Part shown: piece after piece, positions 1 to 64,000 of the stretch | How the letters are laid out: the number at the start of each line of letters is the position of its first letter | Numbering within the stretch: the stretch's first letter is position 1 | IMG/VR virus record: IMGVR_UViG_3300005512_000002 | Coordinates: 129,656-193,655 of that record | DNA length: 64,000 nt | Reading direction: 5' to 3' (one strand) | From: a virus | Lineage: Duplodnaviria; Heunggongvirae; Uroviricota; Caudoviricetes | Position numbers and translations under genes: made by a program | Notes under the pieces: model-generated | The model's database searches: none | What the model was told of the DNA's origin: nothing | Seen by the model: the letters and a program-made list of their open reading frames with translations, nothing else

Positions 1-1329
1 CCCGCCGAAGACGGCGGTGGTCAGCACGTAGTAGCGAAGCTCGCCCCAGTCGGAGGTGGCGGTCGGAAAACTGAGGCTCTGGGCATTCTCGATGGCACCG
101 GTGGTCTGGTTGTAGCTCCACCAGTGGCTGCCGGTGCCGATCGGGATGCGGCGGTAGTCCGCCTGGTACCGTTCGGCCAGTTCGTTGGCCTCCGCCGTGC
201 GCCCGGGGGCACTGTTGGTCACGGCCAGGGACAGGTTACCCATGTGGCCGGTTTCGAGCATGCGCAGGATGAACTGGCCCAGCATCCGCCGCCAGCTATT
301 GGACAGGGCCAGGGTCTCGGGGTAGCGGAATCGCCAGGTGCCATTGGCCGGCAAGGTCAGGACCTGCCCCGCCCCGACGGTGATCGGCAGGTCCTGCAAG
401 GCGTACTTGTAGACATTGCCCCCGGAAGGTGAATCGCAGAGCACCAGGTAGGGCAAGGTGCCCCACGACTCGGTGGAGGCTGGCCAGACCAGGTCCTGGA
501 CATTGACCGCCTCGCCCAGGGTGTTGAGCGTCCAGGTGTCGGCGGTGACCATGACCCGTTCGTAGGCCGGGTCTGCAGGCTCGGAAAGCGTCGAGCCGTC
601 CAGGTTGTCCAGGGGTTTGTCGTAGGCCAGGGCCACATAGAGGGCGCTAAGAGGGGTGAAGTCGGTCAGGCCGAACACGTGCTTGAGAAGTTTCTCGCAC
701 AGGTACAGGTGGTCGCCGCTTGATTCGACGCCGACCAGGTGGCCATAGAGGCTGGCCATCGCCAGGCCCCGGGCCGCGAAGCTCTTGCTCACCGCCGCCT
801 GGCCGTAGCTTTGGGCCTGGGCGGTGGCTGTGGCGGCCAGGTCGCCGGCGGTACCCACGGTCGGACAGGCATTGTAAGTGCGCCAGGGGTTCGAGCCGGG
901 TGCTGGGGTACCGAAGTTCGAGCCCCAGTAGATCCCGTCGCAACCGTCCACCCCGTTGCTCAACGCCACCCCGTTCTGCCAGCCGTCGTTGCCGCCGTAG
1001 GCGAAGTCATAGCCCTGGTCGGGCACCAGCATGACCCAGTCGTGGTAGGCGACTCCGACAGGGTTGTACCGGAAGATTTCCGGGTAGTAGCCGTTGCTGG
1101 GCTCGCCATTGACGGTCCAGCCCTCGGAGCACCCTGGCCCGGTCTGTGGTGGGCTTGAATCAGGGTAATAGCCCCCCCACGCCCCGCCGTTGTAAGGGGT
1201 GTATTCCAGGATGGTATCGCGCCACTGCTGGGCGGTCATGCTCCACCAGTGCACGCGGTAGCGACTGGGGTATGGGTAGTCCACCACCAGGGACCGGGGC
1301 TCGATCAGCGTCACGTTGCAGCAGGACAT
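1..1329 (-). CDS. tail fibre/virion protein, 3' end outside the window; missing from the ORF track
   Basis: Manual translation from ATG 1329 (MSCCNVTLIEP...) stays open to base 1. It has two copies of the domain seen in the next gene (LLKHVFG...ALYVALAYD...EPADPAYERV...WGTLPYLVLCDSPSGGNV). Confidence 0.75.
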   Translation of the reverse strand, partial: MSCCNVTLIEPRSLVVDYPYPSRYRVHWWSMTAQQWRDTILEYTPYNGGAWGGYYPDSSPPQTGPGCSEGWTVNGEPSNGYYPEIFRYNPVGVAYHDWVMLVPDQGYDFAYGGNDGWQNGVALSNGVDGCDGIYWGSNFGTPAPGSNPWRTYNACPTVGTAGDLAATATAQAQSYGQAAVSKSFAARGLAMASLYGHLVGVESSGDHLYLCEKLLKHVFGLTDFTPLSALYVALAYDKPLDNLDGSTLSEPADPAYERVMVTADTWTLNTLGEAVNVQDLVWPASTESWGTLPYLVLCDSPSGGNVYKYALQDLPITVGAGQVLTLPANGTWRFRYPETLALSNSWRRMLGQFILRMLETGHMGNLSLAVTNSAPGRTAEANELAERYQADYRRIPIGTGSHWWSYNQTTGAIENAQSLSFPTATSDWGELRYYVLTTAVFGG

Positions 1330-1374
1330 GCCAGGTTCCTGGTCCGGGGGGCCCGGGGGCCCGGGGTTCGAGGG

Positions 1375-2634
1375 TCAGGTGGTGGTGAATCGCAAGTCGC
1401 TGACGGTGGGTGCGTCGCCGGCGTCCACCGACTTGGGATTGAACATGGGTGCCCACAGAACCAGATTGCCACCCGACACGGCGTCGCACAGGGCCAGGTG
1501 GGTCAGATCCGAGCCGGCGGCCCAATTCTCCGTGGCGTCGGCGAAGGTCTTATCGTTGGCAAGCTGGGTCTCACCGGCGACGGCGGCCGACCAGTCCGCC
1601 GCCTGGATGTTCAGGCGGGCGTACCCCCCTTCCGTCGGCTCGACGATGGTGGAGCCGGTACTGGTGCGTGTGGGGGCCGTGCTGCACAGGGCCAGGTAGA
1701 GGCTGGGCGGCGTGGTAATCTGGGTCTTGCCGAAGCAGTGGTTCAGCAGCCGTCCTCGGAAGTGGTCGCTCAGGCCCGCCGCTTCGGTGAAGGCGAAGGC
1801 CAGATCGCCGGCGGCAAAGACTGCCGTGACCCCGTTGGCCACATTCTGGGGCGTGTCCAGCAGACCGTACCACAGCAGGTTGCCCCCGGAACTGGCATCA
1901 CACACGGCCAGGCCGATGATGTCGCCCCAATCGCCACCGGAGGCGGTGGGGAACGTGAGGTCGGCGGCATTGACGCTCTGGCCGTTGGCGGCGACCGCCA
2001 TGTTGGCCGGCAGGATCTGGACCCGGGCGTAGGCGTTGCCCACGGGCTCGACGAGGGTGGAGCCGTCGTCGGCGTCGTCGGCGGCGGCGGTCAGCAGGCA
2101 CAGGTAATTCGAGCCCGGCCAGCTTGCCGGCCAGGTCCCCTTGCCGAACACGTGGTCCATGAGGCTGGTGGCCAGGTGGCTGCTCATGGCCCCGACGCTG
2201 ATGTTACCCGGTCCGCCGCCGGCCCCCAGGTCCCCCACCGCGACCACTTCCTTGACAGCCAGGGTGCTCATGCCGATCTGGGGTGTCAGCACCAGGGTGT
2301 AGACCGTGTCCCCGACGGTATTGACGAAGTTGTAAGCGGTGGGCACGTAATCGGGAGCGAAGCTGGTCAGGAGCACCCCGTCGGTGTCCGGGTCGCCCCG
2401 GTACACGTCGATGCGGCCGGGCTTGTACTGGTGGCCGGTCTGGGCATAGCCGCCGGCGGTCTGGATCTGGGTCAGGACCACGGCACTGGCGAAGGTGAGC
2501 GTGAGTTTCACGGGCCCGGCCAGGTTCTGCCACTGGGTCCCGGTGGTGAAGTCGCTGTCGTTGATGTTGGCCAGCACCCGGCCGCTGTAGTAGTCGTTGG
2601 CATCGGCGGTGGGCGTGTAGCTTTGGGGTTCCAT
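1375..2634 (-). CDS. phage tail fibre-like protein with two tandem 'LYLALC..P..EP..GYAR..WG...LCDA.SGGNL' domains
   Basis: The internal domain duplication is visible in the translation, and the motif is typical of proteins annotated as phage tail fibre. Start chosen at MEPQSY after AGGGAA. Confidence 0.7.
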   Translation of the reverse strand: MEPQSYTPTADANDYYSGRVLANINDSDFTTGTQWQNLAGPVKLTLTFASAVVLTQIQTAGGYAQTGHQYKPGRIDVYRGDPDTDGVLLTSFAPDYVPTAYNFVNTVGDTVYTLVLTPQIGMSTLAVKEVVAVGDLGAGGGPGNISVGAMSSHLATSLMDHVFGKGTWPASWPGSNYLCLLTAAADDADDGSTLVEPVGNAYARVQILPANMAVAANGQSVNAADLTFPTASGGDWGDIIGLAVCDASSGGNLLWYGLLDTPQNVANGVTAVFAAGDLAFAFTEAAGLSDHFRGRLLNHCFGKTQITTPPSLYLALCSTAPTRTSTGSTIVEPTEGGYARLNIQAADWSAAVAGETQLANDKTFADATENWAAGSDLTHLALCDAVSGGNLVLWAPMFNPKSVDAGDAPTVSDLRFTTT

Positions 2635-2719
2635 TTCCCTTGGTCCTGTTGCCTGGGTTGCACACAAGGCGAGTTGTCATTGTACCGACAACCGTCTGGG
2701 CTTACCATACCCTTACACG

Positions 2720-2752
2720 AAAAAAAGGCGTGGACTGTGAAGTCCACGCCTT
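2720..2752 (-). terminator. Rho-independent terminator after the major capsid gene
   Basis: On the minus strand: GGCGTGGACT-TCAC-AGTCCACGCC followed by T7. Confidence 0.85.
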
Positions 2753-2804
2753 GGCGTGTCCGATTGTGCCGCTTGGGTTGCCCGGGTCATCTTCTTCCAG
2801 GGGG

Positions 2805-3728
2805 TCAGAAGATGATCTCGATCAGACCCAGGGAGTCGAGCACCGCGAAGCCCAGCCGCTCGCGGCCGTGGATGCCGATCTTGTGCTCAAGCTGAGCGAT
2901 CGGGTTGTCGCGGGTGCGCAGCGGGGTGCGGATGGGCATGACGCCGTACGTGAAGCCCTGCTTCTGCGTGAAGGCGTAGCCCCGGGTGTCGCCGACCAGG
3001 TCGCTGTTGTACACCTTGTGCACGCGGATCTCGGCCTCCGACGAGCGGCCCTGGCCGCCGTTCCAGATGGCCTGCCGCATCGCCTCGGGCAGGGCCGTCA
3101 TGGTGACCTGGTTGCGCAGGTCGCCGTAGCGGCGCGGCGAGACGAAGATGTCGGTCACCCGGCGTCCGCCCACACCGATCTCGTCGGCGGTGGTGATCGC
3201 CTCGTTGAGGGTGTAGATGTTCAGCAGGCCGGTGCCGTCGCCCTTCTCGGTGCCGTCGGCGGCGTAGCCGTTGATCTGCTGGGTGGTGTCCAGGGTGGCC
3301 GCGTGGGCCTTGATCAGGGCCCAGCCGGCGGCCTCCTCCTGGGCGATGAACTTGTTCTTGAGCAGTTCGGTGGCCCGCTGGGCGACCTGGAAGCGGCCAT
3401 CCTCGGCCACGTCTTCCTGGTACTCGACACCGCCGTCGAGGCCGTGGGTGTCCACGAACATCTCGGCGCCTTCCAGTTGCACGAACGGCACGCCGCCGAT
3501 CTGGGGCATCAGGAAGACACAGTCGATGTCCTCGAAGGGGATGTCGTAGCGAGCCTGGGCGCCGGGCCCCAGGTTCTCGACCTGGAAGATGGCCCGCACG
3601 GTGGATTGCTCATCCAGCAGCGGCAGGATCACGTCGGCGCGGCTGGCAGCGAACTCGGCCCGGGCGCGGGGGTCGGTGGCGGTGCGCCGGAACCACTCAC
3701 GCTTCTGTTGGATCGTCATCTCGGGCAT
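2805..3728 (-). CDS. major capsid protein (HK97 fold, inferred)
   Basis: 307 aa, lies after the scaffold and decoration genes and before a strong terminator. The C-terminus IGIHGRERLGFAVLD is typical of HK97-fold capsids. Confidence 0.8.
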   Translation of the reverse strand: MPEMTIQQKREWFRRTATDPRARAEFAASRADVILPLLDEQSTVRAIFQVENLGPGAQARYDIPFEDIDCVFLMPQIGGVPFVQLEGAEMFVDTHGLDGGVEYQEDVAEDGRFQVAQRATELLKNKFIAQEEAAGWALIKAHAATLDTTQQINGYAADGTEKGDGTGLLNIYTLNEAITTADEIGVGGRRVTDIFVSPRRYGDLRNQVTMTALPEAMRQAIWNGGQGRSSEAEIRVHKVYNSDLVGDTRGYAFTQKQGFTYGVMPIRTPLRTRDNPIAQLEHKIGIHGRERLGFAVLDSLGLIEIIF

Positions 3729-3803
3729 TGCTCAATCTCCTCTCGCGGCTCACCGAAACACGCTGGTTCCGGGGTAAGTCAGGGCGTCAGGCGGACGGCC
3801 GGT

Positions 3804-4355
3804 TTACAGGCCGTTGGTGCTGTTGAACGGGAAGTCGAACCGCACGCGGATCTCGGTGCCGCTGCCGCCGGTCTCGGCCCACACGGGCACGTAGTCGCCT
3901 TCCGCGACCCCGGCGTAGTCCACGTCCACCAGCTTGCCCGAGGGGCCCACGGCCATCTGCTTGCCGCTGGTGACGGTGCCGTCGAAGTTCCGCAGCAGCC
4001 CCCAGCCCGTGCCGGTCAGCACGCCGATGGGCATGCCGTCCAGGCGCTGGCTGGTGTCATTGGCGAAGTGGAAGCCGGCCAGTTGGGCCAGTTGCCCGCT
4101 GCTGGCTTCCTCGTAGGTAAGCTGCATGGCCAGGCCGATGACCTTGGCACCCTCGCTGGCGCCCATGGTCGGTGCTTCGACTTCGTAGTTGTCGTAGCAC
4201 TTGGTGTTGCCGGCGGTGTTCTTGAGCATCACCGGCGCGCCTTCGACCATCACGGCGCTGGTGAAGAAGAACGGGCAGCGAAGGCCGCCAAACAGAGCGT
4301 GCAGGCCCTTGCTCTTGCGCGATGCGGGGTTGTACGAAGGAGTGAACTGGCTCAT
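3804..4355 (-). CDS. head decoration/capsid-associated protein
   Basis: Sits between scaffold and capsid genes, has an AGGAG RBS, and is beta-rich (183 aa). Confidence 0.55.
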   Translation of the reverse strand: MSQFTPSYNPASRKSKGLHALFGGLRCPFFFTSAVMVEGAPVMLKNTAGNTKCYDNYEVEAPTMGASEGAKVIGLAMQLTYEEASSGQLAQLAGFHFANDTSQRLDGMPIGVLTGTGWGLLRNFDGTVTSGKQMAVGPSGKLVDVDYAGVAEGDYVPVWAETGGSGTEIRVRFDFPFNSTNGL

Positions 4356-4422
4356 CGTGTTTCTCCTGGCTCCTCAACAAAGCCGGGTGGGCTTGTTCGT
4401 GCTCTGTCTGTTACTTGCCGGG

Positions 4423-5211
4423 TCAGTCGCCGCAGCCGAAGTTGTCGGCCCAGGTCTTCACGCCCTCGCTGGTGACCTTGGCCCCACCGGCCAGCAGGCT
4501 GGCGGTGGCCAGGGCGATGTCGTGGCCGCCCTCGGTGGCCGGATCGGACGGGGGTGCGTCGTCGTCGAGTTCGTCGTCCGCCCCGTCGCCAGCGGTCGCC
4601 TGGGTCTCGGCGGCGGGCGTCTGCGGCTTGCCGCCAGCAGGCTGTCCGCCCTGGCCTTCGGGCTTGCCAGCACCCTTGCCGGCGGTGTAGGCGTCGGTCA
4701 GGTCGCTGATCATCTGGTTCAGGGCGTCGTCGGAATGGGTCAACGCGCCGTCATCGCCGGCGGCCTGGGCACGCTGCTTGAGCGTTTCCTTGACCTTGTC
4801 CGGCAGTTCGGCGGTCTCGATGCGATTGAGGCGGTCGGCGACCGTCTTCTGGCGGCTGATCTGGGTCAACTGGGTCTGGGCCTCGGCCAGCCGCTTGTTG
4901 GCCGCGACCAGTTCGCCGTCCTTGTCCTGCAGGGTCTTGGCCTTCTCGCCGGCGTCGGCCAGGGCCGCGTCGCGCTCCTCGGTGAGCGTGGCCACGGTCT
5001 GCTTCAGGCCGTCGCGCTCCCGGGCGAGCAGGGCCACCTGGTGCTCGGCTTCCGCCTTGCCGGCGGTCAGCGTCTGCACGCTCTTGGCGATGGCCGCTTC
5101 GCGGTTCTCGTCGGATCTGATCCGCTGCAGTTCGGCCTGCACGGCGGCGTGAATCTGTTCGTCGGTCGGAGGCGTGGGAGCCTGCGGGCTGTCGGGTGTG
5201 GCCTGGGGCAT
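4423..5211 (-). CDS. capsid scaffolding protein
   Basis: Long Ala/Glu/Gln/Lys coiled coil upstream of the capsid genes; GAGGAG RBS before MPQATPDS. Confidence 0.65.
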   Translation of the reverse strand: MPQATPDSPQAPTPPTDEQIHAAVQAELQRIRSDENREAAIAKSVQTLTAGKAEAEHQVALLARERDGLKQTVATLTEERDAALADAGEKAKTLQDKDGELVAANKRLAEAQTQLTQISRQKTVADRLNRIETAELPDKVKETLKQRAQAAGDDGALTHSDDALNQMISDLTDAYTAGKGAGKPEGQGGQPAGGKPQTPAAETQATAGDGADDELDDDAPPSDPATEGGHDIALATASLLAGGAKVTSEGVKTWADNFGCGD

Positions 5212-5312
5212 CTGACTCTCCTCGCTTTGGGCTGCTTGGCGGAACACGATCTGCCCAAGGACAGGGCTGCTGAGGCCTCGATCCACCGAGGGGGCAACTT
5301 GTTCGTTGGTGC

Positions 5313-6314
5313 TCACTGCACGCTCCACTCAAGTTGTCCACTCATCAGGGCGTAGGCTGCCGTCAATCGCTCGTGCTCCGCCGACAGCGCGCTTTTCTTC
5401 TGCTCATCTGTTTCTACTGCCCAGCGCTCATGGATTTCACGATGGCGAACTTCGAGAACTTGAAGAATTGCACCTTCGGACCCGATCGAGGCGGCCGCTT
5501 TGAGGGTGTTGGGAACCACAAAACGAGACAGTGGATTGGCCGGATTCTCGGTCGAGGCACAACCGCCATAGAGGAAATCGTTGGACCGCCGGTAGATGGG
5601 CCGCCCCCCTATCGTCTGGTGCATGGCCCACTTATGAAAAGTTCCATCGGTTTCGGCCGTGGCCCGGGCCACAGCCTGGAACCCCTCGCCGTCGGGTTGG
5701 GGCACAAGAAAATCCCAGTCGGCGATCCAGCGCTCCATACTGACCGCCATGGAGCCTCTGGCAATGGCTTCGGTGACCGCACTGACCGTCTTGGGGAAAA
5801 GAAAACTGTAAAGGGCAGCCCAGGTGGTGACGGCCAGCTTCTGGTCGTCCGGGCGTCCGGGGTCGTCGGCCAGGTCCAGTTCGGCGACCTGCGAATCGCT
5901 GAGCACGCTGCCATCGGCCCAGCACAGGGCCGCGTGGGTCATCACCCCGTAGATGGTGTTGACCACCGGCGGGCAGCGCTTGTCCATGCCCACCATCGAG
6001 CCGTTTTCCTGGACCACGTGCTCCATGTCGAAGGGCTTGTACAGGGCGGTGGCGAAATGGCGGGCCAGGGCCGGGCGGGGCATGTAGTCCCAGTTGGCGT
6101 TGGCCCCCTCGGTATCGAGGATCAACTGCACCCAGGTCAGGTCCGGGTTCTCACTGCGGGGCATGGCCAGTTGGCCGGCCTGGCTCTGGTAAGCGGCCAT
6201 AGCCTGCGGCGGCATGGTGGCCGGGTCCGCCAGGCGCACCGACGCGGTGATGGGCACCCGCAGGTAGCGGTGCCCACCCAGTTGGATCTCGCGGTGCGAC
6301 TGGGGATCACTCAT
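5313..6314 (-). CDS. prohead protease-like protein
   Basis: Motifs NANWDY, KPFDMEH and VSMERW plus its position upstream of the scaffold gene; ATGA overlap with the previous gene. Confidence 0.55.
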   Translation of the reverse strand: MSDPQSHREIQLGGHRYLRVPITASVRLADPATMPPQAMAAYQSQAGQLAMPRSENPDLTWVQLILDTEGANANWDYMPRPALARHFATALYKPFDMEHVVQENGSMVGMDKRCPPVVNTIYGVMTHAALCWADGSVLSDSQVAELDLADDPGRPDDQKLAVTTWAALYSFLFPKTVSAVTEAIARGSMAVSMERWIADWDFLVPQPDGEGFQAVARATAETDGTFHKWAMHQTIGGRPIYRRSNDFLYGGCASTENPANPLSRFVVPNTLKAAASIGSEGAILQVLEVRHREIHERWAVETDEQKKSALSAEHERLTAAYALMSGQLEWSVQ

Positions 6315-6850
6315 GTCAGGTGGCTCATGGCGGCCCGCAGGCGATTGGGCGGCACCAGGTCGTCGGGCACCCGTTCCGGCGGCAGGTCCTCGCGGACCAG
6401 TTGCGAGGCCTGGGCCGGTTCCGGCGGCGGCCGCAGATGAAAGGTCTTGACTTCCTGAAGCTCGCCCGGCTTGACGCTGTCCGCCTGGTCGGCGACGGTG
6501 AATCGCAGCCACACGGTCTTGTCGTACTCGTCGTTGTAGAGGCCCAGACTCATGGCACTGACGTTCTTGACCTCTTTGCCGTTGACCTTGAAGACGGTGC
6601 CGGCCACCGTGCCATCGGAGACCAGTTCCACCTTCTCCATGGCCACGGCGGCCTTGGCCTGCTCGGGAAGGGGCGAGGTTTCCGGCGTGGGGGTATCGCT
6701 CATGCTGCTGCCCTTTGCTTTTTTGGTCTTGACTTCGCCGTCGTAGCTCTTGCCGTTCAGCGTGCAGACGTGGCGGTATTGGCCGCCACCGAGGTTCACG
6801 GTGCGCACTTTCCCACCGCCCTTCACACACTGGTTGAAGTCCGCTGGCAC
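6311..6850 (-). CDS. hypothetical phage protein with a basic N-terminal MPADFNQCVKGGGKVRT module
   Basis: AGGAGG RBS and GTG start; translationally coupled to the protease-like gene. Confidence 0.7.
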   Translation of the reverse strand: MPADFNQCVKGGGKVRTVNLGGGQYRHVCTLNGKSYDGEVKTKKAKGSSMSDTPTPETSPLPEQAKAAVAMEKVELVSDGTVAGTVFKVNGKEVKNVSAMSLGLYNDEYDKTVWLRFTVADQADSVKPGELQEVKTFHLRPPPEPAQASQLVREDLPPERVPDDLVPPNRLRAAMSHLT

Positions 6851-6980
6851 TGACGCCCCTCCTAAAGGGAGACAGGCTCATCAGATGCTACTGCTGGAAA
6901 TGGAAAAACTAGGCACCGAACCCCCCGGAAGCCTGGCCCCCGCAAGCGACTCCGAAACCACCCCTCCTGCCCCGGCCTGC

Positions 6981-7961
6981 TCAGTCGCCACCTTCCGGGG
7001 GCAGGTGGCCGTGGTCCTCCAGCCACGCCACCATCGACTTCTCCAGGCCCCGTGGCATCAAGTACCGTCGCAGGATGGCGTTATCGGACATGCCCTGGTC
7101 GGCCAACGCCCGATCGCGGGCCGCCTGCACCACCGCTTCGGGCAGCGCCTTCATCCGGTTGCGCAACAGGGCCATCTCCCGCTGATCCCGCAGGGCCACG
7201 GCTTCGGCGTCGGCGTGAGCCTGCTGTCGCTGCTGCTGGGCCACCTGGCGGCGAAGCTCGGCGGCCTGGTCGGCGGGAGCCGCCTGAAGGGCCGCTTCCA
7301 GGTTTCGCACCAGCAGGCCGATCGGATTGCGGGTGCCCTGCCCCGCCGCTTCCCGCGTCTGACGTGCGACTTTTCGGATCAGTGGGACCGAGATAGCCGG
7401 AGTTTGCGCCAGTTGGCTTCGCTTGGGCTCACCGATTCTCTGCCGGGTCAGTTCGGCAACGACATCATCAGCCGGCTGCTGTTGAGGTTCTTGTTTCCGG
7501 GATCTTGTTTGGGTCCGTCCGGGCGGACGGCTGCAGTCCGTGGCGACGGACGGTGCCGGTCCGTGCTGGCGGACCGGTCCGTGGTCGCGGACCAGTCCGT
7601 CGCGGCGGACGGGTTCCAGCAGTTGGTAGACATTGCAGCCGTAGCGCGGATGGGTACCGATCAGCCCGAGCACCCCCATCGCGTACAAGCCGTTGAGGGC
7701 CTTGAAAACACTGGATCGCACCAGGCCGGTCTCGCGGCGCAAGGTGCTGATCGAGAGGTAGGCCTGAGCTTCGGTGTTGGCGTGCGAAGCCATGACCACC
7801 AGCACGTTGCGTTCGATATCGGACATGGTGGCCCACTGGCCGTCCTCGATCAGGCTTTTGTACAGGCGGAACCACGGAACGGCCCAGGCCCCCTGCCGGC
7901 TGCGCAGTTCCACATCCAGCGGCTCGTCGGATCGGATGGTGGTGGTATGAACCTGGCTCAT
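6981..7961 (-). CDS. helix-turn-helix replication initiator-like protein
   Basis: N-terminal VLVVMASHAN...AYLSISTLRRETGLVRSSVFKALNGL...NVYQL is typical of HTH_36 phage/plasmid Rep proteins; transcribed divergently from parA. Confidence 0.65.
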   Translation of the reverse strand: MSQVHTTTIRSDEPLDVELRSRQGAWAVPWFRLYKSLIEDGQWATMSDIERNVLVVMASHANTEAQAYLSISTLRRETGLVRSSVFKALNGLYAMGVLGLIGTHPRYGCNVYQLLEPVRRDGLVRDHGPVRQHGPAPSVATDCSRPPGRTQTRSRKQEPQQQPADDVVAELTRQRIGEPKRSQLAQTPAISVPLIRKVARQTREAAGQGTRNPIGLLVRNLEAALQAAPADQAAELRRQVAQQQRQQAHADAEAVALRDQREMALLRNRMKALPEAVVQAARDRALADQGMSDNAILRRYLMPRGLEKSMVAWLEDHGHLPPEGGD

Positions 7962-8279
7962 CGGTCATCGCTCCCCTGCCGGCGACTGGCACACCGATCG
8001 CCGGCCGGAAAAAGTACAGTCGCCGTCAGGAGCAAGCCGATGAAGAAGTTGTCACACAGCTTCACTGGGCTCCTGGCGGCCCTGGGTTCTCGAAGGCGGG
8101 TTGTCATGGGCCCGCCTTTTTCTGTGGGCTTGGGGGGTGGGCATGCGGAGGCAAGGGCCCACCCCCCTTTCCAGCCCCATGCGTTGGATCTCCTTTCCAG
8201 TCTGGGCCATCAACGAGCATCGACGCGACAGCGAGAACCGCATTAAATTATTGCGCCTTCACACTTTACTGACTTGTCG

Positions 8280-8695
8280 CGCGATCCACCAGAGCATCTG
8301 CTGTGATGCTCCACGGTCACCGGGAGCCCCTGTCACGGGTGACACCACAGCGGTCCGCCACCAGAGCACAATCCAGCCTCTATCAGTCCGTCACGCTCTG
8401 GTGTCGCGCAGAGCCGTAGAGCCACCAGCACATGGGTCCGGGCTGCGATGTCTCGGGCACCACCGGAAAAACCACATTTCTTTCAAGTCTTCCGCATCCG
8501 ACCGCCGAAACAAGCTCTGATGGAACACGGCTCTGTGCGACATGGCAGCAAGGTCAGGCAGCGGAAAGGTTCCGCAGAGCCGCTGCTGTGGTGTCGCGCG
8601 CAGCACCGGCTCTACGGGCCGTGGCAGCACCAGAGCCGAGGCTGCGATGTCGCGTGTGACACCGCATCCGATGTCGCCGGCGACACCACGACATA
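8280..8695. repeat. degenerate ~8-bp repeat array (CACCAGAGC/CACCACAGC/GCAGAGCC/GCGACACC, both orientations); candidate centromere or iterons
   Basis: Many related short units lie directly upstream of parA, next to an AT-rich patch at ~8242-8272. Confidence 0.55.
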
Positions 8696-8712
8696 ACAGA
8701 AAGGAGATGCAG

Positions 8713-9660
8713 ATGCAGACCCCACTGAAGGACAAGCTGGGAATCGTCATCACGGTCGGCAATCAAAAAGGGGGGGTGGGTAAATCCACGGCGGCGGTGC
8801 ACCTGGCCGCAGGCCTGGGCGAGCGTGGTTTTCTGGTATGCCTGATTGATCTGGACCCCACGGCGGGGGCCTCGACCCACCTGGGTGTCGCCCCCGGCAC
8901 CTGCGGTGGGATTCTGGAGCTTCTGACCAGCCGCGAGTCAGTGCTCAGCACGGTGGTGCGTGACCACATGCCACCCAACGTGCACCTGGTTGCCAGCCGC
9001 AAAGAGATGAGCGACATCGACAGCCGGATTGCCCAGGCCCTGCCCGGCGGCAAGTTTTTGGATCGGGGGGCCATTATGGATCGTGTCCTGACCGAGTGCC
9101 GCAGGGAATACGATTTCACCATTCTGGACACCCCGCCCAACAGCTTTGCCAGTCAGACGATCGCCGCCTACTGCCGCAGCGACTGGCTGATCATCGCCAC
9201 CATGGCCGAGTATCTGGCCAAGAGTGGCACCGTGGAGGCCATCAAGGACCTGAGCGAGGTGCGTGAGGCCTGCAATTCGCCCATCCAGCTTCTGGGCATC
9301 GTCATGACACGGGTCAATCACGCCTCCACGCTGTGGGCGGAAATCGTTGAGGAACTGCGAACCAAGGGATGGGATCGTTACGTCTTCGACAACCGGCTGC
9401 GTCAGGCCAGTCGCTCGATTCAGCGGGCCGTCAAGCAGGGCAAGAGCGTCTTGCAGGTAAAGCTCAGTGACGAGCGAGAGCGGCAGATCGTCGAGGACAT
9501 CCGGGGGTGGGTCAATGAAGTCGTCCTGCGGCTGCGGTGGCGAGAGCAGTTTCTGCGCTTCGCCAGGCACGAGGCGGACGACTTCCCGCCCATTCTGGAG
9601 CCGGTGGTCGTCGGCTCGTCGCAGCCGGCCCCGGTAGAGCAGGAGGTGAGCCATGTCTGA
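8713..9660 (+). CDS. parA: ParA family partition ATPase
   Basis: Deviant Walker A NQKGGVGKST, IDLDP and YDFTILDTPP motifs; AAGGAG RBS. Confidence 0.93.
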   Translation: MQTPLKDKLGIVITVGNQKGGVGKSTAAVHLAAGLGERGFLVCLIDLDPTAGASTHLGVAPGTCGGILELLTSRESVLSTVVRDHMPPNVHLVASRKEMSDIDSRIAQALPGGKFLDRGAIMDRVLTECRREYDFTILDTPPNSFASQTIAAYCRSDWLIIATMAEYLAKSGTVEAIKDLSEVREACNSPIQLLGIVMTRVNHASTLWAEIVEELRTKGWDRYVFDNRLRQASRSIQRAVKQGKSVLQVKLSDERERQIVEDIRGWVNEVVLRLRWREQFLRFARHEADDFPPILEPVVVGSSQPAPVEQEVSHV

Positions 9661-10204
9661 AACCACGGCCAAGAGCATGATGGGTTTGCGTCTGGCACGC
9701 GGGAAGGGCGAATCCCCGAGCCCGGCCATGGCCTCCGTGGACCAGGATTTGCGTGATCTGCATCGCGGTGTTCAGCATCAGGAGCCCGAGCAGCCCGTGC
9801 TCCCCGCAGCCGATGCTGTGCGCGACACCAGAGCACCACAGCGGCCGTCGGTGCCCTGTCCGGCGGCTGGCATCGAGATGCACGACGTACACCTGAAGAT
9901 GAGCGGAGACCTGGCGGCGGAACTCGATCGACTGCTGGCCAGCTATCGGCAGGTCACGCGCAGCCGCATGCAGATCAGCGAGATGGCTCGCTGCATGATC
10001 AGGGCCATGCTGCACGCCGAGTCGGAACTGATGCGGGCTGTCGGCGAACTGGGGCCCTTGCGCAAGCCGAGTCAGAAACGCGATTTTCTGGCCGAGCGTG
10101 AGGCTTTTGAGCAGGTCCTGACCGCCAGCATGGTCCGGGGTCTGCGGGCCACCAGCGAACTGCCGGTCGATCAGGGATCGCTGGATTTACTGAGGCGTGC
10201 CTGA
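9653..10204 (+). CDS. small ParA partner, probable centromere-binding protein (type Ib-like)
   Basis: Overlaps the parA stop and has a GGAGG RBS. The segment VHLKMSGDLAAELDRLL...ISEMARCMIRAML resembles a ribbon-helix-helix. Confidence 0.55.
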   Translation: MSETTAKSMMGLRLARGKGESPSPAMASVDQDLRDLHRGVQHQEPEQPVLPAADAVRDTRAPQRPSVPCPAAGIEMHDVHLKMSGDLAAELDRLLASYRQVTRSRMQISEMARCMIRAMLHAESELMRAVGELGPLRKPSQKRDFLAEREAFEQVLTASMVRGLRATSELPVDQGSLDLLRRA

Positions 10205-10722
10205 CCAGGTCGCAGACCCGCAACCAGCAAGCCCAGACCCAGGACGAACATGACCAGACTGGCCGGCTCGGGCACCACCGGGGGCTGCCAGTGAAACGGG
10301 GTGTCGGGCAACCAGTCCGGCGGTGGTAAGAAAGTGCGCCAGTCGTTGTGGTGGGGGGGCAGCGACAGGGGTCGGTTGTACCAGCCTCCGAACTGGGGCC
10401 GCTGGTCCCAGCCGATCAATTGCATGGGGCCCCACGGCCCGTGCGTCCGATCCACGAACAGGATGGTGGCGTCGGGCCCAAGGTGAACCGGGCCCGACGG
10501 GAAATCACCCGGCCGCACCAGCAGGTGATTGCTCTCCAAGGACAGCCAGGTGCTCATGCCATAGCTGGATAGCTGGCCCCGGCCGCCCGAGAGCAGGGGG
10601 GCGAACAACTGACTGCCCCGGTGCGGGAATCCGATGGCCTGACCGTCATACACCTCACGAGAGACCGACCCGGAAAGACTGCTCGCCGCAGCCAGGACGA
10701 TGGCGATGATGAGCGTTCGCAT
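10171..10722 (-). CDS. PEP-CTERM sorting-domain protein
   Basis: N-terminal signal peptide MRTLIIAIVLAAASS; C-terminal VPEPASLVMFVLGLGLLVAGLR (VPEP, TM helix, basic residue). Confidence 0.85.
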   Translation of the reverse strand: MRTLIIAIVLAAASSLSGSVSREVYDGQAIGFPHRGSQLFAPLLSGGRGQLSSYGMSTWLSLESNHLLVRPGDFPSGPVHLGPDATILFVDRTHGPWGPMQLIGWDQRPQFGGWYNRPLSLPPHHNDWRTFLPPPDWLPDTPFHWQPPVVPEPASLVMFVLGLGLLVAGLRPGQARLSKSSDP

Positions 10723-10832
10723 GTCCCGGCCTATCGGCGTGCCAGGGGTCTGCCATGGGCCCGTCGGGTGTGCCGGTCCGCGATTGTGACACCCTGGGTC
10801 GCTCTGGTACGATCATGCCGGCGGTAGGGGGC

Positions 10833-13331
10833 TCAGCCCCCAGTCCCGGGGGCACGGTCCACCAGAGCATGATCGGGATCATCACCCGCCATTGCATTGC
10901 GGATCTCCTGCAGCTTCTGGTGGCGGCGATGCAGCATGACCGTGGCGGTCACCAGGATCTCCTGGGCCGAGGCGTAGACACCCAGCCCGTCTTCGCCGGC
11001 AAGCTGATCGGTCATGGCCCCGAATCGCTCGTCCATGTCCGGGTCGTCCAGTTGGTAGGGGGCCAGGGCCTCGGTTACCACCTGCTGGTTGATCTGGGCC
11101 TTCTGCTTTTGGGTGAGATAGGGTCCCCGCTTGCCGCCGGCATGCTGCTCGCGCTTCTCGGCCTTGGCCTGTTCCTGGAGGGCCTGATCGCGCTGTTCGA
11201 TCTGATTGAGAAGCTCCTGGCTCAGGCGCACGCAAGCCACGGTCTCGCGGGTGTCCAGTTCCGGCCAGGGCACGACGAACTTGGGCTGTTCACCGTAGGC
11301 GTGCTGGTACTGGGCCCGTGACATGACCCAGTCCTTGGGGATCTCGAAGGCGGCGGCCAGTTGTTCGGCCGCCTCGTCCTCGATCCGGTCGGCGTCCACC
11401 ACCAGGCGGCAGGTGGTGCGGTCCGGGCAGGCGAAGCGGGCGGCGGCCGCCTTCTTGGGCTGGCTCTTGCCCCGCTTGTTCTTGTTGTTGTCGGCCAGGG
11501 GCGCCTTCTTGGGTTTGCCGCCGGCTGGCGAGGGCAGGATGCCACCATCGGGTCCCATGTTGTTGGCGCTGGGCAGGGGCACGAAGATGTTGTCCTTCTT
11601 GCGCATGTCGCGGGTGTCCTTGAGCCGCTGGACCACGGTGGGGAAGTGGTAGCCCAGAGTCTCCAGGGCGGTACGGGGATCGAGGATGCCGTTCTGCACA
11701 AGCTGCTGCATCACGCCGATGAACTCGGCCTCGTCGCGCAGATTGAGTTTGACGAACTTCACGTGCACCATCTTGCCGATGCCCAGGGCCTTCTTCAGCA
11801 GGTTGATCTCCTTGTTCAGGAACTCCAGGAAAGCGTCCTGGGCGGTGGTGACCTCCTCCTCCAGCCCCCGGAAGTTCATGATGCTGTTGCCGATGGCACC
11901 CGAAGTCTCGCTGGTGCCGGTGAAGATCCGCGAGATGCCGAAGCAGGTGCGGATCTGGTCGTCCCACAGGTTGTACTTGGCCGGGTCCATGAAGGCTTCG
12001 AGGCCCGGCTCAATCCACTCGATGTCCAGGGTGTGGTTCCAGTAGATCGCCAGCCCCTCGCGGCGCTGGAAGACACTCTTGAGGCGGGCGATGGAATCGG
12101 GGTTGAGCACGGGGAACGTGTCATTGCCGATGGTCACCTTGAGGATGCGTTCCTTGAGGTGCTTGGCGGTATGCTCGTCGGCGGCGATCAAGGCGTCCTT
12201 CATCTGCAGGGCCTTGAAAGCATGGCGGATCATGGGTGTGGGGTAGACCTCGTAGTCCTGCTTGTCGCTGAAGGTGATCGAGCAGATATTCGGGCTCAGC
12301 CACACCTTGCGAGCACCCTTGCGGATTTGCTGCACAAGCTCCACCGGCAGGGCGTTGATGAACTCGGCCTGCTGCTCGGTCGGATGGCGCACCGCCTGCA
12401 TGAGCGCGTCGCCGACGGTGAGGTAGGGCTGCCGCAGCAGGTCCATCTCCTCGGGCCCTTCGATGTTGACGGCCATGGGCGAGAGCAGGGTGTAGGCCGC
12501 CGGGACCATCCCCTGGAGCCATTCGTACTGCCGGCGCACGACGATGCCGGCCTGCAGCTTCAAGCGCTGGTCCGAGCAGCAGCCTTCCGCGTGGGCCTTC
12601 TCAAACTTCTCCAGCCGTTTGGCTTCCTTGAGGTAGTTCTGATAGGCCTGGTTGCCCTTGCTCATCAGGGCCCGGGCCTTGGCCATGCGTACCCGGCGGG
12701 CCTTGCGGTTGCCGGCGACCACCCGGCCGTCCTCGTTGGGCTGCGGGATCTTGCCGTCGCGGTAGTCGCGGGGCACATAGGGGATCAGGGCCTTGAGGGC
12801 CACCACGAAGCCGCTGCGAAAGTATTCGCGGAACCACTGCTCGCGGAACGAGTGGCCCATGGCCGAGTTGATCCACAGCTTCACCAGCGTGGCCACCTCG
12901 TCGTCGTCGGACTCGACCACCAGCCGGCTGTTGGCCAACTGGGTGAGGAACTTGACGCACTTGTAGACCAGCGGGTCCTTGCGCCAGTATTCCATGGCCC
13001 GACGGATGTCATTCTTGTCCCGATCGCTGCTGTTCCAGGCGCTGTCGGTTTCCGCCCAGTAGTCGAAGGCATCCCAATAATCCACCGAGACCTGGGCCGC
13101 CCCGACGCTGTGCGTGTAGTCACCGGGGGCCAGGTCGTGGATGTAGAACTCGGTTCGACCATTGACCTGACGGGTGGTCACCGGGTTGTGCGGTGCCTTG
13201 GCGCCCGGCATGTTGGCCGTGATGACCCCCTGGTCGAAATCGAACCCGTAGCGGTTGGCGTAGGACACCGGCTCGGCGGCAGCCTGGGATGCCTGCACGG
13301 CTTGGGACATGGGATTCTGAAGCTGGGTCAT
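10833..13331 (-). CDS. portal protein with a long C-terminal extension
   Basis: Directly downstream of the terminase. Has portal-like segments (KQDYEVYPTPMI, KVTIGND, WNHTLDIEWIEP, LVQNGILDPRTALETLG). Confidence 0.75.
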   Translation of the reverse strand: MTQLQNPMSQAVQASQAAAEPVSYANRYGFDFDQGVITANMPGAKAPHNPVTTRQVNGRTEFYIHDLAPGDYTHSVGAAQVSVDYWDAFDYWAETDSAWNSSDRDKNDIRRAMEYWRKDPLVYKCVKFLTQLANSRLVVESDDDEVATLVKLWINSAMGHSFREQWFREYFRSGFVVALKALIPYVPRDYRDGKIPQPNEDGRVVAGNRKARRVRMAKARALMSKGNQAYQNYLKEAKRLEKFEKAHAEGCCSDQRLKLQAGIVVRRQYEWLQGMVPAAYTLLSPMAVNIEGPEEMDLLRQPYLTVGDALMQAVRHPTEQQAEFINALPVELVQQIRKGARKVWLSPNICSITFSDKQDYEVYPTPMIRHAFKALQMKDALIAADEHTAKHLKERILKVTIGNDTFPVLNPDSIARLKSVFQRREGLAIYWNHTLDIEWIEPGLEAFMDPAKYNLWDDQIRTCFGISRIFTGTSETSGAIGNSIMNFRGLEEEVTTAQDAFLEFLNKEINLLKKALGIGKMVHVKFVKLNLRDEAEFIGVMQQLVQNGILDPRTALETLGYHFPTVVQRLKDTRDMRKKDNIFVPLPSANNMGPDGGILPSPAGGKPKKAPLADNNKNKRGKSQPKKAAAARFACPDRTTCRLVVDADRIEDEAAEQLAAAFEIPKDWVMSRAQYQHAYGEQPKFVVPWPELDTRETVACVRLSQELLNQIEQRDQALQEQAKAEKREQHAGGKRGPYLTQKQKAQINQQVVTEALAPYQLDDPDMDERFGAMTDQLAGEDGLGVYASAQEILVTATVMLHRRHQKLQEIRNAMAGDDPDHALVDRAPGTGG

Positions 13332-13363
13332 GTGGCTTTCTCCTGCCCTGCCAGGGCGGCCGA

Positions 13364-15136
13364 TCAACCCCACGCGCCATCGGGCAGTTCCTGGGGCTTG
13401 TGCTTCGAGTCGAGCCATTCCTGGGCGGCGTCGTAGCCAATCAGAACGGCGGAATAGCGGTCCTTGCGCTGCTGCTTGGTGGGCGTATCCCACCGCAGGC
13501 GGTTGCCCACGGCGGTGGTCACGATGGACGACACTTCGGTCAGCATCTTCTCCATTTCCAGGTCCAGGTCATCCATCTCGGGCACGTACAGTTCGCCGGG
13601 CACCGGCGGGATGGCAGCGATCTGCATGCGGCCATGTTCCAGGGCTGAGCGAAGTGCCTCGTTGGTGTCGCGGACCCAGTCGTAGCAGGAGAACTGCACC
13701 AGCGGGGCGAGCAGCCGTTCACCGGTCAGGGCACGGTGATCGTCGTTGTCCTTTTCGAGGATCAGCTTTTCGCCCGGCGGGCAACTGCGCTGATCGGCCA
13801 GCAGGTCCCGGAGTGTGGTGCCGCCCCCGCCGGCGTCCATCTTGATCCAGCGAACCTGGAACTGGCGGATGATCTTGCGGATCTCCTGGTGGACCTTGGG
13901 GAACGGCTCGTTGTTGTAGGTGAACACCCGCACCAGCCGGATCAGGCGCAGGTCGAAGTCCACCTCGTAGAGGCTGATGGCCAGGTTGTCACCACTGCGG
14001 GCCGGGTCGATACCCATCACGTAGTCCACGCCCTGGCGCGGGTACAGGGCGGGCCCGAAGCTGTTGTGGGCCCGGGCGGCATCGAGCAGGGAACGACGGA
14101 AGAACCCCTCGCTGTCCGGCGGGAAATAGCAGCAGAACTCCATGAGGAACTGGTAGTCGCTCATGGTTTGCCGTTGCCGCCGGATGGTGGGCATGTCCAT
14201 GAAACCTTCGGACATATCCCACCAGGCAAACGCGCACAGGGCGTTCTTGCCATCGCTGAGATACCGGGCCGGGATCTGACCCTGGTTCAGGGGGCCACCT
14301 TTGGCCACCAGATGCTCATGAGGCAGGCCGCGACGGATCAATCGCTGCTTCTCGGCCCAGATCTGCTCGATCAGGTTCTGCACCCGTTCCCAAAGGTGGT
14401 TGTACTGATAAAACGCGGTCGAGCTTCCGATGAACACGTTGCCCGTACCCATTTCCTGGTCGTATTGCTGGCGGGTAATCTTGCCAGCCGCGAGCAAAGC
14501 ATTCAGACGCCGCGTCTTCTTGACCTGCTTCATCGGGTTCTGCTTGGTGGCCAGGAAGCCACCCACCACGATGTCCAGAACGTCCTTGTTAATCTGGGCA
14601 AGCTCGTCGGCCAGCACGTAAAAGTAGCGGGCACCACGAATCTTCGAGCCATCGACACCCATGGGCAGTGCCTCGATGACGCTGCCCACCTTGCCCGGGG
14701 CGCTCTTGAGTTTCAACCAGCACTTTTCCGGTGTGGTGCTGGGCCCGTGGGCGACCGACTCCTGGAAGACAGGGCTGATCTCGACCAGCTTCTCCAGTTC
14801 CTGCCACATCATCTTGGACTGACGAAAGCTGGGGGCGATAAAGCCGATGCGCTGCCCGGGATAGAGCAGGGCCTGCAAGGAGCCGGTCAGGGCGTCCATG
14901 AAGGTCTTGCCGCCACCACGGGTGAAAATGTCGATCTCGAAGTTGTGTGTCCAGCGACTTTTGAGGACCAGCCGCTGGGCCATGTCCAGGTCGAAATCCG
15001 GGTCGGTTGCCCCGAAGATGTCCAGGGCCGCCTGGACGGGATTGGCCCGCCAGAAAGCCATCAGGTCATCCACATTGGTGGACTTTTTATTGAGCGTGGT
15101 GACACCGTCGGGCACGCGGGCTTTCTCCTGGGCCAT
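13364..15136 (-). CDS. terL: terminase large subunit
   Basis: Walker A TRGGGKT, Walker B VLADE, motif III GSST, nuclease GIDPARSGD and C-terminal KDRYSA. Confidence 0.93.
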   Translation of the reverse strand: MAQEKARVPDGVTTLNKKSTNVDDLMAFWRANPVQAALDIFGATDPDFDLDMAQRLVLKSRWTHNFEIDIFTRGGGKTFMDALTGSLQALLYPGQRIGFIAPSFRQSKMMWQELEKLVEISPVFQESVAHGPSTTPEKCWLKLKSAPGKVGSVIEALPMGVDGSKIRGARYFYVLADELAQINKDVLDIVVGGFLATKQNPMKQVKKTRRLNALLAAGKITRQQYDQEMGTGNVFIGSSTAFYQYNHLWERVQNLIEQIWAEKQRLIRRGLPHEHLVAKGGPLNQGQIPARYLSDGKNALCAFAWWDMSEGFMDMPTIRRQRQTMSDYQFLMEFCCYFPPDSEGFFRRSLLDAARAHNSFGPALYPRQGVDYVMGIDPARSGDNLAISLYEVDFDLRLIRLVRVFTYNNEPFPKVHQEIRKIIRQFQVRWIKMDAGGGGTTLRDLLADQRSCPPGEKLILEKDNDDHRALTGERLLAPLVQFSCYDWVRDTNEALRSALEHGRMQIAAIPPVPGELYVPEMDDLDLEMEKMLTEVSSIVTTAVGNRLRWDTPTKQQRKDRYSAVLIGYDAAQEWLDSKHKPQELPDGAWG

Positions 15137-15141
15137 GCCAT

Positions 15142-18100
15142 CTAGCTGGCCGCCACCTGCAGGTCCGTGGGTGCGGTGGGCGGATCGTTCAACTGGAACC
15201 CGCCAATTGGGCTCCAGCTACTGAATTGTTTGCCATCTGATGCCCGAACTCGCCAAAACCAGATTCCAGGTTCGGGGATGGGGCTCAATGACACGCTGGC
15301 AGAGCCCAATTCATCCTCATCCCAGATGATGTTGTCGAAATCCTCGCTGTCGGCGACCTGAACCTGGTAGGTGATGATCTCGCCAGGGTCCACGTCCGAC
15401 GCCACCGACCAGGCCAGGGCGGGTGCCGTGGTGCAAGCGATCAAAGGCACCTGGTAGAGGGTGTCCCGACCGTTGGCGGTCATGAAGCTCTGGCCCGGGG
15501 CTCCCGGCGGGCTATTCCAACGCACCTCGTAGTGGGCGGTAGCCCCGAAATAGCCGCCGGTGTTGCGGGCGGCCACATGGAAGTACCAGATTCCAGATCC
15601 GTACTGGGGACTGGCCAGGTCGATCTGGGCGGTAAGCTGGGTCGTGTCGTACCAGGTCTGGTCGGCCTGATCGAGTGCGGCGGAAGTCACCTTCCAGTAA
15701 TAGCCCACAACCGGCAGGGCCTGCCAGGACGCCAGCGACCAGGTGAAGATGATCTGAGACTCGTCCTGCCAGGACGCTTCCGGCACACTGGCCGTCAGCG
15801 GCTCGACATCGCCGGGGACTTCCGGGGGCACGGTGACCCGGGCCGCCAGGGTCTGGTTGACCGCCCGCTGCACCAGGACGCGGCCCGCGAGCACATGGGC
15901 CTGCACATTAACACGGGCCATGAGATCGTGCATGGCCATGATAAACACGCGAGCGGGCAGGTCCTGGTCGTTGCGTTCGACCACCACGCGGGCGGCCAGG
16001 GTCTGCTCGTCGGCGTCGCCCGGGGTTACCTGCACCCGGGCCGCGAGGTTGATCGACCAAAACGATTGGTACACCCGGGCCGGCAGGTCGGCCTGACCCG
16101 TGCCCTGCACGAACACCCGGGCCGGCAATGTCACGCCGGGCGGCGCGTAGACCACCACCACCCGTGCGGCCAGGTCCTCATCGGACCGTTGAAACACCTT
16201 CACGCGAGCGGCCACGGTGGCGTAGTCACCAATCTGCACCCGCGCTGGCAACGTGGCGTTGTCCGGCTCGTAGGCGTTGTACCTGGCCCACCACTGAACC
16301 CGCGTGATCTGGGGGCTGGTCAAGCCGTCGCTACTGGGCAGCACACGCAATCGCATCTGCACGTACTGGCCATAACCACCCCCGTTGACGGGCACGATCT
16401 GACCGTTCTGCGACGGGTCGTCGATGATGTTCCAGTCGGACCAGGCGATGGAGGTATTGCCTGGATCGAAGCTCTGGTCCGAAGCCCGCACGGACACGGC
16501 GACATTCTGACCGCTGGTCAGGGTGGCGAAGGTGACCTGGACCTGGTAGATGCTGGTGCCCGCGCCGTATCCGGCCAGAACCACCGGTGACAGGAGGGTA
16601 AATTGCTCGGCCTCCAGGCCCCACTGGACCGGGTCGGGGTGACGGCGGGCACTGAAGGCCTGATCGCCGGGCACCCAGGTATGATCCACCACGGGATCAT
16701 CGCCATCGAGGACCGGGTGACAATGGGCAAGCATGACTTCGTCGAGCGTGTCCTCGTAGGGCAGGCAGTAGCTGTTGGTTCCGTAGTCGCTGCCATTCCA
16801 CGGTTGCACCGAACGGGCCATGGCCCCCAGCACCGGCTTCTTGGTTTGCATCATGTCCAACCGGACCGGGCTGGACTCGGGACTCTCCAGCATGGCGAAC
16901 CAGTAATGATCCTGGTCCATGCGCACCTTGGTCTGCTGCTGGAACTTGCCGTCGATGAACCAGCGTGCGTACCACCACTGCTCGTCGGCCGAACGGGTGA
17001 AGAACTGGTGCAGCAGGATGTGTCGCCAGGCACTGGTGGCGGCCATGGCGTAGTCGGTGTACAGACTGGCCTGCTGGAACCCGAGCATGCGCCGGTGCAA
17101 CTGGCAGGAAAGCAGGATCTGGTCGTTGTTGAATCGCCCGGCGGCCAGGGTGATCGAGCCGACCACCCAGGTTCCGACAAAATCAGGATCGTTGCGGAAG
17201 TGGCCGCCCAGGATCACGCGGTAGTCGTCGGGTGTCAGGTAGGTCCAGCAGCCGATAACAAACGAGTCGTAGACCCCAGCGGGTGCCGGTGGGATCGGAG
17301 GGCTGGTACGGGTGCTTTCGTACAGGTAGCGGTAATCCACAGCCGATCCTGGCAGGTCCACGTAGGCCACGCCGGTCCCACCGCCCGGGTCGGCCTGCAG
17401 GCCGTCGGCGTTGAGCACCATGGTGCGTGTGCCGGTGCTGCCGGGGGCGGCGTCACGGCCGTCGTCCGGCGTGTTGTCGTGGGCCTGCAGGGTTCCCCAG
17501 CGATAGTGGAACAGGGGCTGCTCGATGTTCAGGCCCGGCGCCTCGGCCATGTTGCTGAAAGCCAGTCGCATGACGTTGGCAAAGACCCGCCGGTGTCCGC
17601 TCCAGAGGTCAAAGCCGTCCGTGTCGTTGTAGATCACAGTCGGCACGGGCTCGTAGACGTTCACCCGGGCGGCCAGGTCAGCCGTGTCCGGCAGGTCGCC
17701 CGGTGGCATGACGGGGAACAGTTCGCCGTCGGTATCGGAAAACGACAGGTCGTCGAGGTCAACGTGCCCGGCCGCGTCGTTGATCTGGGCCAGGCCGCCC
17801 AGCCAGATGCTGGCGATGTTGTCGTAGCCGATCCCGTGACTGAAGACCTGGCTGTGGCCACCCGTGACCGCCAGCCCGAAGGTGGAACTGTTAAGCTGCA
17901 TCCGCACCTGCTGCCAACCGCCGGTCGCGCCGCAGGCCACGGTGACCGAAGGGGTGTCCAGGCTGTCGTGGACCAGTTGCAGCAGGCCGCGTTGGATCTG
18001 CAGGTCGAAGACCCGATCGCCATTGGCATCCAGGGCCCGCATGACCGTGATGGCACCCCGGGCCCCGTGGTTGTAGACCCACGCCTGGGCATAGATCTTG

Positions 18101-18771
18101 CTGGCAGGCGTGTCCAGGTCGAAGCTGACGTACTGACCGTCGGCCAGGGCCGGGTCATAGTCCCCGGCAAAGGCCAGGACCTTTACGCCCAGGCTTCCGC
18201 CATGGGCCGCCTGGGCCAGTTGCTTGAGGCTCACGCGGCCAGCCAGCCCGTCCTCGTCCTCCACCACCGGGCCGATGAAGCAGTCGCCCAGGGTGTGATA
18301 GCCCTTGTGCATGCCGCCGACATACAGGTGCCGCGTGGTCCGGGCGGTGGCGGCGGAGATGGTGACGGAGGTGGGGGGGTTCTGATCGTAGACCAGGGTC
18401 ACGTCGTTGGTGCGGACCTGGACGAGGACGTTGTGCCAATGGGTGTCGATCGGCCAGGTGGCATAGCGTCCGGCCACCGGCTGGGCAATGGCCATCTGTC
18501 CGTCAGCGACAAGGACCAAACGTCGGGCACTGACCAGGTAGCTGACGCGCCACACCTCGTTGAGGCTGGCGTCCAGGCCCTTGAGGAAGGTAATCGCCCC
18601 CTGGTCGAGCGAGCCGGGGTGGAAAACCGTGCGGATGTCGGTGGTGGTCTTGTCGGACACCAACGGCACGTCGATATAGCTGCCATCGCGGCCCTGCTGG
18701 CAGGTTACCCGCAAGCCCAGGGCACCGGCGTAGGCGGCCGGCTGCCCGTCCTGGGTCAGCAGCACCGCCAT
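15142..18771 (-). CDS. 1209-aa virion fibre/spike-like protein (LamG-like domains, 'L.ARV' repeat stalk, C-terminal FN3-like domains)
   Basis: About 11 tandem (D/T)L(P/A)ARV repeats; WYFHVAARN and WFWRVRASDG FN3-like motifs. Confidence 0.65.
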   Translation of the reverse strand: MAVLLTQDGQPAAYAGALGLRVTCQQGRDGSYIDVPLVSDKTTTDIRTVFHPGSLDQGAITFLKGLDASLNEVWRVSYLVSARRLVLVADGQMAIAQPVAGRYATWPIDTHWHNVLVQVRTNDVTLVYDQNPPTSVTISAATARTTRHLYVGGMHKGYHTLGDCFIGPVVEDEDGLAGRVSLKQLAQAAHGGSLGVKVLAFAGDYDPALADGQYVSFDLDTPASKIYAQAWVYNHGARGAITVMRALDANGDRVFDLQIQRGLLQLVHDSLDTPSVTVACGATGGWQQVRMQLNSSTFGLAVTGGHSQVFSHGIGYDNIASIWLGGLAQINDAAGHVDLDDLSFSDTDGELFPVMPPGDLPDTADLAARVNVYEPVPTVIYNDTDGFDLWSGHRRVFANVMRLAFSNMAEAPGLNIEQPLFHYRWGTLQAHDNTPDDGRDAAPGSTGTRTMVLNADGLQADPGGGTGVAYVDLPGSAVDYRYLYESTRTSPPIPPAPAGVYDSFVIGCWTYLTPDDYRVILGGHFRNDPDFVGTWVVGSITLAAGRFNNDQILLSCQLHRRMLGFQQASLYTDYAMAATSAWRHILLHQFFTRSADEQWWYARWFIDGKFQQQTKVRMDQDHYWFAMLESPESSPVRLDMMQTKKPVLGAMARSVQPWNGSDYGTNSYCLPYEDTLDEVMLAHCHPVLDGDDPVVDHTWVPGDQAFSARRHPDPVQWGLEAEQFTLLSPVVLAGYGAGTSIYQVQVTFATLTSGQNVAVSVRASDQSFDPGNTSIAWSDWNIIDDPSQNGQIVPVNGGGYGQYVQMRLRVLPSSDGLTSPQITRVQWWARYNAYEPDNATLPARVQIGDYATVAARVKVFQRSDEDLAARVVVVYAPPGVTLPARVFVQGTGQADLPARVYQSFWSINLAARVQVTPGDADEQTLAARVVVERNDQDLPARVFIMAMHDLMARVNVQAHVLAGRVLVQRAVNQTLAARVTVPPEVPGDVEPLTASVPEASWQDESQIIFTWSLASWQALPVVGYYWKVTSAALDQADQTWYDTTQLTAQIDLASPQYGSGIWYFHVAARNTGGYFGATAHYEVRWNSPPGAPGQSFMTANGRDTLYQVPLIACTTAPALAWSVASDVDPGEIITYQVQVADSEDFDNIIWDEDELGSASVSLSPIPEPGIWFWRVRASDGKQFSSWSPIGGFQLNDPPTAPTDLQVAAS

Positions 18772-18774
18772 GGA

Positions 18775-19587
18775 TCACGCTCCAATCCCGCTGTGGTAGA
18801 GCGACAGCACGTCATCGGCGTCGATCACCGGGACCCAGATCGAGATCTCATCCAGGCGGCAGGGGATCTCGCGGCCCAGCACCACATAGGGTTGACCCAA
18901 GCCGTTGATGGTTTGGCCCCAGTCTTCACGCACGCCCTGCCGGACCCCATCGACGTACAGTCGCACATACAACGAGTTCCAGACCTGCAGCACGACAAAA
19001 TGCCAGGTGTTCGGATCGTGCGTGTCACACTGGTTGAACTCCAGCACGTTGAGGTAGTAGCTGCTGTCGGTGGTACCCAGGGTGTTGGAAGTCTGACCCA
19101 CCCAGGCCTGATCGCCGGCGTACAGCCGTTGGGCCATGAAGTCGAACTGCCCGTCGGCGTTGACGATCATGCGGGTGTAGGTACTACCCTGGTCCACCCA
19201 CCCGGGCACACACTTACCGGGATTGGCAGGATCTTCCTCCAGATAAATCCAGAACGCCTGGGTGCGGTAGCTGTTCAGGGAAAAGTTGTTGATGTACCAA
19301 TCGTTGCCGATGCCGTTGGCGACCGCGATCGCCTTGTCGTCACTGTCGGCCAGAGCACCAACCTGCTGCAGGGTAAACGAACCCCGGTAGGTGGCATTGG
19401 CGTTGCCGAAGTAGTCGTAGCTGATGCCCCCAACCGCCTCGTTGCAGCGATAGTGCGAAAACGGGGGTGTGTCCATGGCCTGAAGGGTGGCCAGGTAATC
19501 GTTGGCCGGGGCGACCCAGGTGTTGGCCGGCCCCAGGCCGTCGAAGTTGGCGTCTTCCCAATCGACCGTGACCGGAAGGCTGGGCAT
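18775..19587 (-). CDS. LamG/concanavalin-like domain protein
   Basis: Motifs YRCNEA.G, WHFVVLQ...LYVDG and LDEISIW...DDVLSLY. Confidence 0.7.
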   Translation of the reverse strand: MPSLPVTVDWEDANFDGLGPANTWVAPANDYLATLQAMDTPPFSHYRCNEAVGGISYDYFGNANATYRGSFTLQQVGALADSDDKAIAVANGIGNDWYINNFSLNSYRTQAFWIYLEEDPANPGKCVPGWVDQGSTYTRMIVNADGQFDFMAQRLYAGDQAWVGQTSNTLGTTDSSYYLNVLEFNQCDTHDPNTWHFVVLQVWNSLYVRLYVDGVRQGVREDWGQTINGLGQPYVVLGREIPCRLDEISIWVPVIDADDVLSLYHSGIGA

Positions 19588-19609
19588 GAATCACCTCGCT
19601 TCCGGATCG

Positions 19610-20194
19610 TTAGGCGGCCGGGTAGACGTAGTTGGCCCGGTAGCTCCAGCCGGTGTGCTCACCGGCAATGGCGTTGGACTCGGGCTTGAAGGCCACGTAG
19701 ATGTAGAAGTTGGTGAAATACTTGGCCGACTCGCCGTTCTGCAGGACCAGCAGCGAGTCGGTGTCGTCGTTGCCGTTGCCCCCATTGTCGGTGGGGTAGG
19801 CGGTGCCTGCTTCACCCGGATCGAAGATGATGCCGGTGTCGCCATGGGGCAGTTCGGCCCAGTTCTGCTCGATGTCGTTGTCGGTGATGCCGGTCGGATC
19901 GACCCAGTTGGCCTTGAGGCAGATGCGGAAGTCCCAGTCCGTGGCGTCGCCGGGATAGAACTCCTCCAGGTTCGACTCGTGGTCATAGAGCCGGAAGCGG
20001 ACCTGCTGAGCGGTGTTGCCGTCGAAATAGAAGACCAGCACCTGCGGCGTGGACCAGGCCCCGGCCTGGACGTTGCTGAAATCCCAGTACGGGCTGATGG
20101 TGCTGGCAACGGGTCCGCCGGCCAGGTTCACTTCCGGGATGTTGTCGTTGCCGCCGGCGGTGACCTCGTAGAACGTGAATGCGGGTGCAGCCAT
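19610..20194 (-). CDS. hypothetical virion structural protein
   Basis: Acidic and beta-rich (194 aa) with coding-like codon usage; coupled to the upstream gene via TAACCCATG. Confidence 0.6.
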   Translation of the reverse strand: MAAPAFTFYEVTAGGNDNIPEVNLAGGPVASTISPYWDFSNVQAGAWSTPQVLVFYFDGNTAQQVRFRLYDHESNLEEFYPGDATDWDFRICLKANWVDPTGITDNDIEQNWAELPHGDTGIIFDPGEAGTAYPTDNGGNGNDDTDSLLVLQNGESAKYFTNFYIYVAFKPESNAIAGEHTGWSYRANYVYPAA

Positions 20195-20197
20195 GGG

Positions 20198-21058
20198 TTA
20201 GCTCTCCTGGTCCTGTCCCGGAAGCTCCGGGGTTTGGGCCGGCTGGTCCGGCTGGTCCGGCTGGTTGCGGGCCTGCAGGGGCAAGGGGTTTTCCGTCCGT
20301 CGCTTGGTGACTTCCAGGAACTGCTGCTCCTGCTCATTCTGCACCACGATGACCTGCTGGCGGGCGGACTTGTCGATATCGGGGTTGCGCGGGTCGGCCT
20401 GTCCGGCCATGACCGCGATGTTGAAGTTGGTGGTGGCGCCCTGGCCCTTCTTCTGGTGCTCCAGGCGATCGGTGCGGCGGGCGGCGAGGTTTTCGCGGGC
20501 CCGCTGCAACCGCAGGGCCGACTCGTGGTAAGCCCGCGCGTCGTACTCTTTGGGCCGCTGAGCCTGCAGGGTGCGCAAGCGCTGCTGGATGACGGTTTCC
20601 CAGCAGATCACGGCCACGTCGGTCTGGTCTTCGGCCAGGGTGTACTCGGGATGATCAGCGAACCAGTGGTTCCAGGTCTCGCAGTAGGTGGCCAGTTCCA
20701 GTTCGCTCAGGACAGCCCGGGTCTGCCGATAGCGGGCGGTCTGGGGGCCGCCCAGGACCGGCGGGACCGGCACCGAAGGCTGGTCGGCCGGCGGCTGGTC
20801 ATCCGGCAGGGTATCCGGCAGGGTGGTTTCGGGTTGCTGGGCGGGTTCGGTCATGTGCTTGTGTCGTTTCAGGTTGCCGGCTGATCGTTTCCAGCCGTCC
20901 GCTGTCCAGCCGCGATACTGAGCCAGTTGGCGAATCTGGGCAGCCCGGCCGGGATCTGGATCGTCAGGGGCCGGCAGGGCGTCCGGGGGCTGGATCTGGT
21001 CCAGTTCCTCTTGGTTGTACTGCCACAGCCGCATGGACCTCACCGATGCCCGTTTCAC
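20198..21058 (-). CDS. possible terminase small subunit
   Basis: Helical protein upstream of the terL cluster with a TerS-like C-terminal half. The call rests mainly on position. Confidence 0.4.
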   Translation of the reverse strand: MKRASVRSMRLWQYNQEELDQIQPPDALPAPDDPDPGRAAQIRQLAQYRGWTADGWKRSAGNLKRHKHMTEPAQQPETTLPDTLPDDQPPADQPSVPVPPVLGGPQTARYRQTRAVLSELELATYCETWNHWFADHPEYTLAEDQTDVAVICWETVIQQRLRTLQAQRPKEYDARAYHESALRLQRARENLAARRTDRLEHQKKGQGATTNFNIAVMAGQADPRNPDIDKSARQQVIVVQNEQEQQFLEVTKRRTENPLPLQARNQPDQPDQPAQTPELPGQDQES

Positions 21059-21732
21059 GGCCGTGTTCCATCCTGGATGCTCAACTGGGCGACTTTCTCG
21101 CGGATGCGCTTGATCATCATGCTGAGGCTGGAAGCCTGCTTGTAGCCCAGTTGCTGGGCCAGGTCCTTGACCAGCATTTCGGGATGGGCCATGTACTGCT
21201 CGAAGACGGCGGCCTGGGCCCGGGTCAGGTACTTGCCCGGGTGCTTGAGCAGGTCCTCGGCGATCTGGTCGATCTGGTGATCGTGCAGGGTGTCCGGAGC
21301 CGCGACCAGGTCACCGAGTTCTTCCGGGTCGATGAGCATCTCCTTGTTGCGGCGGGCGGCCCGGGCGAAGGTGCGCATTTCCTGGCGGAGGAAATTGGCG
21401 ATGCACGAGTAGACGTAGGTTCCCAGCTTGGTCTTGCGTTGGCGGTCGAACTGGGGCAGGCTTCGTTCCCACAGGCTGATCTTGCAGGTCTGGGCCAGTT
21501 CTTCGACCTGGTCCTCGCTGACCCGCTGGCCGCACTGGTTGCGGATGAGGTAGTAGATCATGTCCTCGACACCTTCGAGGACCAGTCCGATCTGATCGCG
21601 GATGAAAGCGTGATCTTCGGGATGGCCGCGTCGTGGCCTGAAGGGGTAGCGGCGGTTCGGGAGTCCGAACTGTCGGCCTGTCAGGTAATGACGGGTCGTG
21701 GTCTTAGCTGATCGGGGCGTCGGCTGGGGCAC
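21055..21732 (-). CDS. sigma-70 family RNA polymerase sigma factor (start uncertain)
   Basis: Region 2-like EELAQTCKISLW..LPQFD...KLGTYVYSCIANFLRQ; region 4-like LTRAQ...KDLAQQLG...IKRIREK. Confidence 0.8.
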   Translation of the reverse strand: MPQPTPRSAKTTTRHYLTGRQFGLPNRRYPFRPRRGHPEDHAFIRDQIGLVLEGVEDMIYYLIRNQCGQRVSEDQVEELAQTCKISLWERSLPQFDRQRKTKLGTYVYSCIANFLRQEMRTFARAARRNKEMLIDPEELGDLVAAPDTLHDHQIDQIAEDLLKHPGKYLTRAQAAVFEQYMAHPEMLVKDLAQQLGYKQASSLSMMIKRIREKVAQLSIQDGTRP

Positions 21733-22501
21733 GGGCGGGTCCTGCCTGGGGCGCCCCCGGAAGCCCCGGAAGTGGCGGGGTTTCCGGGGCCCGGCCGAGC
21801 TTCAGCACATCGGCGATCACCCCGTCGGCCTTGCGCGAAGCGCAGTAGTCGGCCAGGAAGGTGAGGGTGGCGACGTGCTTGTTGTCCGGCTGGGTCAGCG
21901 CGTGCGGGGCCCACTTTTCCGGCTTGGTCCAGGGGCCCATGTGTCCCGCGACAGCGTGCAGCAGAAGCAGGTGGTCGGGGTGCCCGACCTGCCCGTTGAG
22001 CACACGGGTGAAGATGGCATGGGCCATGTCCACTCCGTGGCAGGAGACGATGTAGTTGCGACCGCCACTGCCCTTGCGTTCGGGCAGATCGGCCTTGGTG
22101 GCATCGCCGTTTTTCATCATGTCGTGCAGCATGACCGCCCCCAGGACCACGTCGTGATGCCAGGTGATCGCGCGGCGGTTTTGGGGATCGACACCCTGGG
22201 GGTAGGGGTCCATGGCCCGCATGATCTCGCAGGCCCAGTAGCAGCCGTAGAGGGTGTGGCGGACCAGTCCGCCGGGGCCGGCGGAGACCGCCGGATGGTA
22301 CTTGCCGCTGTTGGACGCCGGCCGCTGCCAGAAGTCATCCTGGCAGCAGGCGGCGGCGCAGTCGATGATCCACTGTCGCCAGGCGGGGTTGCGGATGCCG
22401 TTAAGGTGCTCGACGCCGCCGTACTTCCAGGCCCCGTCGGGCAGCAGCCCCAGGGGTCCGGCGAAGTGATGGGTCATGAGGGCATGAACGTCCTGGCCCA
22501 T
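21704..22501 (-). CDS. HD-domain phosphohydrolase (phage YhaM-like)
   Basis: Motifs PASNSGKYHP...GGLVRHT, MLHDMMK, GHMGPW and LADYCASRK. Confidence 0.85.
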   Translation of the reverse strand: MGQDVHALMTHHFAGPLGLLPDGAWKYGGVEHLNGIRNPAWRQWIIDCAAACCQDDFWQRPASNSGKYHPAVSAGPGGLVRHTLYGCYWACEIMRAMDPYPQGVDPQNRRAITWHHDVVLGAVMLHDMMKNGDATKADLPERKGSGGRNYIVSCHGVDMAHAIFTRVLNGQVGHPDHLLLLHAVAGHMGPWTKPEKWAPHALTQPDNKHVATLTFLADYCASRKADGVIADVLKLGRAPETPPLPGLPGAPQAGPARAPADAPIS

Positions 22502-22568
22502 GTTGCTCTCTCTTAACCTCTGAACTGCGTCCACAACTTTCAAAAGTTCACAACTCTAAAGCGTGTGC

Positions 22569-22597
22569 ATGGTACCAGAGTTGACGGAGGTTGTCTA
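22569..22597 (-). promoter_or_regulatory. sigma70-like promoter for the HD/sigma genes
   Basis: On the minus strand: TAGACA-17 bp-TACCAT in an AT-rich intergenic gap. Confidence 0.55.
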
Positions 22598-22658
22598 TCC
22601 CTGCAACGATAAATGAGCCAATCTTTATGACTGGTTGTAGCGATTGTGCCGGATAGGA

Positions 22659-23007
22659 TCAGGCGTAGAACTCGATGGGGGCGGCGTCGGGCCGGACCAG
22701 GCGGCGGAAGCGGGTGGGCCAGGTATCGTGGCCACCGCAGGCCGGACAAGCCAGGCCGGCGGCCGTGCTCACGAAGCGCTCACCGCACGATGTGCAGACT
22801 CGGCCCGTCAGCAGGACCGGGGAGCCGGCAGGCGGCTTCGCTCTTGGCACAGTGGCAATAGGGGCAAGCGTGCTCACGTTGGTCATCCGTCACCGGAAAC
22901 AGTCGCCCGCAGGACCGGCAGCGGCGGCGGTTCTCCACCACGCCGGTGGCCCGATCGAAACCGACGGGCACCGTGGACGGGCGATCATCCGAAGGTTGTT
23001 CGGCCAT
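22659..23007 (-). CDS. double zinc-ribbon protein split over two overlapping frames (or two small Zn-ribbon genes)
   Basis: CRSC..CPYC lies in the 22780..23007 frame and CTSC..CPAC in the 22659..22886 frame. Confidence 0.5.
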
Positions 23008-23053
23008 GGTTGGGACCTCCCACAATGATGATATGGGAGCAAACTTCAAAAAC

Positions 23054-23587
23054 TCACAATTCGGCGGTGTGGCCGGGCTGCAGAATCTCCACGGCAGCGA
23101 TCAGCCAGTCGTGCATGGCCAGGCAGTGATCGGCGATCTGGACCAGGTCACGATTGGGGTAGACCTGGCTGTAGCGGGCGAAGAACCGCTGAACCAGTTG
23201 GATGATGGCATCTTCGGAAAGCGGGCCAAGTCGCGCTTGCATCCAGGCACACAGGCAGGTCAGGGCCGCCGCCGGCGACCGGCTGACTCCCCTGCTGCAG
23301 TGGATCAGGCACGGTCCGGGGTGTTCCAGGACAATCTGGGCAAAGTCGGCAAGTTGGCGAACCTGCTCGATGGTGGGAGGGTGATAATCATCGCTGCGCA
23401 CGCGAGCGGGTCCGATGCTGTCGTGGAACTGCAGGTGCAGGCGGTAGGGAATGGCATGAAAGCCAGGTGCGGGGGGATACCCAGGATCGCTGATGGACAC
23501 CACGGCTGCGATGCGTGGGTGTCGTTGCAGCAGGTGCTCGACCTGCCAGCGGGCACAGAGGACGATCTGGGGCTCGGCGGAGGTCAT
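23054..23587 (-). CDS. protein tyrosine/dual-specificity phosphatase family
   Basis: CX5R active site IHCSRGVSRS, plus VVSISDP, LQFHD and PNRDLV. Confidence 0.9.
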   Translation of the reverse strand: MTSAEPQIVLCARWQVEHLLQRHPRIAAVVSISDPGYPPAPGFHAIPYRLHLQFHDSIGPARVRSDDYHPPTIEQVRQLADFAQIVLEHPGPCLIHCSRGVSRSPAAALTCLCAWMQARLGPLSEDAIIQLVQRFFARYSQVYPNRDLVQIADHCLAMHDWLIAAVEILQPGHTAEL

Positions 23588-23668
23588 TTTATCGGGCCGT
23601 CAGAAAACAGAAGCGAAGAACTGGCCGATGTTTATCGTCAGAAAGGGTATGGCGTGTTGAAAACAACG

Positions 23669-24010
23669 TCAGGGTTTGAACCCGGCTCGGCGAAGGATCT
23701 GCTGAATCGTCTGGCCCCGGGTCGCTACGGGCAGATGCCGCACGCTGGAATGGACACCAGGCAGCACGCGGGCCAGGACCTGGTCCGGCGAGGAGAAGTC
23801 GGCCAGGTGTCTGGTGACGACCTTGCGCAGGGCCAGGCGGGCGGCTCCCAGGCAGGGGGCACGGACGGCAAGAACGGTGGCGACCCGTTGCTCACTAGAG
23901 GCCACGGAGGCCCAGGGAAACAGGTCGAGCAAGCGCAGCCAGGCTGCTTGGCACTGGGGTCCAGTCAGTTCGAGGGTGAACAGGTGCCGGTCATGGGGGG
24001 TCGGGGGCAT
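23669..24010 (-). CDS. hypothetical protein
   Basis: ORF in a co-directional run. Confidence 0.5.
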   Translation of the reverse strand: MPPTPHDRHLFTLELTGPQCQAAWLRLLDLFPWASVASSEQRVATVLAVRAPCLGAARLALRKVVTRHLADFSSPDQVLARVLPGVHSSVRHLPVATRGQTIQQILRRAGFKP

Positions 24011-24416
24011 GGGAGCGTCCGGAGTACAGCGGCCACAGCTTCACCAGCCCATGGGGGTTGGCCACCAGGGACAGCAGGCGGTCCATGTACAGGTCCTCGG
24101 GCAGCACGTCAAAGCTGATCTCGACCTGCCAGGCCCGTTGGTGGATCAGTTCGCGCAGGCGGGTGACCAGGTTCTCACTGGTCTGGGCAATCAGACTCTG
24201 GGTATCTTCGGCATACACGCTGTAGAGCACGGCCAGGGCGTCCTGTTCGGCGATGTCCACCAGCCGGACGTTGCAGCCGCCGGTCCACATGCGCTCGTAG
24301 AACCAGATGGCCAGGGGATGGCGATCCTCGCCGACGAAGATCCAGCGGACGACGAAAAGGGGACAATCTTCTTCAACTGGATCGTCGTCGGGCAGCATGG
24401 GGATATGATCAGGCAC
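23991..24416 (-). CDS. hypothetical protein
   Basis: GAGGA RBS and GTG start; globular-looking sequence. Confidence 0.6.
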   Translation of the reverse strand: MPDHIPMLPDDDPVEEDCPLFVVRWIFVGEDRHPLAIWFYERMWTGGCNVRLVDIAEQDALAVLYSVYAEDTQSLIAQTSENLVTRLRELIHQRAWQVEISFDVLPEDLYMDRLLSLVANPHGLVKLWPLYSGRSHAPDPP

Positions 24417-24975
24417 GGATGGTCCTCGGGAGTTGGGTGTCGGTATTGATGGGCATGATGACGCGAAAGTCGAAGCGATCGCACATGGTGGCCTCGAAGA
24501 ACTTGACATCGCCCCGGAAGAACTGGTCGTTGGCCTGTTTGATGTCGTGGTCGGGCTTGATCTTCAAGGTCTTGCGTCGGGGGGCCATGCGGGTCTTGAC
24601 GACTGTCTCGACGGCGAGCTTGACCTTTTTCTGCAGTTCGGCGGGGGTCCACAGCCGGTAATGCACGAAGGTGCAGATGGCCGACTGGGTACGATCATCC
24701 ATGGCTACCAGCACGACGTAGACGAAGGCACTGTTCAGGCCTTCGGGCGGCTGCTTGAGCGGGGTGTTCAAGACGTAGCAGGCCAGGTTGTGCACGGCCC
24801 CCAGGGGGGCATTGGGTTCACCCTGATCAGGGCCGGTGGCGGTGATGTTCTGGTACTGGAAAACCTCCTCGCCACTGTCCAGGGCTGAGACTTGGTGGCC
24901 ACCAGGATCGACCTGGGGCTTCTGGACGGCTGGGTCCTGGTTGGGATCGGGCAGAGGCAAGTGGTTCATGCTCAT
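24409..24975 (-). CDS. hypothetical protein
   Basis: ORF coupled to its neighbours; coding-like codon bias. Confidence 0.65.
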   Translation of the reverse strand: MSMNHLPLPDPNQDPAVQKPQVDPGGHQVSALDSGEEVFQYQNITATGPDQGEPNAPLGAVHNLACYVLNTPLKQPPEGLNSAFVYVVLVAMDDRTQSAICTFVHYRLWTPAELQKKVKLAVETVVKTRMAPRRKTLKIKPDHDIKQANDQFFRGDVKFFEATMCDRFDFRVIMPINTDTQLPRTIRA

Positions 24976-24978
24976 GGT

Positions 24979-25476
24979 TTAACTCACAGGTCGTGGGTTT
25001 TGCTGGAAGGAAGCGTCGGGATCGAGCCCATGGTCGCGCAGCCGTTTTTCCAACTGGGCCACGCGCTGTCGCAGGGCCTGGAGGACGGTGGCATCGACCG
25101 GGTCCTGGGTCAAGGCCGGCGGGGGGGTGTTGGTCTGGGCCTGATACTGGTTAGCGCGGTGTTGCCAGGCCGAGACGTTGTTGCGCAGCAGGTGGTTGTC
25201 GCGTGACAGGTCTCGCACCTGGTGCTTGAGTTGCTGGTAATGAGCGATGGTCGGCTGCAGGTACGTGATGTGGGCGGCCAGGGCCTCCGGGGTGTAGGGG
25301 ATGACCGCATAGACGCCGCACTTGGTGCAGCGGCGATAGCCATAGCCCGGATCAGTCAGGGTCTGGTTCTCGACATCGGAGTTGATGACCGTGCCGGTGG
25401 CCTGGACCTGTCGGTTGCAGGCCACGCAGAAGCCATCGTCCGGATGCGAGGGTGGGGGGGGTGCTTGCTCGGGCAT
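24979..25476 (-). CDS. zinc-finger plus coiled-coil hypothetical protein
   Basis: CVAC...CTKC followed by a coiled coil. Confidence 0.6.
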   Translation of the reverse strand: MPEQAPPPPSHPDDGFCVACNRQVQATGTVINSDVENQTLTDPGYGYRRCTKCGVYAVIPYTPEALAAHITYLQPTIAHYQQLKHQVRDLSRDNHLLRNNVSAWQHRANQYQAQTNTPPPALTQDPVDATVLQALRQRVAQLEKRLRDHGLDPDASFQQNPRPVS

Positions 25477-25477
25477 G

Positions 25478-25849
25478 TCAACTGACGGGTCTTGGTTTTT
25501 GCTGCTGATCCACGGTCGGCTGCTCTTGCGGATGCGAAAGCCGCCGTGGAAGATCGGGATGGTCACGCGGCTGGCTGGCGAGGGGGCTGGTCCGTTGCTG
25601 CCCATAGGCGATTTCCCGCTTGCGGCGATCGTGATGCAGGGCGGTCTTGTAGTTTTCGGCCGAGTTGATGAGCTTGACCAGGTCATCCAAGGGCACACCA
25701 CGGTTCATGGCGTTGGCCAGCAGGGTGTTCACCGCCTGCATGCGGTTGAACGATTCGTCAGCGACAGTCCGATCGGGGGCGGGCAGATCGCTTGAGCTTT
25801 GAACCGGAAAATCTCCGAAATCCGGCGAAATATTGCCATTTTCAGCCAT
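25478..25849 (-). CDS. hypothetical protein
   Basis: ORF in a co-directional run. Confidence 0.55.
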   Translation of the reverse strand: MAENGNISPDFGDFPVQSSSDLPAPDRTVADESFNRMQAVNTLLANAMNRGVPLDDLVKLINSAENYKTALHHDRRKREIAYGQQRTSPLASQPRDHPDLPRRLSHPQEQPTVDQQQKPRPVS

Positions 25850-25861
25850 TTCTCGCCCAGA

Positions 25862-26680
25862 TCAGGCATTTTCGACCGCTTCCGGGTCACCGGCACAGGA
25901 GCAGTTTTCACAGTCCGAATGACCAGTCACAGCGGAATGTTCGGCACGGCGGGTGGCCCGGAGGAACTGGAGGGCCTGGTCCAGGTCGTAGACCGCTCGC
26001 AGGGGTGAAAACTGGAAACTCAGGTCGTAGTTGGCATGTGGGTGCAGGTAGATGGTGCGCGGTTCCTCGGACGGCTGCTTGAACAGGTGACCGTCGAAGC
26101 AGACCATGAATCCGGGTTCCTCGAAGTCAACACCCATGAGCGTGCCGACGTTGGTGTCAGCCGTGAAATCGGGATGCAGCTTCACAGTGACAGTGGCGTG
26201 CTGACCGGTTGGCAACGGCCACACGTGGCTGTCGTCCTGGTCCGAGACGGGTTCCGAGGTGGTGGGGGGGTCGGATTCTTCGGCCACCACGCGCGGTCGC
26301 GTACTGATCATGTGGATGTCGGCGGGGGGGCGGTATTGGGTCTGCAGCGAGGCGACGAACTCATAGCCTGCCGGCGCCGAGAGGTGACCCTCGGGTGAAC
26401 TGGCGGCGATCATGACCCTGACCAGGTGACGGACGGGCACAGTCATGGAGATCTGGTGCACGAAGGGACTGATGCGCACGGGTTGCTGAGCCACGGGCTC
26501 GGTGAAGCCCCCTGTTTCGAGCGGTGCGGCGACGGACCAGAAGGCGATATAGCCAAGCTGGTTGAAGACCGGTGCGGCCTGCTGCTGCTGGGCCTGGCTC
26601 ATGAGGATCTCGACCATGCCCTGCACGTCCGCGCTGGGCTCGAAGCGCAGCACGCTGGTCACGTGGGTGGGATCTGCCAT
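25862..26680 (-). CDS. hypothetical protein, first gene of the leftward unit
   Basis: GGAGAGGAG RBS before MADPTHV, with a promoter upstream. Confidence 0.7.
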   Translation of the reverse strand: MADPTHVTSVLRFEPSADVQGMVEILMSQAQQQQAAPVFNQLGYIAFWSVAAPLETGGFTEPVAQQPVRISPFVHQISMTVPVRHLVRVMIAASSPEGHLSAPAGYEFVASLQTQYRPPADIHMISTRPRVVAEESDPPTTSEPVSDQDDSHVWPLPTGQHATVTVKLHPDFTADTNVGTLMGVDFEEPGFMVCFDGHLFKQPSEEPRTIYLHPHANYDLSFQFSPLRAVYDLDQALQFLRATRRAEHSAVTGHSDCENCSCAGDPEAVENA

Positions 26681-26717
26681 TTCCAAATCTCCTCTCCGTG
26701 TGTGTGTGAGAGCAAGC

Positions 26718-26746
26718 ATGATACCACGCAGTTGTTTTCTCAGCAA
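26718..26746 (-). promoter_or_regulatory. sigma70-like leftward promoter
   Basis: On the minus strand: TTGCTG-17 bp-TATCAT with an extended -10 TG. Confidence 0.65.
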
Positions 26747-27084
26747 GGCAAAGTCGCAAATAGGCCCGGAAATTATTTTCAAACACGCAGTTTGCGCCAT
26801 GGGCGACAGAGGGCCCAGGAGAAACACCCCCCCCACCCCATCGAGATGGCGGCAGGGTGAACTGGTGGTAACGAGTGTGCCGGGCGGTGAACTGGGGCGG
26901 TGTAGGGGGGTTGGGTTGGCGTAGGTCTTGCGCATGGACCGGCCCATAGGAGAACGGGCGGGCGCACGCGAGCGAGCACGTCAAAGCCCCCCCGGTTCGG
27001 CGATTCACGTGAATCGGCGTGGTGGTCGTTGAGCCGGTCACGTTGGCCGGGTCACACACGAATCCCGTACACGGAGCTTCGCTC

Positions 27085-27735
27085 ATGGCCACCAAGTTGC
27101 AGAACGGTGCCCCGAAGGGGCAGGACAAGTCAGCACCGAAGCCGTCACGGCGTAGCCGTGGTAGCAAGAGCAAAGACCAGGACGCGACCCCGAAGGGGTC
27201 GGCTGGCGAGCAGGTCGAGCAGCAGTCGCCCCCGAAGGGGGCGAACGTGAAGTTCAGGGCGATTATGTCGGTCGTCAACGCCCGGATGATCCTGGTGACA
27301 CTGGGCAGGGGAAACCGCTTCGGCGGTTTCAGTCAGCGGTGTGGGATGCTCATGCGGAAGCTGATGGATATCAGCTTCGGCAACTACCGGCCCAGCGACG
27401 TGCTTTCCGCTTTGCGGAAAGAGGACTTCGCCGAGCAGTTCAAGGCCACGCTGAAAGCGTGGAAGGACGCCTGGTCACCCGGCGTCACGACGGAGACTGA
27501 AAGTCTCCGTGAGGGCCAGTATAAGGCCAGCATGGCCTTTGTGACCGAAGGTCACTACCGGCTGGTGGCCGATGCGGTCGAGTCGATGCTGGCCCATAGG
27601 GCCAGTGAGGTGGTGCTCCAGGATGGAGCAGGGAACACCCGTGTTCAGAACGTCATCGACGTTCTGGACCTCTGCTTCGGGATTAGGCTTACCTCGGCCC
27701 GGGCGGCCAACCTTAGGTTGAAGGGCACCCGGTGA
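27085..27735 (+). CDS. hypothetical basic protein with several embedded perfect hairpins
   Basis: GGAG RBS, 216 aa; the three PKG motifs are encoded by CCCCGAAGGGG hairpins. Confidence 0.6.
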   Translation: MATKLQNGAPKGQDKSAPKPSRRSRGSKSKDQDATPKGSAGEQVEQQSPPKGANVKFRAIMSVVNARMILVTLGRGNRFGGFSQRCGMLMRKLMDISFGNYRPSDVLSALRKEDFAEQFKATLKAWKDAWSPGVTTETESLREGQYKASMAFVTEGHYRLVADAVESMLAHRASEVVLQDGAGNTRVQNVIDVLDLCFGIRLTSARAANLRLKGTR

Positions 27736-28890
27736 GTCGAGCCAGCCCCTACGGGGCTGGTCAGCGGGCTCGGCAAGGGTCGAGCCTGCTGACCGAACCC
27801 GTAAGGTTCGGGTCAGCATCCGCATGTTGTGGTAAGCGGCTAGGCTGACGGGGCCACGTCCGGACGGCTTTGTCCCTGCGGGGACCGGCCTTGCCGGTAA
27901 AGTGCCTCGGCCCAGCGTACTGCGGCTGGTGATCGCCCACCGGGCTTGCTCCCTACGGGAGCCGCCTTTGTGGAATAGCGGCCAGTGTCAAGCGGCGACT
28001 GGAAAGCGCGTCTACCGACGAACGTGCTCAACGCCCCCTGTGGGAATCGTGGTCTTGGAGCAAGGTGTAGCGTGCTCGCCCAGCGAGCCGCAAGCATCGG
28101 GCCAAGGGAAGCAAGCCAGCAGGCATGGTGCCCGGTATGTACGGGGCAACCCAGCAGAGCATCACGTAGTGATGATGCCGCCGGCGGAAGCGGCTCTAGG
28201 GGCGACACCCCTGGGGTGATCCGCAGTAAGCGGTGGAATTGCGTGCTGTATGGTGCCCACGATGTACCTGGTCAAGCGTCGCCCGAACGGTGTCACCACG
28301 GTCGGTGGTCAATGGCCATGCCCGGTGTGCTTGATTCACAGAGTGTAAGAGATAGCCGGTTGCCAGACGAGCACCCGCCGTTGGGCGTAGCGTCCCCGTG
28401 GCGGGCCCGCGTAGAGTGCGTTGTGCCTGGGTGATGACGCATGGCTGGGATGCACCAGCCATGCCACTCCACTCCCTGGGATGCACGAAGCGTGAGCGTG
28501 GTGCCTGGTGTACGCTCCCTGACGGGAGCGAGCCAGGCCCGGGGGCCACGTTAGGGCAGCAGAGCGTGGCAATCGGTGAACGGTAGCACTCGCCGCCAGC
28601 CCCCACAGATCAGCCGTTTATGAGCGGTGGGGTAATGCGGTGCACAACCGATCATCCAGTCGGGGCGATGTTGCTGCGTAGCAGCATCACCAGGCCCGTA
28701 GAACAACGGGCTATGCCGATGGGCTTGAGCGTGCGGGCGATGGAACCTGCCCCACGCTGACGATGCCGAGTCGGTTGCTCGACCACTGATGCCCTGGCCC
28801 CACAGGGGGCCAGTGAGTTGCCACCGTCAGTGGTTCATGCCTCCGGTGTGCGCCGGGGGTGTGAACCCTGACGGTGATGTCAGGCAGGAG
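27736..28890 (+). ncRNA. candidate large structured non-coding RNA or structured ssDNA element (~1.15 kb; strand assumed)
   Basis: No credible ORF and more than 12 stem-loops, e.g. 27742-27760, 27761-27792, 27948-27962, 28439-28464, 28504-28537, 28672-28686, 28794-28813 and 28823/28875. Confidence 0.45.
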
Positions 28891-28897
28891 ATTCCCC

Positions 28898-29419
28898 ATG
28901 AACAGCGTGTACGATGCGAAGAACCCAGCACCTGGTGTGGTTGTGGCACCATGCCCGCATGAGCCCGCGAAGGGCCTGAGCAGCAGCCAGGCCAAGGGCC
29001 TGCGGCAGTACGAGCTTGGCGTGGTGAACCACCATGCCAAGTGCCAGCCCATGCGGCTGGATGTGTTGAGTGCAGCCCGTGAGGCCAACCGTGCAGGCCC
29101 GATTGTGGCCACGCATGGGCCCGGGGTGCGCCCTGCCAAGCGTAGGCGCAGCCCCAAGATGGGCACCACGAGCCTGTGCCATACCAGTGGCAATCGGGAT
29201 TTTGAGCTTGAGGCCAGTCGCAAGCGTAGTGCAAGCAAGCGTGCGGACAAGGCCCGCAGGCGGGGCAACCTGCTGCGCAGGGCCAAGGCAGCCATCCGGC
29301 AGGGCAATCGGGGTGCCCTGACCAGGGCCGTGCGCTGCATCATGCGGGAGTGTCCGGGCCAGGTAGGCGTGCTGCGTGGGTACGCTGCCCAGGTGAACGG
29401 CGACAAGCAGGCCCGGTAG
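28898..29419 (+). CDS. Arg/Lys-rich hypothetical protein
   Basis: AGGAG RBS; very basic C-terminal half. Confidence 0.6.
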   Translation: MNSVYDAKNPAPGVVVAPCPHEPAKGLSSSQAKGLRQYELGVVNHHAKCQPMRLDVLSAAREANRAGPIVATHGPGVRPAKRRRSPKMGTTSLCHTSGNRDFELEASRKRSASKRADKARRRGNLLRRAKAAIRQGNRGALTRAVRCIMRECPGQVGVLRGYAAQVNGDKQAR

Positions 29420-29663
29420 GGCCAATGTCTCATGAAAAACCGCCGGGGCAGCGCGATTGCGCCACACCCGACGGCTTCCGGGGGCAAGATAATCCTCCTC
29501 CTGCCTGGTGGGGCAACCTACCAGGACACCACGACCTGTGCAAGTCCGACCAGGTTTGCACGGGTTTCCCACAATCGGACCCGGGAATCCTGCACATGGC
29601 CGGCGGCCTGCCCGGCTATCGGTGCGCCCCGGAATCCCACACACGCAGGCCAGGAGACCAGCC

Positions 29664-29990
29664 ATGAAGACCATTGGACCCACGGGCGTCCTGACCACCC
29701 AGGAAGCCCGCACGGCACTGACACCAGGCGAGTGGACGCGCCTGAAGCTCCAGGGTGTGGTCGTGACCCTGGGGGTGCGGGTGACCCACCAGACCCGCAG
29801 TCGCCACGTGCACGTCTGGGGCTCGGAGCAGGACATCTACGAGTTTGTCCACAATCGGACCCCGGACTCCTGGCAGGATATCCGGGAGCGGTCCCACCTG
29901 CACTACACGCCACCGAGCCAGCAGGCCCAGGTCCAGGCCCAGGAAGAAGCCGACCAGCAGCAATTCCGGCTGCGATTCCTGGCCATGTAG
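29664..29990 (+). CDS. hypothetical protein
   Basis: AGGAG RBS before MKTIGP. Confidence 0.65.
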   Translation: MKTIGPTGVLTTQEARTALTPGEWTRLKLQGVVVTLGVRVTHQTRSRHVHVWGSEQDIYEFVHNRTPDSWQDIRERSHLHYTPPSQQAQVQAQEEADQQQFRLRFLAM

Positions 29991-30031
29991 GTTACGGGAC
30001 TGTGTGTAACCACAGGTAAATCCAGCACTTA

Positions 30032-30059
30032 CAGTCCGAGAATGACGCTTATGTAAAAC
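30032..30059 (+). other. dif-like XerCD recombination site
   Basis: CAGTCCGAGAA-TGACGC-TTATGTAAAAC has the 11-6-11 layout, and its right arm resembles the XerD arm TTATGTTAAAT; intergenic. Confidence 0.6.
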
Positions 30060-30145
30060 TGGGTTATCTCACCCAGGATTCCCACCTGCGCGGCCCGGGT
30101 TGGGAATCACACCTGTATCTCCTGGCCGCAACGGGAATCAGACCC

Positions 30146-30436
30146 ATGGCCATCACCATCGTGATCCAGCAAGCCGAGCCCACTGTGCACCTGATTGCCA
30201 CGCACACGCGACAGCGGTATCCGGACCTGCGTGTGCAGGAGCACGGGACCGGGTTCTTCGCCCGTGGTCTGGGCCACCACATCAGCCTGTACCGCCAGGA
30301 TGACACCTGGGTAGCGGCTGACAATGACAGCAAGCTGTCCTGCCCGGACCTGCGATCCGCCCATGAGGTGCTGACCGGCATGCTGGACGCCGCCGTGGCC
30401 CAGCCCGAACAGGAGACCACCGCGCAGCACCGGTAG
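30146..30436 (+). CDS. hypothetical protein
   Basis: ORF with phage-like codon bias. Confidence 0.6.
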   Translation: MAITIVIQQAEPTVHLIATHTRQRYPDLRVQEHGTGFFARGLGHHISLYRQDDTWVAADNDSKLSCPDLRSAHEVLTGMLDAAVAQPEQETTAQHR

Positions 30437-30493
30437 CCCAACCCACGCCCACCTACGCCCGTAGACCGCACCCACTCAGGAGATCCACCCGCC

Positions 30494-30733
30494 ATGCTTG
30501 TCCTCAAGATACTCGGCCTCACCATCCTGGTCCTGGGATTCGCAGCCCTGTTGCTGGCCGGCGCCCTGCACGGCACACCCGCACTCAGGCCCGGCGACCC
30601 ACACCAGACCGACCCGCACCACCAGGATTTGCTGCTGCGATTCCTGCGGCCCCGCAAGACCCGCAAAGTACCCAGGCCCTGGAGATTCACCCGCCTGCAC
30701 AAGCCCCGCAAGCAGCACAGTACAGCCAGCTAG
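30494..30733 (+). CDS. small membrane protein
   Basis: AGGAG RBS, N-terminal TM helix and basic tail. Confidence 0.6.
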   Translation: MLVLKILGLTILVLGFAALLLAGALHGTPALRPGDPHQTDPHHQDLLLRFLRPRKTRKVPRPWRFTRLHKPRKQHSTAS

Positions 30734-30873
30734 ACCTGCCGCCACCAAATCCGGCAGGATGCGTAAGTCTTGCCCCCGGACGGCCCCTCTGTCCACCACC
30801 ACAGGCCCATTTCAGCCCTTGCAACCCACTGTCCAGTCTGCATTTACAGGCACCCACGCACGACCGCACAGCC

Positions 30874-31104
30874 ATATCACCCTGGCGTGACATCAGAACC
30901 CAGGGCCAGCACCCTCTGTGCACCACGGTCCTGATCGGTGCAAGTACATGACAGGCATAGACTTGGGCCAAGCAAGCACCCTACAGCGGCATGAGCACAC
31001 AACTGCCGCTCAACACAGGTCTTAGGGCCACATGAGCCTGCCACATTTCACCCCAGGGTGAACCCGGTCCGCAATCGAGACGTGAGTTCACTCTGGCGTG
31101 ACAT
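30874..31104. promoter_or_regulatory. cluster of palindromic operators, consensus ATGTCAC-N6-GTGACAT
   Basis: Copies at 30874-30893, 31045-31064 and 31085-31104. Confidence 0.6.
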
Positions 31105-31184
31105 GCCCAGACGCCCATGTTGGCACGTTGCCAGCACGCCTGGGAACCCACAACCGGACCCTTGTGGTCCAGAAAGTCAATCCC

Positions 31185-31808
31185 ATGACCAAGAGCAACA
31201 CCCAGACCGCAGCCGCTGTCCAGACCAACCCCACCATCACCATCAGCCCGGACAACCTCGAAGTCAGCCTCCAGCCCGAGTTGGGTCTCGCAGTGATCGC
31301 CATGCCCCGTGAGGGTATCTCCATCAAGGGCGGCAAGGTGACCGGCCCGGCCACCCTCCAGCCGTCCAAGACCGGCAAGACCCTGCTGGTCGCGTCCACC
31401 CACGGCTTCCAGGACACGGGCATCAAGGCCCCCAACGGTGAGGCCGTGAAGCTCAACCTCACCGCTTACGTCAAGCCGTTGCCGGACGGCTCGGCCCCCG
31501 CCGATCCCACCAAGCGGCCCTCGGGCGACTTCGCCGTGTCCGTGCCCGGTGAGGGTGAGGCCACCAGTGCCCTGAGCCAGGAGATGTTCGTCCTGGTGGT
31601 GCCCTACAACCCCGAGCCCGGTGAGCCCGGCGTCAAGACCCGCAAGGTCGGTCGCCGCGTGATCGAGGAGCGGGGCAAGATGCGCCTGTACCAGGCCATC
31701 GGCAAGCTGGACATCGGTGCCGACGTGAGCATCGGTGACCAGCCGGTGGTCGTCAACCTGACCCTGGGCTACAAGGACACCCAGGCCCCGGCCCCCGCGA
31801 CTGAGTGA
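31185..31808 (+). CDS. hypothetical protein with a repeated PSKTGKTLLVAST-type beta module
   Basis: Strongly biased codons; followed by a terminator. Confidence 0.7.
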   Translation: MTKSNTQTAAAVQTNPTITISPDNLEVSLQPELGLAVIAMPREGISIKGGKVTGPATLQPSKTGKTLLVASTHGFQDTGIKAPNGEAVKLNLTAYVKPLPDGSAPADPTKRPSGDFAVSVPGEGEATSALSQEMFVLVVPYNPEPGEPGVKTRKVGRRVIEERGKMRLYQAIGKLDIGADVSIGDQPVVVNLTLGYKDTQAPAPATE

Positions 31809-31856
31809 TCCATCGGGAGTCGAGAACCTGGCCCCCGCCAGTCCATGAGTACCCGC

Positions 31857-31891
31857 GAGCCTGGCCCCCCAACGGGGGCTGGGCTCTTTTT
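31857..31891 (+). terminator. Rho-independent terminator
   Basis: GAGCCTGGCCCCC-CAAC-GGGGGCTGGGCTC followed by T5. Confidence 0.75.
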
Positions 31892-31927
31892 ACGCACCCT
31901 TTCACCCTCTTGCACAGGAGAGCCATC

Positions 31928-32428
31928 ATGAGTAACAGACCAGGCACACTCACCCGGGCACCCGGCAGCACCTTCGCCCCGCCCAGCCGGCCCCCGGGGC
32001 AATTCCGGGGGCACGTCCGGGAACAGGTCCGGGCCACCTTCCGCGAGGAGTTGACCCTGGACCGAGCCCACCAGATCCGCCAGGCATTCGGCCGCAACTC
32101 GTACACCTGGTGGAGACTCAAGAGCCCCCGCGACCTGGTGGCCAACTACCAGGGCGGCCAGCCCCCGCACCCGGATGACCCGCCGGTCTTCCCGGACTGC
32201 TACCACACCCGGCTGCGTGGCCGCCGGCGTGGCGCCCCGTGGACTCACGTGCAGGACTACATCCGGCACCTGCTGAACCTGGAGGACGCCCAGCGTGATG
32301 TCGCACGCCAGGACGAACTGGACGCCACGCCCCGTTCAGACTGGCCGGACGTGATCGCCATGTGGGACCGCCATCGTGAGCAACTGGTCCAGCGTCTGCG
32401 TGACGCCGGCCTGTTGCCCCGCGCCTAG
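31928..32428 (+). CDS. hypothetical protein
   Basis: AGGAG RBS. Confidence 0.65.
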   Translation: MSNRPGTLTRAPGSTFAPPSRPPGQFRGHVREQVRATFREELTLDRAHQIRQAFGRNSYTWWRLKSPRDLVANYQGGQPPHPDDPPVFPDCYHTRLRGRRRGAPWTHVQDYIRHLLNLEDAQRDVARQDELDATPRSDWPDVIAMWDRHREQLVQRLRDAGLLPRA

Positions 32429-32443
32429 CCCCGGACTCAGCCC

Positions 32444-32513
32444 ATGTCACCCCAGGGTGAACTCGTGTTCACCCCCGGAAGCAACCCCAGCGTGACATCA
32501 CCCCTTCCGGGGG
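32444..32513. promoter_or_regulatory. operator pair plus an inverted CCCCCGGAAG...CTTCCGGGGG repeat at the head of the long rightward array
   Basis: ATGTCAC-CCCAGG-GTGAACT at 32444 and a half-degenerate copy ending GTGACAT at 32498. Confidence 0.55.
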
Positions 32514-34084
32514 CAGGAGAACCGCACTGTGCCCAAGTCCAGCAAGAGGCCCAACGCCTCACGCTACAACAAGCTGGCCCAGGCGTCCCGCGACTATGCC
32601 CGGGCGACGCTGGCCATGCTCCAGGCCGAGAAAGCCATGAACCTGGTGCTGGCCCGAGTCTTTGACCGCCACAAGCCCGACGACAGGCGCAACCGTGCCA
32701 TCGCCATTCGCCGTGCCCAGGTGGCCACCCGCAAGGCCCACCGCAAGTACATGGCCCTTCGCCAGGCGGTGGACGTGGGGCCCAGACCCCCGGGCTACGA
32801 GCACGTCCCGGGTGTGCCCGCCATACCCCTGGAGCGCCATGCTTCTGACTCAGATCGTTGACTGCCTGCTGCACAATCCCGTTCTGCTGGTCGTCGGTCT
32901 GCTGCTGCTGATCTTCCTGTACCGGGCCACCCACACCCTGCGGACTCCAGGCCCGCCTGGCCCATCCGGCCCCGGCAAACCCGGCCAGGACCAGCCCAGC
33001 AGTTCCACCAGCACTTCCGGGGGCAACGACAGGCGCACCGACCGTTCCTACTGGCACGACGCCGACGATTCCCGTTTCAACCCGTGGCGATAGACCCAAC
33101 CTCGCGTGAGCTTGGGGTCGCCTGACCACCCTTGACACCCCGGACCTCAGCTTCCGGGGGGAAGGAGCATCACCATGCGTAACATGAGCACCCACCTGTA
33201 CACCCGTGGCGAGCGCGTGACCGAGCCGGACGCCTTCGGCCTGCTGGCGGTGATTCGCCCCGACGACCGGGCGGACCAGCCGTACAACCCGCCCCGCAAC
33301 CACCTGATGGTGCTGGGCAAGCTGGTCTGGCGGATCAGCCGCACCCAGTGGGGCATCTACGAGGTCGGTGTCGGCTGGCACTGGCTGACCACCGACCAGT
33401 GGCGGCAGCAGTGGATCACGCTCCCGCCGGCCAGGGACTGCTGGCCCCCCGAGAAGCAGGACTGGTTCTGGGACACCTGCCAGGCCCTCAAGGACACCCG
33501 GCACCCGGTGATGAACCTGTACGGGCTCAAGCCCACGCAGATGGGCATCATGGCCCGGCTGATCAAGCGTCAGCCCCGCATGCCCCTGGTGTATGATGTC
33601 CTGAGCAACTCGCTGGCGGACATCCTGCGTCAGGCCCCTCTGGCATGGCAGCACCACCTGCGCCAGCAGCAGGACGCCGGCGACCCGCAGGCCAAGCTGG
33701 CACTGGCAGGATAACCCTCATGGGCAAGGCCAAGACCAACAGGAGCAAGTGGACCACCACCCCCCCACCGGGCATTCAGGACCTGCCCACCGTGGGCAAG
33801 CTGTACTGGTTCGAGTACCACTGCTGGGAGTCTCACCAATCCGGCGACGCCAAGCTCTGGTACCGCTCACACACACAAGCCACCGTGCTGGGCTACTACG
33901 CCGACGACTCGGAATGGCCCACGATCGAGAAGCGTTGCGAGCAAGGTGAGGTGCTGTGCTGCCGTGTGCGATTCGAGGACGGCACCTACGGCGACGTGTT
34001 TGAGGACGAACTGCTGGACAGCCGGGACGACTTCTGCCGCCCGGACCCACCCAAAGGACCACCCCCGCCCCCGAAAGCCAAGAC

Positions 34085-34327
34085 ATGAGCCGACCACGCA
34101 CCAAGTACCGCAACGGAGATTCCATCGACCTGCTCTGTGGGTGCAATTCGTGCAATCCGTCACGCATCAACGGGGTGCTCTGCCATGAGGCAGGGTGCCC
34201 CGATGCGTGGCGTGACCAGCAGCGTGAATGCCCGGACTGTGGCCGCAAGTTCTACCGCAAGGTGATGGACCCGCGCAGCGTGTTCGACAAGCTGTGCCAC
34301 GTCTGCCGAAGGAAATGCTACCGATGA
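34085..34327 (+). CDS. Cys-rich zinc-binding small protein
   Basis: CGCNSC..INGVLCHEAGCP...CPDC...CHVC. Confidence 0.7.
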   Translation: MSRPRTKYRNGDSIDLLCGCNSCNPSRINGVLCHEAGCPDAWRDQQRECPDCGRKFYRKVMDPRSVFDKLCHVCRRKCYR

Positions 34328-36274
34328 CACAATCCGAGACCCGTGCCAAGCTGGCCGACTTCCTGCTGTCGTGCGGGCACAACGGTATCCACGCCGTTCA
34401 GCAGGTGACCGTGACCATCAAGGGCGTGGACTACGTGGCTGCCAAGTACCGCCAGCACTGCACGCCGCCGGCGGGTGCCCGCAACCCCGAACCCTACGTG
34501 CAGGAGGTGATCTACTGCGTGGGTGCCCTGCCCAAGTGCTACCTGAAGCGCAAGGCCACGTGCTTCACCTGGCAAGGCGACGACCGCGAGTGGTTCATCG
34601 CCGGCTACTACCCGCCCATTCAACGTGGCCGGCAGATCGTCACCGACCCCAACTTCGACCAGTACCACCCCTGCGGGCACAGCTTCCTGATCATGCCCTG
34701 GCCCCCCGAGCACGGCAAGATCGACGACGGCGAACGCTGCACCTACGACCGTGTGCCCATGCACATCAACCCCCCGGAAGTAAGACCCTCGCAAGTCAGT
34801 CCTCGGTAAAGCCATGACCACAGTCCAATCCCCACCCGCACCTGCACCTGACGCACCGGCCCGGCCCACACCGCTGGAAATCCTGGCCCGGGCCAGCTAC
34901 GGACATCTGGCTAACCTCTACCCCAGCCATTGGGGCGAGTTCGGCAAGCGTGGACGCGGCCTGCGATTCACCAGCACCGGCCTGGCCCGCATGGCCCACA
35001 TCGTCGGCTGGATTCTGGGCATCGCCCTGGCCGACAACCCCCTGGCCGAGAAACTGGCCGCCGACTTCTGTAACAAGCTCGACTACCTGGACGGCTACGG
35101 CGGCCCGTTCAACTACGACGATCCGATCTGCCGCCAGGATCGACCCTTGCAACTGCCCAGGTACCTGGTGGAGCTATCCGACGACGGGACATTCGCCGGG
35201 TTCAGCGTCTTGTGGTTCGTCAACGTACCCAAGGACCGGCTCAACCAGCTTCCGGCCCTGGACGCCCAGCACCTGCGCTGGCACCAGACCTGCTACGGTA
35301 CCCGGGTGCCCTACGTGTTCAGCATGAACGGCGGACTGTTATTCCACGGATTCACCAGCGATCGCTGCCCCGGCGGCTACCCCCTGCTGGCCGTGCGCCT
35401 GGGTGACAGCACCGACCCCTGGAGCATTCACACATGACCCCCGCCCCCGGAAGCCCCGGAAGTAAGCCACCGCACCGCAACAAGGAGCGTGACCCCATCG
35501 AAGCCGGCGTCCGCGTGATCATCAAGCGGTCCATGCTGTCCGTGGGCATGACCACCCAAATGTTCCACAAGTGGACCCACGACCAGATGGTCCAGTGGGC
35601 TGCCAACCACCCCAAGGCCATCGCCCAGCGTGTGCGGCAGTGGTACATCGACGCCGTGGCCGAACGCGACCCGACCAGCGACGAGTCGGCCATTCACACC
35701 TACGAGCGCCGCATCAAGCAGGCGGACACGCTGCTCAAGGCCCTGGGCATCCAGACCAGCTATGCTGGCCTGTACCCCACCTTTGTGCTGCCGGGCCAGG
35801 TGTTCTACACCTTCGACGAGTTGTACAACGCCCTGCGCATGGCCTGTGCCACGCACGTGGTCAAGCACGACGGGGTGGAAAGATTCCGCAGCACCGACGC
35901 CGAGTGCTTCGCCTGGCTGCTTAACCACCAGCCATGCAGCGTGCACCACGCGACAACCCATGAAGGATGGAGCATCGAGCCGCTATGCCAAGACCCACCG
36001 AAGACCTGATCGTCCAACTGCCGGCAGACAACGACTACGACGTGCGCCTGGACTTGCCCAACGGCCAGCAGGTTGCACTCCAATGGCGGATCGAGCACGT
36101 GACCATGGACGTGTGCCTGCCGGAGCCCGACCACATCGTCACCTGCTGGAAGGGGTTTGACCTGGAAGACGCCCCGGCCTATCACCCCCAACGCCCCAGC
36201 GAACGGGTCTGCGGCCAATTGTGCATTGGCTTCGACCCCAAGGTGCTGACCAAGCCCACGGACTGAATCAGCCG

Positions 36275-36670
36275 ATGACAGCCTGTATGACCCGCCCCCG
36301 GAACAGCCCCCGCGCACGCAACAAAGTCGGACGCAATGACCACTGCCCCTGCGGGTCCGGTAAGAAGTACAAGAAGTGCTGCGGCCCCCGGAATGCCCAC
36401 GCGGTCACCACCGACCCGGCACCCAACAGCAAGGCCCTGTACACCTGGACCAGGCAGTGGGAGATCGACCAGGTACAGCGCTGGCTCGATTACGTGGCCC
36501 AGCACCCCGAGGACCGCGAGAATTATGGGCACGCCATCCTGGAGTACGCCAACAAACACCGCATTCCCTTGAGCCAGAAGCACGAAGCCATGCTGGCCAG
36601 CCAGAAGCGGCGCAGCTTGAACTGCATGGCCACCATCGCCGCTGCCCTGGGCGCCGGCTGGGGCCGCTGA
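36275..36670 (+). CDS. SEC-C motif protein
   Basis: Canonical [21 protein letters not shown]. Confidence 0.9.
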
Positions 36671-39600
36671 CCCCCGGATTGCCACCATGACCATCACCCT
36701 CACCCCACCACCGGACACCGGCGCCAGCCCACCCACCATAGATGCCTACTTCCGGGGCCTGCTGGACTGGCTGGATAAGCTGCACGACCAGGCCAATGCC
36801 CTGATCCACGACGGCAATGAGAAGTTCAAGGCCCTGCGCCTGGCCGAGCAGAAGAAGCGACACCCCCGCAAACGCAAGAACTTGCCCGACCTGCCCCAAG
36901 AGGTCAACCAGGCCCTGATCGCCCGGTTCGAGAACAGTCACCTGGCCCCCCATCGCCGGCTGGGTGACATGCAGGAGGCCATCCGCGAAGAACTCTGCCG
37001 CATTGCCGACCACGTCACTCTCACGCCCCTCAAGACAGCGTACCACGCGGTGATGCGGGACGACTCCTGGTCACACCACACCCAGGGCTGGGGTGCGGCC
37101 AAGTACGCACGCGGCAGCCTCTTGCCCGAGGAATACGCCCTCAAGCGCCACGGGTTCGACACCCACGTCCAGAAAGTCCTGCATCCCACGCCCGAATGGG
37201 GCAAGAGTTGCATGGACGCCAAGACCGAGTTTGTGCTCTGGAGCAACATCGAGCCCTGGCAGTTTGAGGCCGTGAAGCGTACCATTACCATCACCCAGGC
37301 GGCCCAGGACATGGCCCGGCACAGCGTGCATCCGCAGGTGCTCATGCCCCTGGCCTACGCCCATCCGGCGGTGAACAACCCCGCCTGGCACAACCAGCCG
37401 ACCGACGGCATCAGGATCGAGCTATGACCCCCCGGAAGCAAACCCCCCGGAAGCAAACCACCACCAAGCCCCGACGCATCCAGATCAACGGTCGCACGCC
37501 CCGCCAGTACGCGGCTTACATGACCCTGGACAACGACAGCGACCTGGACAAGTGGGCCAAGGGCGAACACCCCCTGGACCAGGACGTGATCGACCAGGTG
37601 TCTGCCCTGCTGTTGGCCAACCAGAACGACATGGATGACCTGCTGCGGGTCAACGCCTTCGACCCGGCGGACATGGACCAAGACCCCACGTGGCGCAAAC
37701 TGGGCAAGACAATCGCCTGTCTAACCAAGCTGCGAGACTGGATGCAGGACGAGTTATTGAGGTGACCCATCGTGACTGACAAGAACCCCACCGACTCGGG
37801 CTTCGAGCTATCCGACGGCGGCGTGATCGAGTGGCCCGACGACGACAGCGGCACCATCCGCCGCCGTGACAAGGACGGCAACACCGAAGAAGTCCGCAAT
37901 CCCGGCGACGCCGACTACCAGGAATGGCGCGACCTGTTCCCCGCCGACGCCACCCCCGGAAGCACCACACTCGACTGCGACGAATGCGGCCAGGAGATGT
38001 TTGTGGACGACGACGGCGTCAGTCACCACGTCAGCGACGAGCACCCCGACGGCATCGACTACGACGCCGACGCCGACCACGTGCCCTACAACAGGGAGCA
38101 CGAACCGTCATGACCACCCCCACCACCAGACAGCTTATTGCCCGCACCAACGAGCAGCGGATCGCCGAAGATGCCACCGGCTGCGTAGGCTCCGGCGACT
38201 ACCGCAAGTGGGCCGAGGCTCAAGGCTACGAGCACTGTGAGGTGCTCGACTGGTCTTCCAGTGCTGGCGACTGGCAGTTCATCGTGAGCAAAGACGGCGA
38301 GACCTGGTTCATCATGGAGCAGGAAAACAACTACCCACGGCCCGGCTTCACCCGCACCGTGGGTACCGAGGAGTTCTTCGGCACCGCCGATGAAGTCCTG
38401 CAGCAGATCGCGGAGCTATACCAGTGACCGACACCCAAGACCAGACCGACTGCATGAAGACCGACCCGGGTGACACCTTCAAGGGTGCCAAGCCCATCAC
38501 CGTGGACAACCAGCAGGTGGTGGGCATCATCGCCGAGTACAAGAGTCCCAACGCCGTGGGTGGCATTGCCCGGGCAAGCTGGAACCTGGGCTGGCGGCTC
38601 GATGTGGACGAGGCCAGATATGGCCGGATCGACACCCTGATCTGCCGCGTGGACGTGGGCCACTATTCCAGCCGGGGCGACCGCTGGTACCTGTGCTGCG
38701 TCCAGGACTGCTTCGACCCGCCCCTGTGCCTGGTGCAGGCCGACTCGCTGGAAGAAGCTCTGAGCATCTTCGAGACCGAATGTGAAGACTGGGCCAAAAT
38801 CCCCGATGAGGACGTGGCCGAGTACCACAAGGAACTGTACACCAAGCACCATCCCGGTGCCACCGACGTGGACCAGGACACCGTGCAGACGTGGCTCAAC
38901 GAGGTGCTACAGGCGGACACCGTCGAGTACAACCCGCCGGACACCAGTGTCAACGACAACGGCACCATCGTGACCACCGAGACCCACGCCATCACCTGCA
39001 GCCACGTGCACCTGATCGTGGCCTGCACCCCGGAGAACTGACCCATGTTCGACATACTCCCTCATCGGTACGTGGTGGTCAACGACGCCGGGGAATCCAT
39101 GCGAGTCTGGGTGTGGGCCTTGACCGAACTCAGCCGCACCTTGCAAGCCGAGGACAAAGCCGCCCGCAAAACAGGTGACCATAGTTACACCGTCTTGCGC
39201 TACGCTGGTCGCCAACAGAAGAAGTAACCCATGGCCGAACAACCCACCACCAGCCCCATCTCCGACGACCTGCTCGATCACGCCCTGGGCGATCTGACCC
39301 GGGCCGCCGAGCGCACCCGCACGGAACTGGAGCAGACCATCAACCGCATCCATCAGGCACCGGAAAACCAGGACGAAGTCCTGGATGCCGTTGAGCCCTG
39401 GGACCGCCTGACGGACCGCATCGAGGCCCTGCTCAAACAGATGCAGGCCGCCGGCCATTACCGGGGCGAGCCGTATGACGGCAGTAAGTGCCCGCACTGC
39501 GGCAGCACCGACATCAGCGGCCACGAGATCGACCCGGAAGGCGCCGACAAAGCCTACCGCAACGTGGACTGCGACGAGTGCGGGGCCACCTGGACCGAGA

Positions 39601-42600
39601 TCCTGGCGGTTATCGGCTGCGACAACGTCCAGCCACCCGCCCCCGGAACTTCCGGGGGCCCCGGAAGCTGACCATGCCCACCATGACCGCCCGCCAATGG
39701 CTGCAATCTGACCCTGAGATCCTGCACGTGCTGGCCAGACGGGTCGAGGAGCAATACCTGCGCCGCTTGAGTGTATCCCTGGGCGCCGAGAGTCACCCCA
39801 TGCGTGGCCTCATGCGTGGCCCTATGCGTAACGGTCGCGGCGAAGCCGCCCCGGCCCCCCGCCCCCGGACACCCCGGACACCCTGGAGAACCTACCCATG
39901 ATCTGCACCATGTGCATGCACGGTGTGACCGTCGGCTACAACGGGGCCTGGAAATGCGTGTGCGGCGAGGTGAACTGCCGGCACGCCGTGGGGATCTGCT
40001 CGCACTGCGGGCTGACCCTGCGCAAGCTCACCGAGGCCGGTATGGTGGACCGGGACGGCCACCCCCTGACCATGGCCGACATGACCGAGCCGCAGCTTGA
40101 ACTGGTCATGAAAAACCTGGCCTGCCGCACCGAAGCCGCCCTGCCACCCGGACCGAGTCCCAACGGCAAGATGCTGTTCACCCTGCTGGTGTTCGACGAG
40201 CCGCAAGGCGGCCAGTACATCGGCAACTGCGATCGAGCCAGCATCATCCAGGCCCTGCGCAACACCGCCGACCGGCTGGAAGTCAGACAGGACGTACCCC
40301 GATGACCCCCGAAAAACAGGATCGCCTCATTCAAGCCCTGACCCGGATCGCCGAGCATGAGCATCGAGCCGACCGCAGGTACCGGAACATGGTGGACGTG
40401 TCCGAATTGGACGACCTGCAGCGGATCGCCAGCAACGCCCTGGCCCAAGATACCGGCACCGAAGACGGCGACGGGCCCGTGCCCGAGACACCGCTCGAAG
40501 ACCTCCAGCGGCAACTGGCCCAGCAGAATACCAACCTCATGTGGCTGATCGACGTGATCAACGAGGCCCACGGCGCCCTGTGCCCCGAGCAGACCGGCAC
40601 CTGGCAGCAGAAGGCCATCCAGGTGCTCGAAGCCGCCCGCAGCCACGCCCAACGCCCAGCCCGTCAGGACGCACCCCTGGGTGAATGGGAAATGACCATC
40701 GACCTGGGCCCGGGCGACTTCGACCAGCAGCAGGAAAACGCCCTGTTCGAGCGGTTCAGCAGCGAGCCGGCGTGCTCCGATCCCCTGCTGTTCAGCCGTG
40801 AGGGCCGCAAGTGCATCGAGATCAGCATCCAGCACACCAACGCCGCCAGTGCCTTGACGGCGGTGCTGGCCATGCTGCACGACCTCCAGCCGGGGGTCAA
40901 CATCATGAACCTGCTGGAGATCCATGCGTTCGCCGAGCCCGAGCCGATTGCCTGGCAGGTCGGCGTCCCCCGTGAGCTTTGGGGCTTGAAGCAAGATCAG
41001 GCCCTCAAGGAGGGCTGGATGCTGTTTGGCGGCGACCTGCCCATCGACCCCATGCACATCGGGCGGGTCGAACTGCCAGCCGACAAGTCCCGCTTCCAGA
41101 CCAACGACGAAGCGTTCGGATACGTGCTGGCCCGGGCCCTGCAGGGCAGCAGACTGCACCTGCTGGCCATCTACCTGCACGGCAGAGTCACCGACCAGGA
41201 CGTGCCCGTGCCCGCATGCCTGCTGGAGAACTAATCCCATGGACGCCTACATCTACGACGCCGACCTGTACTGCGAAGACTGCATCGCCGCGATCAAAGC
41301 CAAGCTGGAAGCCGACGGTAACAAGCCCGAGAATCCCGACGACGAAATCTCTTTCGACTCGGGTGACTGGCCCAAGGGGCCCTACCCCGACGGTGGCGGT
41401 GAAGCCGACAGCTTCCAGCACTGTGCCGATTGCGGCACGTTCCTGGAGAACAGCCTGACCACCCAGGGCGTCAAGTACCATATCGCCATGCTGGGCGACT
41501 GGATACTGGACCACGACGACGGCAATGTCAAAGTCCTGGACCTGTGGTCCGAGCACCTGGGCGACTACAGCCTGGACCACGACCAGAAGGTGGTGCTCAC
41601 AGCCTTCAACCAGATCCGCAACCTGCAACTGCGACTGGCCCAGGCCAAGCCCGAGGACCAGCCGGGGCCCGTGTGGGTGATTGGCCGCAAGGACGCCAGA
41701 CACACCGGACGTGACCTGTACTGGCACACAGACGACGGCTGGGTGGACCTGAATCATGCCGAGCGGTTCACTCAGACCGAACACGACACGATGAAGATCC
41801 CCCGCCAAGGGGAGTGGTACGGCACCGACGAACTTGGCACCTGGACCGTCCCTGACTTCAAGGACTTTCTCGAAGCCCACGGCCAGCAATGGGCTGAAGT
41901 CACCGACACCGATCCTGCCCGCATAGAGCCGCCCACCGATACGGAGATCGCCCTGGTCCGACAGCGGGTGGAGCGGATGATCCGAGGCGAGCCCTATGGG
42001 TGCGAGTGCGAGGAAGGCCACAAAGAACGGGGCAACTGCTGCCGCTGGTGCTGGGACTGCCTGGCACGGATCGCCCAGGAGATCGCCGACCAGGGTCACA
42101 AGTCCTGCTATATCGCCATCCTGCCCAGCGGGCCCGAGGGCGAATACTGGCTGGAGATCGAGGTGGTGCCCCAGGACATCATCGGGGCCTGCTTCGACAC
42201 ACAGATCTACGACCTAGCCTGGGCCCGCCACTACGCCAACCTGCTGGATAAGATGCTCACCGAGGGCCACGGCATCAAGGTGTTCCAGGACCGCGAAGCA
42301 TGGGAGAACCAGCCACTGCCCGGTGACGGCTAAACCCCCACGGGTCAAACCCCGATGACCATTACCATCATGCCACCCTCCGAAACGAAAGCCCGCACGC
42401 CCCCGATGGACCTGTCCATCCGGGGTCAGGCCATGGACCTGGTGCGCGAGGCCGGCGGCGATTGGATCGCCGCCGCCGAGCAGGCCAACCACTTCCGGGG
42501 GCAGTACAAGACCTGGTGCAAGGCCAAGCACCATTGGGACGACGTGGCCAAGCTGATCCACAACTGGTGGAAGCTCAAGTACGAGGCCAGCCACCACCGC

Positions 42601-42906
42601 CGCCAGCGTCACGACCAGCGGGTGAACCAGGCCCTGGAAGTATTGCGCACCTACGCCCGCAAGCACCATCACCAGGAGGTGCTGCACCTGCTGGACGCCA
42701 TTCCCGAGCAGGTGGACCTGACCGCCCCGGCCACTGCCCGCAACAGTTTCGTGACCAACCCTGACGACCTCTTGGAGTGGGCCGACAAGGCTATTATGGC
42801 CAAGGGCAACAAAGCCTTCGAGAAAGGCGACTACGGCACCGCGAACCATTACTTCGAGCAGGCCAAGCTGCTGGAAGACGTGGCCTGCCAGATGCAAGAA
42901 TAAACC

Positions 42907-43338
42907 ATGAGCATCGCCGCACCCAAAAAGACACGCGACAACAAGACCAAGCTGGCCTTCGAGCAGTTCATGCGTGACCGGGCTGTGCCCTACGTCGAGG
43001 TGAACGAGGCCAAGCGAGCTTTGTCCGGCCCGCCCCGGCCCGGTCAGGCCATCTCGCAGACCCTGGGCGGTCTGGACTTCGTGGTGTACCTGGCGCACGG
43101 CCCCCACCTGCTGGTGTCCTGCCGCCGCCAGACCGACCAGAACAAGCAGGACATGGCCAAGTGGGGAGAAATCTTCGGCGGTAAAGACTTTCAGCCCTGC
43201 TTCGTGACCCACCGTCGCCGCGTCGGCTGGTCGTGCCACAGCCCCGCCGGCGAGGTGATGCTCCCCCTCTGGCCCGAGCCCCCGGAAGCCCCGGAAGCCC
43301 CGGAAGCCCCCTTGGGTGGCACCACAAGCATCGTGTAA
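42907..43338 (+). CDS. HYExAFE-family-like protein (degenerate)
   Basis: KLAFEQFMRDRAVPYVEVNEAKRAL...LDFVVY...LLV matches the family pattern as recalled from memory. Confidence 0.55.
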   Translation: MSIAAPKKTRDNKTKLAFEQFMRDRAVPYVEVNEAKRALSGPPRPGQAISQTLGGLDFVVYLAHGPHLLVSCRRQTDQNKQDMAKWGEIFGGKDFQPCFVTHRRRVGWSCHSPAGEVMLPLWPEPPEAPEAPEAPLGGTTSIV

Positions 43339-44247
43339 CGGCTGCGGCGAAGCCGCGCCAGAAAGCTCTACCATGACCATCAACCTCCAACCCGCAGCCA
43401 CAACCACACCGCCGCCGGTCAGCGATCAGCCCGCATGGGTACGCCTGACGCCCGTCGGTGGCCGCTACCAGGTGCCCGATGACCGGGGCCGCAAGTATTA
43501 CCTCGACGTGGACCCGACGGACTACCAGTTCGTGGTGGCCGGGGCGATCTACGGCACGCCAGGCAGCCGGTTCGACCACCCGCACGTGGCCGTGCTTCAC
43601 GACCTGGTCCACGAGTTCAAGCACTCCCGGCCCGACGGCCACAAGTGGTACACCAGCCGGCCGGGCACCGAGTTCCTGTTCGCCATCCCCCGCTATCGGG
43701 TCGAGATCCTGCTGGCCAAGGGGTACTCGTATATCAAGACCCGCATCGGTCGCGTAACCGCCGATTTCAACGTCAGTGGCGGTGGTGACGGCAGCGAGTG
43801 GTCCGACCATCTGCCCCCACTGGCCTGCATTCACGCGGACTGCTCGCGTGAGCAGCTTCTGAATCTGGCTTACGAAGCGGTGTCACCCTGGACCATCCCC
43901 GCCCCGCACAACCCCAAGTACCCGGACTGCTACCGTCACCATCTCGAACCGCTCAATCCCGAGGACGCGGCCCACTTCACCCGCCTGGCCTGCCAACAAG
44001 CCTACCAGGGCAAGCTGGAGCCCGGCCAGAAGCTATGGCTGGCCGATGGGTACAAGGTCGATGGCCAACAGGGTCCGTTCCCGGTGGTTGAGGGTGCGGC
44101 ACCCAAACGGCACTACCATCTGTGCCAGACACCCTGGGGTCTGACCAAGGCCAAGTACAATCAGATCGACTGGCTGCGCACCGCTCAGGGAAACGAGTTC
44201 GACCTGCCCCTGCCCCGCCACGTAAATCGCCTGCAGAAACCCACACC

Positions 44248-45045
44248 ATGACACCCATCCACGTCTACATCGAACCGCAGAACGAACAAACCGCCGCCGC
44301 CATGTGGCTGCACCTGGCCCAGGCCAGTGTCTCGTACTACTACATCGGCGCCGCCAGCATGGGTGTCAACGGCTTTGCCTTCAAGCCGCTGGATGCCGAC
44401 AACCGCACGGACCTGGTCAAGACCCTCACCGACTGGGGCACGCAGGCCGGCGTCACCGTCCGCATCGAGACCCCCAAAGCGGTCGGCAAGTACATCCGCA
44501 TCGAATACGACGACGATCCGCCCTGCCCGATGGACGACGACGGGCAGTGGACGTTGCACTCGTTCTGCTCGAAGCACAAGCACTACAAGGACCCCGACAC
44601 CTTGCTCCGGGACCCTTCCGGGGGTGAGGGGCTGCCTCTGGCCCTGCGCAACAAGCTCAAGGCCGGCACCGCGTTCTTCCTGAGCTATTTCGAGCACGGC
44701 CTGTGCAAATGGGGTCTGGCCGGCAGTATGGACAACACCCCGGACTTCCGGTGGGACGGCACGAGCATGGCCGGCCTGCTGGTGTGGGAGCATCCCACCA
44801 GCGACATGGGTGCCAAGACCTACGCCGACCGCCAGAAAGACGCCGCAGGCTTCCTGCGGGAGTACACCGCCTGGTGCAACGGTGAGGTGTACGGCTACGT
44901 GATCGAGGACGAAGACGGTGACACGCTGGACTCCTGCTTCGGCCACGTCGGCTCCGACGGACTGGAAGACCAGATCGCCGAACTGTTCGAGCAGTGGGGC
45001 CAGCTTGAGCCCAAAGGACATCTGGCCGAGACCTACGTCCCCTGA
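44248..45045 (+). CDS. conserved phage/mobile-element protein (YTAWCNGEVYGYVIED...DSCFG motif)
   Basis: The C-terminal motif is common in small-gene arrays of large phages; function unknown. Confidence 0.6.
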   Translation: MTPIHVYIEPQNEQTAAAMWLHLAQASVSYYYIGAASMGVNGFAFKPLDADNRTDLVKTLTDWGTQAGVTVRIETPKAVGKYIRIEYDDDPPCPMDDDGQWTLHSFCSKHKHYKDPDTLLRDPSGGEGLPLALRNKLKAGTAFFLSYFEHGLCKWGLAGSMDNTPDFRWDGTSMAGLLVWEHPTSDMGAKTYADRQKDAAGFLREYTAWCNGEVYGYVIEDEDGDTLDSCFGHVGSDGLEDQIAELFEQWGQLEPKGHLAETYVP

Positions 45046-45697
45046 CCCCCGGGATCTGACCCTCACCATGACCACCCACCAACGCCCCAACGTCAACATC
45101 GAGAGCGGCATTCCCTACGGCACGATCGACGCCCGCCACGTGCCCGGGCTGTTCGAGCAGATCCAGGCCAGCGGCACCAACGTCAGCTACCTGGCCTGGA
45201 AGCAAGGGCTCATCGAGGAACTGGCCAATATCCTGCACACCTACCACGACGGCAAGCGGGACCTGGCCGAGCAGGAACTGGCCGCCTGGCTGGGCGCCAA
45301 CTGGGACCAGACCATCGACAACGAGTTCGACAGCCGCACCCGCTGCAAGTCCAAGGCCAAGAAGATCCTGGCCGACTACGACGGCACCGAACAGACCGAG
45401 GACGACGACGCGGCGGGCATCTTCGAGGACCTGGAACTGGCCGAGCACTACGACGAGGACCAGGACACCTACACCTACCAGGAAGGCGAGGGCAAGAACC
45501 TGTGCCGGTACCAGCTTGGCTACCTGGGCGGGGCGCCCCTGATCTGGGTGATTCAGAGCCCGGTCACCACCACCTGCCGACGCTGCTCGCCCTGCGTGCC
45601 CAACGCCGGCAACCTGGACAGCCCCGACCCGGACGGTGGCATCACCTGCTACGATATCCCCCCGGACTGGAAGAATCAGGACGACGAGCATTAACCC

Positions 45698-46468
45698 ATG
45701 ACCCCACACATCAAACTCGACGACGACGTAAGAGATGTCCTGGAACGGTCCGCAATCACCGACACGCAGCTTGTGCTGCCCGATCAGCTTGAGCGCAAGC
45801 TGTACGAGCGGGTGAACAAGGTGATCGTGGCCGCCGGCGGCAAGTGGCTTCGCAAGGCCAAGGCCCATGTCTTCACCCGCGACCCGCGCCAGGTGCTGGG
45901 CCTGGCCCTGGCCAACGGCCAGATCACCGACACCAAGAAGCTGCACAACCAGTTCTTCACGCCGCCGGACCTGGCCGCCCGCATGTGCCAGATGGCCCTG
46001 GTCCGACCGGCCAAGATGGTGCTGGAACCGTCGGCGGGCGCCGGTGCCCTGGTTGACGCAGCCATCCAGGCTGGCGGGAAAGTCACTGCCATCGAGATCG
46101 ACCTGGATCTGGTGTCACGCGAACTGATCAAGTTCCCCATCGAGCACCTGGTGACGGTAGACTTCCTGGAACTGACCACCAAGCACCTGCCGGCGTTCGA
46201 CTGTGTGGTCATGAACCCGCCGTTCGCCAACAATGCGGACATCAAGCACGTCACCCACGCCTTCGAGTTCCTGCGACAGCACAGCTTTGGCCAGGGCCGA
46301 CTGGTGGCGGTGATGAGCCCGCACTTCACGTTCGCCGAGGACAAGCCCAGCAAGCAGTTCCGCAAGCTGGTCAACACCCACGGCGTCTACGAGAAGCTGC
46401 CCGAGGACACCTTCCGGGGGGCGGGCACCAGTGTCAACACCGTGCTGGTCACCCTGGAAAGAAACTGA
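45698..46468 (+). CDS. solitary SAM-dependent amino (N6-adenine) DNA methyltransferase
   Basis: Motifs FFTPPDLA, LEPSAGAG (motif I), VVMNPPF (motif IV) and FRGAGTSVNT. Confidence 0.9.
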   Translation: MTPHIKLDDDVRDVLERSAITDTQLVLPDQLERKLYERVNKVIVAAGGKWLRKAKAHVFTRDPRQVLGLALANGQITDTKKLHNQFFTPPDLAARMCQMALVRPAKMVLEPSAGAGALVDAAIQAGGKVTAIEIDLDLVSRELIKFPIEHLVTVDFLELTTKHLPAFDCVVMNPPFANNADIKHVTHAFEFLRQHSFGQGRLVAVMSPHFTFAEDKPSKQFRKLVNTHGVYEKLPEDTFRGAGTSVNTVLVTLERN

Positions 46469-47958
46469 ACCGAGCCACCCATGAAAGCCACCGTCACACT
46501 CACACTGAACGTCCCCGCCAAGACCAACGTCAAAGCGCTCAAGAAGGTCATCCGCATGATGTTCGATATCGGCAAATACGACGCGGTCCTGACACTGAAG
46601 GATCTACCCGAGCCGGATCGGGACAGCAACCCCGAGGCCCTGCTGGCCAGTGACCTCACCCTCAAGAAGGTCGATGTAAACTCGGACCTGACCGCCACCC
46701 CCCGGAAGCCCAAGTCATGAGTGAACCCATCAACACCGAGATCGAGATCGGCGGCAATCTGCCCGAAGCCCTGATTGTCCTTCTGGCCCAGGCCGCCGAG
46801 GCCGACGGGGCCAGTGGCGGCCCTGCCGGCGAGCCGGCCAAAGCCGAGAAACTGGCCCAGGACATCCGACTGCAAGACCCCCAGGCATCACTGACCCTGT
46901 ACGCCCTGAAAGCCGAGTACGGTGACCTGCCTGCGATCATCGAGTTCTGTCAGGAGCACCATCTGGCCTACCGCAAGCACGTAGAGGCCAAGGACCACTA
47001 CGAGGCCGACATCACCTGGTGGCAGCCGGGAATGCTGGAGCCTAAAACCGTCCAGGCCGACCAGAACCAGCACCCCTGCATCCGCGTGGCGGACGTGCGC
47101 GAGGTCATCGCCAAGGGCTCGAAACGGGACGTGATCAAACGCCTCACCGCCCTGCTCGACGAACACACACCCATCGAAGTCCCGCCGCTGACCCTCACGG
47201 AGTAACCCATGGCGATCGAGTTCAACAAGACACCGCGACCAGTTTCCAAGGACGCCAAACCGCAAGCGGCTTTCGGGGATTCCGGGGGTTCCGGGGGTTC
47301 CGGGGGTTGCGGGGGCGGGGGCAAGGGGCCGGCCGTGATCCAGATGGCCAGCGAGGATCAGATCGACGCGGCCATCGCCCGGCACGATCGCACCTGGCTG
47401 GCCAACCCCCAGTGGGGACCGCCCCAACGCCGACCGGACGACCCGCTGGTCCGCAGTATCTACTTCAAGCCGGGCGAAAACTTCCGGGGGCACGTGGTGG
47501 TCGAGGTGTGGCGGACCGCCGGCCCCGGCTGTGCGGACGCCGTGCTGCACTTGACACTGATAGCACCCGACGGAAACTGCTGGGGCCTGATCGGCCACGA
47601 GGCCGAACGCCTCAGCCGCGACCTGCGCGAGGGTCCCCGCCCCCGCCGCCGCCCCCGGAAGTCAAGCCCCCGGAAGCACCCCCAGAAGCAACCCCGGAAG
47701 ACCAACCCATGAAAGTCCAAATCCTCACCGTGATCGAGATCGACGTAGACCCGAAGACCAAGCCCAGCCAACTGGCCGACCACGCCCAGACCAAGCTGGA
47801 CGCCTTCCGCGAGGCGATCGGACCCAGCGAGAACTACGGCCTGTGCATCTTCCGGGCCACCGGCGACGATCTGGACCGGTTCCGGCACGATGAATGTATG
47901 GCCGTCGGGCCGCATGGTTTCATCCTGCCCCGACTGACTCCCGACTGAGCAACGAACC

Positions 47959-48816
47959 ATGACCACCCTGCACCAAGAAGCGCAAGCACAGTACGAGAAG
48001 CTGCTGGCCGTCGGCAAGCTCCTGGCCGAACGGCTCACGGGGATCACCGATCAGCCCTGGACCTGCCAGCCGCGCAAGACCGGCAACGGCGACTGCCCGC
48101 CCAACTGGCTGACCGTCAACGGACCCGACGAGCAGGTTATCGGCATCTCATTCGCCGACCGCGACGACTCGCGGCTGTGCTGCTCGGGCCACTACCCCAA
48201 CGACCCGGACGCCGGGGGTTTCAGTTGCCCGCCCAACTGGCTGACCGTCAACGGACCCGACGAGCAGGTTATCGGCATCTCATTCGCCGACCGCGACGAC
48301 TCGCGGCTGTGCTGCTCGGGCCACTACCCCAACGACCCGGACGCCGGGGGTTTCAGTGAGATCCGGCCCTGGGACTCGGAACGCCGCGAACTGGACAACC
48401 CCACCGACCGGATCACCGTGGCCGCCAGCAAGACCCCCGAGCAAATCGCCAGGGACATCGCCCACCGGCTACTGCCCGGCTACGTCAACCTGCTGGCCAA
48501 AGTCAAAGAGCGCCGCCGGCAGGTCGTCCAGTACCGCGACCGTCAGGCCGAAGCCGCCAAGCTGCTGCTGGCCGCCGCCGGCGACCTGACGGTCAACCCG
48601 TACCATCCCGAGAGTGGTGTCACCACCTTCGAGCAGCTTGACAAGCAGACACCCACCATCCACCTGTACACCCAGGCCAAGGCTGGCGGCTTCAACGGCG
48701 ACGTGAAGAACATCAACGGCAACAATTGTGACCTGGAGCTATGCGACGTGCCGCTGGACCTGGCCCAGTTCATACTCAAACTGCTGCGGGACACCAAGCG
48801 GAAAGCGAGCAAGTAA
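47959..48816 (+). CDS. hypothetical protein with an exact 44-aa internal duplication
   Basis: See the repeat at 48094-48357. Confidence 0.7.
   Translation: MTTLHQEAQAQYEKLLAVGKLLAERLTGITDQPWTCQPRKTGNGDCPPNWLTVNGPDEQVIGISFADRDDSRLCCSGHYPNDPDAGGFSCPPNWLTVNGPDEQVIGISFADRDDSRLCCSGHYPNDPDAGGFSEIRPWDSERRELDNPTDRITVAASKTPEQIARDIAHRLLPGYVNLLAKVKERRRQVVQYRDRQAEAAKLLLAAAGDLTVNPYHPESGVTTFEQLDKQTPTIHLYTQAKAGGFNGDVKNINGNNCDLELCDVPLDLAQFILKLLRDTKRKASK
48094..48357 (+). repeat. perfect 132-bp tandem duplication, in frame
   Basis: 48094-48225 is identical to 48226-48357. Confidence 0.95.
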
Positions 48817-48819
48817 CCC

Positions 48820-49188
48820 ATGCCCCCCCAAAAACCCCCGCATAACGGCCGCGGCGCAGCCGCCACCGGCCCCATCGTTCTGCCCGTCGAGCGGGTGGCC
48901 GTGCTGTCCACCGGCCACGTCACCAAGGAAGACTGCGAGAAGCTGGACCAGGACTTCCAGCGAAGCGAGCACGCCCTGATCGTCTACGTGAAAGACGAGT
49001 ATGGCTTCTGGGTGTACGTGCCCAGCGACCAGGCTGTATTCGCCGAGACCCACCAGAACGCCCAGCAAGCTGGATACAGCGAAGCCTTCCTGCACATCTT
49101 CACCCTGGCCCGCAACCAGGGCTGCATCTGGCTGATGCTGGACCGGGACGCCGAGCAGATCGACGGCCTGCCCCAGTTCGACTGGTAA
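48820..49188 (+). CDS. DUF5983-like protein
   Basis: LSTGHVT...YGFWVYV...LMLDRDA...LPQFDW pattern, recalled from memory. Confidence 0.6.
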   Translation: MPPQKPPHNGRGAAATGPIVLPVERVAVLSTGHVTKEDCEKLDQDFQRSEHALIVYVKDEYGFWVYVPSDQAVFAETHQNAQQAGYSEAFLHIFTLARNQGCIWLMLDRDAEQIDGLPQFDW

Positions 49189-49200
49189 CCCCGGCAAAGC

Positions 49201-49233
49201 ATTGCCGATTTGAGATTGCAGATTTGAGATTGG
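49201..49233 (+). repeat. AT-rich heptamer tandem repeat (GATTGCA/GATTTGA)
   Basis: ATTGCC GATTTGA GATTGCA GATTTGA GATTGG; intergenic. Confidence 0.8.
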
Positions 49234-49241
49234 AGTAACCC

Positions 49242-49559
49242 ATGCTGCTATGGCTCAAACATCACGGTGAGGACCAGCGCCGCTGCTTCTCGGACGTGAA
49301 CGACCTGGTGGACTATTTGCGGGACGAGACATTCACCGCCCCGCTTATCCGCCAGGACGCGACGGACAGCGTTTGCGGCTACCGCTTCGACGCCCCGTGG
49401 TTGGCCCAGGACCAGTTCCTGGTGCTCTACTGGGGCGATCAGCAAGGCGTGGCCGAAGCGGCCTTGAATGACCAGGAAGTGGCCGAGATCAACGGGGCCC
49501 TGGCCCAAGGCGTGGCCGACCCCCCGCCCCCGGAAGACACGGACCCCCCGGAAGCATAA
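49242..49559 (+). CDS. hypothetical protein, paralog A
   Basis: Shares M.LWL, LYWGD..G..EAAL.DQE.A.IN.AL with the next gene. Confidence 0.75.
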   Translation: MLLWLKHHGEDQRRCFSDVNDLVDYLRDETFTAPLIRQDATDSVCGYRFDAPWLAQDQFLVLYWGDQQGVAEAALNDQEVAEINGALAQGVADPPPPEDTDPPEA

Positions 49560-49562
49560 CCC

Positions 49563-49853
49563 ATGCAACTGTGGCTGCGCATCGGCGACAGTGACGACTA
49601 CGAGAGCTTCGACCAGGATTTAGACGCCCTGGCGGACACGCTGCGTGAGGCCCGCGTTGTGGGTCCGCTGGTGAGAAAAGGCGACGTGGCCGGCAACGAA
49701 TACCACTTCACCGCCGCCAACTACCAGTACCAGGGTCAGAATTACATCTCCCTGTACTGGGGCGACCCCAGAGGCACGCCCGAGGCGGCCCTGGATGATC
49801 AAGAACTGGCCCAGATCAACACCGCCCTGGACCTGGACCTGCCGGAACTCTAA
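49563..49853 (+). CDS. hypothetical protein, paralog B
   Basis: Shares the same motifs with the preceding gene. Confidence 0.75.
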   Translation: MQLWLRIGDSDDYESFDQDLDALADTLREARVVGPLVRKGDVAGNEYHFTAANYQYQGQNYISLYWGDPRGTPEAALDDQELAQINTALDLDLPEL

Positions 49854-51954
49854 CCCATGCCCCGCATCTGGATCTGCATCAACGCCACGCCCGAGAAGCC
49901 GGTTCCCGAGAACCCCGAGAACGACGCCCTGGACTTCTGCGCCAAGTGCTGGCCGCCGCACGAAGATGAACTGCTGGCCCTGGGCTATACCAGCTTCGTG
50001 ATCCAGCAGGCCCTGCCACCGCAGTCGGCACCCGAAGAAGCACGCGACCACCCGCCCTACGCCGAGACCAGCTACAAGTGCGAAGCCTGCGGCACCCCGC
50101 TGACCAACCAGGATGACTGACCCCATGAAAGTTGAAAACCGACCCACCGCATACGAAGTCTGGCATAACACCCAGTGCGAGCACTGCGGCGCGGACCTGA
50201 TGGAACTGCGCAGCATCCACGTGGACCTGTCCGACGGTGACAAGGTGTACGACACGGTGCACAGCCACGTCAACGCCGACGGCCAACTCGCCGACCCCAC
50301 GGATGACGAGGCCATCAACGAACAGGGCCACCACGCCGGCAGCAGGTGCGTCAACTGTGAGGAACTGCTCGAAGAACTCCAGCCCCCCACCCCGGAAGCT
50401 GAGAACGCCATGAGCCAAGCCAACCACCACCCCGAAAGCCCCGGCCCGCAGGATGAAGCTCCCGAGCCCCGCAAAGTCGAGTTCTTCCGGCTGCTGGAAG
50501 ACCACACCTGGGACACCTTCGTCGAGACCCTGCCGCCGGTCGGCGAGTTCACTAGCGACGACCCCACCTGGGACGACGTGTGCCAGGACGACTTCAACCG
50601 CTTCATGGACCAGTTCATCCACGAGAAGCTGATCGGCCAATGCCAGCACCGCAAGGCCGTCATGATGGGGGTCTACAACAGCGACCCGGAGCAGGAATAA
50701 AAAGCTCATGACCAACCCCTTCCCCTTCCAGATCGAGAGCATCGTCATCCCCGGTTTCAAGCTCCAGGCAGTAGTGGCCGCCCTGCTCGAAGCCTCCCAG
50801 TGGTTCGCCGTCATGCCCTTGCCCGACGAGGACTGGCAGATTTCCGTCAAGGTCGAGACACTGGACATGCTCAACGGCATCGTCCAGCACGTGACCGACC
50901 ACGGTACCCCGACCGAAGACCAGCCCGCGCCCGTCCGCATCGCCGTCGCCATCGAGGGCGGCCTGGTCCAGAGCATCTGCTCGGATCAGCACCAGTTGGC
51001 CGGCCAACTGGTGGACATCGCCATCGTGGACTATGATACCGACGGGGTTGAAGACGACGAAATCACCCTGGTCACCCAGGACAACGGCGACCAGGCCCGG
51101 GCCCGCGTCATCGGGTGGGGCATCGAACCGGCCGACATCAACCTGGACGAGGTATTCGGCTGAAATGGCCACCATCACCCCGAAGGTGAAGCCCATGCCC
51201 ATGTTCGACATGATGGTGAGACTGGTTCAAGCGTGGTTGCCCATGTGGAAGCATCTGCTCGATGCCTGCATGTGCTTCCACTGGCCGGTCATCGCCCACG
51301 AGGTGCTGCCCAAGCTGCAACCGGACGTGGACCTGGAACTGACCGAGTTCCGACTGCCCTACCCGGTGATCGCCGTCGAGGACCGGGGCGGGGTCACCGT
51401 GCTGGTGGACAAAACCTCGGGCCAGAAGGGCCTGCACACCCCCAGGCTCTACCTGGACTGCATCCCGCCGGCGGTGGCCCGCGACCCCCGGGCCTACGCC
51501 CAGGGCAGCTACGGCCCGCAGGAAGAAGCAGCCATGCTCCACAACCCGGTCTGCCAGTACCCGGTGGTCAACGTGGGCAGCATGGTCATCACCGGCTACC
51601 GCTATTCGGAAACCTCCGGAGAGCCATGCACCTGGATGATCGAGGGTACCATCGACCACTCCCTGGTCGGCACACCCGACCGGCTCATCATGCCACCCGA
51701 CTTTGTCCAGCGCTTCGACCAGTCCTTGCAGGACGCCACCGTGCTGACGGCCGTGCGTAACGCAGTGACCTGCATGGACAGCATCATGACCATTCCGACC
51801 CTGCCCGAGTTCGGCGTCCCGCCAGCCGGCGGTGACCCGGGCGGCTCCACTTCCGGGGGTTGGCCGCCCCCGGAACTTCACCCGCCTCCGCCGGGGCTCA
51901 GCCTGCTCAGTCACCAGCGACCCGTCTGGGAGATCCATCCGGTCACCGGACGGA

Positions 51955-52806
51955 TCACCCGCCGGCCCGCACGTCCGACGCCGACCGGGCAGATAGGTCC
52001 ACGGTCATGTTGAGGTTCATCCGCTGCTGCATCTCGACCATGATCTCGCCGGGCTCGGGCGGGGTCCCCTCCCGCAGGGCCGTCTGCACGTCATCCCAAC
52101 TGGCGTAGACCACCTCGGGGTCACCCATGCGGTAACGCTCGCCGGGTCCGGGCCGGCTGAATGGATACACCAGCCAGATGATCTCACTGTTGGCCTTGGA
52201 GTCCAACCGCCGGAACGTCGGCAGCGACGCGAAGAAGCTGGCGTCCACCGCCACGAAGAACTTCTGGCCCCAACGCCGGAAGACCGGCACCTTGAGACTA
52301 AGCTGGGGCATGAGTCTTTTCTGGGCGCTGGAACGGAAGTCGGGCCGCCGCTCGGAGCCGATCGGCACCACCCCCTGCTGCACATAGGTCTCGAAAGCAC
52401 CGCGCAACGACCGGCCCGAGAAGTACACGCTCTGCACCTCCAGGGCGGCGAAGTCGGCGATCTTCCCGGAACTGTCCCGATGGCCCACCATGTAATCGAC
52501 CTTGCCCACCCGACTGCCGCCGGCCACCTGCAAGATGCGGATCTCGGGAACCGCCACCACGTCCGAGCCGGGCCCGAACGCCAGATCGCCCACGTCCCGG
52601 AAGATGCGGTTGTCCTGCCGGAAGCGCATCGGACAGGTGACCGTCAGCGTGTTATCATGACGCAGACCGCAAATGCCCAAGGGATCGCTGGCCGATACCT
52701 TGGTACACGGCCCGCCCTGGAACGGACAGACCCCACACCCCTCGGTCGGCAGCAGACCCGCATCGACCGGAAAACCAAAGACCTCACCCATGACCATCAA
52801 CGCCAT
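51955..52806 (-). CDS. NotI-family restriction endonuclease
   Basis: EVFG..CPF..CTK...GIC...TCP.RF Cys4 domain; VDYM..DFAALEVQSVYFSG nuclease core; RPDFRSSAQKRLMPQL. Confidence 0.85.
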   Translation of the reverse strand: MALMVMGEVFGFPVDAGLLPTEGCGVCPFQGGPCTKVSASDPLGICGLRHDNTLTVTCPMRFRQDNRIFRDVGDLAFGPGSDVVAVPEIRILQVAGGSRVGKVDYMVGHRDSSGKIADFAALEVQSVYFSGRSLRGAFETYVQQGVVPIGSERRPDFRSSAQKRLMPQLSLKVPVFRRWGQKFFVAVDASFFASLPTFRRLDSKANSEIIWLVYPFSRPGPGERYRMGDPEVVYASWDDVQTALREGTPPEPGEIMVEMQQRMNLNMTVDLSARSASDVRAGG

Positions 52807-52840
52807 TTTAGAGCCCCCAAGCCATAAGAGGAACGCGAGT

Positions 52841-53689
52841 ATGCACGTCGTCAACGTCGCCAGTGTACCACAACGCAGCGTCTTCCGCTACCCCGGCGGC
52901 AAGACCTGGCTCGTGCCCCACTTCCGCCAGTGGATGGCCGGACTGGGCTTCAAGCCCAGGTTCCTGGTCGAGCCGTTCTGCGGCGGCGGGATCATCGGCC
53001 TGACGGCCCTGTTCGAGCGACTCACCACCCAGGGTGTGGTCCTGGGTGAGCTTGACCCGCACGTCAGTGCCGTGTGGCGGGTGCTGACCAACTACAGCCA
53101 GGCCACGTTCCTGGCCGTCGCGATCCTGGCCTACCCGATCAGCCGCGAGCGGGTGATCCAGGACCTCAAGCGTGAGCCGGTCGATATCGCACACCACGCT
53201 TTTCTCACCATCCTGCGCAACCGGGTACAGCGGGGTGGCATCATGAGCCCCGGTGCCAGCCTTATGCGTAACGGCGAGAACGGCAAGGGTGTGGCCAGTC
53301 GCTGGTATGCCAACACCCTGTACGAGCGGATTCTGGCCATCCGCGACCACGCGGCGGACTTGAGTTTTGTCGAGGGTGACGGCCTGGCCCTGATGCGGCG
53401 GCACCTCAAGCAGAAGCGCACCGCGTTCTTTGTTGATCCCCCCTACACCGCCGGCGGCAAGCGGGCCGGCAAGCGGCTGTACACGGTGAACAACGTGGAC
53501 CACGCCAAGCTGTTCGAGTTGGCCGCCCGGGCCGCCGGGCCGGTCATGATGACCTACGACGACGCCCCGGAAGTGCGGGCTCTGGCCCGCCGCTATAAGC
53601 TCACCGTCACCGAGATCCCCATGAAGTCCACCCACCACGCCAACATGGTCGAACTGGTCATCACCCATGCCGGGAGACTCACCCCATGA
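52841..53689 (+). CDS. Dam/D12-class N6-adenine DNA methyltransferase, likely cognate of the nuclease
   Basis: Motifs FRYPGGKTW, VEPFCGGG, FVDPPY and MMTYDD. Confidence 0.92.
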   Translation: MHVVNVASVPQRSVFRYPGGKTWLVPHFRQWMAGLGFKPRFLVEPFCGGGIIGLTALFERLTTQGVVLGELDPHVSAVWRVLTNYSQATFLAVAILAYPISRERVIQDLKREPVDIAHHAFLTILRNRVQRGGIMSPGASLMRNGENGKGVASRWYANTLYERILAIRDHAADLSFVEGDGLALMRRHLKQKRTAFFVDPPYTAGGKRAGKRLYTVNNVDHAKLFELAARAAGPVMMTYDDAPEVRALARRYKLTVTEIPMKSTHHANMVELVITHAGRLTP

Positions 53690-56600
53690 TCGAAGTTCAA
53701 ACCCAAGGCGTCAACACGCTCAGTCTTCAGGGCCGCTGCCTGATGGACACGCCGATGCACCAATCCAGCATCACCCTGCACCCGGCCGGCTGGAGCGTCC
53801 GGCTGGTGCTGGCCGGGCTGCACGATCGGCTGCAGGTGCGTGAATGTCTGGAAGCCCAGAACCTCACCCGCCTAGCAGTGTTGACCACCATCCGCCAGAT
53901 GCTCGACGAGCACGATCTGGACGAGCCGATCCATAATCTTGATCTGAACAAGTACATGGACGCCATCGAACGGATCTTCCCGGCCTACGCCCAGAACGCC
54001 CGCGTAACGGCCGCGGCACAGCCGCCGCTGGTCTCCCCGGCCCAGCCGCCGCTGGTCGTCAAGTTCGTGAAACCAACCACCCTGCGGGCGGGTGATCTGG
54101 TGGTCACCCCCGAGGGCAACCACGGCCTGGCCTTGGACACCATGGTCACGGGGTCCACGATGAAAGTCTCGGTGTTCCTGGACAACGGCCTGCAATGCCA
54201 GTATCACCTGGGCACGTTGCGACTGATCACCTTGCCGAATTCACCGGCCCCGGCCAACTTCGCCGAACTGCTGGATCAGCACAACCTGCACACCCGCTGC
54301 GGCGTGACCTACGCCGGCCAGCCCAACACCTCACAGAAGAAGAACCCCAATGACTGAGCCACAAACCCCCGCCAAGCAACCGCACTGGAGCGAGCAGGCC
54401 GTCGCCGCCCTGATCTCTCACGTCCAGGCCCACCCGCAGAAGCCCAAGGACGTGCCAGGCACGTTTCTCGGCATCGTCCGTCGGGCATGGTGCCCGGGCC
54501 AGATCGCCAAGATCGAGATCTCGGACCTGGTGTTCACCCGCACCGAGATCGTGCCGTTCCAGCCCCACGGCGAGCACCAGGGCGGCTTCGTGCTGCGCTG
54601 GGGCACCCAGGATATCGGCTTCGGCGAGATCACCTTCTTGAACCAGGCCGACAACACCGTCAAGGTCCACACCGAGTGCATGAGCCCGGCCTTCGTCCGC
54701 CGCGTTGTGGACGAACTGCTCCAGCACGCGGTGTATGATAACGAGTAACCCCATGGAAATAACCTGTGTGATCGTGCAGATCGAGAACCGGATCACCACC
54801 GTGGCCAGCTTCATCGACTCGACCCACGAAGCAGTCTACGAGCGGGGCAAGGCCCGCTACGTCAAACTGCTTGCCGCCCAGTTAGCCCGCATCGGGATCA
54901 GCCCCCGCGCGTTCATTGACCCGGACACCGACATGGCCGAGCTATTCAAGCGGACCGGCGTGGCCGTGGGCCAGTGGCACGACAAAAACTCCAAGACCCC
55001 GCACATGCGCAGCGTCATCGGGGGTACTCACGGCATGGTGCAGATCGACCTGCTGGACCCCTCGAACATCGACGTGGAAGTCAACCTGCCGGGCAACCCC
55101 CCCACCCCTTGATCCCCCGCGTAACGGCCGCGGCGCAGCCGCCGCCGATGCGGAGGCGCAAGCGAACTACAATCATGACCACCACCACCGAACAACAACA
55201 CCGCACCGAAGCCCAACTCACCAACGCCGTGCGCCTGCTGGGCGAACAACTGGCCGAGGTCGAGAAATACTTAACCGCCCTGGAGGCCACGGAAAACCCC
55301 ATCAGCTTCGACCTGCCCGACCACGGTGACATCCTCCAGGCCCTGCACCAGGCCGGCTACTGGAAGGACTTCCGCAAACCGTTCACCACCCTGCCGGGTG
55401 AGAGCTTCTGGTTCCTGCCTGATTTGTGGGTAGTGGCCCTGGACATCACCGATATCTACGGCGGGGGCGACTTGAGCGTACTGGGCCCGGGCCACGAATG
55501 GATCGAACGCATCGAGGAGGTCCGGTTCTTTGACCGCACCCAGGTCACCCACCTGTGCAGCTTCGGTGGTACCTACTGGCTGCTGCACATCGAAGACCAG
55601 GCTGTTTTCAAGCCCGGGGTGCCAGAACAGGTCAAGGACGACATCGACGTAGCCATACAGGGCCCATCCAGTCGCACGCCCGACGACTATTTCAACCAGG
55701 ACGAGATCGACGCCTTGCTTGAGGAGCACCAGAAGAACAACTCCGCCCGCGTCCACCACATCGGCCCCCCGGGGATAGACATCTCCCAGATGGACGGCGA
55801 GGCCGACTGTGACCGGTACAACACCATGATGGACGAACTGCGCCAAGCCTACCGCGAGAACCCGGTGCTATGAGCACGCCCGAACAATACCGCAAGCAAC
55901 TGAACAAGCTGCCCGACCCGAGCAAGAAAACCCTGGCCCTGGGCGCCGAGTACGCCTGCATCTTTCAGTACCTGGCCGAGAGCTACACGGACTGCCCACC
56001 GGGCGGCGAGCACGTCGAAATGACCGACATCCTCGACGAGTTCGAGGAAGTGATCCACGGCATCCGCAAGATCGCGGAACTACCCCCAAGCGATCTGGTC
56101 AAGGCCCTGCAGGTGATGGTGCTGGACAAGAAGCACCGGATGTACCTGCACATCAACGATCCCAAGGCCATGGAGCAGGTCGAGCAGGCTTTGCAAGCCG
56201 TCGGGGCCCAGCATAAGCCCGAGATCCAGAACTGTGCCATGCCCGGCATGGACCTGCGTATCCCCATCATCGCCGCCCTACAGCACGCCGCCAAGAGCTT
56301 TCACCATCCCGAGTGCGACCGGAAGTACAACGACGGCCAGCACTGCTCGTGCCACGTGGCCAAGGCCCAGCACGCCCTCGTGCTCATGGGCCTGAGAAGC
56401 GGCCCTGTTCTGGAGATGCGCGAGTCATGAGAAAGCTCACCGACCCCGAGATCCTGGCGGCCCAGAAGATCCTGCAGAAATACCTGGCCGTGCCGCCGGT
56501 CACCGAGATCGAACGGCAGGCCCACTACGTCGCCAACCGTCTGCGTGAGCCCGTGCCGTGCCCACTGTGTTCGCAGCCCTGCCCGCCCTATTTGGCCCAC

Positions 56601-59600
56601 GTGGCCTGGCAGATGGCCGATCAGCCCCTCACGCGGGACATGGTGCTCGACCAACTGACTGGTCACACGCCCGACGACGACCACACCTGCCCGCACTGCG
56701 GCGCGGGCTTGCTGCACATCCTGACCATCCAGGGCCAGCAACTCTGGAGTATCCGACCATGACCCATGCCAGCGCCATGACCGTGCCCGAACTGCTTGAC
56801 ACGCTGCTGGAGAAGCTCGCCGAATACCGCCAGGCCGGGTCCGCCGGCATCAGCTTCTCGGTGATCACCGACTACGACGACGTGGTCACCGTGGGCGACA
56901 CGGTGGACGAGCTTGTCCGCCGCACTAACCAGATCCCGCTCAAGACCCTGCTGGCCGCCAGCCACGCCGGAGACTGACCTGCATGACCGCCAAACTCCCC
57001 CAAGTCCAGACCGACACGCTCGCCCTGCTCGCCGAGCAGCTTGCCGCCGTCAAGCAGCTTCTGGAAAAGCGGGCCCAGACCCTGGCCGAGCAGGATTTAC
57101 CCCTGTCGCCCATCGAGGAACTGGGTGTGCCCAACAACCTGCGCGAAGCGAGCTTGAGACTCGGCTACGCCATCCGCTGTCTGGATCACGACGGCGAGCA
57201 CCTGGAACTCTGGGGCAACGATGGCGAGCCGGGTGCCCCGGACACCCACCCGCGTCGCGGGCCCTACGTCCCGGATGATCGGTTCCACGCCATTCCCCGC
57301 ATGCTCAACGAATGGAAGCCATGAACACCCCCGAAAACACCCCCGAACACCCCCGCGTATTATTCAAGTTCAACCACGCCAACGAGTGGCTGGAGCACAA
57401 GATCCAGGACCACGAGATGAACAAGGACCCGCGCGAGGGCCGGCAGGCCCTGGCCGGCATGCTGCGATCGGTCGCCACCATCCTCGACGGTGACCAGGTC
57501 CAGGACATCTTCCAGCAGGAGATGGACGCCGACGGCTTCTTCAACCCCACCTACGTCGATCAGTACGGTGACCAGGTGCCCAACGACCTGGTCCTGCTGC
57601 CGGACTACGACGACCTGGACGACGAGGAGGTGAAGACCGTCCTGACCGCCAACTGGTACCAGCCCGAGGGCCGGCACGGGTGCCTCATGGCCTCGGCCCG
57701 GGACCTGGGCGATCTCAGCGAACTCGATCCGGCCGACGCCGACGTGGACCTGACCCACGCCGACACCCGCATCGACCGCGTGGATAACTGCCTGAAGCGC
57801 GGCAACCCCCAAGACGGGTTCTATCACGCATGACCCGCCAACAGCACCGCCACGTGGCCGCCGGGATTCTGACCCAGACGGTCCAGCCCGAGCACTGCTG
57901 CGACAGCACGCAGACCTATGCCCGAGGGTATCTGGACGCCTGCCGCGACGCCGCAATCATCACCCTGGCCGAACACGAAGCAGCCTTGAGCTTCCTGTTC
58001 CAGGACACGGTCCCCCAACACCTCGAACACTGGTGGAAGAACACCCGATGAACACCACAACCTACTGCCGAACCGTCGGCCGGGCCATCGCCACCCTGGA
58101 CAAGGGCAGCTTCGCCCGACCCGACGAGAACAAGAACCGCGACGGCCAGGACTGGATCACCGCTCGCAACCTGCTGTTTGGGATTCTCAAGCGCAACGGC
58201 TATGAGTTCTGCCAGCCCGACAGTTCGCGCATTAAGAAAACCCGCAAGGTCCAGCCCCCGGAACCCCCGGAAGCCATCGAGCCGGGCGTCACCATCGACA
58301 TCGCCGAGCAGGTCCGCTTCCAGAGCGACATGCCCGACGTGCTGCGCCGGGTGGCCGACCTGGTGGACCAGGGCTACACCAGCGGCATCGACCCGACCTG
58401 GAGCCTCCAGGGCGAAGACGCCTTCGACCCCGCGACGGGTAAACGCTGCCTGGACTGCAACGCCCTGAACCCGCCCGAGGCCAAGACCTGCGAAGACTGC
58501 GGGTCCGAGGAGTTCGAGCACCATGACGACGACGACAGCAACCAAAGCACCTCTGATTGAACTGACCACCTGCCGCCGGCTGTTCGGTGGGCCGGGCACC
58601 CAGGAAGCGATCAACCGCCACAGCGTCCGATATTACCGCTTCAAGGGTCGCCTGCTCCACCTGGATCGCAACCTGTCCATCTCACCGCCCTGCTTCCGCC
58701 TCAGCCGCATTCCCAAACCCATGAGCCACGCGATGCAGATTGCCCAGACCGTGCAGGTCGAGGGTGCCGAATACTTTGCCAACGGCGAACCCTGGGCCCG
58801 GGCCGAACGGGCCGTCCAGCAAGCCCTGCACGCCGGCGAGATCCGACGAGACGCCAGTGGCGATGACCCGTTCATCCTCAAGGGCTGTCTGGGCTAAACT
58901 TCCGAGGTCCAGGGGCCGATACGGGTGGTATGGAACGCATCAAAGAGTTCGTCCAGGCGTGGGGGCCCACGGTGTTGTGCCTGCTGGCCTGCCTGCTGCT
59001 GGCGTATATTCTCTGGGACCAGCAGCACAGCCGGATTACGGCCCGCCAGGTGGCACCGCCACCTGGGATCAGGGGGCTGAACCCGGCCGATGCGCCGCCG
59101 AGTCTGTGCCCTCGGCACCGCTGGCTGCGACCTACGCCACAGCCGGCCGGTGACGGCGTGTGACCGAGCCAACAACTTCCCCTGGCCGGCCAGTCACCCG
59201 CCCACACGACCCCCCGACCCGCACGCCCGACCTGCACCTCCCCGCAGGCGGGCGTGCTCTATTATCTACCATGACCCGACCAAGCAAAACCCACGCCTGG
59301 GACCACGTCTGGCAGGACACTCAATCCGCCCATTGGCTCAGCCATCAGGAACCGGCCCCCAGCGACCACCACCGCGAAGTGGCCGACGCCCTGGGCCAAC
59401 TCTCGCGGCGCCAGGATCTCACCATCGAGGTCATTCACCTCGTCGGCGAGGCGGTACACTATGCCTACGAGGCCGGCCGCTTCGACGCACTGAAATAAAG
59501 GACACCAAGAACATGGACGCACAGCGCATGCTCGACCTGGATCGCATGGTCCGCCGCCTGCAGGATGCGGCGGGTGTGTTCGCCCAGACCACCAACTGTC

Positions 59601-60257
59601 TGGCCGAGATCGAAGCAATGAAGGTGGCCAACGCCGAACGGCAGGCCAACGGCCATGCCGCCGCCTACCACGAAGAATCTTTCCGGGCCCTGCCGGCCCA
59701 GTACGGCATCACGCAGGACGCCGTGCACCACTGGCTGTTCCAGGACTGACAGGAGCCGCCATGAAGATCATCGTCCGCCGCGAGCCGGCCCGGGTGCTGA
59801 TGCTGCCCTACCCCACACCCAGCGGGTTCGGCGGACCCGGGGTGGTCATCCCGGTGGCGCAATACACCTTCAGCCACGCCTACGGCTTGCAGGTCATCGT
59901 CACCCGGCCACCGTGGCACGAGATGCTGACCCTGGACGCACGCGGCGAAGTGTTCAGCCCCGACCAGATCACCGACATCCTCACCGAAATGCGCCACGCG
60001 GGGGTCGAGCCCACCGACGAGCAGGTCACCGTGCACCGCCCCGCCGGCCAGTTCGGCTGGCCCGAGCCCCCGGAGACCTAGCCCCCGGAGACCTAGCCCC
60101 ATGCGTAACGGTCGCGGTGCAGCCGCACCGGCCCCCGCCCCCGGAAGCCCAATCCGGACAGTCCGGCACCTGCCCGCTGGCCCTGTCGGGATTGAGGGGT
60201 ATAATACCTAACGGTGCATTGCTGAAAACAAAAACCCCTTTTATGCAACTGGAAGAC

Positions 60258-60815
60258 ATGCCAATGGCAAGCACAAAGACCAAGACCCAGCAACGGGGCC
60301 GACGTGGCCCACGCAAGCGACTGCCCTGGAAACGTGAACTCTGGTACGTCAAGCCCGGCCACCAGGTGACCGACGCCCACCTGCACTCGGCCCGCATCGA
60401 CCGCGAGGCCAAGGCGGCCAAGCTGGCCAAGGCCCAGGCGGCCTACGACGAGGCCCTGGCCTACGAGACGGAAATCGCCCGGGTGGGCAAGCTGCAGAAG
60501 ACCAGGGGCTTCCAGGCCCTGATCGCCAAACTGCAGCGGGCGGCCGAGCAGCGGCATCGCTTGAAAGCCCACATCGCCCAGAAGACCAACAAGATCGAAC
60601 GGCTCACCAGCGAGCAGCAGGCCGAGGCCCGCAAGATGGACCACCTGCGCAGCCGCCTGGACGCCGACGGCCAACTGCCCCAGGAAAAGAGCGTGGCCGG
60701 CCAGCTTGCCGACATGGTGAGCAAGGCCCCGCCCGTGCAGACCCAGATCCCCCACGAACCCAGCGCCCGTGAGCGCCATCGCCAGCGGTCCACCACCCCC
60801 GCCGGCAAGGAGTAA
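60258..60815 (+). CDS. basic coiled-coil hypothetical protein
   Basis: ORF follows a TATAAT at 60200 and is coupled to the ruvB-like gene. Confidence 0.65.
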   Translation: MPMASTKTKTQQRGRRGPRKRLPWKRELWYVKPGHQVTDAHLHSARIDREAKAAKLAKAQAAYDEALAYETEIARVGKLQKTRGFQALIAKLQRAAEQRHRLKAHIAQKTNKIERLTSEQQAEARKMDHLRSRLDADGQLPQEKSVAGQLADMVSKAPPVQTQIPHEPSARERHRQRSTTPAGKE

Positions 60816-60817
60816 CC

Positions 60818-62086
60818 ATGCCCGGCGCCTTGGATATGAACTTCGACCCGCCCCTCCCCGGCAGCCAGAACCTGACCGAACAGTCCTGCCAGCCCGAGAG
60901 TCTGACCGAGTTCATCGGCCAGAGCACGCTCATCCGCCAGCTTGTCCCCGAAGTCAAAGCCGCCATCGCGGAAGGAAGGTCCGTACAGTCGTGTTGTCTT
61001 TACGGCCCAGCAGGCACGGGTAAGTCAACTTTAGCCCGCGCTATCGCCCTGGCACGCGGCGTGGATCTGATCATTCTGCAAGGCTCCAAGCTGCAAAAGG
61101 CGGATCTCGATCGCGTGTTTCGACTTAGGCCAGGCAACAACCCGGACCCCACCGCCGAAGTGTCCATGGCCGGGTACAAGCCGATATTCTGGCGCTACGC
61201 ACACGAACCGGAGTCTGTGAAACGCCGCACCTGGGAGCCCGACGGCACACCCAAGCGACCCAGTGTGATTTTGATCGAAGAAGTCGAAGCCATGGCTCAG
61301 GGGTCGCGGCTGGCTCAGAACCTGCAAGACGTGCTGTCTCCCGACGAGCACGGCAAACGCTACTACCAGTCGTCCGACGGCTCGCGCAGCGTGGACATTT
61401 TCTGCCCCGACGTGTCCGTTGTGCTCACGACCAATTACATGGAGAAGCTGCTGCGAATTGCTCAGCCGCTGGTGTCACGCTGCGCCATTCGCTACCGGTT
61501 CAACCTCTACACCCTGGATGAACTGGTGACCATTCTGATGCAGTTCGCTCGCAAGAACGACCTGATCCTGGAGCCCGACGCCGCCAAGCGAGTCGCCGAG
61601 TTCGCCCGGGGCACGCCCCGCCAGGCCCTGCACCTGCTGCGGGCCGCCCGCAACATCCTGGCTGCCGACCTGGGGCGCGACGCGGCACAATACCCGATCA
61701 CCGCCAATCACGTCGAGCAATCGTTCGCGTTCGCCGGATTGGACGGACGCGGACTCAATGAGATTGAGCAGACCTATTTGGTCATCCTGCTACAAGCCAA
61801 TGACGACCGGAAATTGAGCCTGCCCAGTCTGGCCACACATATGGGTGAAGGGCCGCGCACCGTCTCGGAAGTCATCGAGCCGGACCTGATGCGCATGGGC
61901 CTGGTCACCGTCTGTCAGGGCCAGGGCCGACAGTTGACCCGCGAGGGTGTTTTGCACGCGGAACGAATCATCAGTGCCGGCGAACTGGACCACCCGTTTG
62001 TCCAGGTCGCCGCTCAGCAGCAGAACCTGCGGGTCCAGCAACGATTCCCCGGGCACCACGCGATCAACATCATCAAGGGAGAGTAA
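60818..62086 (+). CDS. ruvB: RuvB-like Holliday junction branch-migration AAA+ ATPase (divergent)
   Basis: EFIGQ, LYGPAGTGKSTLA, LIEEV, PLVSRC, ARGTPRQA..LL, and C-terminal EVIEPDLMRMGLV...GRQLT winged helix. Confidence 0.85.
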   Translation: MPGALDMNFDPPLPGSQNLTEQSCQPESLTEFIGQSTLIRQLVPEVKAAIAEGRSVQSCCLYGPAGTGKSTLARAIALARGVDLIILQGSKLQKADLDRVFRLRPGNNPDPTAEVSMAGYKPIFWRYAHEPESVKRRTWEPDGTPKRPSVILIEEVEAMAQGSRLAQNLQDVLSPDEHGKRYYQSSDGSRSVDIFCPDVSVVLTTNYMEKLLRIAQPLVSRCAIRYRFNLYTLDELVTILMQFARKNDLILEPDAAKRVAEFARGTPRQALHLLRAARNILAADLGRDAAQYPITANHVEQSFAFAGLDGRGLNEIEQTYLVILLQANDDRKLSLPSLATHMGEGPRTVSEVIEPDLMRMGLVTVCQGQGRQLTREGVLHAERIISAGELDHPFVQVAAQQQNLRVQQRFPGHHAINIIKGE

Positions 62087-62092
62087 CCCACC

Positions 62093-63916
62093 ATGAGCCA
62101 CCTTCACAACCTGCCCCAGCACATCGCCGACAGTTGGTTAGCAGGCTTCACCTCCCGCTATTACGTGGGGGCCGAGCCGCTGCAGTACCAGATGGCCGCC
62201 ACCAAGGCCCGCCAGATCATCCACGACCAGTGCGCCGAGAACCCGCGCGTCGTGTTCTGGAACCGGGTCTCGGGGTTCTACTGCGGCATGCCCAGTTCCC
62301 TGCCGCCCAAGATCCCCGTGTTCAACGAACTGCGGGTGGCCGCCCAGGCCATGCTCCTGGGCCTGCCCGAGATCATGGCCGCCCAGGAAGACGGCCGGCT
62401 GCCCAAGTTCCCCACCGACGCCAAGGCCTTCGACGCCGGACTCTGGCCCTTCCACCCGGCCCAGGACATCATCTTCGTGGTCCACGAGATCGACGCGGTG
62501 CTCGATGAGATGCGCAACAACTGCCAACTCACCACCGTGCTGCGCAACTACATCAACACCCAGGACAACAACCGCAAGCCGCTGCTCGATGAGTACGACC
62601 AGCCAGTCCAGATCGACGGGGAGGCACAGGTCATGCGCGGCAAGCGGCTGCTGGTGCTGCTGGGCACCCGCACCGAGCCGCTGACGTTCTTCCCGGAACT
62701 CAAGTGCTACACCGTGGCCCTGCCCGGCCGCGAGGCCACCGAAAGGGCCATCCACAACTGCTTTGGAGCCTGGGTCGAGCAGGATAAGATCGAACCCCTG
62801 ACCGACGCCCAGATCGAGGCGATCGACAATGCCTGCCGGGGCATGCCGGCCACCGAACGCGACGACGCGGTCAGCCTGGCCCAGCAGAAGCAGCGGGCCG
62901 AGATCCTCACCGCCCGCACCATCCCCGACCTGCCGGAGTTCGTCGCCGCCATCGAGAGCGAGAAGGCCCGCTACGCCTCCAGTATCCCGGGCCTGGAATA
63001 CGTCAGCAAGGACTCGCTGCCGACCAACAACCTGCCCGGCTACGACCTGGTGGACGAGTTCATCGAGAGCGTCGTGCAGATCGACCCGGCCCGGGCCCGG
63101 GCCCACAACCTGCCGGCCATGCGCGGTCTGCTGCTGATCGGGCCGCAAGGCACAGGCAAAACCGAGTTCGCCCGCACCGTGGCCCGCAAGTGCAACCGCA
63201 TGATGGTCCGCATCTCGGCCGGTGAGATCCAAGGCTCGCTGGTCGGCCAGACCGAAGCCCAGGCCCGCAAGGTCATCGACTTCTGCAAGGCCCAGGCCCC
63301 GGTGGCCTTCCTGGACGAGGCCGACAAGCTGGGTGCCAACGTCGTGTCCCAGGGCCGCTCGGGCGACAGCGGCACCAGCAGCCGCATGTTCGGCATGTTC
63401 CTGGAAGCCATGACCGATCCCGGCAACCAGACCATCTGGATCTTGGCCGCCAACAACCTGGTGGGCGAGGACGGCAGTCTCATGCTGCCCGGGCCGCTCT
63501 TGCGTAAAGGTCGGCTCGATGAACTCTACTTCGTGGACCTGCCCGACGCACCGGTCCGCGAAGCCATCCTGCAGGTGCACACACAACGGCTGAACATCAC
63601 CGCCCATCACGACCTGTTGACCCTGGCCGCCCGGGCCACCGAAAAGTGGACCGGGGCGGAACTGGCCGACCTGGTGGTACGGGCCACCCGCCACGCCGTC
63701 AAGTGTGAGTCCGACACCCTCGATACCGACTTCGTGATGACCCGCATCAGGAACACCACCCCCCAATTCGCCCAGGACGCCTTCATCGTCGAACTCGACC
63801 GCAACCGCAAGGCCTGCCACGACTTCGTGGTGGTGGGCCGAACCCCTGACCCGTCCCCGCGTCCCGCCCCCGCCAGTGCCCCCCCCCCGCCACAATACCT
63901 CGCCACTCTCAGGTAG
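62093..63916 (+). CDS. Ycf46-like AAA+ ATPase (the C-terminus may be chimeric)
   Basis: GLLLIGPQGTGKT, GSLVGQTE, FLDEADK, GDSGTSSRMFG and LLRKGRLDELYFVDLP. Confidence 0.85.
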   Translation: MSHLHNLPQHIADSWLAGFTSRYYVGAEPLQYQMAATKARQIIHDQCAENPRVVFWNRVSGFYCGMPSSLPPKIPVFNELRVAAQAMLLGLPEIMAAQEDGRLPKFPTDAKAFDAGLWPFHPAQDIIFVVHEIDAVLDEMRNNCQLTTVLRNYINTQDNNRKPLLDEYDQPVQIDGEAQVMRGKRLLVLLGTRTEPLTFFPELKCYTVALPGREATERAIHNCFGAWVEQDKIEPLTDAQIEAIDNACRGMPATERDDAVSLAQQKQRAEILTARTIPDLPEFVAAIESEKARYASSIPGLEYVSKDSLPTNNLPGYDLVDEFIESVVQIDPARARAHNLPAMRGLLLIGPQGTGKTEFARTVARKCNRMMVRISAGEIQGSLVGQTEAQARKVIDFCKAQAPVAFLDEADKLGANVVSQGRSGDSGTSSRMFGMFLEAMTDPGNQTIWILAANNLVGEDGSLMLPGPLLRKGRLDELYFVDLPDAPVREAILQVHTQRLNITAHHDLLTLAARATEKWTGAELADLVVRATRHAVKCESDTLDTDFVMTRIRNTTPQFAQDAFIVELDRNRKACHDFVVVGRTPDPSPRPAPASAPPPPQYLATLR

Positions 63917-64000
63917 CGCCAGACCCGTGAGAATTCGCAGCAGGCTGGTTTTGCCGCTTCCATTCTTGCCCTCAACCAGCAATATCTGCCCTTCCCCCAG
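63885..64000 (-). pseudogene. ccmA: fragment of a CcmA-like heme-export ABC ATPase abutting the phage sequence
   Basis: The minus strand reads LGEGQILLVEGKNGSGKTSLLRILTGLALPESGEVLWRG. Similarity stops at a poly-C run and GC content is lower. Confidence 0.65.

Follow-up and report, generated by a model that had tools for sequence, protein, structure and literature searches.

The closest described systems are the DNA uptake sequences of the Pasteurellaceae (USS, core AAGTGCGGT) and the Neisseriaceae (DUS, GCCGTCTGAA), which are non-palindromic words of 9–12 bp with a sharp core. They occur in hundreds to thousands of copies, use both strands equally without replication polarity, lie in all frames within coding regions and are over-represented between genes. 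They are confined to a subgroup of one family and are gained by substitution in tolerant codons. The word CCCCCGGAAG described here, which is found at 0.1–0.6 copies per kb, shares these features, as known from sequence alone, but it belongs to the Planctomycetota. In addition, it is often arranged in direct tandem arrays with periods of 9–24, which, to our knowledge, USS and DUS do not show, and its terminator-like inverted pairs are few (five in the phage). Both USS and DUS are denser in the core genome than in accessory DNA (PMC6776037, PMC7371117). Temperate phages of the Pasteurellaceae accumulate the host USS up to a host-like frequency (Szafranski et al. 2019, PMC6776037), and Pasteurellaceae phages larger than 150 kb, presumed to be lytic, are all USS-poor (PMC6776037).

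The window analysed here is a 64,000-nt stretch of a virus record of 193,655 bp, and the copies are collected in Table 1. Exact copies of the 9-mer CCCCGGAAG in the window numbered 40 (27 on the plus and 13 on the minus strand), as the initial annotation had counted against one or two expected; dinucleotide-preserving shuffles gave 1.36 ± 1.11 with a maximum of 6. The tandem arrays, the inverted arrangements and the variant repeat that it had listed were also present. The whole record contained 110 copies, while Markov models of order 1–4 predicted 3.3–6.5, and CCCCCGGAA and CCCCGGAAG were its two most frequent 9-mers. The 10-mer CCCCCGGAAG was observed 90 times against 0.8 expected, which is an excess of about 100-fold. 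The density in the phage was 0.57 copies per kb, or 0.44 clusters per kb (86 clusters). Within the CDSs, 79 copies were found, compared with 14.1 ± 3.4 (maximum 23) under a gene-by-gene shuffle of synonymous codons and 4.5 under a shuffle of codon order. The excess therefore survives both the codon-aware and the Markov nulls.

Table 1. Copies of the word in the 64,000-nt window. Start positions of individual copies are in brackets.
Arrangement	Position	Strand	Context
Single copy	420..428	+	Antisense in 477-aa gene, reads SGG
Inverted pair, 69 nt apart	6923-6931; 6992-7000	+; -	Intergenic; 3' end of Rep-like gene; one edge of Rep/ParA cassette
Copy within portal gene	11866..11874	+	Substitution: AAC TTC CGG GGG (NFRG) vs AAC TTC AAG GGC/GGT (NFKG) in three relatives
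Single copy	15819..15827	-	Sense in 1209-aa gene, PPEV
Tandem x2, period 9	21755..21772 (21755/21764)	+	Antisense near gene 3' end, LPGLPG
Single copy	24512..24520	+	Antisense, FRG
Single copy	29475..29483	-	Intergenic
Inverted pair, 9-bp arms, 22-nt spacer	32473..32512 (32473/32504)		Intergenic
Single copy	33014..33022	-	Antisense, SGG
Copy	33151..33159	-	Intergenic, directly upstream of ribosome-binding site GGAAGGAG; gene start 33175
Single copy	34772..34780	+	29 nt ahead of stop codon, PPEV
Tandem x2, period 9	35445..35462 (35445/35454)	+	Codons 4-9 of a gene, PGSPGS
Single copy	36749..36757	-	Antisense, FRG
Tandem x2, period 15	37430..37453 (37430/37445)	+	Immediately 3' of start codon, PRKQT PRKQT
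Single copy	37954..37962	+	Mid-gene linker, TPGS
Palindromic cluster CCCCCGGAA / CTTCCGGGGG / CCCCGGAAG	39641..39667		Gene 3' end
Single copy	42492..42500	-	Antisense, FRG
Tandem x3, period 9	43280..43306	+	C-terminal tail, PEAPEAPEA
Single copy	44615..44623	-	Antisense, SGG
Single copy	46411..46419	-	Antisense in methyltransferase-like gene, FRG
Single copy	46700..46708	+	12 nt ahead of stop codon, PRK
(TTCCGGGGG)x3, 9-mer CCCCCGGAA x3, without final G	47283..47309	-	
Single copy	47481..47489	-	Antisense, FRG
Three copies, spacings 15 and 24	47653..47700 (47653/47668/47692)	+	Basic C-terminal tail, PRK..PRK..PRK
Two copies 18 nt apart	49528..49554 (49528/49546)	+	Second copy ends 5 nt ahead of stop codon
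Single copy	50390..50398	+	Pro/Glu-rich linker following Cys-rich segment
Single copy	51850..51858	-	Antisense, SGG
Single copy	53565..53573	+	D12-class adenine methyltransferase gene, APEV
CCCCCGGAA then CCCCGGAAG, period 9	58256..58273	+	Linker, PPEPPEA
Single copy	60139..60147	+	Intergenic

The 8-bp core CCCCGGAA was strict, with a preferred flanking C and G, and relaxation was seen at positions 1 and 10 only. Single-mismatch variants internal to CCCCCGGAAG had counts near background, and no conserved flank was found beyond 10–11 nt around the phage copies. The word is non-palindromic, with CTTCCGGGGG as its reverse complement. The phage copies were read in all six frames (PRK, PPE[AV] and PGS in sense; LPG, FRG and SGG in antisense). 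Together with the codon-aware null, this supports the earlier proposal that the target of the pressure is the DNA rather than the protein.

Sixty of the 86 phage clusters (about 70%) lay wholly within CDSs. The other 26 were at least partly intergenic, about three times the share of intergenic DNA (9.8%), and the within-gene positions of the copies had a U-shaped distribution, in agreement with the claim that weakly constrained sites are favoured. A boundary of a CDS or tRNA gene was located within 10 nt of 26% of the clusters, as compared with 4% of random points (Mann-Whitney P = 1e-9). Transcription polarity was absent in the phage (25 clusters in sense, 35 in antisense), and its copies had no favoured position or orientation at gene starts or promoters. 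The arrays, which accounted for 18 of the 86 clusters, were direct repeats; those between genes had periods of 9–15 and adjoined start codons and ribosome-binding sites, and a 45-bp triple array separates two phage genes whose counterparts in the closest relative are contiguous. This frequency of tandem arrays speaks against an uptake-like word. The copies at 37954, 50390 and 58265 had been assigned to joins between unrelated domains. The surrounding sequence is indeed a Pro/Glu-rich linker in each case, adjoined by a Cys-rich zinc-ribbon-like segment in two, but Pfam recognized no domain to either side that would support this assignment. The word also sits exactly at the 5' end of five phage tRNA genes, which is unexpected under a pure tolerance model.

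An exact-dimer scan of 185,579 species genomes gave matches mainly in Phycisphaerae, Phycisphaeraceae and Planctomycetota MAGs. Five Phycisphaeraceae-type genomes contained 295–1410 copies, compared with 26–52 for the reversed-word control, and the enriched host genomes yielded the same consensus as the phage. Within one Phycisphaeraceae family, about 40 of the 101 genomes examined were enriched by 3–50 fold, and none of 80 genomes sampled class-wide showed clear enrichment (highest, about 3 fold); the clade restriction is judged on this one word in these 101 and 80 genomes. The host-type genomes repeated the phage pattern, with copies in six frames and between genes, and hundreds of copies deep in housekeeping CDSs. 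In two enriched genomes, the word was found within the genes for PEPCK, EPSP synthase and lipoamide dehydrogenase. Of the PEPCK copies, one came about by substitution within the conserved KLPGV, a second belongs to a low-complexity insertion specific to the lineage, and a third is at the edge of an indel. The plus- and minus-strand counts were equal in each host genome, and copies on both strands were intermixed along a 4.1-Mb chromosome. Replication polarity was absent in an enriched 3.9-Mb contig (17 plus versus 22 minus clusters over both GC-skew arms).

The phage lineage gave a different picture. In about 114 kb from six TerL relatives (51–67% identical, GC 55–65%), which share head genes with this phage, the 9-mer was absent and the 8-mer core was present once; in this phage, the 25 kb in synteny with them contained 8 and 11 copies, respectively. 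Conversely, unrelated proviruses carried 19, 8 and 7 copies in 35, 24 and 36 kb, respectively (0.2–0.54 per kb; control counts 0–1), and no protein was common to these word-dense proviruses and this phage. Since the word is abundant in hosts and proviruses and absent from the relatives, the signature is host-imposed and not a phage device, and the initial view of a signal belonging to this phage was not upheld. It had been stated beforehand that a word equally common and similarly placed in the host chromosome would speak against that view, and essentially this was found, the phage being somewhat denser. In conclusion, CCCCCGGAAG is very probably a sharp double-strand word of a Phycisphaeraceae subgroup and its resident mobile elements, written in by a nucleotide-level pressure, rather than a trait of the phage lineage. 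The pressure on this phage was very probably directional, and the word was written in by whichever mutations could be tolerated, namely point substitution and codon choice in conserved proteins, in-frame tandem duplication in tails and linkers, and short inserted arrays between genes. Copies accumulate beside gene ends and tRNAs and in linkers very probably because purifying selection eliminates them at other sites, and not as marks of joints.

The densities depart from those of USS and DUS. The maximum among the host-type genomes sampled was 0.39 per kb, so that the phage is denser than all of them, and phages and prophages here are at least as dense as the host chromosomes sampled, although the phage's own host may differ and lie outside the sample. 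In a nearly unenriched genome, the copies were carried by a Mu-like prophage and a serine-recombinase element. Both observations count against an uptake-like word. Like the USS-rich temperate phages of the Pasteurellaceae, this phage carries a host word that is missing from relatives with other hosts. Unlike the large phages of that family, this 194-kb phage with Rep-like and ParA-like genes, which suggest a temperate habit, is the richest genome seen here. Relatives encode integrases, and one integrase gene lies at the hot spot that holds the Rep/ParA cassette in this phage.

Our best reading is that CCCCCGGAAG is a previously undescribed, uptake-sequence-like word of the Phycisphaeraceae host lineage, and that its presence in the phage is a host-imposed signature which, to judge from the sequences, bears most resemblance to the uptake sequences known from Neisseria and Haemophilus. 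By analogy, the pressure would resemble that on DNA uptake sequences and would involve a putative host reader protein, to which we assign a probability of somewhat less than one half (about 0.45). A host-encoded protein would recognize the word in both orientations, and DNA carrying it would be favoured in transfer or retention; word-bearing alleles would therefore spread by molecular drive. A temperate element residing long in such hosts would drift toward a host-like word density. The ComEC core, permissive for DNA import, was present in 87 of the 101 family genomes. Its presence did not track enrichment, with two enriched, incomplete genomes lacking a match, and a literature search found no report of natural competence in the Phycisphaeraceae lineage.

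Another system to be considered is that of the Chi sites, the crossover hotspot instigators of RecBCD/AddAB, which are also over-represented host words that phages can carry. By the same logic, the word could label DNA as self for a host nuclease or defence system, so that word-bearing DNA is spared or repaired instead of degraded; selection would favour copies in the chromosome and, to a greater degree, in invading phages and prophages, and arrays would aid recognition. The high density in mobile DNA fits this logic, as do the direct-repeat arrays, which a reader of one orientation would favour, and the AddAB-like pairs (PDDEXK_1 proteins of about 950 and 1100 aa) encoded in 100 of the 101 genomes. 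These pairs are uncorrelated with enrichment, however, and being universal they leave the patchy enrichment unexplained, while RecC was found in 3 of the 101 genomes, none of them enriched. Neither the 3.9-Mb contig nor the phage shows the replication co-orientation of Chi, and a word of 8–10 bp with a 15–50 fold excess exceeds the known Chi sites in length and enrichment. We therefore consider this explanation unlikely. Still less probable are site arrays for an abundant nucleoid-associated or regulatory host protein, kept by the phage for recruitment. The sharp 8-bp core is typical of protein recognition, and the intergenic arrays beside start codons and ribosome-binding sites would suit such a role, but the copies deep in housekeeping CDSs, in every frame and both orientations, the lack of preference at promoters, and the word-free relatives of the same gene order do not. 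The dispersed copies at gene ends, some in inverted pairs, are also reminiscent of REP/BIME and MITE-like repeats, but these are imperfect palindromes of 20–40 nt found between genes only, unlike a 10-mer with most of its clusters in CDSs.

A repair or mutation bias has been proposed for the cyanobacterial palindrome HIP1 (GCGATCGC), which is likewise a lineage-specific, hyper-abundant short word within and between genes. A host enzyme turning near-matches into a functionless word would account for the substitutions in conserved codons; CCGG/CCSGG, common cytosine-methylation sites, are contained in the word, and a phage in long residence would meet the same bias. We regard this as a poor candidate, in that the word, unlike HIP1, is non-palindromic and occurs in direct arrays, whose insertion is left unexplained, is far longer than known very-short-patch repair contexts, and has near-match variants that are not below expectation. 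The initial annotation had suggested a phage signal at module joints: a micro-homology for shuffling, possibly with a RuvB-like motor, a site for an organizing protein or methyltransferase, or G-quadruplex seeds. Apart from the boundary enrichment, this could draw on the inverted pair at one edge of the Rep/ParA cassette, on the groups of tRNAs bracketed by antisense copies at their 5' ends and sense arrays after their 3' ends, and on the orientation of neighbouring phage clusters, which alternates above chance (52 switches versus 40.7 ± 4.3, P = 0.004). The alternation was not found in hosts and other contigs (110 versus 106.6), the word is equally frequent in host housekeeping genes, and copies in conserved folds came from substitution, away from joints. 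The hot spot that follows the portal gene and precedes the next head gene is occupied by different cassettes in the word-free relatives; module exchange there is therefore independent of the word. In this phage, no copy stands at the opposite edge of the cassette. Gain and loss end points did not coincide with the word in the approximately 25 kb of synteny compared. The zero count in about 114 kb of the relatives sharing head genes means that no conserved phage protein requires the word, and the organizing-protein and methyltransferase proposals are not supported. Since most copies are single, four-run G-quadruplexes cannot form at them. This reading is largely refuted and very improbable.

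Returning to the uptake-like reading, we tentatively extend it, as a possibility that we doubt more than the reading itself: CCCCCGGAAG may be the recognition word of a Phycisphaeraceae transfer or self-recognition system, for which temperate phages, this one included, are selected above host density, as a passport beyond passive amelioration, with the copies at tRNA ends serving a second, phage-specific use in RNA processing. If true, uptake-signal-like systems would for the first time extend beyond the Proteobacteria. Like the USS of the Pasteurellaceae, the word may be usable for inferring the host and the time of co-evolution. On the uptake-like reading, the word would be a host tag, and it predicts the word-rich subgroup of the Phycisphaeraceae as the host of this phage.

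The initial annotation reported about 40 copies of the 9-mer CCCCGGAAG in the window, and exactly 40 were counted (27 on the plus and 13 on the minus strand), each where it had been placed, versus 1.36 ± 1.11 expected from dinucleotide-preserving shuffles. Every tandem and inverted arrangement that it named was likewise present in the sequence. The window is the final 64 kb of a virus record of 193,655 bp with 65.4% GC, and the top two 9-mers of the whole record are CCCCCGGAA (118 copies) and CCCCGGAAG (110 copies). Alignment of all of the phage copies gave the consensus R-CCCCCGGAAG-Y. The 10-mer (hereafter, the word) was observed 90 times in the phage, as compared with 0.8 expected. Variants with one mismatch at positions 2–9 were close to background, and the ends were relaxed, with G and C/T tolerated at positions 1 and 10; therefore, the core of the word is a strict 8 bp, CCCCGGAA. 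The copies form 86 clusters (68 single, 12 double and 6 triple), and the same-strand spacings were 9 (n = 6), 12 (6), 14 (2), 15 (5), and 18, 20 and 24 (1 each). The record begins inside an array of (CCCCCGGAA)n and has no terminal repeat. Arrays of the word were also located at the start or end of several MAG contigs. The word probably breaks assemblies at such arrays, and the virus record may be incomplete.

The enrichment was retained under stricter null models. Markov models of orders 1–4 expect 3.3–6.5 copies, versus the 110 observed. For the coding sequence, a codon model giving 210 ORFs was used as the gene map, which was afterwards corrected for 36 tRNA genes, and 79 copies were inside coding sequence on the corrected map. 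Shuffling of the synonymous codons within each gene, which preserves both the protein and the codon usage, yielded 14.1 ± 3.4 copies (maximum 23), and shuffling of the codon order yielded 4.5. These excesses indicate a bias toward the word in the peptides and, to a greater extent, in the choice of codons. All six reading frames are used (PRK, PPE[AV] and PGS in the sense direction; LPG, FRG and SGG in the antisense direction), and selection at the protein level for Pro-rich linkers was therefore rejected.

The placement of the copies agreed with the proposal that they mark gene ends and intergenic gaps. Twenty-six percent of the clusters are no more than 10 nt from the edge of a CDS or tRNA gene, versus 4% of random points (P = 1e-9), and 26 of the 86 clusters fall wholly or partly in intergenic DNA, though such DNA makes up 9.8% of the genome. 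Within genes, the positions of the clusters follow a U-shaped distribution, and the two orientations relative to the genes are similarly frequent (25 sense and 35 antisense clusters). As for the proposal that copies also mark domain junctions, the three internal copies concerned sit in Pro/Glu-rich linkers, and Pfam recognised no domains around them. Each of the two giant ORFs outside the window carries four copies of the word. The orientation of neighbouring phage clusters alternates more often than expected by chance, with 52 switches versus 40.7 ± 4.3 after permutation (P = 0.004; 88 same-strand clusters), and this alternation was not replicated in the host and other viral loci (110 versus 106.6).

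Coordinates of the features in the virus record (genome, whole record; window, 64-kb stretch) and in the host-lineage genome G005
Feature	Genome	Window	Strand	Locus:position in G005
(CCCCCGGAA)n array at the record start	1-60			
Giant ORF, ~2716 aa	~73,900-82,100		minus	
Block of 36 tRNA genes	82,541-93,078	~-47,100 to -36,600 (upstream)	minus	
Giant ORF, ~5160 aa	~100,400-115,900		minus	
Cassette hot spot, portal gene to next head gene		6851-10832		
TerL gene		13364-15136		
Longer intergenic element with the word at its centre				e.g. L172:2134; L177:5100; L177:5854

The tRNA genes of the phage lie in a single block. None of them encodes CCA, and their trailers mostly start with CTT(G/T). The antisense word (CUUCCGGGG) abuts the 5' ends (-1 to +1 nt) of five tRNA genes, Gly(gcc), Leu(caa), Pro(ggg), Arg(ccg) and Val(cac), and sense arrays (CCCCGGAAG) start 4–10 nt past the 3' ends of four others, Glu(ttc), Ser(gct), Ala(tgc) and Asp(gtc). 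Were the block transcribed as a polycistronic RNA, these copies would flank sets of tRNAs with 9-bp stems. In the host or other loci, the word was beside tRNA genes in 0 of 33 cases.

Relatives of the phage were recovered solely by a search of a large protein database with TerL. Megablast of a 20-kb segment matched none of 50,697 phage records, tblastn with the AAA ATPase gave distant matches only, and TerL had no match either in a pattern scan of IMG/VR or in all 144 genomes of the host family, Phycisphaeraceae. The TerL relatives share 40–67% identity; those at 51–67% are on contigs of 39–198 kb, several of them 160–198 kb, and some of these contigs are labelled as Phycisphaerales or Planctomycetota MAGs. 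No member of this family was found in the GenBank phage collection searched. Several TerL genes of the relatives contain inteins (LAGLIDADG/Intein_splicing). The TerL neighbourhoods of six relatives (51–67% identity; about 114 kb of non-redundant sequence, GC 55–65%) contained no copy of the 9-mer and one of the 8-mer core, whereas the syntenic 25 kb of the studied phage contains 8 and 11, respectively. The closest relative matches the phage in GC (64%). In samples of 13–22 kb from the relatives, no comparable dominant word stood out. As judged from these neighbourhoods, the word is not a trait of the phage's own lineage.

The region between the portal gene and the next head gene is a hot spot for cassettes. 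The cassette of the studied phage comprises Rep-like, ParA-like, partner and PEP-CTERM-like genes, and the relatives have at this place, respectively, ORFs of 502 and 147 aa; a cadherin/Big_9 protein, Cpn10 and a methyltransferase; DUF4031 and an integrase; or, in one further relative, nothing. Because of the ParA-like and Rep-like genes in this cassette and the integrase among the cargo of the relatives, the studied phage looks temperate.

The word was found in quantity in the host lineage. The exact dimer was scanned over one genome per prokaryotic species, and the matches were mostly to Phycisphaera, Phycisphaeraceae, Phycisphaerales and Planctomycetota MAGs, with several separate copies per locus; matches of the Streptomyces type had a sole dimer and no further copies. 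Five such planctomycete genomes contained 295–1410 copies of the word, versus 26–52 for the word read backwards. About 40 of 101 genomes in the family of the richest genome were enriched 3–50-fold, and none in a class-wide sample of 80 genomes was clearly enriched. The host consensus, CCCCCGGAAG(t), is identical to that of the phage. In two rich host genomes, the word occurs in all frames and in intergenic excess, and the host genes with the word inside include those for PEP carboxykinase (PEPCK), EPSP synthase, dihydrolipoamide dehydrogenase, a P-type ATPase, an ABC transporter and an aminotransferase. These results clearly indicated a host-lineage-specific, orientation-free and sharply defined DNA word. 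In two loci of the word-rich genome G005, a longer repeated intergenic element (...cacagcacgc..CCCCGGAAGatg.tg.g.ggcaccc) has the word at its centre, so that a second repeat family may have formed around the word in this genome. A literature search returned nothing relevant on the word itself, on over-represented oligonucleotides in Phycisphaerae or on natural competence in Phycisphaerae.

Comparison with homologous genes revealed how copies arose. The portal protein has NFRG (AAC TTC CGG GGG) in the phage and NFKG (AAC TTC AAG GGC/GGT) in three relatives; three base changes, one of which is a conservative amino-acid change, create the complete 10-mer. An intergenic array of 45 bp in the phage, with three copies, ends 4 nt before an ATG, and the two genes that it separates abut in the relative. 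When PEPCK was compared between one rich and one poor host genome (73% identity), one copy corresponded to a substitution in the conserved KLPGV, one to a lineage-specific low-complexity insertion and one to the edge of an indel. The word was thus written into the phage by substitution and array insertion, and was kept where constraint is weak. A mini-transposon or pure insertion element was rejected, since copies derive from substitution in conserved codons and from codon choice; neither a target-site duplication nor a conserved flank was seen at the copies. The portal, intergenic-array and PEPCK events can be explained by a directional pressure that is satisfied by whatever mutation is tolerated.

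The word is at least as frequent in mobile DNA as in host DNA. Its density is 0.57 copies per kb in the phage, versus 0.39 in the richest host sampled, and three IMG/VR proviruses have 0.2–0.54 copies per kb, with control counts of 0–1. The exact-dimer scan of IMG/VR also found other contigs dense in single copies (GC 54–72%), and no proteins were common to these contigs and the phage. In one complete genome, enriched 2.6-fold overall, the copies are concentrated in islands; one of these is a Mu-like prophage, and another is a serine-recombinase element that carries DNA methylases.

The reading we tentatively prefer, at a probability of roughly 0.45, is an uptake-sequence-like function, in which a temperate phage would have drifted to a host-like density of the word. 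Temperate Pasteurellaceae phages gain the uptake signal (USS) of their hosts up to a host-like frequency, from which co-evolution of phage and host has been inferred (PMC6776037). In the USS and the Neisseriaceae uptake sequence (DUS) systems, however, the signal is more frequent in core than in accessory DNA, and islands contain few DUS (PMC6776037, PMC7371117), whereas the mobile elements here equal or exceed the host chromosomes. Because this typical property was not seen here, and the defining property of USS and DUS is preferential uptake, we do not class the word among them. The high mobile density is the chief argument against a simple passive drive, and likewise the chief one for a Chi-like mark of self that mobile elements would be selected to carry. 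This mark is nevertheless unlikely, since replication polarity is absent: strand counts were equal in all genomes counted, both strands are intermixed along a 4.1-Mb chromosome, and twenty 20-kb samples (400 kb) over both GC-skew arms of a 3.9-Mb contig had 17 plus and 22 minus clusters. A KOPS-like role is disfavoured on the same grounds.

Unrelated elements share the word and related phages are without it, and the protein that reads it is therefore most likely host-encoded. We give little credence to the copies being the binding sites of a host DNA-binding protein, and a by-product of repair bias would be a similarly improbable source of the word. RecC was found in 3 of the 101 genomes, none of them enriched. 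AddAB-like pairs (PDDEXK_1) and ComEC are near-universal in the family and do not discriminate by enrichment; they therefore neither explain nor exclude any reading. The initial annotation had proposed a genome-wide signal, possibly for the shuffling of gene modules. The signal is not specific to the phage, as the word is common and similarly placed in host-type genomes, an outcome that the annotation itself had named as refuting, and module shuffling is highly improbable.

For annotation, the low-complexity PEA, PGS, PRK and LPG tracts of these genomes should be regarded as DNA-driven, not as functional protein repeats. For uncultured phages and plasmids, the word provides a strong tag of the host that needs no alignment, and it places this novel 194-kb phage in a specific Phycisphaeraceae subgroup, even though the nearest relatives of the phage are without the word. 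To our knowledge, sequence-specific DNA uptake words are known in only two proteobacterial families, and the genetics and natural transformation capacity of Planctomycetota have hardly been explored. If the uptake-sequence-like reading is true, the word would be a third independent case, and would make gene flow and the recognition of 'self' testable in Planctomycetota.

Follow-up and report, generated by a model that had tools for sequence, protein, structure and literature searches.

A dense, strand-polar hairpin array overlying a coding gene and the adjoining spacer in an uncultured long-tailed phage

Small hairpins crowd together at the point where leftward and rightward genes diverge in the genome of an uncultured phage (193,655 bp, or 193.7 kb). 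The locus raises the question of whether selection keeps them there and, if so, in which molecule they would act. "The window" below means the whole 64,000-nt stretch of this genome that was analysed, and coordinates are positions within it. The phage is long-tailed, with a 5166-aa tape-measure gene as the genome's only giant ORF (a Pfam search of the 2717-aa and 1744-aa ORFs gave no match), and its host is probably a member of the Planctomycetota, a group whose phages are barely known. The original prediction placed a hairpin-dense element ending at 28890 at the divergence of the two gene sets, a position that holds, and proposed either a new large non-coding RNA or a folded single-stranded DNA platform at the first-entering genome end. 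For the latter end the data bear no mark, and a search for end repeats in the contig found none. Scans for tRNA and tmRNA genes and, with a retron or DGR in mind, for a reverse transcriptase were also empty.

Searches for relatives gave little to compare. No close relative of the phage was found in IMG/VR via TerL, the protein P0001 described below, or a family alignment, and the P0001 family was absent from 400 other genomes from the phylum of the MAG carrying P0002. The region had zero blastn matches among 50,697 phage records and nothing resembling it in an index of look-alike stretches, and no paralogous copy of the element occurs elsewhere in the genome.

Counting perfect hairpins with a stem of at least 6 bp and a loop of 3 nt, the genome holds 149, or 0.77 per kb. 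Two 1-kb bins at about 26.3–28.3 kb of the window contain 17 of them (4 + 13), and every other bin has four or fewer. The ORF at 27085–27735 (+ strand, encoding P0001) has 14 perfect hairpins with loops of 3–4 nt, which cover 41% of its bases; 300 synonymous-codon shuffles, keeping protein and codon usage fixed, gave 0.9 on average and never more than 4, and each of 11 control genes of the window has 0–1. These counts and a hot spot unique in the genome speak for selection rather than chance. The predicted density is real, greater than first described and far above chance, and the eight triloop hairpins cited for it are all in place, as is the one with a C(TTCG)G loop. The location needs correcting: a hairpin-dense zone exists, but its densest part is this ORF and not the gene-free stretch after it. 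Nor does the zone end at 28890, as it continues to about 29050, into the next gene. The hairpins disregard the boundary between coding and non-coding sequence.

Upstream of the ORF lies a divergent non-coding control region (26690–27084, no strand assigned) that begins at the final leftward gene; codon-phase GC is flat across 26720–27080. It contains C/G homopolymer runs, the repeat GGTGAACTGG twice (26856, 26886) and the palindrome CGATTCACGTGAATCG at 27001–27016, and a GGAG Shine-Dalgarno sequence stands 8 nt 5′ of the ATG of the ORF. GC content is steady at 0.64 through the region, where we found no AT-rich unwinding element, repeat families or iterons. DnaA-box matches are not in excess (6 in the 64 kb vs. 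4.95 expected) and do not cluster; the one nearest to the 27–29 kb zone, at 29845, is just to its right. A GC3-based gene map was crude, with too many false gaps for ranking non-coding regions.

The hairpins within the ORF are uniform: stems of 6–9 bp, all Watson-Crick, with triloops in 12 of 14. Three paralogous CCCCGAAGGGG units (27108–27122, 27185–27201 and 27226–27244, + strand), each translated Pro-Lys-Gly, form a block with a CACGGC-GTA-GCCGTG hairpin (27146–27160, + strand); they account for three of the four copies of CCCCGAAGGGG in the genome. Their outer stem pairs differ yet remain complementary (TG/CA, CGA/TCG, TCGC/GCGA), which amounts to internal covariation. Eleven more perfect hairpins follow on the + strand in the conserved domain, at 27311, 27357, 27403, 27446, 27490, 27523, 27541, 27589, 27614, 27646 and 27708 (span 27311–27720).

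Loop type and strand are also biased. GNA triloops on the + strand account for 11 of 20 in the region vs. 29 of 391 elsewhere (Fisher p 1.7e-7), and GNA triloops split 11 to 2 between the + and − strands; the ORF has nine (among 12–13 triloops), every one in the sense orientation. No sense-strand bias exists in the remainder of the genome. All 11 + strand GNA hairpins have stems of 6–9 bp, matching the stem (5–7 bp) and the 3-nt purine-centred loop (GGA or GAA) of N4-type hairpins, but only 7 are closed by C-G. CCGAAGG occurs four times on the + strand (27112, 27190, 27232, 27545) and GCGTAGC twice. Unpaired segments are C-poor (loops 6% C; GC skew of the spacers between hairpins +0.17), and the block is a compositional island in which sense third positions have more G than C, the only such case among the places tested in the window.

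The gene beneath this structure is truly coding, with a GC3 of 0.8–0.87 and 14 metagenomic homologues. P0001 (216 aa, pI 10.1) has a basic disordered N-terminal tail and then a predicted helical domain of unknown fold (AlphaFold pLDDT 80). It had no match in Pfam, PDB sequences or Foldseek and no Atlas lead; the best VIA-align Z was 4.6, to generic helices, and the sole PHROG match (0.0037, a chaperone) fell on the low-complexity tail. This genome contains no relatives of the genes found beside the homologues, and the gene-free flanks of family members, compared with blastn among them, share no common element. Only two of the hairpins, those at 27446 and 27523, have counterparts in the matching alignment columns of L005, the nearest homologue (51% identity). 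In one a closing pair changes from A:T to T:A with the GCA loop kept, and in the other an A-U pair becomes G·U and the loop GAA becomes GGA. Both fall in conserved residues (LxAW, KAxxAF), and a comparison of two sequences is anecdotal. Among five homologous genes tested, L002, L006 and L008 have no hairpin excess, and L005 and L007 have a modest one, which is weak evidence because control genes reach MFE z-scores of −4.6. Identity to the homologue is 39% in stem codons vs. 53% otherwise (p 0.10). Amino-acid and codon choices are both bent toward the 14 hairpins, which implies strong selection beyond the protein.

Downstream, the claim that 27736–28890 is non-coding was borne out: codon-phase GC is flat, none of its six ORFs matches Pfam, and the longest (149 aa) has no database homologue. 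Structure is unevenly distributed in this spacer. Four abutting hairpins (27741–27829, + strand) begin 6 nt past the stop codon of the P0001 gene, with stems of 9 bp (TAC loop), 13 bp, 7 bp (CGUAA loop) and 6 bp. No T run or U-tract follows, and this is not an E. coli-type terminator; a scan of the + strand from 26000 to 30500 for terminator-like sites (GC-rich hairpin plus U-tract) found none. In other members of the P0001 family an equivalent strong hairpin likewise follows the stop codon, and the cluster may therefore be a terminator or a 3′-end stabiliser. The stretch at 27830–28400 (+ strand) is weakly structured, with 200-nt z-scores near 0 and only predicted long-range helices (a domain at 28112–28333); the original prediction had many longer stems across the 1.15 kb, but 27800–28400 has no local excess structure.

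Strong structure returns at 28400–28897 (+ strand), with a 10-bp hairpin at 28439–28464, a nested one at 28503–28538 and others at 28667–28688, 28693–28712 and 28792–28815. The last element is a 25-bp helix (28822–28876) in which four G·U pairs are the sole departures from Watson-Crick pairing, 10 nt 5′ of the Shine-Dalgarno sequence AGGAG (28886–28890) of the next ORF. Loop sizes in the non-coding part vary, and about 11% of its pairs are G·U. The next ORF (28898–29419, + strand) has a coding GC pattern by codon phase and encodes P0003, an arginine-rich orphan of 173 aa for which the homologue search was empty; the first 150 nt of the gene still bear hairpins, at 28988–29002 and 29015–29041, the latter with 11 Watson-Crick pairs and one G·T. 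The proteins on both sides of the spacer are, as predicted, basic (pI 10.1 for P0001 and 11.4 for P0003), and both are partly disordered.

Folding energies were expressed as z-scores of MFE against dinucleotide shuffles. With RNA parameters these are −5.1 for the ORF, −3.4 for 27736–28320 and −6.4 for 28321–28897, so the spacer does fold well past its shuffles. With DNA parameters the ORF scores −6.2 (+) and −9.5 (−), at least as extreme as with RNA parameters, and the 3′ block −5.4 and −4.3. Excess MFE against synonymous shuffles is non-specific, since control genes go down to z −4.6. The + strand z is stronger than the − strand z in windows at 28600–29000, but the difference MFE(+) minus MFE(−) against shuffles is not significant (z +1.5, +0.3, −1.4). 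The strand energy difference stays within what composition predicts, and folding energies therefore do not identify RNA. The larger number of G·U pairs on the + strand (74 vs. 46) was dropped as strand evidence, as composition explains it.

Our tentative first choice, with somewhat less than even confidence, is that the rightward early transcription unit of this phage opens with some 2 kb of hairpins, polar to the plus strand and kept by selection, that act as a platform in the transcript. It is the + strand, sense for the genes here, from which the hairpins would be read, and the working form would most likely be the RNA. The data show that the hairpins exist, are extremely enriched, favour one strand and overlap coding sequence; both RNA as the active form and its role are what we infer. 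Such an RNA would begin as the mRNA of a small basic protein with some 14 uniform modules (6–9 bp, GNA triloop, about one per 40 nt) superimposed on the codons. It would continue as a hairpin cluster directly past the stop codon and then as an untranslated, G-rich, C-poor folded spacer of about 1 kb, whose final element, a long helix with G·U pairs, would directly precede the ribosome-binding site for an arginine-rich protein. The unpaired gaps of this RNA would be only about 20 nt, which would make it hard for Rho and for single-strand-specific RNases to act on, while many copies of one loop type would be displayed to a hairpin-binding factor.

Several observations favour this reading: the hairpin excess over synonymous-codon shuffles and control genes, the hot spot unique in the genome, the internal covariation and the strand polarity of the GNA loops; the RNA-type features of the spacer (loop sizes, G·U pairs and the 25-bp helix before the Shine-Dalgarno sequence); the stronger + strand z at 28600–29000 and an RNA z of −6.4 vs. 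DNA z of −5.4 and −4.3; the two ORF hairpins recurring in L005, the C-poor unpaired segments and the excess of G over C at sense third positions; and the absence of origin-type features (DnaA-box excess, iterons; GC 0.64). Against it, the ORF stems are purely Watson-Crick, 12 of 14 loops are triloops and the C-GNA-G cap is preferred, whereas G·U tolerance and a tetraloop preference would be expected of structure selected in RNA; moreover, the strand energy difference is within composition and the DNA z of the ORF is as extreme.

Two kinds of known RNA structure are comparable in part. MS2-type ssRNA viruses have dispersed packaging-signal and operator hairpins, bound by coat protein, within genome-scale ordered RNA structure. 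The present array resembles these in its differing stems with a shared loop motif, embedded in coding sequence by way of codon and amino-acid choice at fairly regular spacing, but this is a dsDNA tailed phage and its stems are perfect Watson-Crick. Early operons such as those with the lambda N leader and nut sites or T7 early RNA have structured leaders and RNase III hairpins. Likewise, the first rightward transcription unit here has a long helix with G·U pairs immediately in front of the ribosome-binding site from which a small, arginine-rich early protein would be translated. Unlike in those leaders, no boxA/boxB-like conserved element was identified in this one; it is 1.15 kb rather than about 0.2 kb long, and its upstream gene is saturated with hairpins.

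Almost as likely as the RNA reading, and for us a serious if unfavoured alternative, is that the hairpins act in DNA, as ultra-stable + strand mini-hairpins formed when that strand is single or as structures extruded from supercoiled duplex. Exposure could come from transcription, with the + strand displaced as non-template strand in the wake of RNA polymerase or in an R-loop, or from replication, where it would serve as the lagging-strand template of a fork moving rightward. The hairpins would exclude SSB or RecA and flag positions for priming or for binding by a structure-specific protein; on this view the zone would belong to a region at the divergence point that starts replication or senses supercoiling. 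The ORF block suits this reading particularly, with its all-Watson-Crick stems of 6–9 bp, its C-GNA-G caps (seven + strand loops) and its minimal 3-nt loops. The DNA-parameter scores of the ORF (−6.2 and −9.5), the indifference of the hairpins to coding boundaries and the bidirectional gene divergence also suit it. G in excess of C on the non-template strand is a composition that favours R-loops, and among the places tested in the window it occurs here only. C-GNA-G hairpins are extraordinarily stable in DNA, their RNA counterparts much less so, and GNA DNA mini-hairpins bind SSB poorly (PMC13037366). However, AT-rich unwinding elements, iterons and DnaA-box clusters are absent, about 20 hairpins per 2 kb far exceeds any known ssi or origin signal, tailed dsDNA phages lack an obligatory ssDNA stage, and the helices of the 3′ block depend on G·U pairs and would be poor DNA hairpins.

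Known DNA mini-hairpins of the d(GCGNAGC) or C-GNA-G type occur in the G4 complementary-strand origin, RSF1010 ssiA and N4 early promoters (PMC13037366). The array shares with these short stems of 5–9 bp, a 3-nt GNA loop that is often C-G-closed, loops on one strand, and the CCGAAGG (the RSF1010 ssiA core, four times) and GCGTAGC cores; hairpins with the CCGAAGG core, as in single-strand initiation, lie on the + strand. Each of those systems uses between one and three hairpins, flanked by conserved sequence and linked to a primase or to the N4 virion RNA polymerase; here there are roughly 20 unrelated stems over 2 kb, mostly in a coding gene and on the non-template strand. The suggested likeness to N4 promoters fails on context, as the phage is long-tailed and its GNA loops occupy the strand that is not the template for the annotated genes. 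The template-strand hairpin, conserved flanks and fixed distance from a start site of N4-type promoters all have no equivalent here, which leaves such promoters unsupported. A search of the genome with PF00940 (T7-like RNA polymerase) gave no match, but control genomes were equally without one. In T5, the injection-stop region is situated inside a terminal repeat and contains eight DnaA boxes as well as conserved repeats (bioRxiv 10.1101/866236). It is similarly a large untranslated region, rich in inverted repeats and palindromes, beside early genes, but here there is no repeat family, DnaA-box excess or genome-end evidence, and a first-entering end is likewise unsupported.

It appears improbable that 27736–28890 is a free-standing gene for a new large structured RNA comparable to GOLLD or ROOL, to which the basic proteins on either side might bind. 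Such a gene would account for 1.15 kb lacking coding signal, for z-scores of −3.4 and −6.4, for predicted multi-helix domains and for the basic, partly disordered neighbours, and a kilobase-scale gene-free phage stretch folding far beyond shuffles recalls GOLLD, ROOL, HEARO, OLE and raiA. Unlike in these RNAs, the structure is concentrated towards both spacer ends and, more strongly still, in the ORF next door. The middle 600 nt lack local excess structure, and the densest hairpins, those of the upstream ORF, are left unexplained. A sigma-70 promoter and terminator scan, uninformative in itself, gave no recognisable bounds. A cmscan of the whole window at gathering thresholds (Rfam large ncRNAs, group I/II introns) gave no hits, and at E<=10 the proposed Infernal check of 26500–29500 returned no family, only sub-threshold isrB (27 bits vs. 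a gathering score of 35), BSR0441 (18.5 vs. 291) and rsmX (16.9 vs. 56). A protein-sponge RNA of the CsrB/Rsm type was rejected on that rsmX score and on a single GGA loop (27614). The non-coding stretch also has no sequence relative in phage records, the look-alike index, the family flanks or the genome itself. A new large RNA is therefore not demonstrable, and a free-standing GOLLD/ROOL-like one is unsupported.

Least probable is a mutational by-product, through repeated quasi-palindrome correction (template switching, of which perfect Watson-Crick stems are the signature) that made chance inverted repeats perfect in an often single-stranded stretch where protein selection is merely tolerant, or through recent acquisition of a foreign segment of odd composition: perfect stems, the three of five homologous genes without excess, the somewhat lower stem-codon identity and the compositional island agree with it, but 14 independent multi-base events in one conserved 650-nt gene would be hard to fix without selection, the architecture is uniform with a strand-biased loop motif, two hairpins are apparently kept across homologues of 51% identity, and nothing comparable occurs elsewhere in 194 kb.

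A more specific proposal, which we regard as unlikely though not fanciful, is that the array is a novel phage device of about 20 uniform GNA-capped hairpins over gene and spacer, read by a structure-specific factor. In one version, the adjacent arginine-rich proteins would bind it as a multivalent RNA scaffold, giving a particle for antitermination or protection; in the other, it would be the + DNA strand displaced where transcription primes replication (an R-loop start), with the hairpins holding the loop open and excluding SSB. The element is compact and clonable, and the alternatives are therefore directly testable.

The overlay of hairpins on a coding gene is very unusual, and its function is a proposal. 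Dense uniform structure over conserved coding sequence is well known in RNA viruses and, to our knowledge, essentially undescribed in tailed dsDNA phages. If either the RNA-scaffold or the R-loop version is true, a dsDNA phage gene would here carry a second, overlapping code, for which no counterpart has been described. If the hairpins act as RNA, they would make a natural mRNA hardened or multivalent by design, relevant to evading RNases, Rho and RNA-targeting defences; if as DNA, they would extend the biology of GNA mini-hairpins, as in N4 promoters and ssi signals, to a large phage array.

Perfect hairpins with a stem of at least 6 bp and a loop of 3 nt were counted across the whole 193,655-bp IMG/VR virus record, of which the window is the final 64 kb. 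There are 149 in total (0.77 per kb), and the hot spot consists of two adjoining 1-kb bins over window positions ~26.3–28.3 kb with 4 and 13 hairpins, all other bins having 4 or fewer. Every hairpin quoted in the original prediction, which described a ~1.8-kb hairpin-dense element, was found at its coordinates. The density holds, but the location shifts: the cluster lies mostly within ORF 27085–27735 (+ strand, encoding the 216-aa basic protein P0001), which had been under-weighted. This ORF contains 14 perfect hairpins with stems of 6–9 bp (12 triloops and 2 tetraloops), which take up 41% of its bases; the first 10 are spaced 38–47 nt apart, except for one double gap. When codons were exchanged among identical residues, keeping both protein and codon usage fixed, 300 shuffles gave a mean of 0.9 hairpins and a maximum of 4. 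Each of 11 control genes in the window has 0 or 1. The MFE excess relative to synonymous shuffles is non-specific, as control genes reach −4.6.

The phage genome has 65% G+C, is 97% complete (CheckV), and carries genes for a large terminase and a portal protein. It is very remote from all GenBank phages, with a best large-terminase match of ~25% identity. A 5166-aa ORF outside the window (locus L015, genome positions 100394–115894) carries a PhageMin_Tail (tape-measure) domain (E = 7e-31), and the phage is therefore long-tailed; the ORF implies an extremely long tail, and is adjoined by ORFs of 2717 and 1744 aa, both without a Pfam match. In the window, gene orientation is leftward up to ~26.7 kb and turns rightward at 27085, which confirms that the element sits at a transcription divergence point. 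The divergent control region (26690–27084) includes a CACGTG-centred palindrome (27001–27016), a GGTGAACTGG direct repeat in two copies 30 bp apart, and extended tracts of C and of G. At the contig start (genome positions 1–60) are tandem CCCCCGGAA units, a short motif previously counted ~40 times in the window.

ORF 27085–27735 is a real gene. Its GC fraction is 0.8–0.87 at third codon positions vs. 0.43–0.53 at second, and 14 metagenomic homologues came out of an exhaustive search. The best two are 51% and 46% identical and gapless over 170 residues; one of these is from a Tepidisphaeraceae (Planctomycetota) MAG. The family has no match in Pfam, PDB, or fold libraries, despite a confident model (pLDDT 80). 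Because the ORF is real and conserved across homologues, the hairpins form a second information layer on a conserved protein. Stem codons show 39% identity to the homologue, and other codons 53% (p = 0.10). The hairpin at 27646, CAGAACGTC-ATC-GACGTTCTG, encodes QNV-I-DVL; the homologue reads QRL-I-DVL, without the stem. Three CCCCGAAGGGG units, each translated as Pro-Lys-Gly, are paralogous repeats in the non-conserved basic N-terminal tail, and their outer pairs differ yet are still complementary.

The homologous MAG gene shows no excess of hairpins, and the nearest homologue (metagenomic locus L005) has a modest one (6 vs. 2.4 expected); no closer relative was present in the collections searched. 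Two hairpins are common to L005 and ORF 27085–27735 in the same alignment columns. In L005, AAGGCCA-GCA-TGGCCTT is replaced by AAGGCCT-GCA-AGGCCTT, a compensatory swap, and CCACGCT-GAA-AGCGTGG by CCGCGCT-GGA-AGCGTGG, an A-U to G·U change that keeps the GNA loop. This is only suggestive of hairpin conservation, as the comparison covers no more than two sequences and both hairpins lie among conserved residues.

Genes of the P0001 family tend to come first next to a stretch that is divergent or lacks genes, and have a strong perfect GC-rich hairpin 5–35 nt past the stop codon: at 27741–27761 in the window, and in the metagenomic loci at 619–642 (L006), 1969–1990 (L007), 892–912 (L014), and 1161–1231 (L012, where the stem reaches 16 bp and the loop is GAAA). 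Their flanks have no sequence in common. Downstream of the family member's operon in locus L008, a TGGTTGCA-N4-6-TGCAACCA palindrome occurs in 7 or 8 copies within 280 nt (3545–3826). The distant member P0012 lies in an island with integrase, excisionase (HTH_17), and DUF3987 genes in a 45% GC genome (L009/L010, 1–20531), and genes for DUF2958 and a ThiF-like protein adjoin it. Different mobile elements therefore carry the family.

The spacer downstream of the ORF (27736–28897) was predicted to lack a credible ORF, in agreement with the absence of codon-phase signal, of Pfam matches to its ORFs, and of any database homologue of the longest. Folding relative to dinucleotide shuffles, a check proposed at the outset, is extreme with RNA and DNA parameters alike: z is −3.4 and −6.4 for the spacer with RNA parameters, and −5.4 (+ strand) and −4.3 (− strand) for its 3′ half with DNA parameters. 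A 200-nt scan places structured blocks at 27100–27900 and 28400–29100, with z near zero between them (27800–28400). Four hairpins abut the stop codon of ORF 27085–27735 (27741–27829). A 25-bp helix at 28822–28876, in which all pairs are Watson-Crick except for four G·U, ends 10 nt ahead of the AGGAG of ORF 28898, whose product is an arginine-rich orphan (pI 11.4).

GNA triloops on the + strand make up 11 of the 20 triloop hairpins in the region vs. 29 of 391 elsewhere (p = 1.7e-7). Their split between + and − strands is 11:2 in the region and 9:0 within ORF 27085–27735, with no sense-strand bias of GNA triloops in the remainder of the genome. Seven of the + strand loops have C-G closure, including CCGAAGG (four) and GCGTAGC (two). 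Only 6% of loop bases are C, and G exceeds C in the spacers between hairpins. Other genes tested have C>G at sense-strand third codon positions (skew −0.09 to −0.27); among genes tested, the skew is reversed only in ORF 27085 (+0.12) and ORF 28898 (+0.07), making 27085–29419 a 2.4-kb compositional island. Six co-oriented elements combining CGTAACGG with a GCGGC-GNA-GCCGC triloop (39827, 43335, 48841, 54003, 55120, and 60104) lie in the rightward gene array, on its sense strand, so the hot-spot loop type is used elsewhere in the phage too; two begin at ATG and would read MRNGRG...

Points on both the RNA and the DNA side remain, and we therefore rate action as a transcript only slightly above action as ssDNA or extruded DNA. 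Polarity of the hairpins to the sense strand would favor RNA, as would the irregular, G·U-containing spacer architecture with its terminal helix at the ribosome-binding site, the appearance of G·U in place of A-U in L005, and the lack of origin features; the C-poor unpaired segments, as a poor substrate for Rho or RNase, were counted likewise. The inter-strand difference in folding energy is no larger than composition predicts. On the DNA side, the hairpins of the ORF have uniformly Watson-Crick stems and minimal triloops, and their C-GNA-G cap is a motif whose exceptional stability belongs to DNA, not RNA; it is known at the G4 origin, RSF1010 ssiA, and N4 promoters, and repels SSB (PMC13037366). 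The two blocks may differ, the ORF being DNA-like and the spacer RNA-like. No evidence was found for the suggested first-entering genome end, and an Infernal search against Rfam gave no membership of any family. N4-type promoters are not supported: the loops sit on the strand opposite to that required and lack conserved flanks, the virion is of a different type, and a PF00940 search detected no polymerase in the phage (control genomes were equally blank). Neither a T5-like injection-stop region (10.1101/866236), classical terminators, nor retron or DGR elements are supported.

The hairpin platform belongs to no known family. It is genuine, statistically extreme, so far unique, strand-polar, and overlaps a conserved gene, and it is probably under selection.

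Follow-up and report, generated by a model that had tools for sequence, protein, structure and literature searches.

We describe a family of short tagged hairpins in the genome of a phage of the class Caudoviricetes (IMG/VR record IMGVR_UViG_3300005512_000002). With a probability of about one half, the element is a phage-private insertional repeat of the REP class, read into RNA as an intercistronic hairpin. It would be a DNA-level insertional unit of ~30 nt, present either solo or as an inverted heterodimer at the joints between cistrons or between protein modules. Six copies lie in the window, i.e., the 64,000-nt stretch of DNA that was analyzed (positions 129,656 to 193,655 of the record). 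The whole-genome scan covered the full 193.7-kb phage, of which the window forms the final 64 kb.

Hairpin Elements in the Window

The window was scanned on both strands with the pattern TAACGGYYGCGGC, allowing at most one mismatch. Six matches were found (39829, 43336, 48843, 54005, 55122 and 60106), all on the plus strand, against 0.36 expected by chance, and none of 100 shuffled sequences reached six. A covariance-model scan with filters off recovered the identical six copies (44.7-50.3 bits; next-best match, 17.3 bits). Thus, both approaches bear out the six co-oriented plus-strand copies proposed in an earlier sequence-only reading of this DNA, which had located the sites correctly, each within 1-2 nt of the pattern-match position. 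Successive copies are separated by 3507, 5507, 5162, 1117 and 4984 nt. The loops are those described earlier (GAA, GAA, GCA, ACA, GCA and GCA in copy order). The leader and stem are also both present, but the CGG(C) assigned to the leader is the 5′ arm of a lower stem, and the element had been drawn too small: a tag, the lower stem and a bulge belong to it as well.

All six window copies are solo and of type A. Copy 1 (39821..39859, plus strand, 48.3 bits) is intercistronic and consists of the tag GCGTAA, a CGG/CCG lower stem and the upper stem GCGGC-GAA-GCCGC; the stop of ORF 39231-39671 lies 158 nt upstream and an ATG (39898) 47 nt downstream. Copy 2 (43328..43366, plus strand, 44.7 bits) does supply a stop codon, as had been noticed, its TAA (43336-43338) terminating ORF 42907-43338, and an ATG (43373) follows 15 nt past the hairpin end. 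Copy 3 (48835..48873, plus strand, 45.1 bits) begins the run of three copies that hold a CCGCGG site. It is located 29 nt past the stop of ORF 47959-48816, and the next gene encodes a DUF5983 protein. Because the DUF5983 match begins only at residue 27, copy 3 is probably in the 5′ UTR of this gene, whose likely start is a GTG at about +52/+58.

Copy 4 (53997..54035, plus strand, 50.3 bits; CCGCGG site) is translated in frame as RVTAAAQPPL within ORF 53686..54357 (plus strand, 223 aa), and its 3′ arm plus flank is repeated as a 15-nt direct duplication, CAGCCGCCGCTGGTC (54019-54033 and 54043-54057, plus strand). Copy 5 (55114..55152, plus strand, 49.4 bits; CCGCGG site) is intercistronic, with the TGA of the upstream ORF 12 nt before, and in frame with, the TAA and the next ATG at +53. 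Copy 6 (60098..60136, plus strand, 48.5 bits) has the upper stem GCGGT/GCCGC, with a T.G pair, and a covarying lower stem, CGGT/ACCG. The stop of ORF 59761-60081 lies upstream of it, and an AT-rich stretch with TATAAT (~60200) and then a coiled-coil gene starting near 60258-60264 lie downstream.

The first and last copies have ~48 nt in common, continuing into GCCCCCGGA, and the tandem duplications reported before each of them are real. CATGCGTGGCC x2 (39799..39821, plus strand) abuts copy 1, its unit being a repeat of (C)ATGCGT, with which the element itself begins; GCCCCCGGAGACCTA x2 (60066..60095, plus strand) abuts copy 6, and each unit contains a CCCCGGA motif.

Structure, Number and Polarity of the Family

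The element comprises the single-stranded tag GCGTAA, a lower stem of 3-4 bp, a bulge, an upper stem of 5 bp and a loop ending in A. Conservation extends from -3 to +25 (reference, the T of TAACGG), with no other conservation within 60 nt on either side. In all 19 copies found genome-wide, the upper stem has 5 bp and the final loop base is A, and 16 have a triloop. Upper-stem pairing holds in 88/90 cells, compared to 26-50% with the partner slid, and a second count gave 92 Watson-Crick and 2 GT pairs among 95 cells. Upper-stem variants include GCGGC, GCACC, GCGCC and GCGGT, with GCAGC in one partner copy, and the two arms vary jointly (GCGGC/GCCGC, GCACC/GGTGC, GCGCC/GGCGC); lower-stem variants are GGG/CCC and CGGT/ACCG. 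The covariation may stem from few events, the GCACC/GGTGC copies possibly sharing one ancestor. The tag reads GTAA in 13 copies, GTAG in 3, GTCA in 2 and ATAA in 1, with GCAG in two further copies. Four of the 19 copies contain GCGNAGC and three CCGCAGG. The folding strand is decided neither by wobble pairs (four G.T vs three A.C) nor by energy (sense more stable in 9/19); an argument for one strand from wobble pairs was dropped, given that the symmetric count is near-equal and folding energies are equal.

In the whole genome the family occupies 19 sites, the sense copies scoring 29.8-50.4 bits with the covariance model. Six antisense matches reached at least 21 bits, each adjoining a sense copy. 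Random orientation elsewhere in the genome, which had been named as speaking against a transcriptional role, is not what the scan gave: the sense strand holds the sole or stronger copy at 18/19 sites (p=3.8e-5), and all 10 solo sites are sense (10/10, p=1e-3). Nine sites, all outside the window, have an inverted, degenerate antisense partner, adjacent or overlapping. These inverted heterodimers combine type A, GCGTAACGG, with type B, GCTTAGCGG, and five of the partners bear the type B tag, GCTTAGCGG.

Distribution of the copies is uneven. The early/replication blocks contain 17 and the tRNA block 2, and the late and nucleotide-metabolism blocks (94.9 kb) contain none (p=8e-4 after normalizing to non-coding bases). 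The first 13 kb of the plus block are without a copy, and block starts are without the element. An upstream stop codon lies within 45 nt of 8/19 copies (9 counting 184777), compared to 2.3/13 random intergenic positions, and intercistronic copies are 15-85 nt from the next start. We also considered whether the TAA serves as a programmed in-frame stop; it is in the frame of the upstream ORF at about 4/13 sites, near the 1-in-3 chance value. A peptide-level repeat was ruled out, as the reading frame varies among copies. No target-site duplications were found beside the copies.

Four of the 19 copies are inside ORFs. The window copy at 54005 lies within an ORF, as the earlier reading had said of some copies, at a joint of two modules: residues 1 to ~103 of ORF 53686-54357 match stand-alone proteins of 96-106 aa, and residues ~126-210 match stand-alone proteins of 75-82 aa (weak matches, E 4e-6 to 9e-4). 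Copy 4 falls exactly between these two protein families, which are encoded as separate small genes in other genomes. In the alignment of the Rad52-like protein, the sole internal multi-residue gap is one of 10 aa at the element-encoded RAAAAAQPPV. This copy may be a 30-nt insertion relative to its homologs, or else an ordinary indel, which is possible because the gap is in a variable linker and the proteins are only 43-45% identical. Both in-ORF copies that have homologs for comparison (Rad52-like and 54005) sit at module joints. The protein with in-ORF copy 4899 had no match in the phage collection, and that with copy 44820 had none in a protein search or in the phage collection.

Sequence Words and Transcription Signals

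The word CCGCGG occurs six times genome-wide, compared to 114 sites expected from a Markov model, and all six are within the element, which makes up 0.49% of the genome yet holds every CCGCGG. It is a restriction-type word that is purged from the genome except in the element.

A link between the element and the CCCGGAA-type motif, CCCCGGAA, had been proposed. The association is genuine, with CCCGGAA at most 80 nt from 8/19 copies (12.9% by chance). The motif itself is separate from the element and far broader, with 193 copies on both strands. A divergent ECF-like ORF is present in the window (21055-21732, minus strand), in agreement with the phage sigma factor assumed earlier. An ECF promoter with CCCGGAA as the -35 was rejected, because its spacing to the element is variable.

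No conserved -35/-10 position was found at the element from -60 to -4, nor any preferred AAC spacing or -35-type partner at a constant distance. A promoter consensus scan of window positions 38000-57900 gave 3 promoter-like sites (1.9 expected), none at a copy. The hairpin is not followed by a T run (U-tract) at any copy, and none of the 13 terminator-like sites in the scan (14.0 expected) coincides with a copy on the sense strand. One minus-strand terminator-like site overlaps the leader of copy 3. Rfam gave no match at gathering score in the window, and none at E≤1 in window 59900-60900. A CRISPR-repeat mimic was ruled out for want of a conserved 3′ handle. On the mRNA-sense strand C is abundant and G scarce (GC skew, about -0.1).

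RNA polymerases of the N4, T7 or crAss type were not recognized by Pfam, PHROGs or PDB sequence searches. Two giant ORFs (2716 and 1731 aa) are without family assignment and matched no PDB sequence at E≤1; family, PDB, atlas and motif searches gave no sign of an RNA polymerase in them, and no DxDGD context.

Mobilizing Enzymes, Hosts and Relatives

A RAYT/TnpA gene, which the sequence-only reading had pointed to as something to look for, was not found in the phage: there is no PF01797 (RAYT/Y1 transposase) match at E≤1 in six frames of the whole genome (controls positive in 10/14 genomes) and no RAYT match in Pfam scans of ~190 ORFs. There is also no PF00589 (integrase) match in the phage (controls positive in 14/14 genomes). 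With neither a RAYT/Y1 transposase nor an integrase found, no mobilizing enzyme was identified. The phage does encode RecT/RecE, Rad52-like and RecA functions, its own primase and helicase, and ParA together with a replication initiator.

The family pattern gave 75 single matches in 75 contigs in 185,579 species genomes, 89 single matches in 89 contigs in 241 million metagenome records and, in IMG/VR, 3 exact single matches and 12 with a looser pattern. No genome, contig or record was multi-copy. The proposed resemblance to REPs of Planctomycetes and Acidobacteria is not supported by these single scattered matches in species genomes and metagenomes. When the scattered matches were rescored with the model, the sole look-alike in the score range of the family (40 bits) was on contig L139, in unrelated DNA of 56% GC; contig L021 is without the family. 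Identity with an abundant host REP, which had been named as the finding that would make the element a passenger, was not seen in any of the cellular genomes scanned. A host REP passenger was rejected, given that no multi-copy record was found in IMG/VR, species genomes or metagenome contigs, and a host REP source is unsupported because no cellular genome or other virus searched holds the family. The family is private to this phage among all genomes searched. Single-protein locus searches found no relatives. The nearest relative from an alignment-based search (36% helicase identity) carries neither copies nor an analogous family, and the terminase has at most 26% identity to that of any cultured phage.

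Discussion

Three roles had been suggested from the sequence alone: a REP-like insertion, an internal hairpin promoter and a nut/put-like antitermination or processing site. The REP-like insertion is the best supported of these, although its proposed likeness to REPs of Planctomycetes and Acidobacteria is unsupported. Copies would have spread within the genome by strand-specific single-strand insertion, as REP/IS200-type elements do, or, alternatively, by short-homology recombination between copies through the RecT/RecE, Rad52-like and RecA functions of the phage. Such spread would have been recent or frequent enough that copies still hold the purged word CCGCGG. Every copy is transcribed within a long co-directional operon, and for this reason the most likely role of the hairpin is at the RNA level, as an intercistronic structure of the kind proposed for REPs. 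It might protect the 3′ end of the upstream cistron or dampen read-through, and the hairpins would then segment the co-directional array of roughly 30 kb. Neither a promoter nor a dedicated nut site is a likely role for the element.

Several features run against an insertional origin, namely that no mobilizing enzyme was identified, a tag that is mostly GTAA instead of the canonical GTAG or CGTC, and the low copy number. In addition, the sense polarity and the restriction to early/replication blocks fit a functional transcript signal and not obviously a selfish repeat.

The usual view assigns REP-class repeats to bacterial chromosomes and has them rely on a domesticated transposase; here the family is viral and no such enzyme is in sight. 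Should the copies be insertional, they would illustrate how small early genes, the pool from which anti-defense functions arise, can be fused, split and re-sorted by a large phage. As the sole refuge of CCGCGG, they offer a handle on in vivo extrusion of small hairpins and on restriction escape. If the copies act in the transcript, they would be a new intercistronic signal for long operons read by the host polymerase in a GC-rich phage.

It is rather unlikely that the element is a dedicated RNA cis-element to which a phage or host factor binds, such as a site like lambda boxA/boxB-N, a processing nuclease site or a 5′ protective hairpin, which would keep RNA polymerase reading or would cut and stabilize stretches of the long transcripts from the early and replication blocks. 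Such a site would account for the sense polarity at 18/19 sites, the confinement to early, replication and tRNA blocks, the intercistronic placement 15-85 nt ahead of the next start and the conserved single-stranded tag adjoining a structure-conserved hairpin. It would also suit an array with no canonical promoters or terminators inside. C-rich, G-poor RNA favors Rho loading, so a need for antitermination is plausible for a sense strand of this composition. However, an antisense partner, as seen at nine sites, is superfluous for an RNA site, one copy appears as an insertion of 30 nt within the linker of a protein, and a second copy is translated through. The copy-free first 13 kb of the plus block also argue against it, and purged CCGCGG kept at a dispensable spacer would be left unexplained. 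Lambda nut (boxA + boxB) and HK022 put occur as one or two sites per operon, have a pentaloop and work through the N protein or direct RNAP binding. The phage element resembles them in that, on sense transcripts from early operons, a short and conserved single-stranded box precedes a hairpin with a 5-bp stem. It differs in its 19 sites, far more than one or two per operon, in a triloop that is not a GNRA-like pentaloop, and in its opposite-strand partners and in-ORF copies. The element also has no Rfam match. We found no positive support for the nut/put-like antitermination or processing site suggested earlier, which does not predict inverted partners, in-ORF insertion or retained CCGCGG.

A hairpin signal in single-stranded DNA that serves a phage enzyme, i.e., an N4-type promoter, a priming site like G4 ori or RSF1010 ssiA, or a strand-specific nick site, is unlikely. 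It is suggested by the 5-bp stem with a 3-nt loop in 16/19 copies and a last loop base A in 19/19, and by GCGNAGC in 4 copies and CCGCAGG in 3. ssiA and ssiB are inverted pairs on opposite strands, and the inverted pairs of the phage recall them. The phage-encoded primase and helicase and the giant ORFs (2716 and 1731 aa) without assignment are consistent with such an enzyme. Extruded hairpins would no longer present CCGCGG as a duplex, which could explain tolerance of the six sites. GCGNAGC-type mini-hairpins are reported to be unusually stable, mini-hairpin motifs occur at the G4 origin, ssiA (motif CCGAAGG) and N4 early promoters, and RepB′ contacts the hairpin plus a 6-nt 5′ tail (PMC13037366); the phage element has this same architecture of 5′ tail and hairpin.

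As outlined in the cited sections on N4, its promoters are conserved from -17 to +1, reaching the start site, and number three at one genome end, with a template-strand hairpin, G at the loop center and a requirement for a vRNAP of ~3500 aa (PMC4496689). On these points of description, the phage element is similar in its GC-rich hairpin (N4 stem, 5-7 bp), 3-nt loop, adjacent conserved bases and stem bases some of which are free if paired. Thus, the internal hairpin promoter proposed earlier fits the N4 type in stem and loop sizes, but conservation from hairpin to start is absent and no N4-like polymerase was found. The conserved flank of the element is on the distal side, the gene-proximal side having no conservation past +25, unlike the -17 to +1 of N4 (PMC4496689), and the other N4 traits given there are not shared. 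The template-strand loop center would be G or T, not uniformly purine, and Pfam, PHROGs and PDB sequence searches gave no N4, T7 or crAss-type polymerase. One would expect the late blocks to have priming or nick sites as well, and block starts are without the element.

More doubtful still is that the element is the working site of phage-borne module exchange, an integron-like cassette system without integrase that uses a 30-nt tagged hairpin. The hairpin would extrude from the duplex, hiding CCGCGG from restriction, and a phage enzyme or RecT/Rad52 would use it in a single strand polarity, so that early modules for anti-defense and replication are inserted, fused and shuffled. Integron attC features are not found here: there is no integrase, sites of 57-141 nt with inverse-core and core (GTTRRRY) ends were not seen, and complementary ends, GCGTAACGGC...GCCGTTACGC, occur only in the 88.9-kb composite.

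Double-stranded operators for an elongation-blocking phage repressor, comparable to the stoperators of mycobacteriophage L5 or the dispersed C1 operators of phage P1 and silencing early and replication operons in a plasmid prophage, would fit the ParA and replication initiator, which in the absence of a detected integrase suggest a plasmid-prophage life style, and the asymmetric multi-copy sites, which lie in short gaps between genes and are oriented according to transcription, as in the published stoperator pattern (PMC9283540); they are nevertheless very improbable, as the stem arms change jointly (GCGGC/GCCGC, GCACC/GGTGC, GCGCC/GGCGC) and therefore the hairpin is kept and a base-specific duplex site is not, bulges and lower-stem covariation indicate a folded form, late operons that silencing would need to cover have no copies, and family scans gave no cognate repressor.

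Comparison with Known Systems

Stoperators of Cluster A mycobacteriophages are, in the sections cited, 13-bp duplex sites with no hairpin that are read by a monomeric repressor (PMC9283540). Shared with that description are ~20 or more asymmetric sites (19 here), short intergenic spaces and an orientation that follows transcription. The phage family differs in its paired stem changes, bulges and inverted partners, which mark a folded element, and in having no copies in the late and nucleotide-metabolism blocks.

PeSL cassettes of T4-type phages are described, in the portions cited, as a strong sigma-70 promoter plus a stem-loop in ~100 bp (PMC2839356; PMC4122927). On that account, both are co-oriented stem-loop motifs between small genes of unknown function, in plastic early regions and at module boundaries, in a large phage with an efficient short-homology recombination system. 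Between close relatives, PeSL copies recombine so that the genes they flank are exchanged or lost. The phage element is shorter (~30 nt), a stem-loop without the -35/-10 promoter.

The closest parallel is with REP, BIME and REPIN sequences. According to the cited part of one account (PMC3733652), REPs are imperfect palindromes of 20-40 nt, one end of which bears a short conserved tag, GTAG or CGTC. Some stand alone and others form head-head or tail-tail dimers, either hetero- or homodimers, and the stems of subfamilies differ and stay complementary (PMC3733652). They are found near the 3′ end of the upstream ORF and at variable distance from the next ORF, their termini may supply a stop codon, there is no target-site duplication, and some are inside ORFs, notably those of replication or repair proteins (PMC3733652). 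As far as that description goes, the phage family shares the one-sided tag and palindrome, the complementary stem variants, and the solo and inverted-dimer forms. Its copies are also tight to stops, with one stop supplied, and include in-ORF copies and no target-site duplication. It differs from REPs in its tag, mostly GCGTAA (GTAG in 3/19), in having no RAYT and no matching family in 185,579 species genomes, and in its residence in a phage, at only 19 sites, with near-absolute polarity to transcription and confinement to the early, replication and tRNA blocks. In a further difference from REPs, the phage element alone carries a restriction-type word that is otherwise purged from the genome.

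Hairpin elements in the window and in the genome

A search of the window with the pattern TAACGGYYGCGGC, allowing at most one mismatch, gave six matches, all on the plus strand, at 39829, 43336, 48843, 54005, 55122 and 60106 (copies of this short tag-plus-hairpin DNA repeat are named by the T of TAACGG). In 100 dinucleotide-preserving shuffles of the window, the mean was 0.36 matches and none attained six. A covariance model built from the element family, applied to the window without any filter, recovered the same six copies at 44.7-50.3 bits, with a runner-up at 17.3 bits. The six co-oriented copies described in the sequence-only reading were thus borne out, as were their loops (GAA, GAA, GCA, ACA, GCA and GCA in window order), the two tandem duplications beside copies (window 39799-39821 and 60066-60095), the approximately 48 nt that copies 39829 and 60106 have in common, and the stop codon furnished by the copy at 43336. 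The observation holds up, and its strength exceeds what that reading stated.

The virus contig is 193,655 bp long (G+C 65%, completeness estimate 97%), with its genes in five strand blocks, and the window is its final 64 kb. The phage encodes head, portal and terminase proteins, a 5162-aa protein containing the tape measure, and its own replisome (split PolIII alpha, DnaB-like helicase, primase and SSB). Also encoded are RecA, RecT/RecE, a Rad52-like protein, RuvC and RNR, as well as several DNA methyltransferases, a NotI-family nuclease, ParA, a replication initiator and 36 tRNA genes. The identity of its terminase to those of cultured phages does not exceed ~26%. A replication-initiator-like HTH protein (window 6981-7961, minus strand) and ParA (window 8542-9660, plus strand), together with the lack of an integrase in the whole genome, suggest a phage-plasmid life style. 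Three giant ORFs were observed on the minus strand, at genome 73991-82141 (2716 aa), 64714-69909 (1731 aa) and 100394-115882 (5162 aa, including the tape-measure domain); the first two had no match by family, PDB-sequence or atlas search. The tRNA genes are clustered on the minus strand (genome 82.5-93.1 kb), with small ORFs (HNH, MerR-like, SNase-like) between them.

Polarity and distribution of the element

The model search of the genome detected 19 sense-strand copies (29.8-50.4 bits), i.e., copies oriented with transcription of their gene block. All six antisense hits of at least 21 bits, and likewise three weaker ones, adjoin or overlap a sense copy. Five such inverted partner copies have a variant tag (type B, GCTTAGCGG), which differs at two positions from the main form (type A). 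Ten sites, among them the six window copies, are solo, and nine pair a sense copy with an inverted partner. Solo copies were sense in 10/10 cases (p = 1e-3), and the sole or stronger copy was sense at 18/19 sites (p = 3.8e-5). At the remaining site (genome 88914-88970), flanked by genes for an HNH endonuclease and tRNA-Pro, two type-A copies (GCGTAACGGC...GCCGTTACGC) form a near-perfect palindrome of 57 nt; the RNA fold of this palindrome has an energy of -47.7 kcal/mol, and it contains an AscI word and a BssHII word.

Seventeen copies occur in the early plus-strand and replication/recombination minus-strand blocks, two in the tRNA region and none in the late and nucleotide-metabolism blocks (94.9 kb); p for this restriction is 3e-6 by length, 8e-4 by non-coding bases and 9e-5 by gaps of at least 40 nt. 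Some 11-13 of the 19 copies are intercistronic, four lie within continuous reading frames and the remainder are ambiguous. Eight (nine with alternative counting of 184777) start within 45 nt past a same-strand stop codon, compared to 2.3/13 at random intergenic positions, and the distance from the hairpin end to the following gene start is 15-85 nt. No copy was found at the start of a gene block, and therefore the element is not a primary promoter.

Several features adjoin individual copies. Direct repeats of at least 11 nt are present beside 5 of the 19 copies (window 39799-39821, 43281-43309, 54019-54057 and 60066-60095; genome 14766-14785) versus 4.8% of control windows, a local enrichment that suggests slippage-prone joints. 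A MazZ-like dATP/dGTP diphosphohydrolase N-terminal domain (PF18909, E=2e-19; genome 38149-38865, minus strand) lies immediately downstream of one copy; the remaining Z-base pathway genes were not seen by Pfam scans of the phage. Window 60190-60270 is exceptionally AT-rich and has a perfect TATAAT without a good -35; a coiled-coil gene (window ~60258/60264-60815) comes next.

Structure of the element

Conserved positions extend from -3 to +25 relative to the T of TAACGG, with none from -60 to -4 and none past +25. A single-stranded tag, GCGTAA, is followed by a lower stem of 3-4 bp (CGGC/GCCG, with variants GGG/CCC and CGGT/ACCG), a bulge or 1x1 loop, a 5-bp upper stem and a loop, which is 3 nt in 16/19 copies and otherwise 4 nt, and has A as its final base in every copy. 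The upper stem is GCGGC/GCCGC in 12 copies, GCACC/GGTGC in five, and GCGCC/GGCGC and GCGGT/GCCGC in one each, with GCAGC/GCTGC in one partner copy. In an 18-sequence alignment it is paired in 88 of 90 cells, with double changes at two neighboring pairs; shifting the 3′ partner by 1-3 columns as a control lowered pairing to 26-50% of cells. Independent compensatory events are few, because the GCACC copies may derive from a single ancestral event.

We rejected G.T wobbles as a mark of sense-strand folding: a count treating both strands alike gave G.T 4 and A.C 3, and folding energies were equal (sense more stable in 9/19). The hairpin may be a feature of the RNA, of either DNA strand or of a cruciform, and the polarity of the element comes solely from its one-sided tag. 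No Rfam family was matched in the window.

Copies within reading frames

The four in-ORF copies share one reading frame, encoding R(V/A)(T/A)AAAQPP(V/L) in Pro/Ala-rich segments; the decayed copy 4899 encodes RVTAAPPDAP. The Rad52-like protein (genome 17472-18233, minus strand) has two homologs, 43-45% identical, that can be aligned on both sides of the element. The sole internal multi-residue gap, 10 residues (30 nt, matching the conserved core in size), falls at the element-encoded peptide, and a third homolog consists of the N-terminal domain only, ending just short of this position. In an exhaustive search with the ORF carrying window copy 54005, residues 1-~103 matched stand-alone proteins of 96-106 aa and residues ~126-210 a separate set of stand-alone 75-82-aa proteins; these matches were weak (E 4e-6 to 9e-4) and consistent. 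The segment between the two matched regions holds the element plus 15 nt that duplicate its 3′ arm. Both testable in-ORF copies therefore sit at joints of independently occurring modules. The ORF of copy 4899 had no match in the phage collection, the sole collection searched, and that of copy 44820 none by protein search or in the phage collection.

Avoidance of restriction-type words

The phage genome shows extreme avoidance of restriction-type words. Of the palindromic hexamers, 48 had a Markov expectation of at least 5; 19 of these were depleted more than 5-fold and 14 were absent (expectation 6-94 each), compared to 11/3583 non-palindromic hexamers depleted to the same degree, among them CTCTTC/GAAGAG and CAGCTC/GAGCTG. 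Observed/expected counts in the whole genome were 0/94 for AAGCTT, 0/93 for GTCGAC and 0/86 for CTCGAG; GGATCC, ATCGAT and CAGCTG were also absent, window included, and CTAG occurred 23 times versus 165 expected. For GCGGCCGC, 12 were observed versus 25 expected, two of them within elements.

CCGCGG occurs six times versus 114 expected, and all six sites (window 48849, 54011 and 55128; genome 14806, 44809 and 95004) are within hairpin elements, which make up 0.49% of the genome. The site is dispensable for the element, because the two spacer bases are TC, CT, CA or GC in the remaining copies. Either the CCGCGG-bearing copies are young or homogenized by gene conversion, or something such as hairpin extrusion or a bound protein shields the site. 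A NotI-family restriction endonuclease gene (PF12183, E=2.8e-43; window 51955-52854, minus strand) lies antisense inside the plus-strand array and overlaps the 5′ end of a D12-class/PHROG-56 DNA methyltransferase gene on the opposite strand (window 52673-53689, plus strand); the two likely form an R-M pair.

Occurrence in other genomes

The exact 22-nt pattern gave three single hits in IMG/VR (12 with a looser pattern, stems mostly broken), 75 single hits on 75 contigs in 185,579 species genomes and 89 single hits on 89 contigs among metagenome contigs. When scored with the model, one outside hit alone was in the family range, and it was located in unrelated DNA of 56% GC. The closest reachable relative (helicase identity 36%) has zero copies. 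Three other helicases are closer, at 44-48% identity, with longest contigs of 131.6, 19.0 and 189.6 kb. Judged by these collections, no other genome shares the family with this phage, whose host may be unsampled. An origin from a host REP, the bacterial repeat class proposed as a source, was not upheld, as no multi-copy match was found in IMG/VR, the species genomes or the metagenome contigs.

Searches for promoters, enzymes and motifs

No -35-like element was found at any fixed spacing from the copies. Consensus promoters and U-tract terminators in window 38000-57900 were at background level, with no sense-strand coincidence with a copy. A search of the phage for Y1 transposases found none, and thus no RAYT/TnpA gene of the kind suggested as a check. 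No phage RNA polymerase was recognizable by Pfam, PHROGs or PDB sequence search; a six-frame PF00940 search was uninformative because its controls gave no match. The phage sigma factor that had been invoked does have a counterpart, a divergent two-domain ECF-like ORF (window 21055-21732, minus strand) near the upstream end of the late block (TIGR02937 E=5.8e-9, under the curated cut-off; Sigma70_r2 22-24 bits).

A separate motif, CCCCGGAA(G), occurs throughout the genome (CCCGGAA n=193), on both strands and in every block, frequently as 9-nt tandem repeats (e.g., window 43280-43306, 47653-47700 and 49528-49560). An ATG-ORF of at least 60 aa starts within 30 nt of 26/109 sense versus 2/84 antisense occurrences, and CCCGGAA may be a start-associated or translation-related motif.

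Interpretation and comparison with known systems

We interpret the element, with a probability of about one half, as a phage-private REP-class repeat: an insertional unit of ~30 nt at module joints, with one strand polarity, transcribed as an intercistronic hairpin. The family, its structure, polarity, block restriction and joint position, one insertion relative to homologs and its absence from the other genomes searched are direct observations. How the unit spreads, and what its hairpin does in the transcript, are inferred. Among the three explanations offered earlier (REP-like insertion, hairpin promoter, and nut/put-like antitermination or processing site), REP-like insertion is the best supported.

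A dedicated RNA site, with the paired stems and intercistronic placement on its side and the absence of an Rfam match and the in-frame copies on the other, appears unlikely. Less probable still is a signal for an enzyme acting on single-stranded DNA, for instance a hairpin promoter or a priming site. The GCGNAGC-type mini-hairpins of the G4 ori, RSF1010 ssiA and N4 promoters (PMC13037366) provide a DNA-level precedent for an element-like "5′ tail plus hairpin" signal. N4 promoters (PMC4496689) are conserved from the hairpin through the start site, and their hairpin is on the template strand and has G as its central loop base, whereas the conserved flank of the element is on the gene-distal side, which counts against an N4-type promoter. 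A duplex operator is very improbable. Stoperators (PMC9283540) have polarity and intergenic placement in common with the element, but are duplex sites.

Full-text literature search returned nothing pertinent on REP-like families in phage genomes, which does not prove their absence in print. The PeSLs of T4-type phages (PMC2839356) resemble the element as a conserved stem-loop motif bordering small early genes in plastic regions, but include a sigma-70 promoter, which the element lacks. Compared to REPs, the element differs in its phage residence, low copy number, GTAA tag, missing RAYT, near-absolute polarity and block restriction. According to a REP survey (PMC3733652), REPs have a tetranucleotide tag on one end of a 20-40-bp palindrome, are arranged as singletons or as HH/TT homo- and heterodimers, sit near the 3′ end of the preceding ORF with a varying gap to the following one, furnish stop codons at their termini and have copies inside genes, often those for replication and repair proteins; one tagged superfamily is without a dedicated transposase. 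The element shows the REP habits surveyed there, with a one-sided tag that reads GTAA in 13 of 19 copies, ATAA in one, GTAG in three and GTCA in two.
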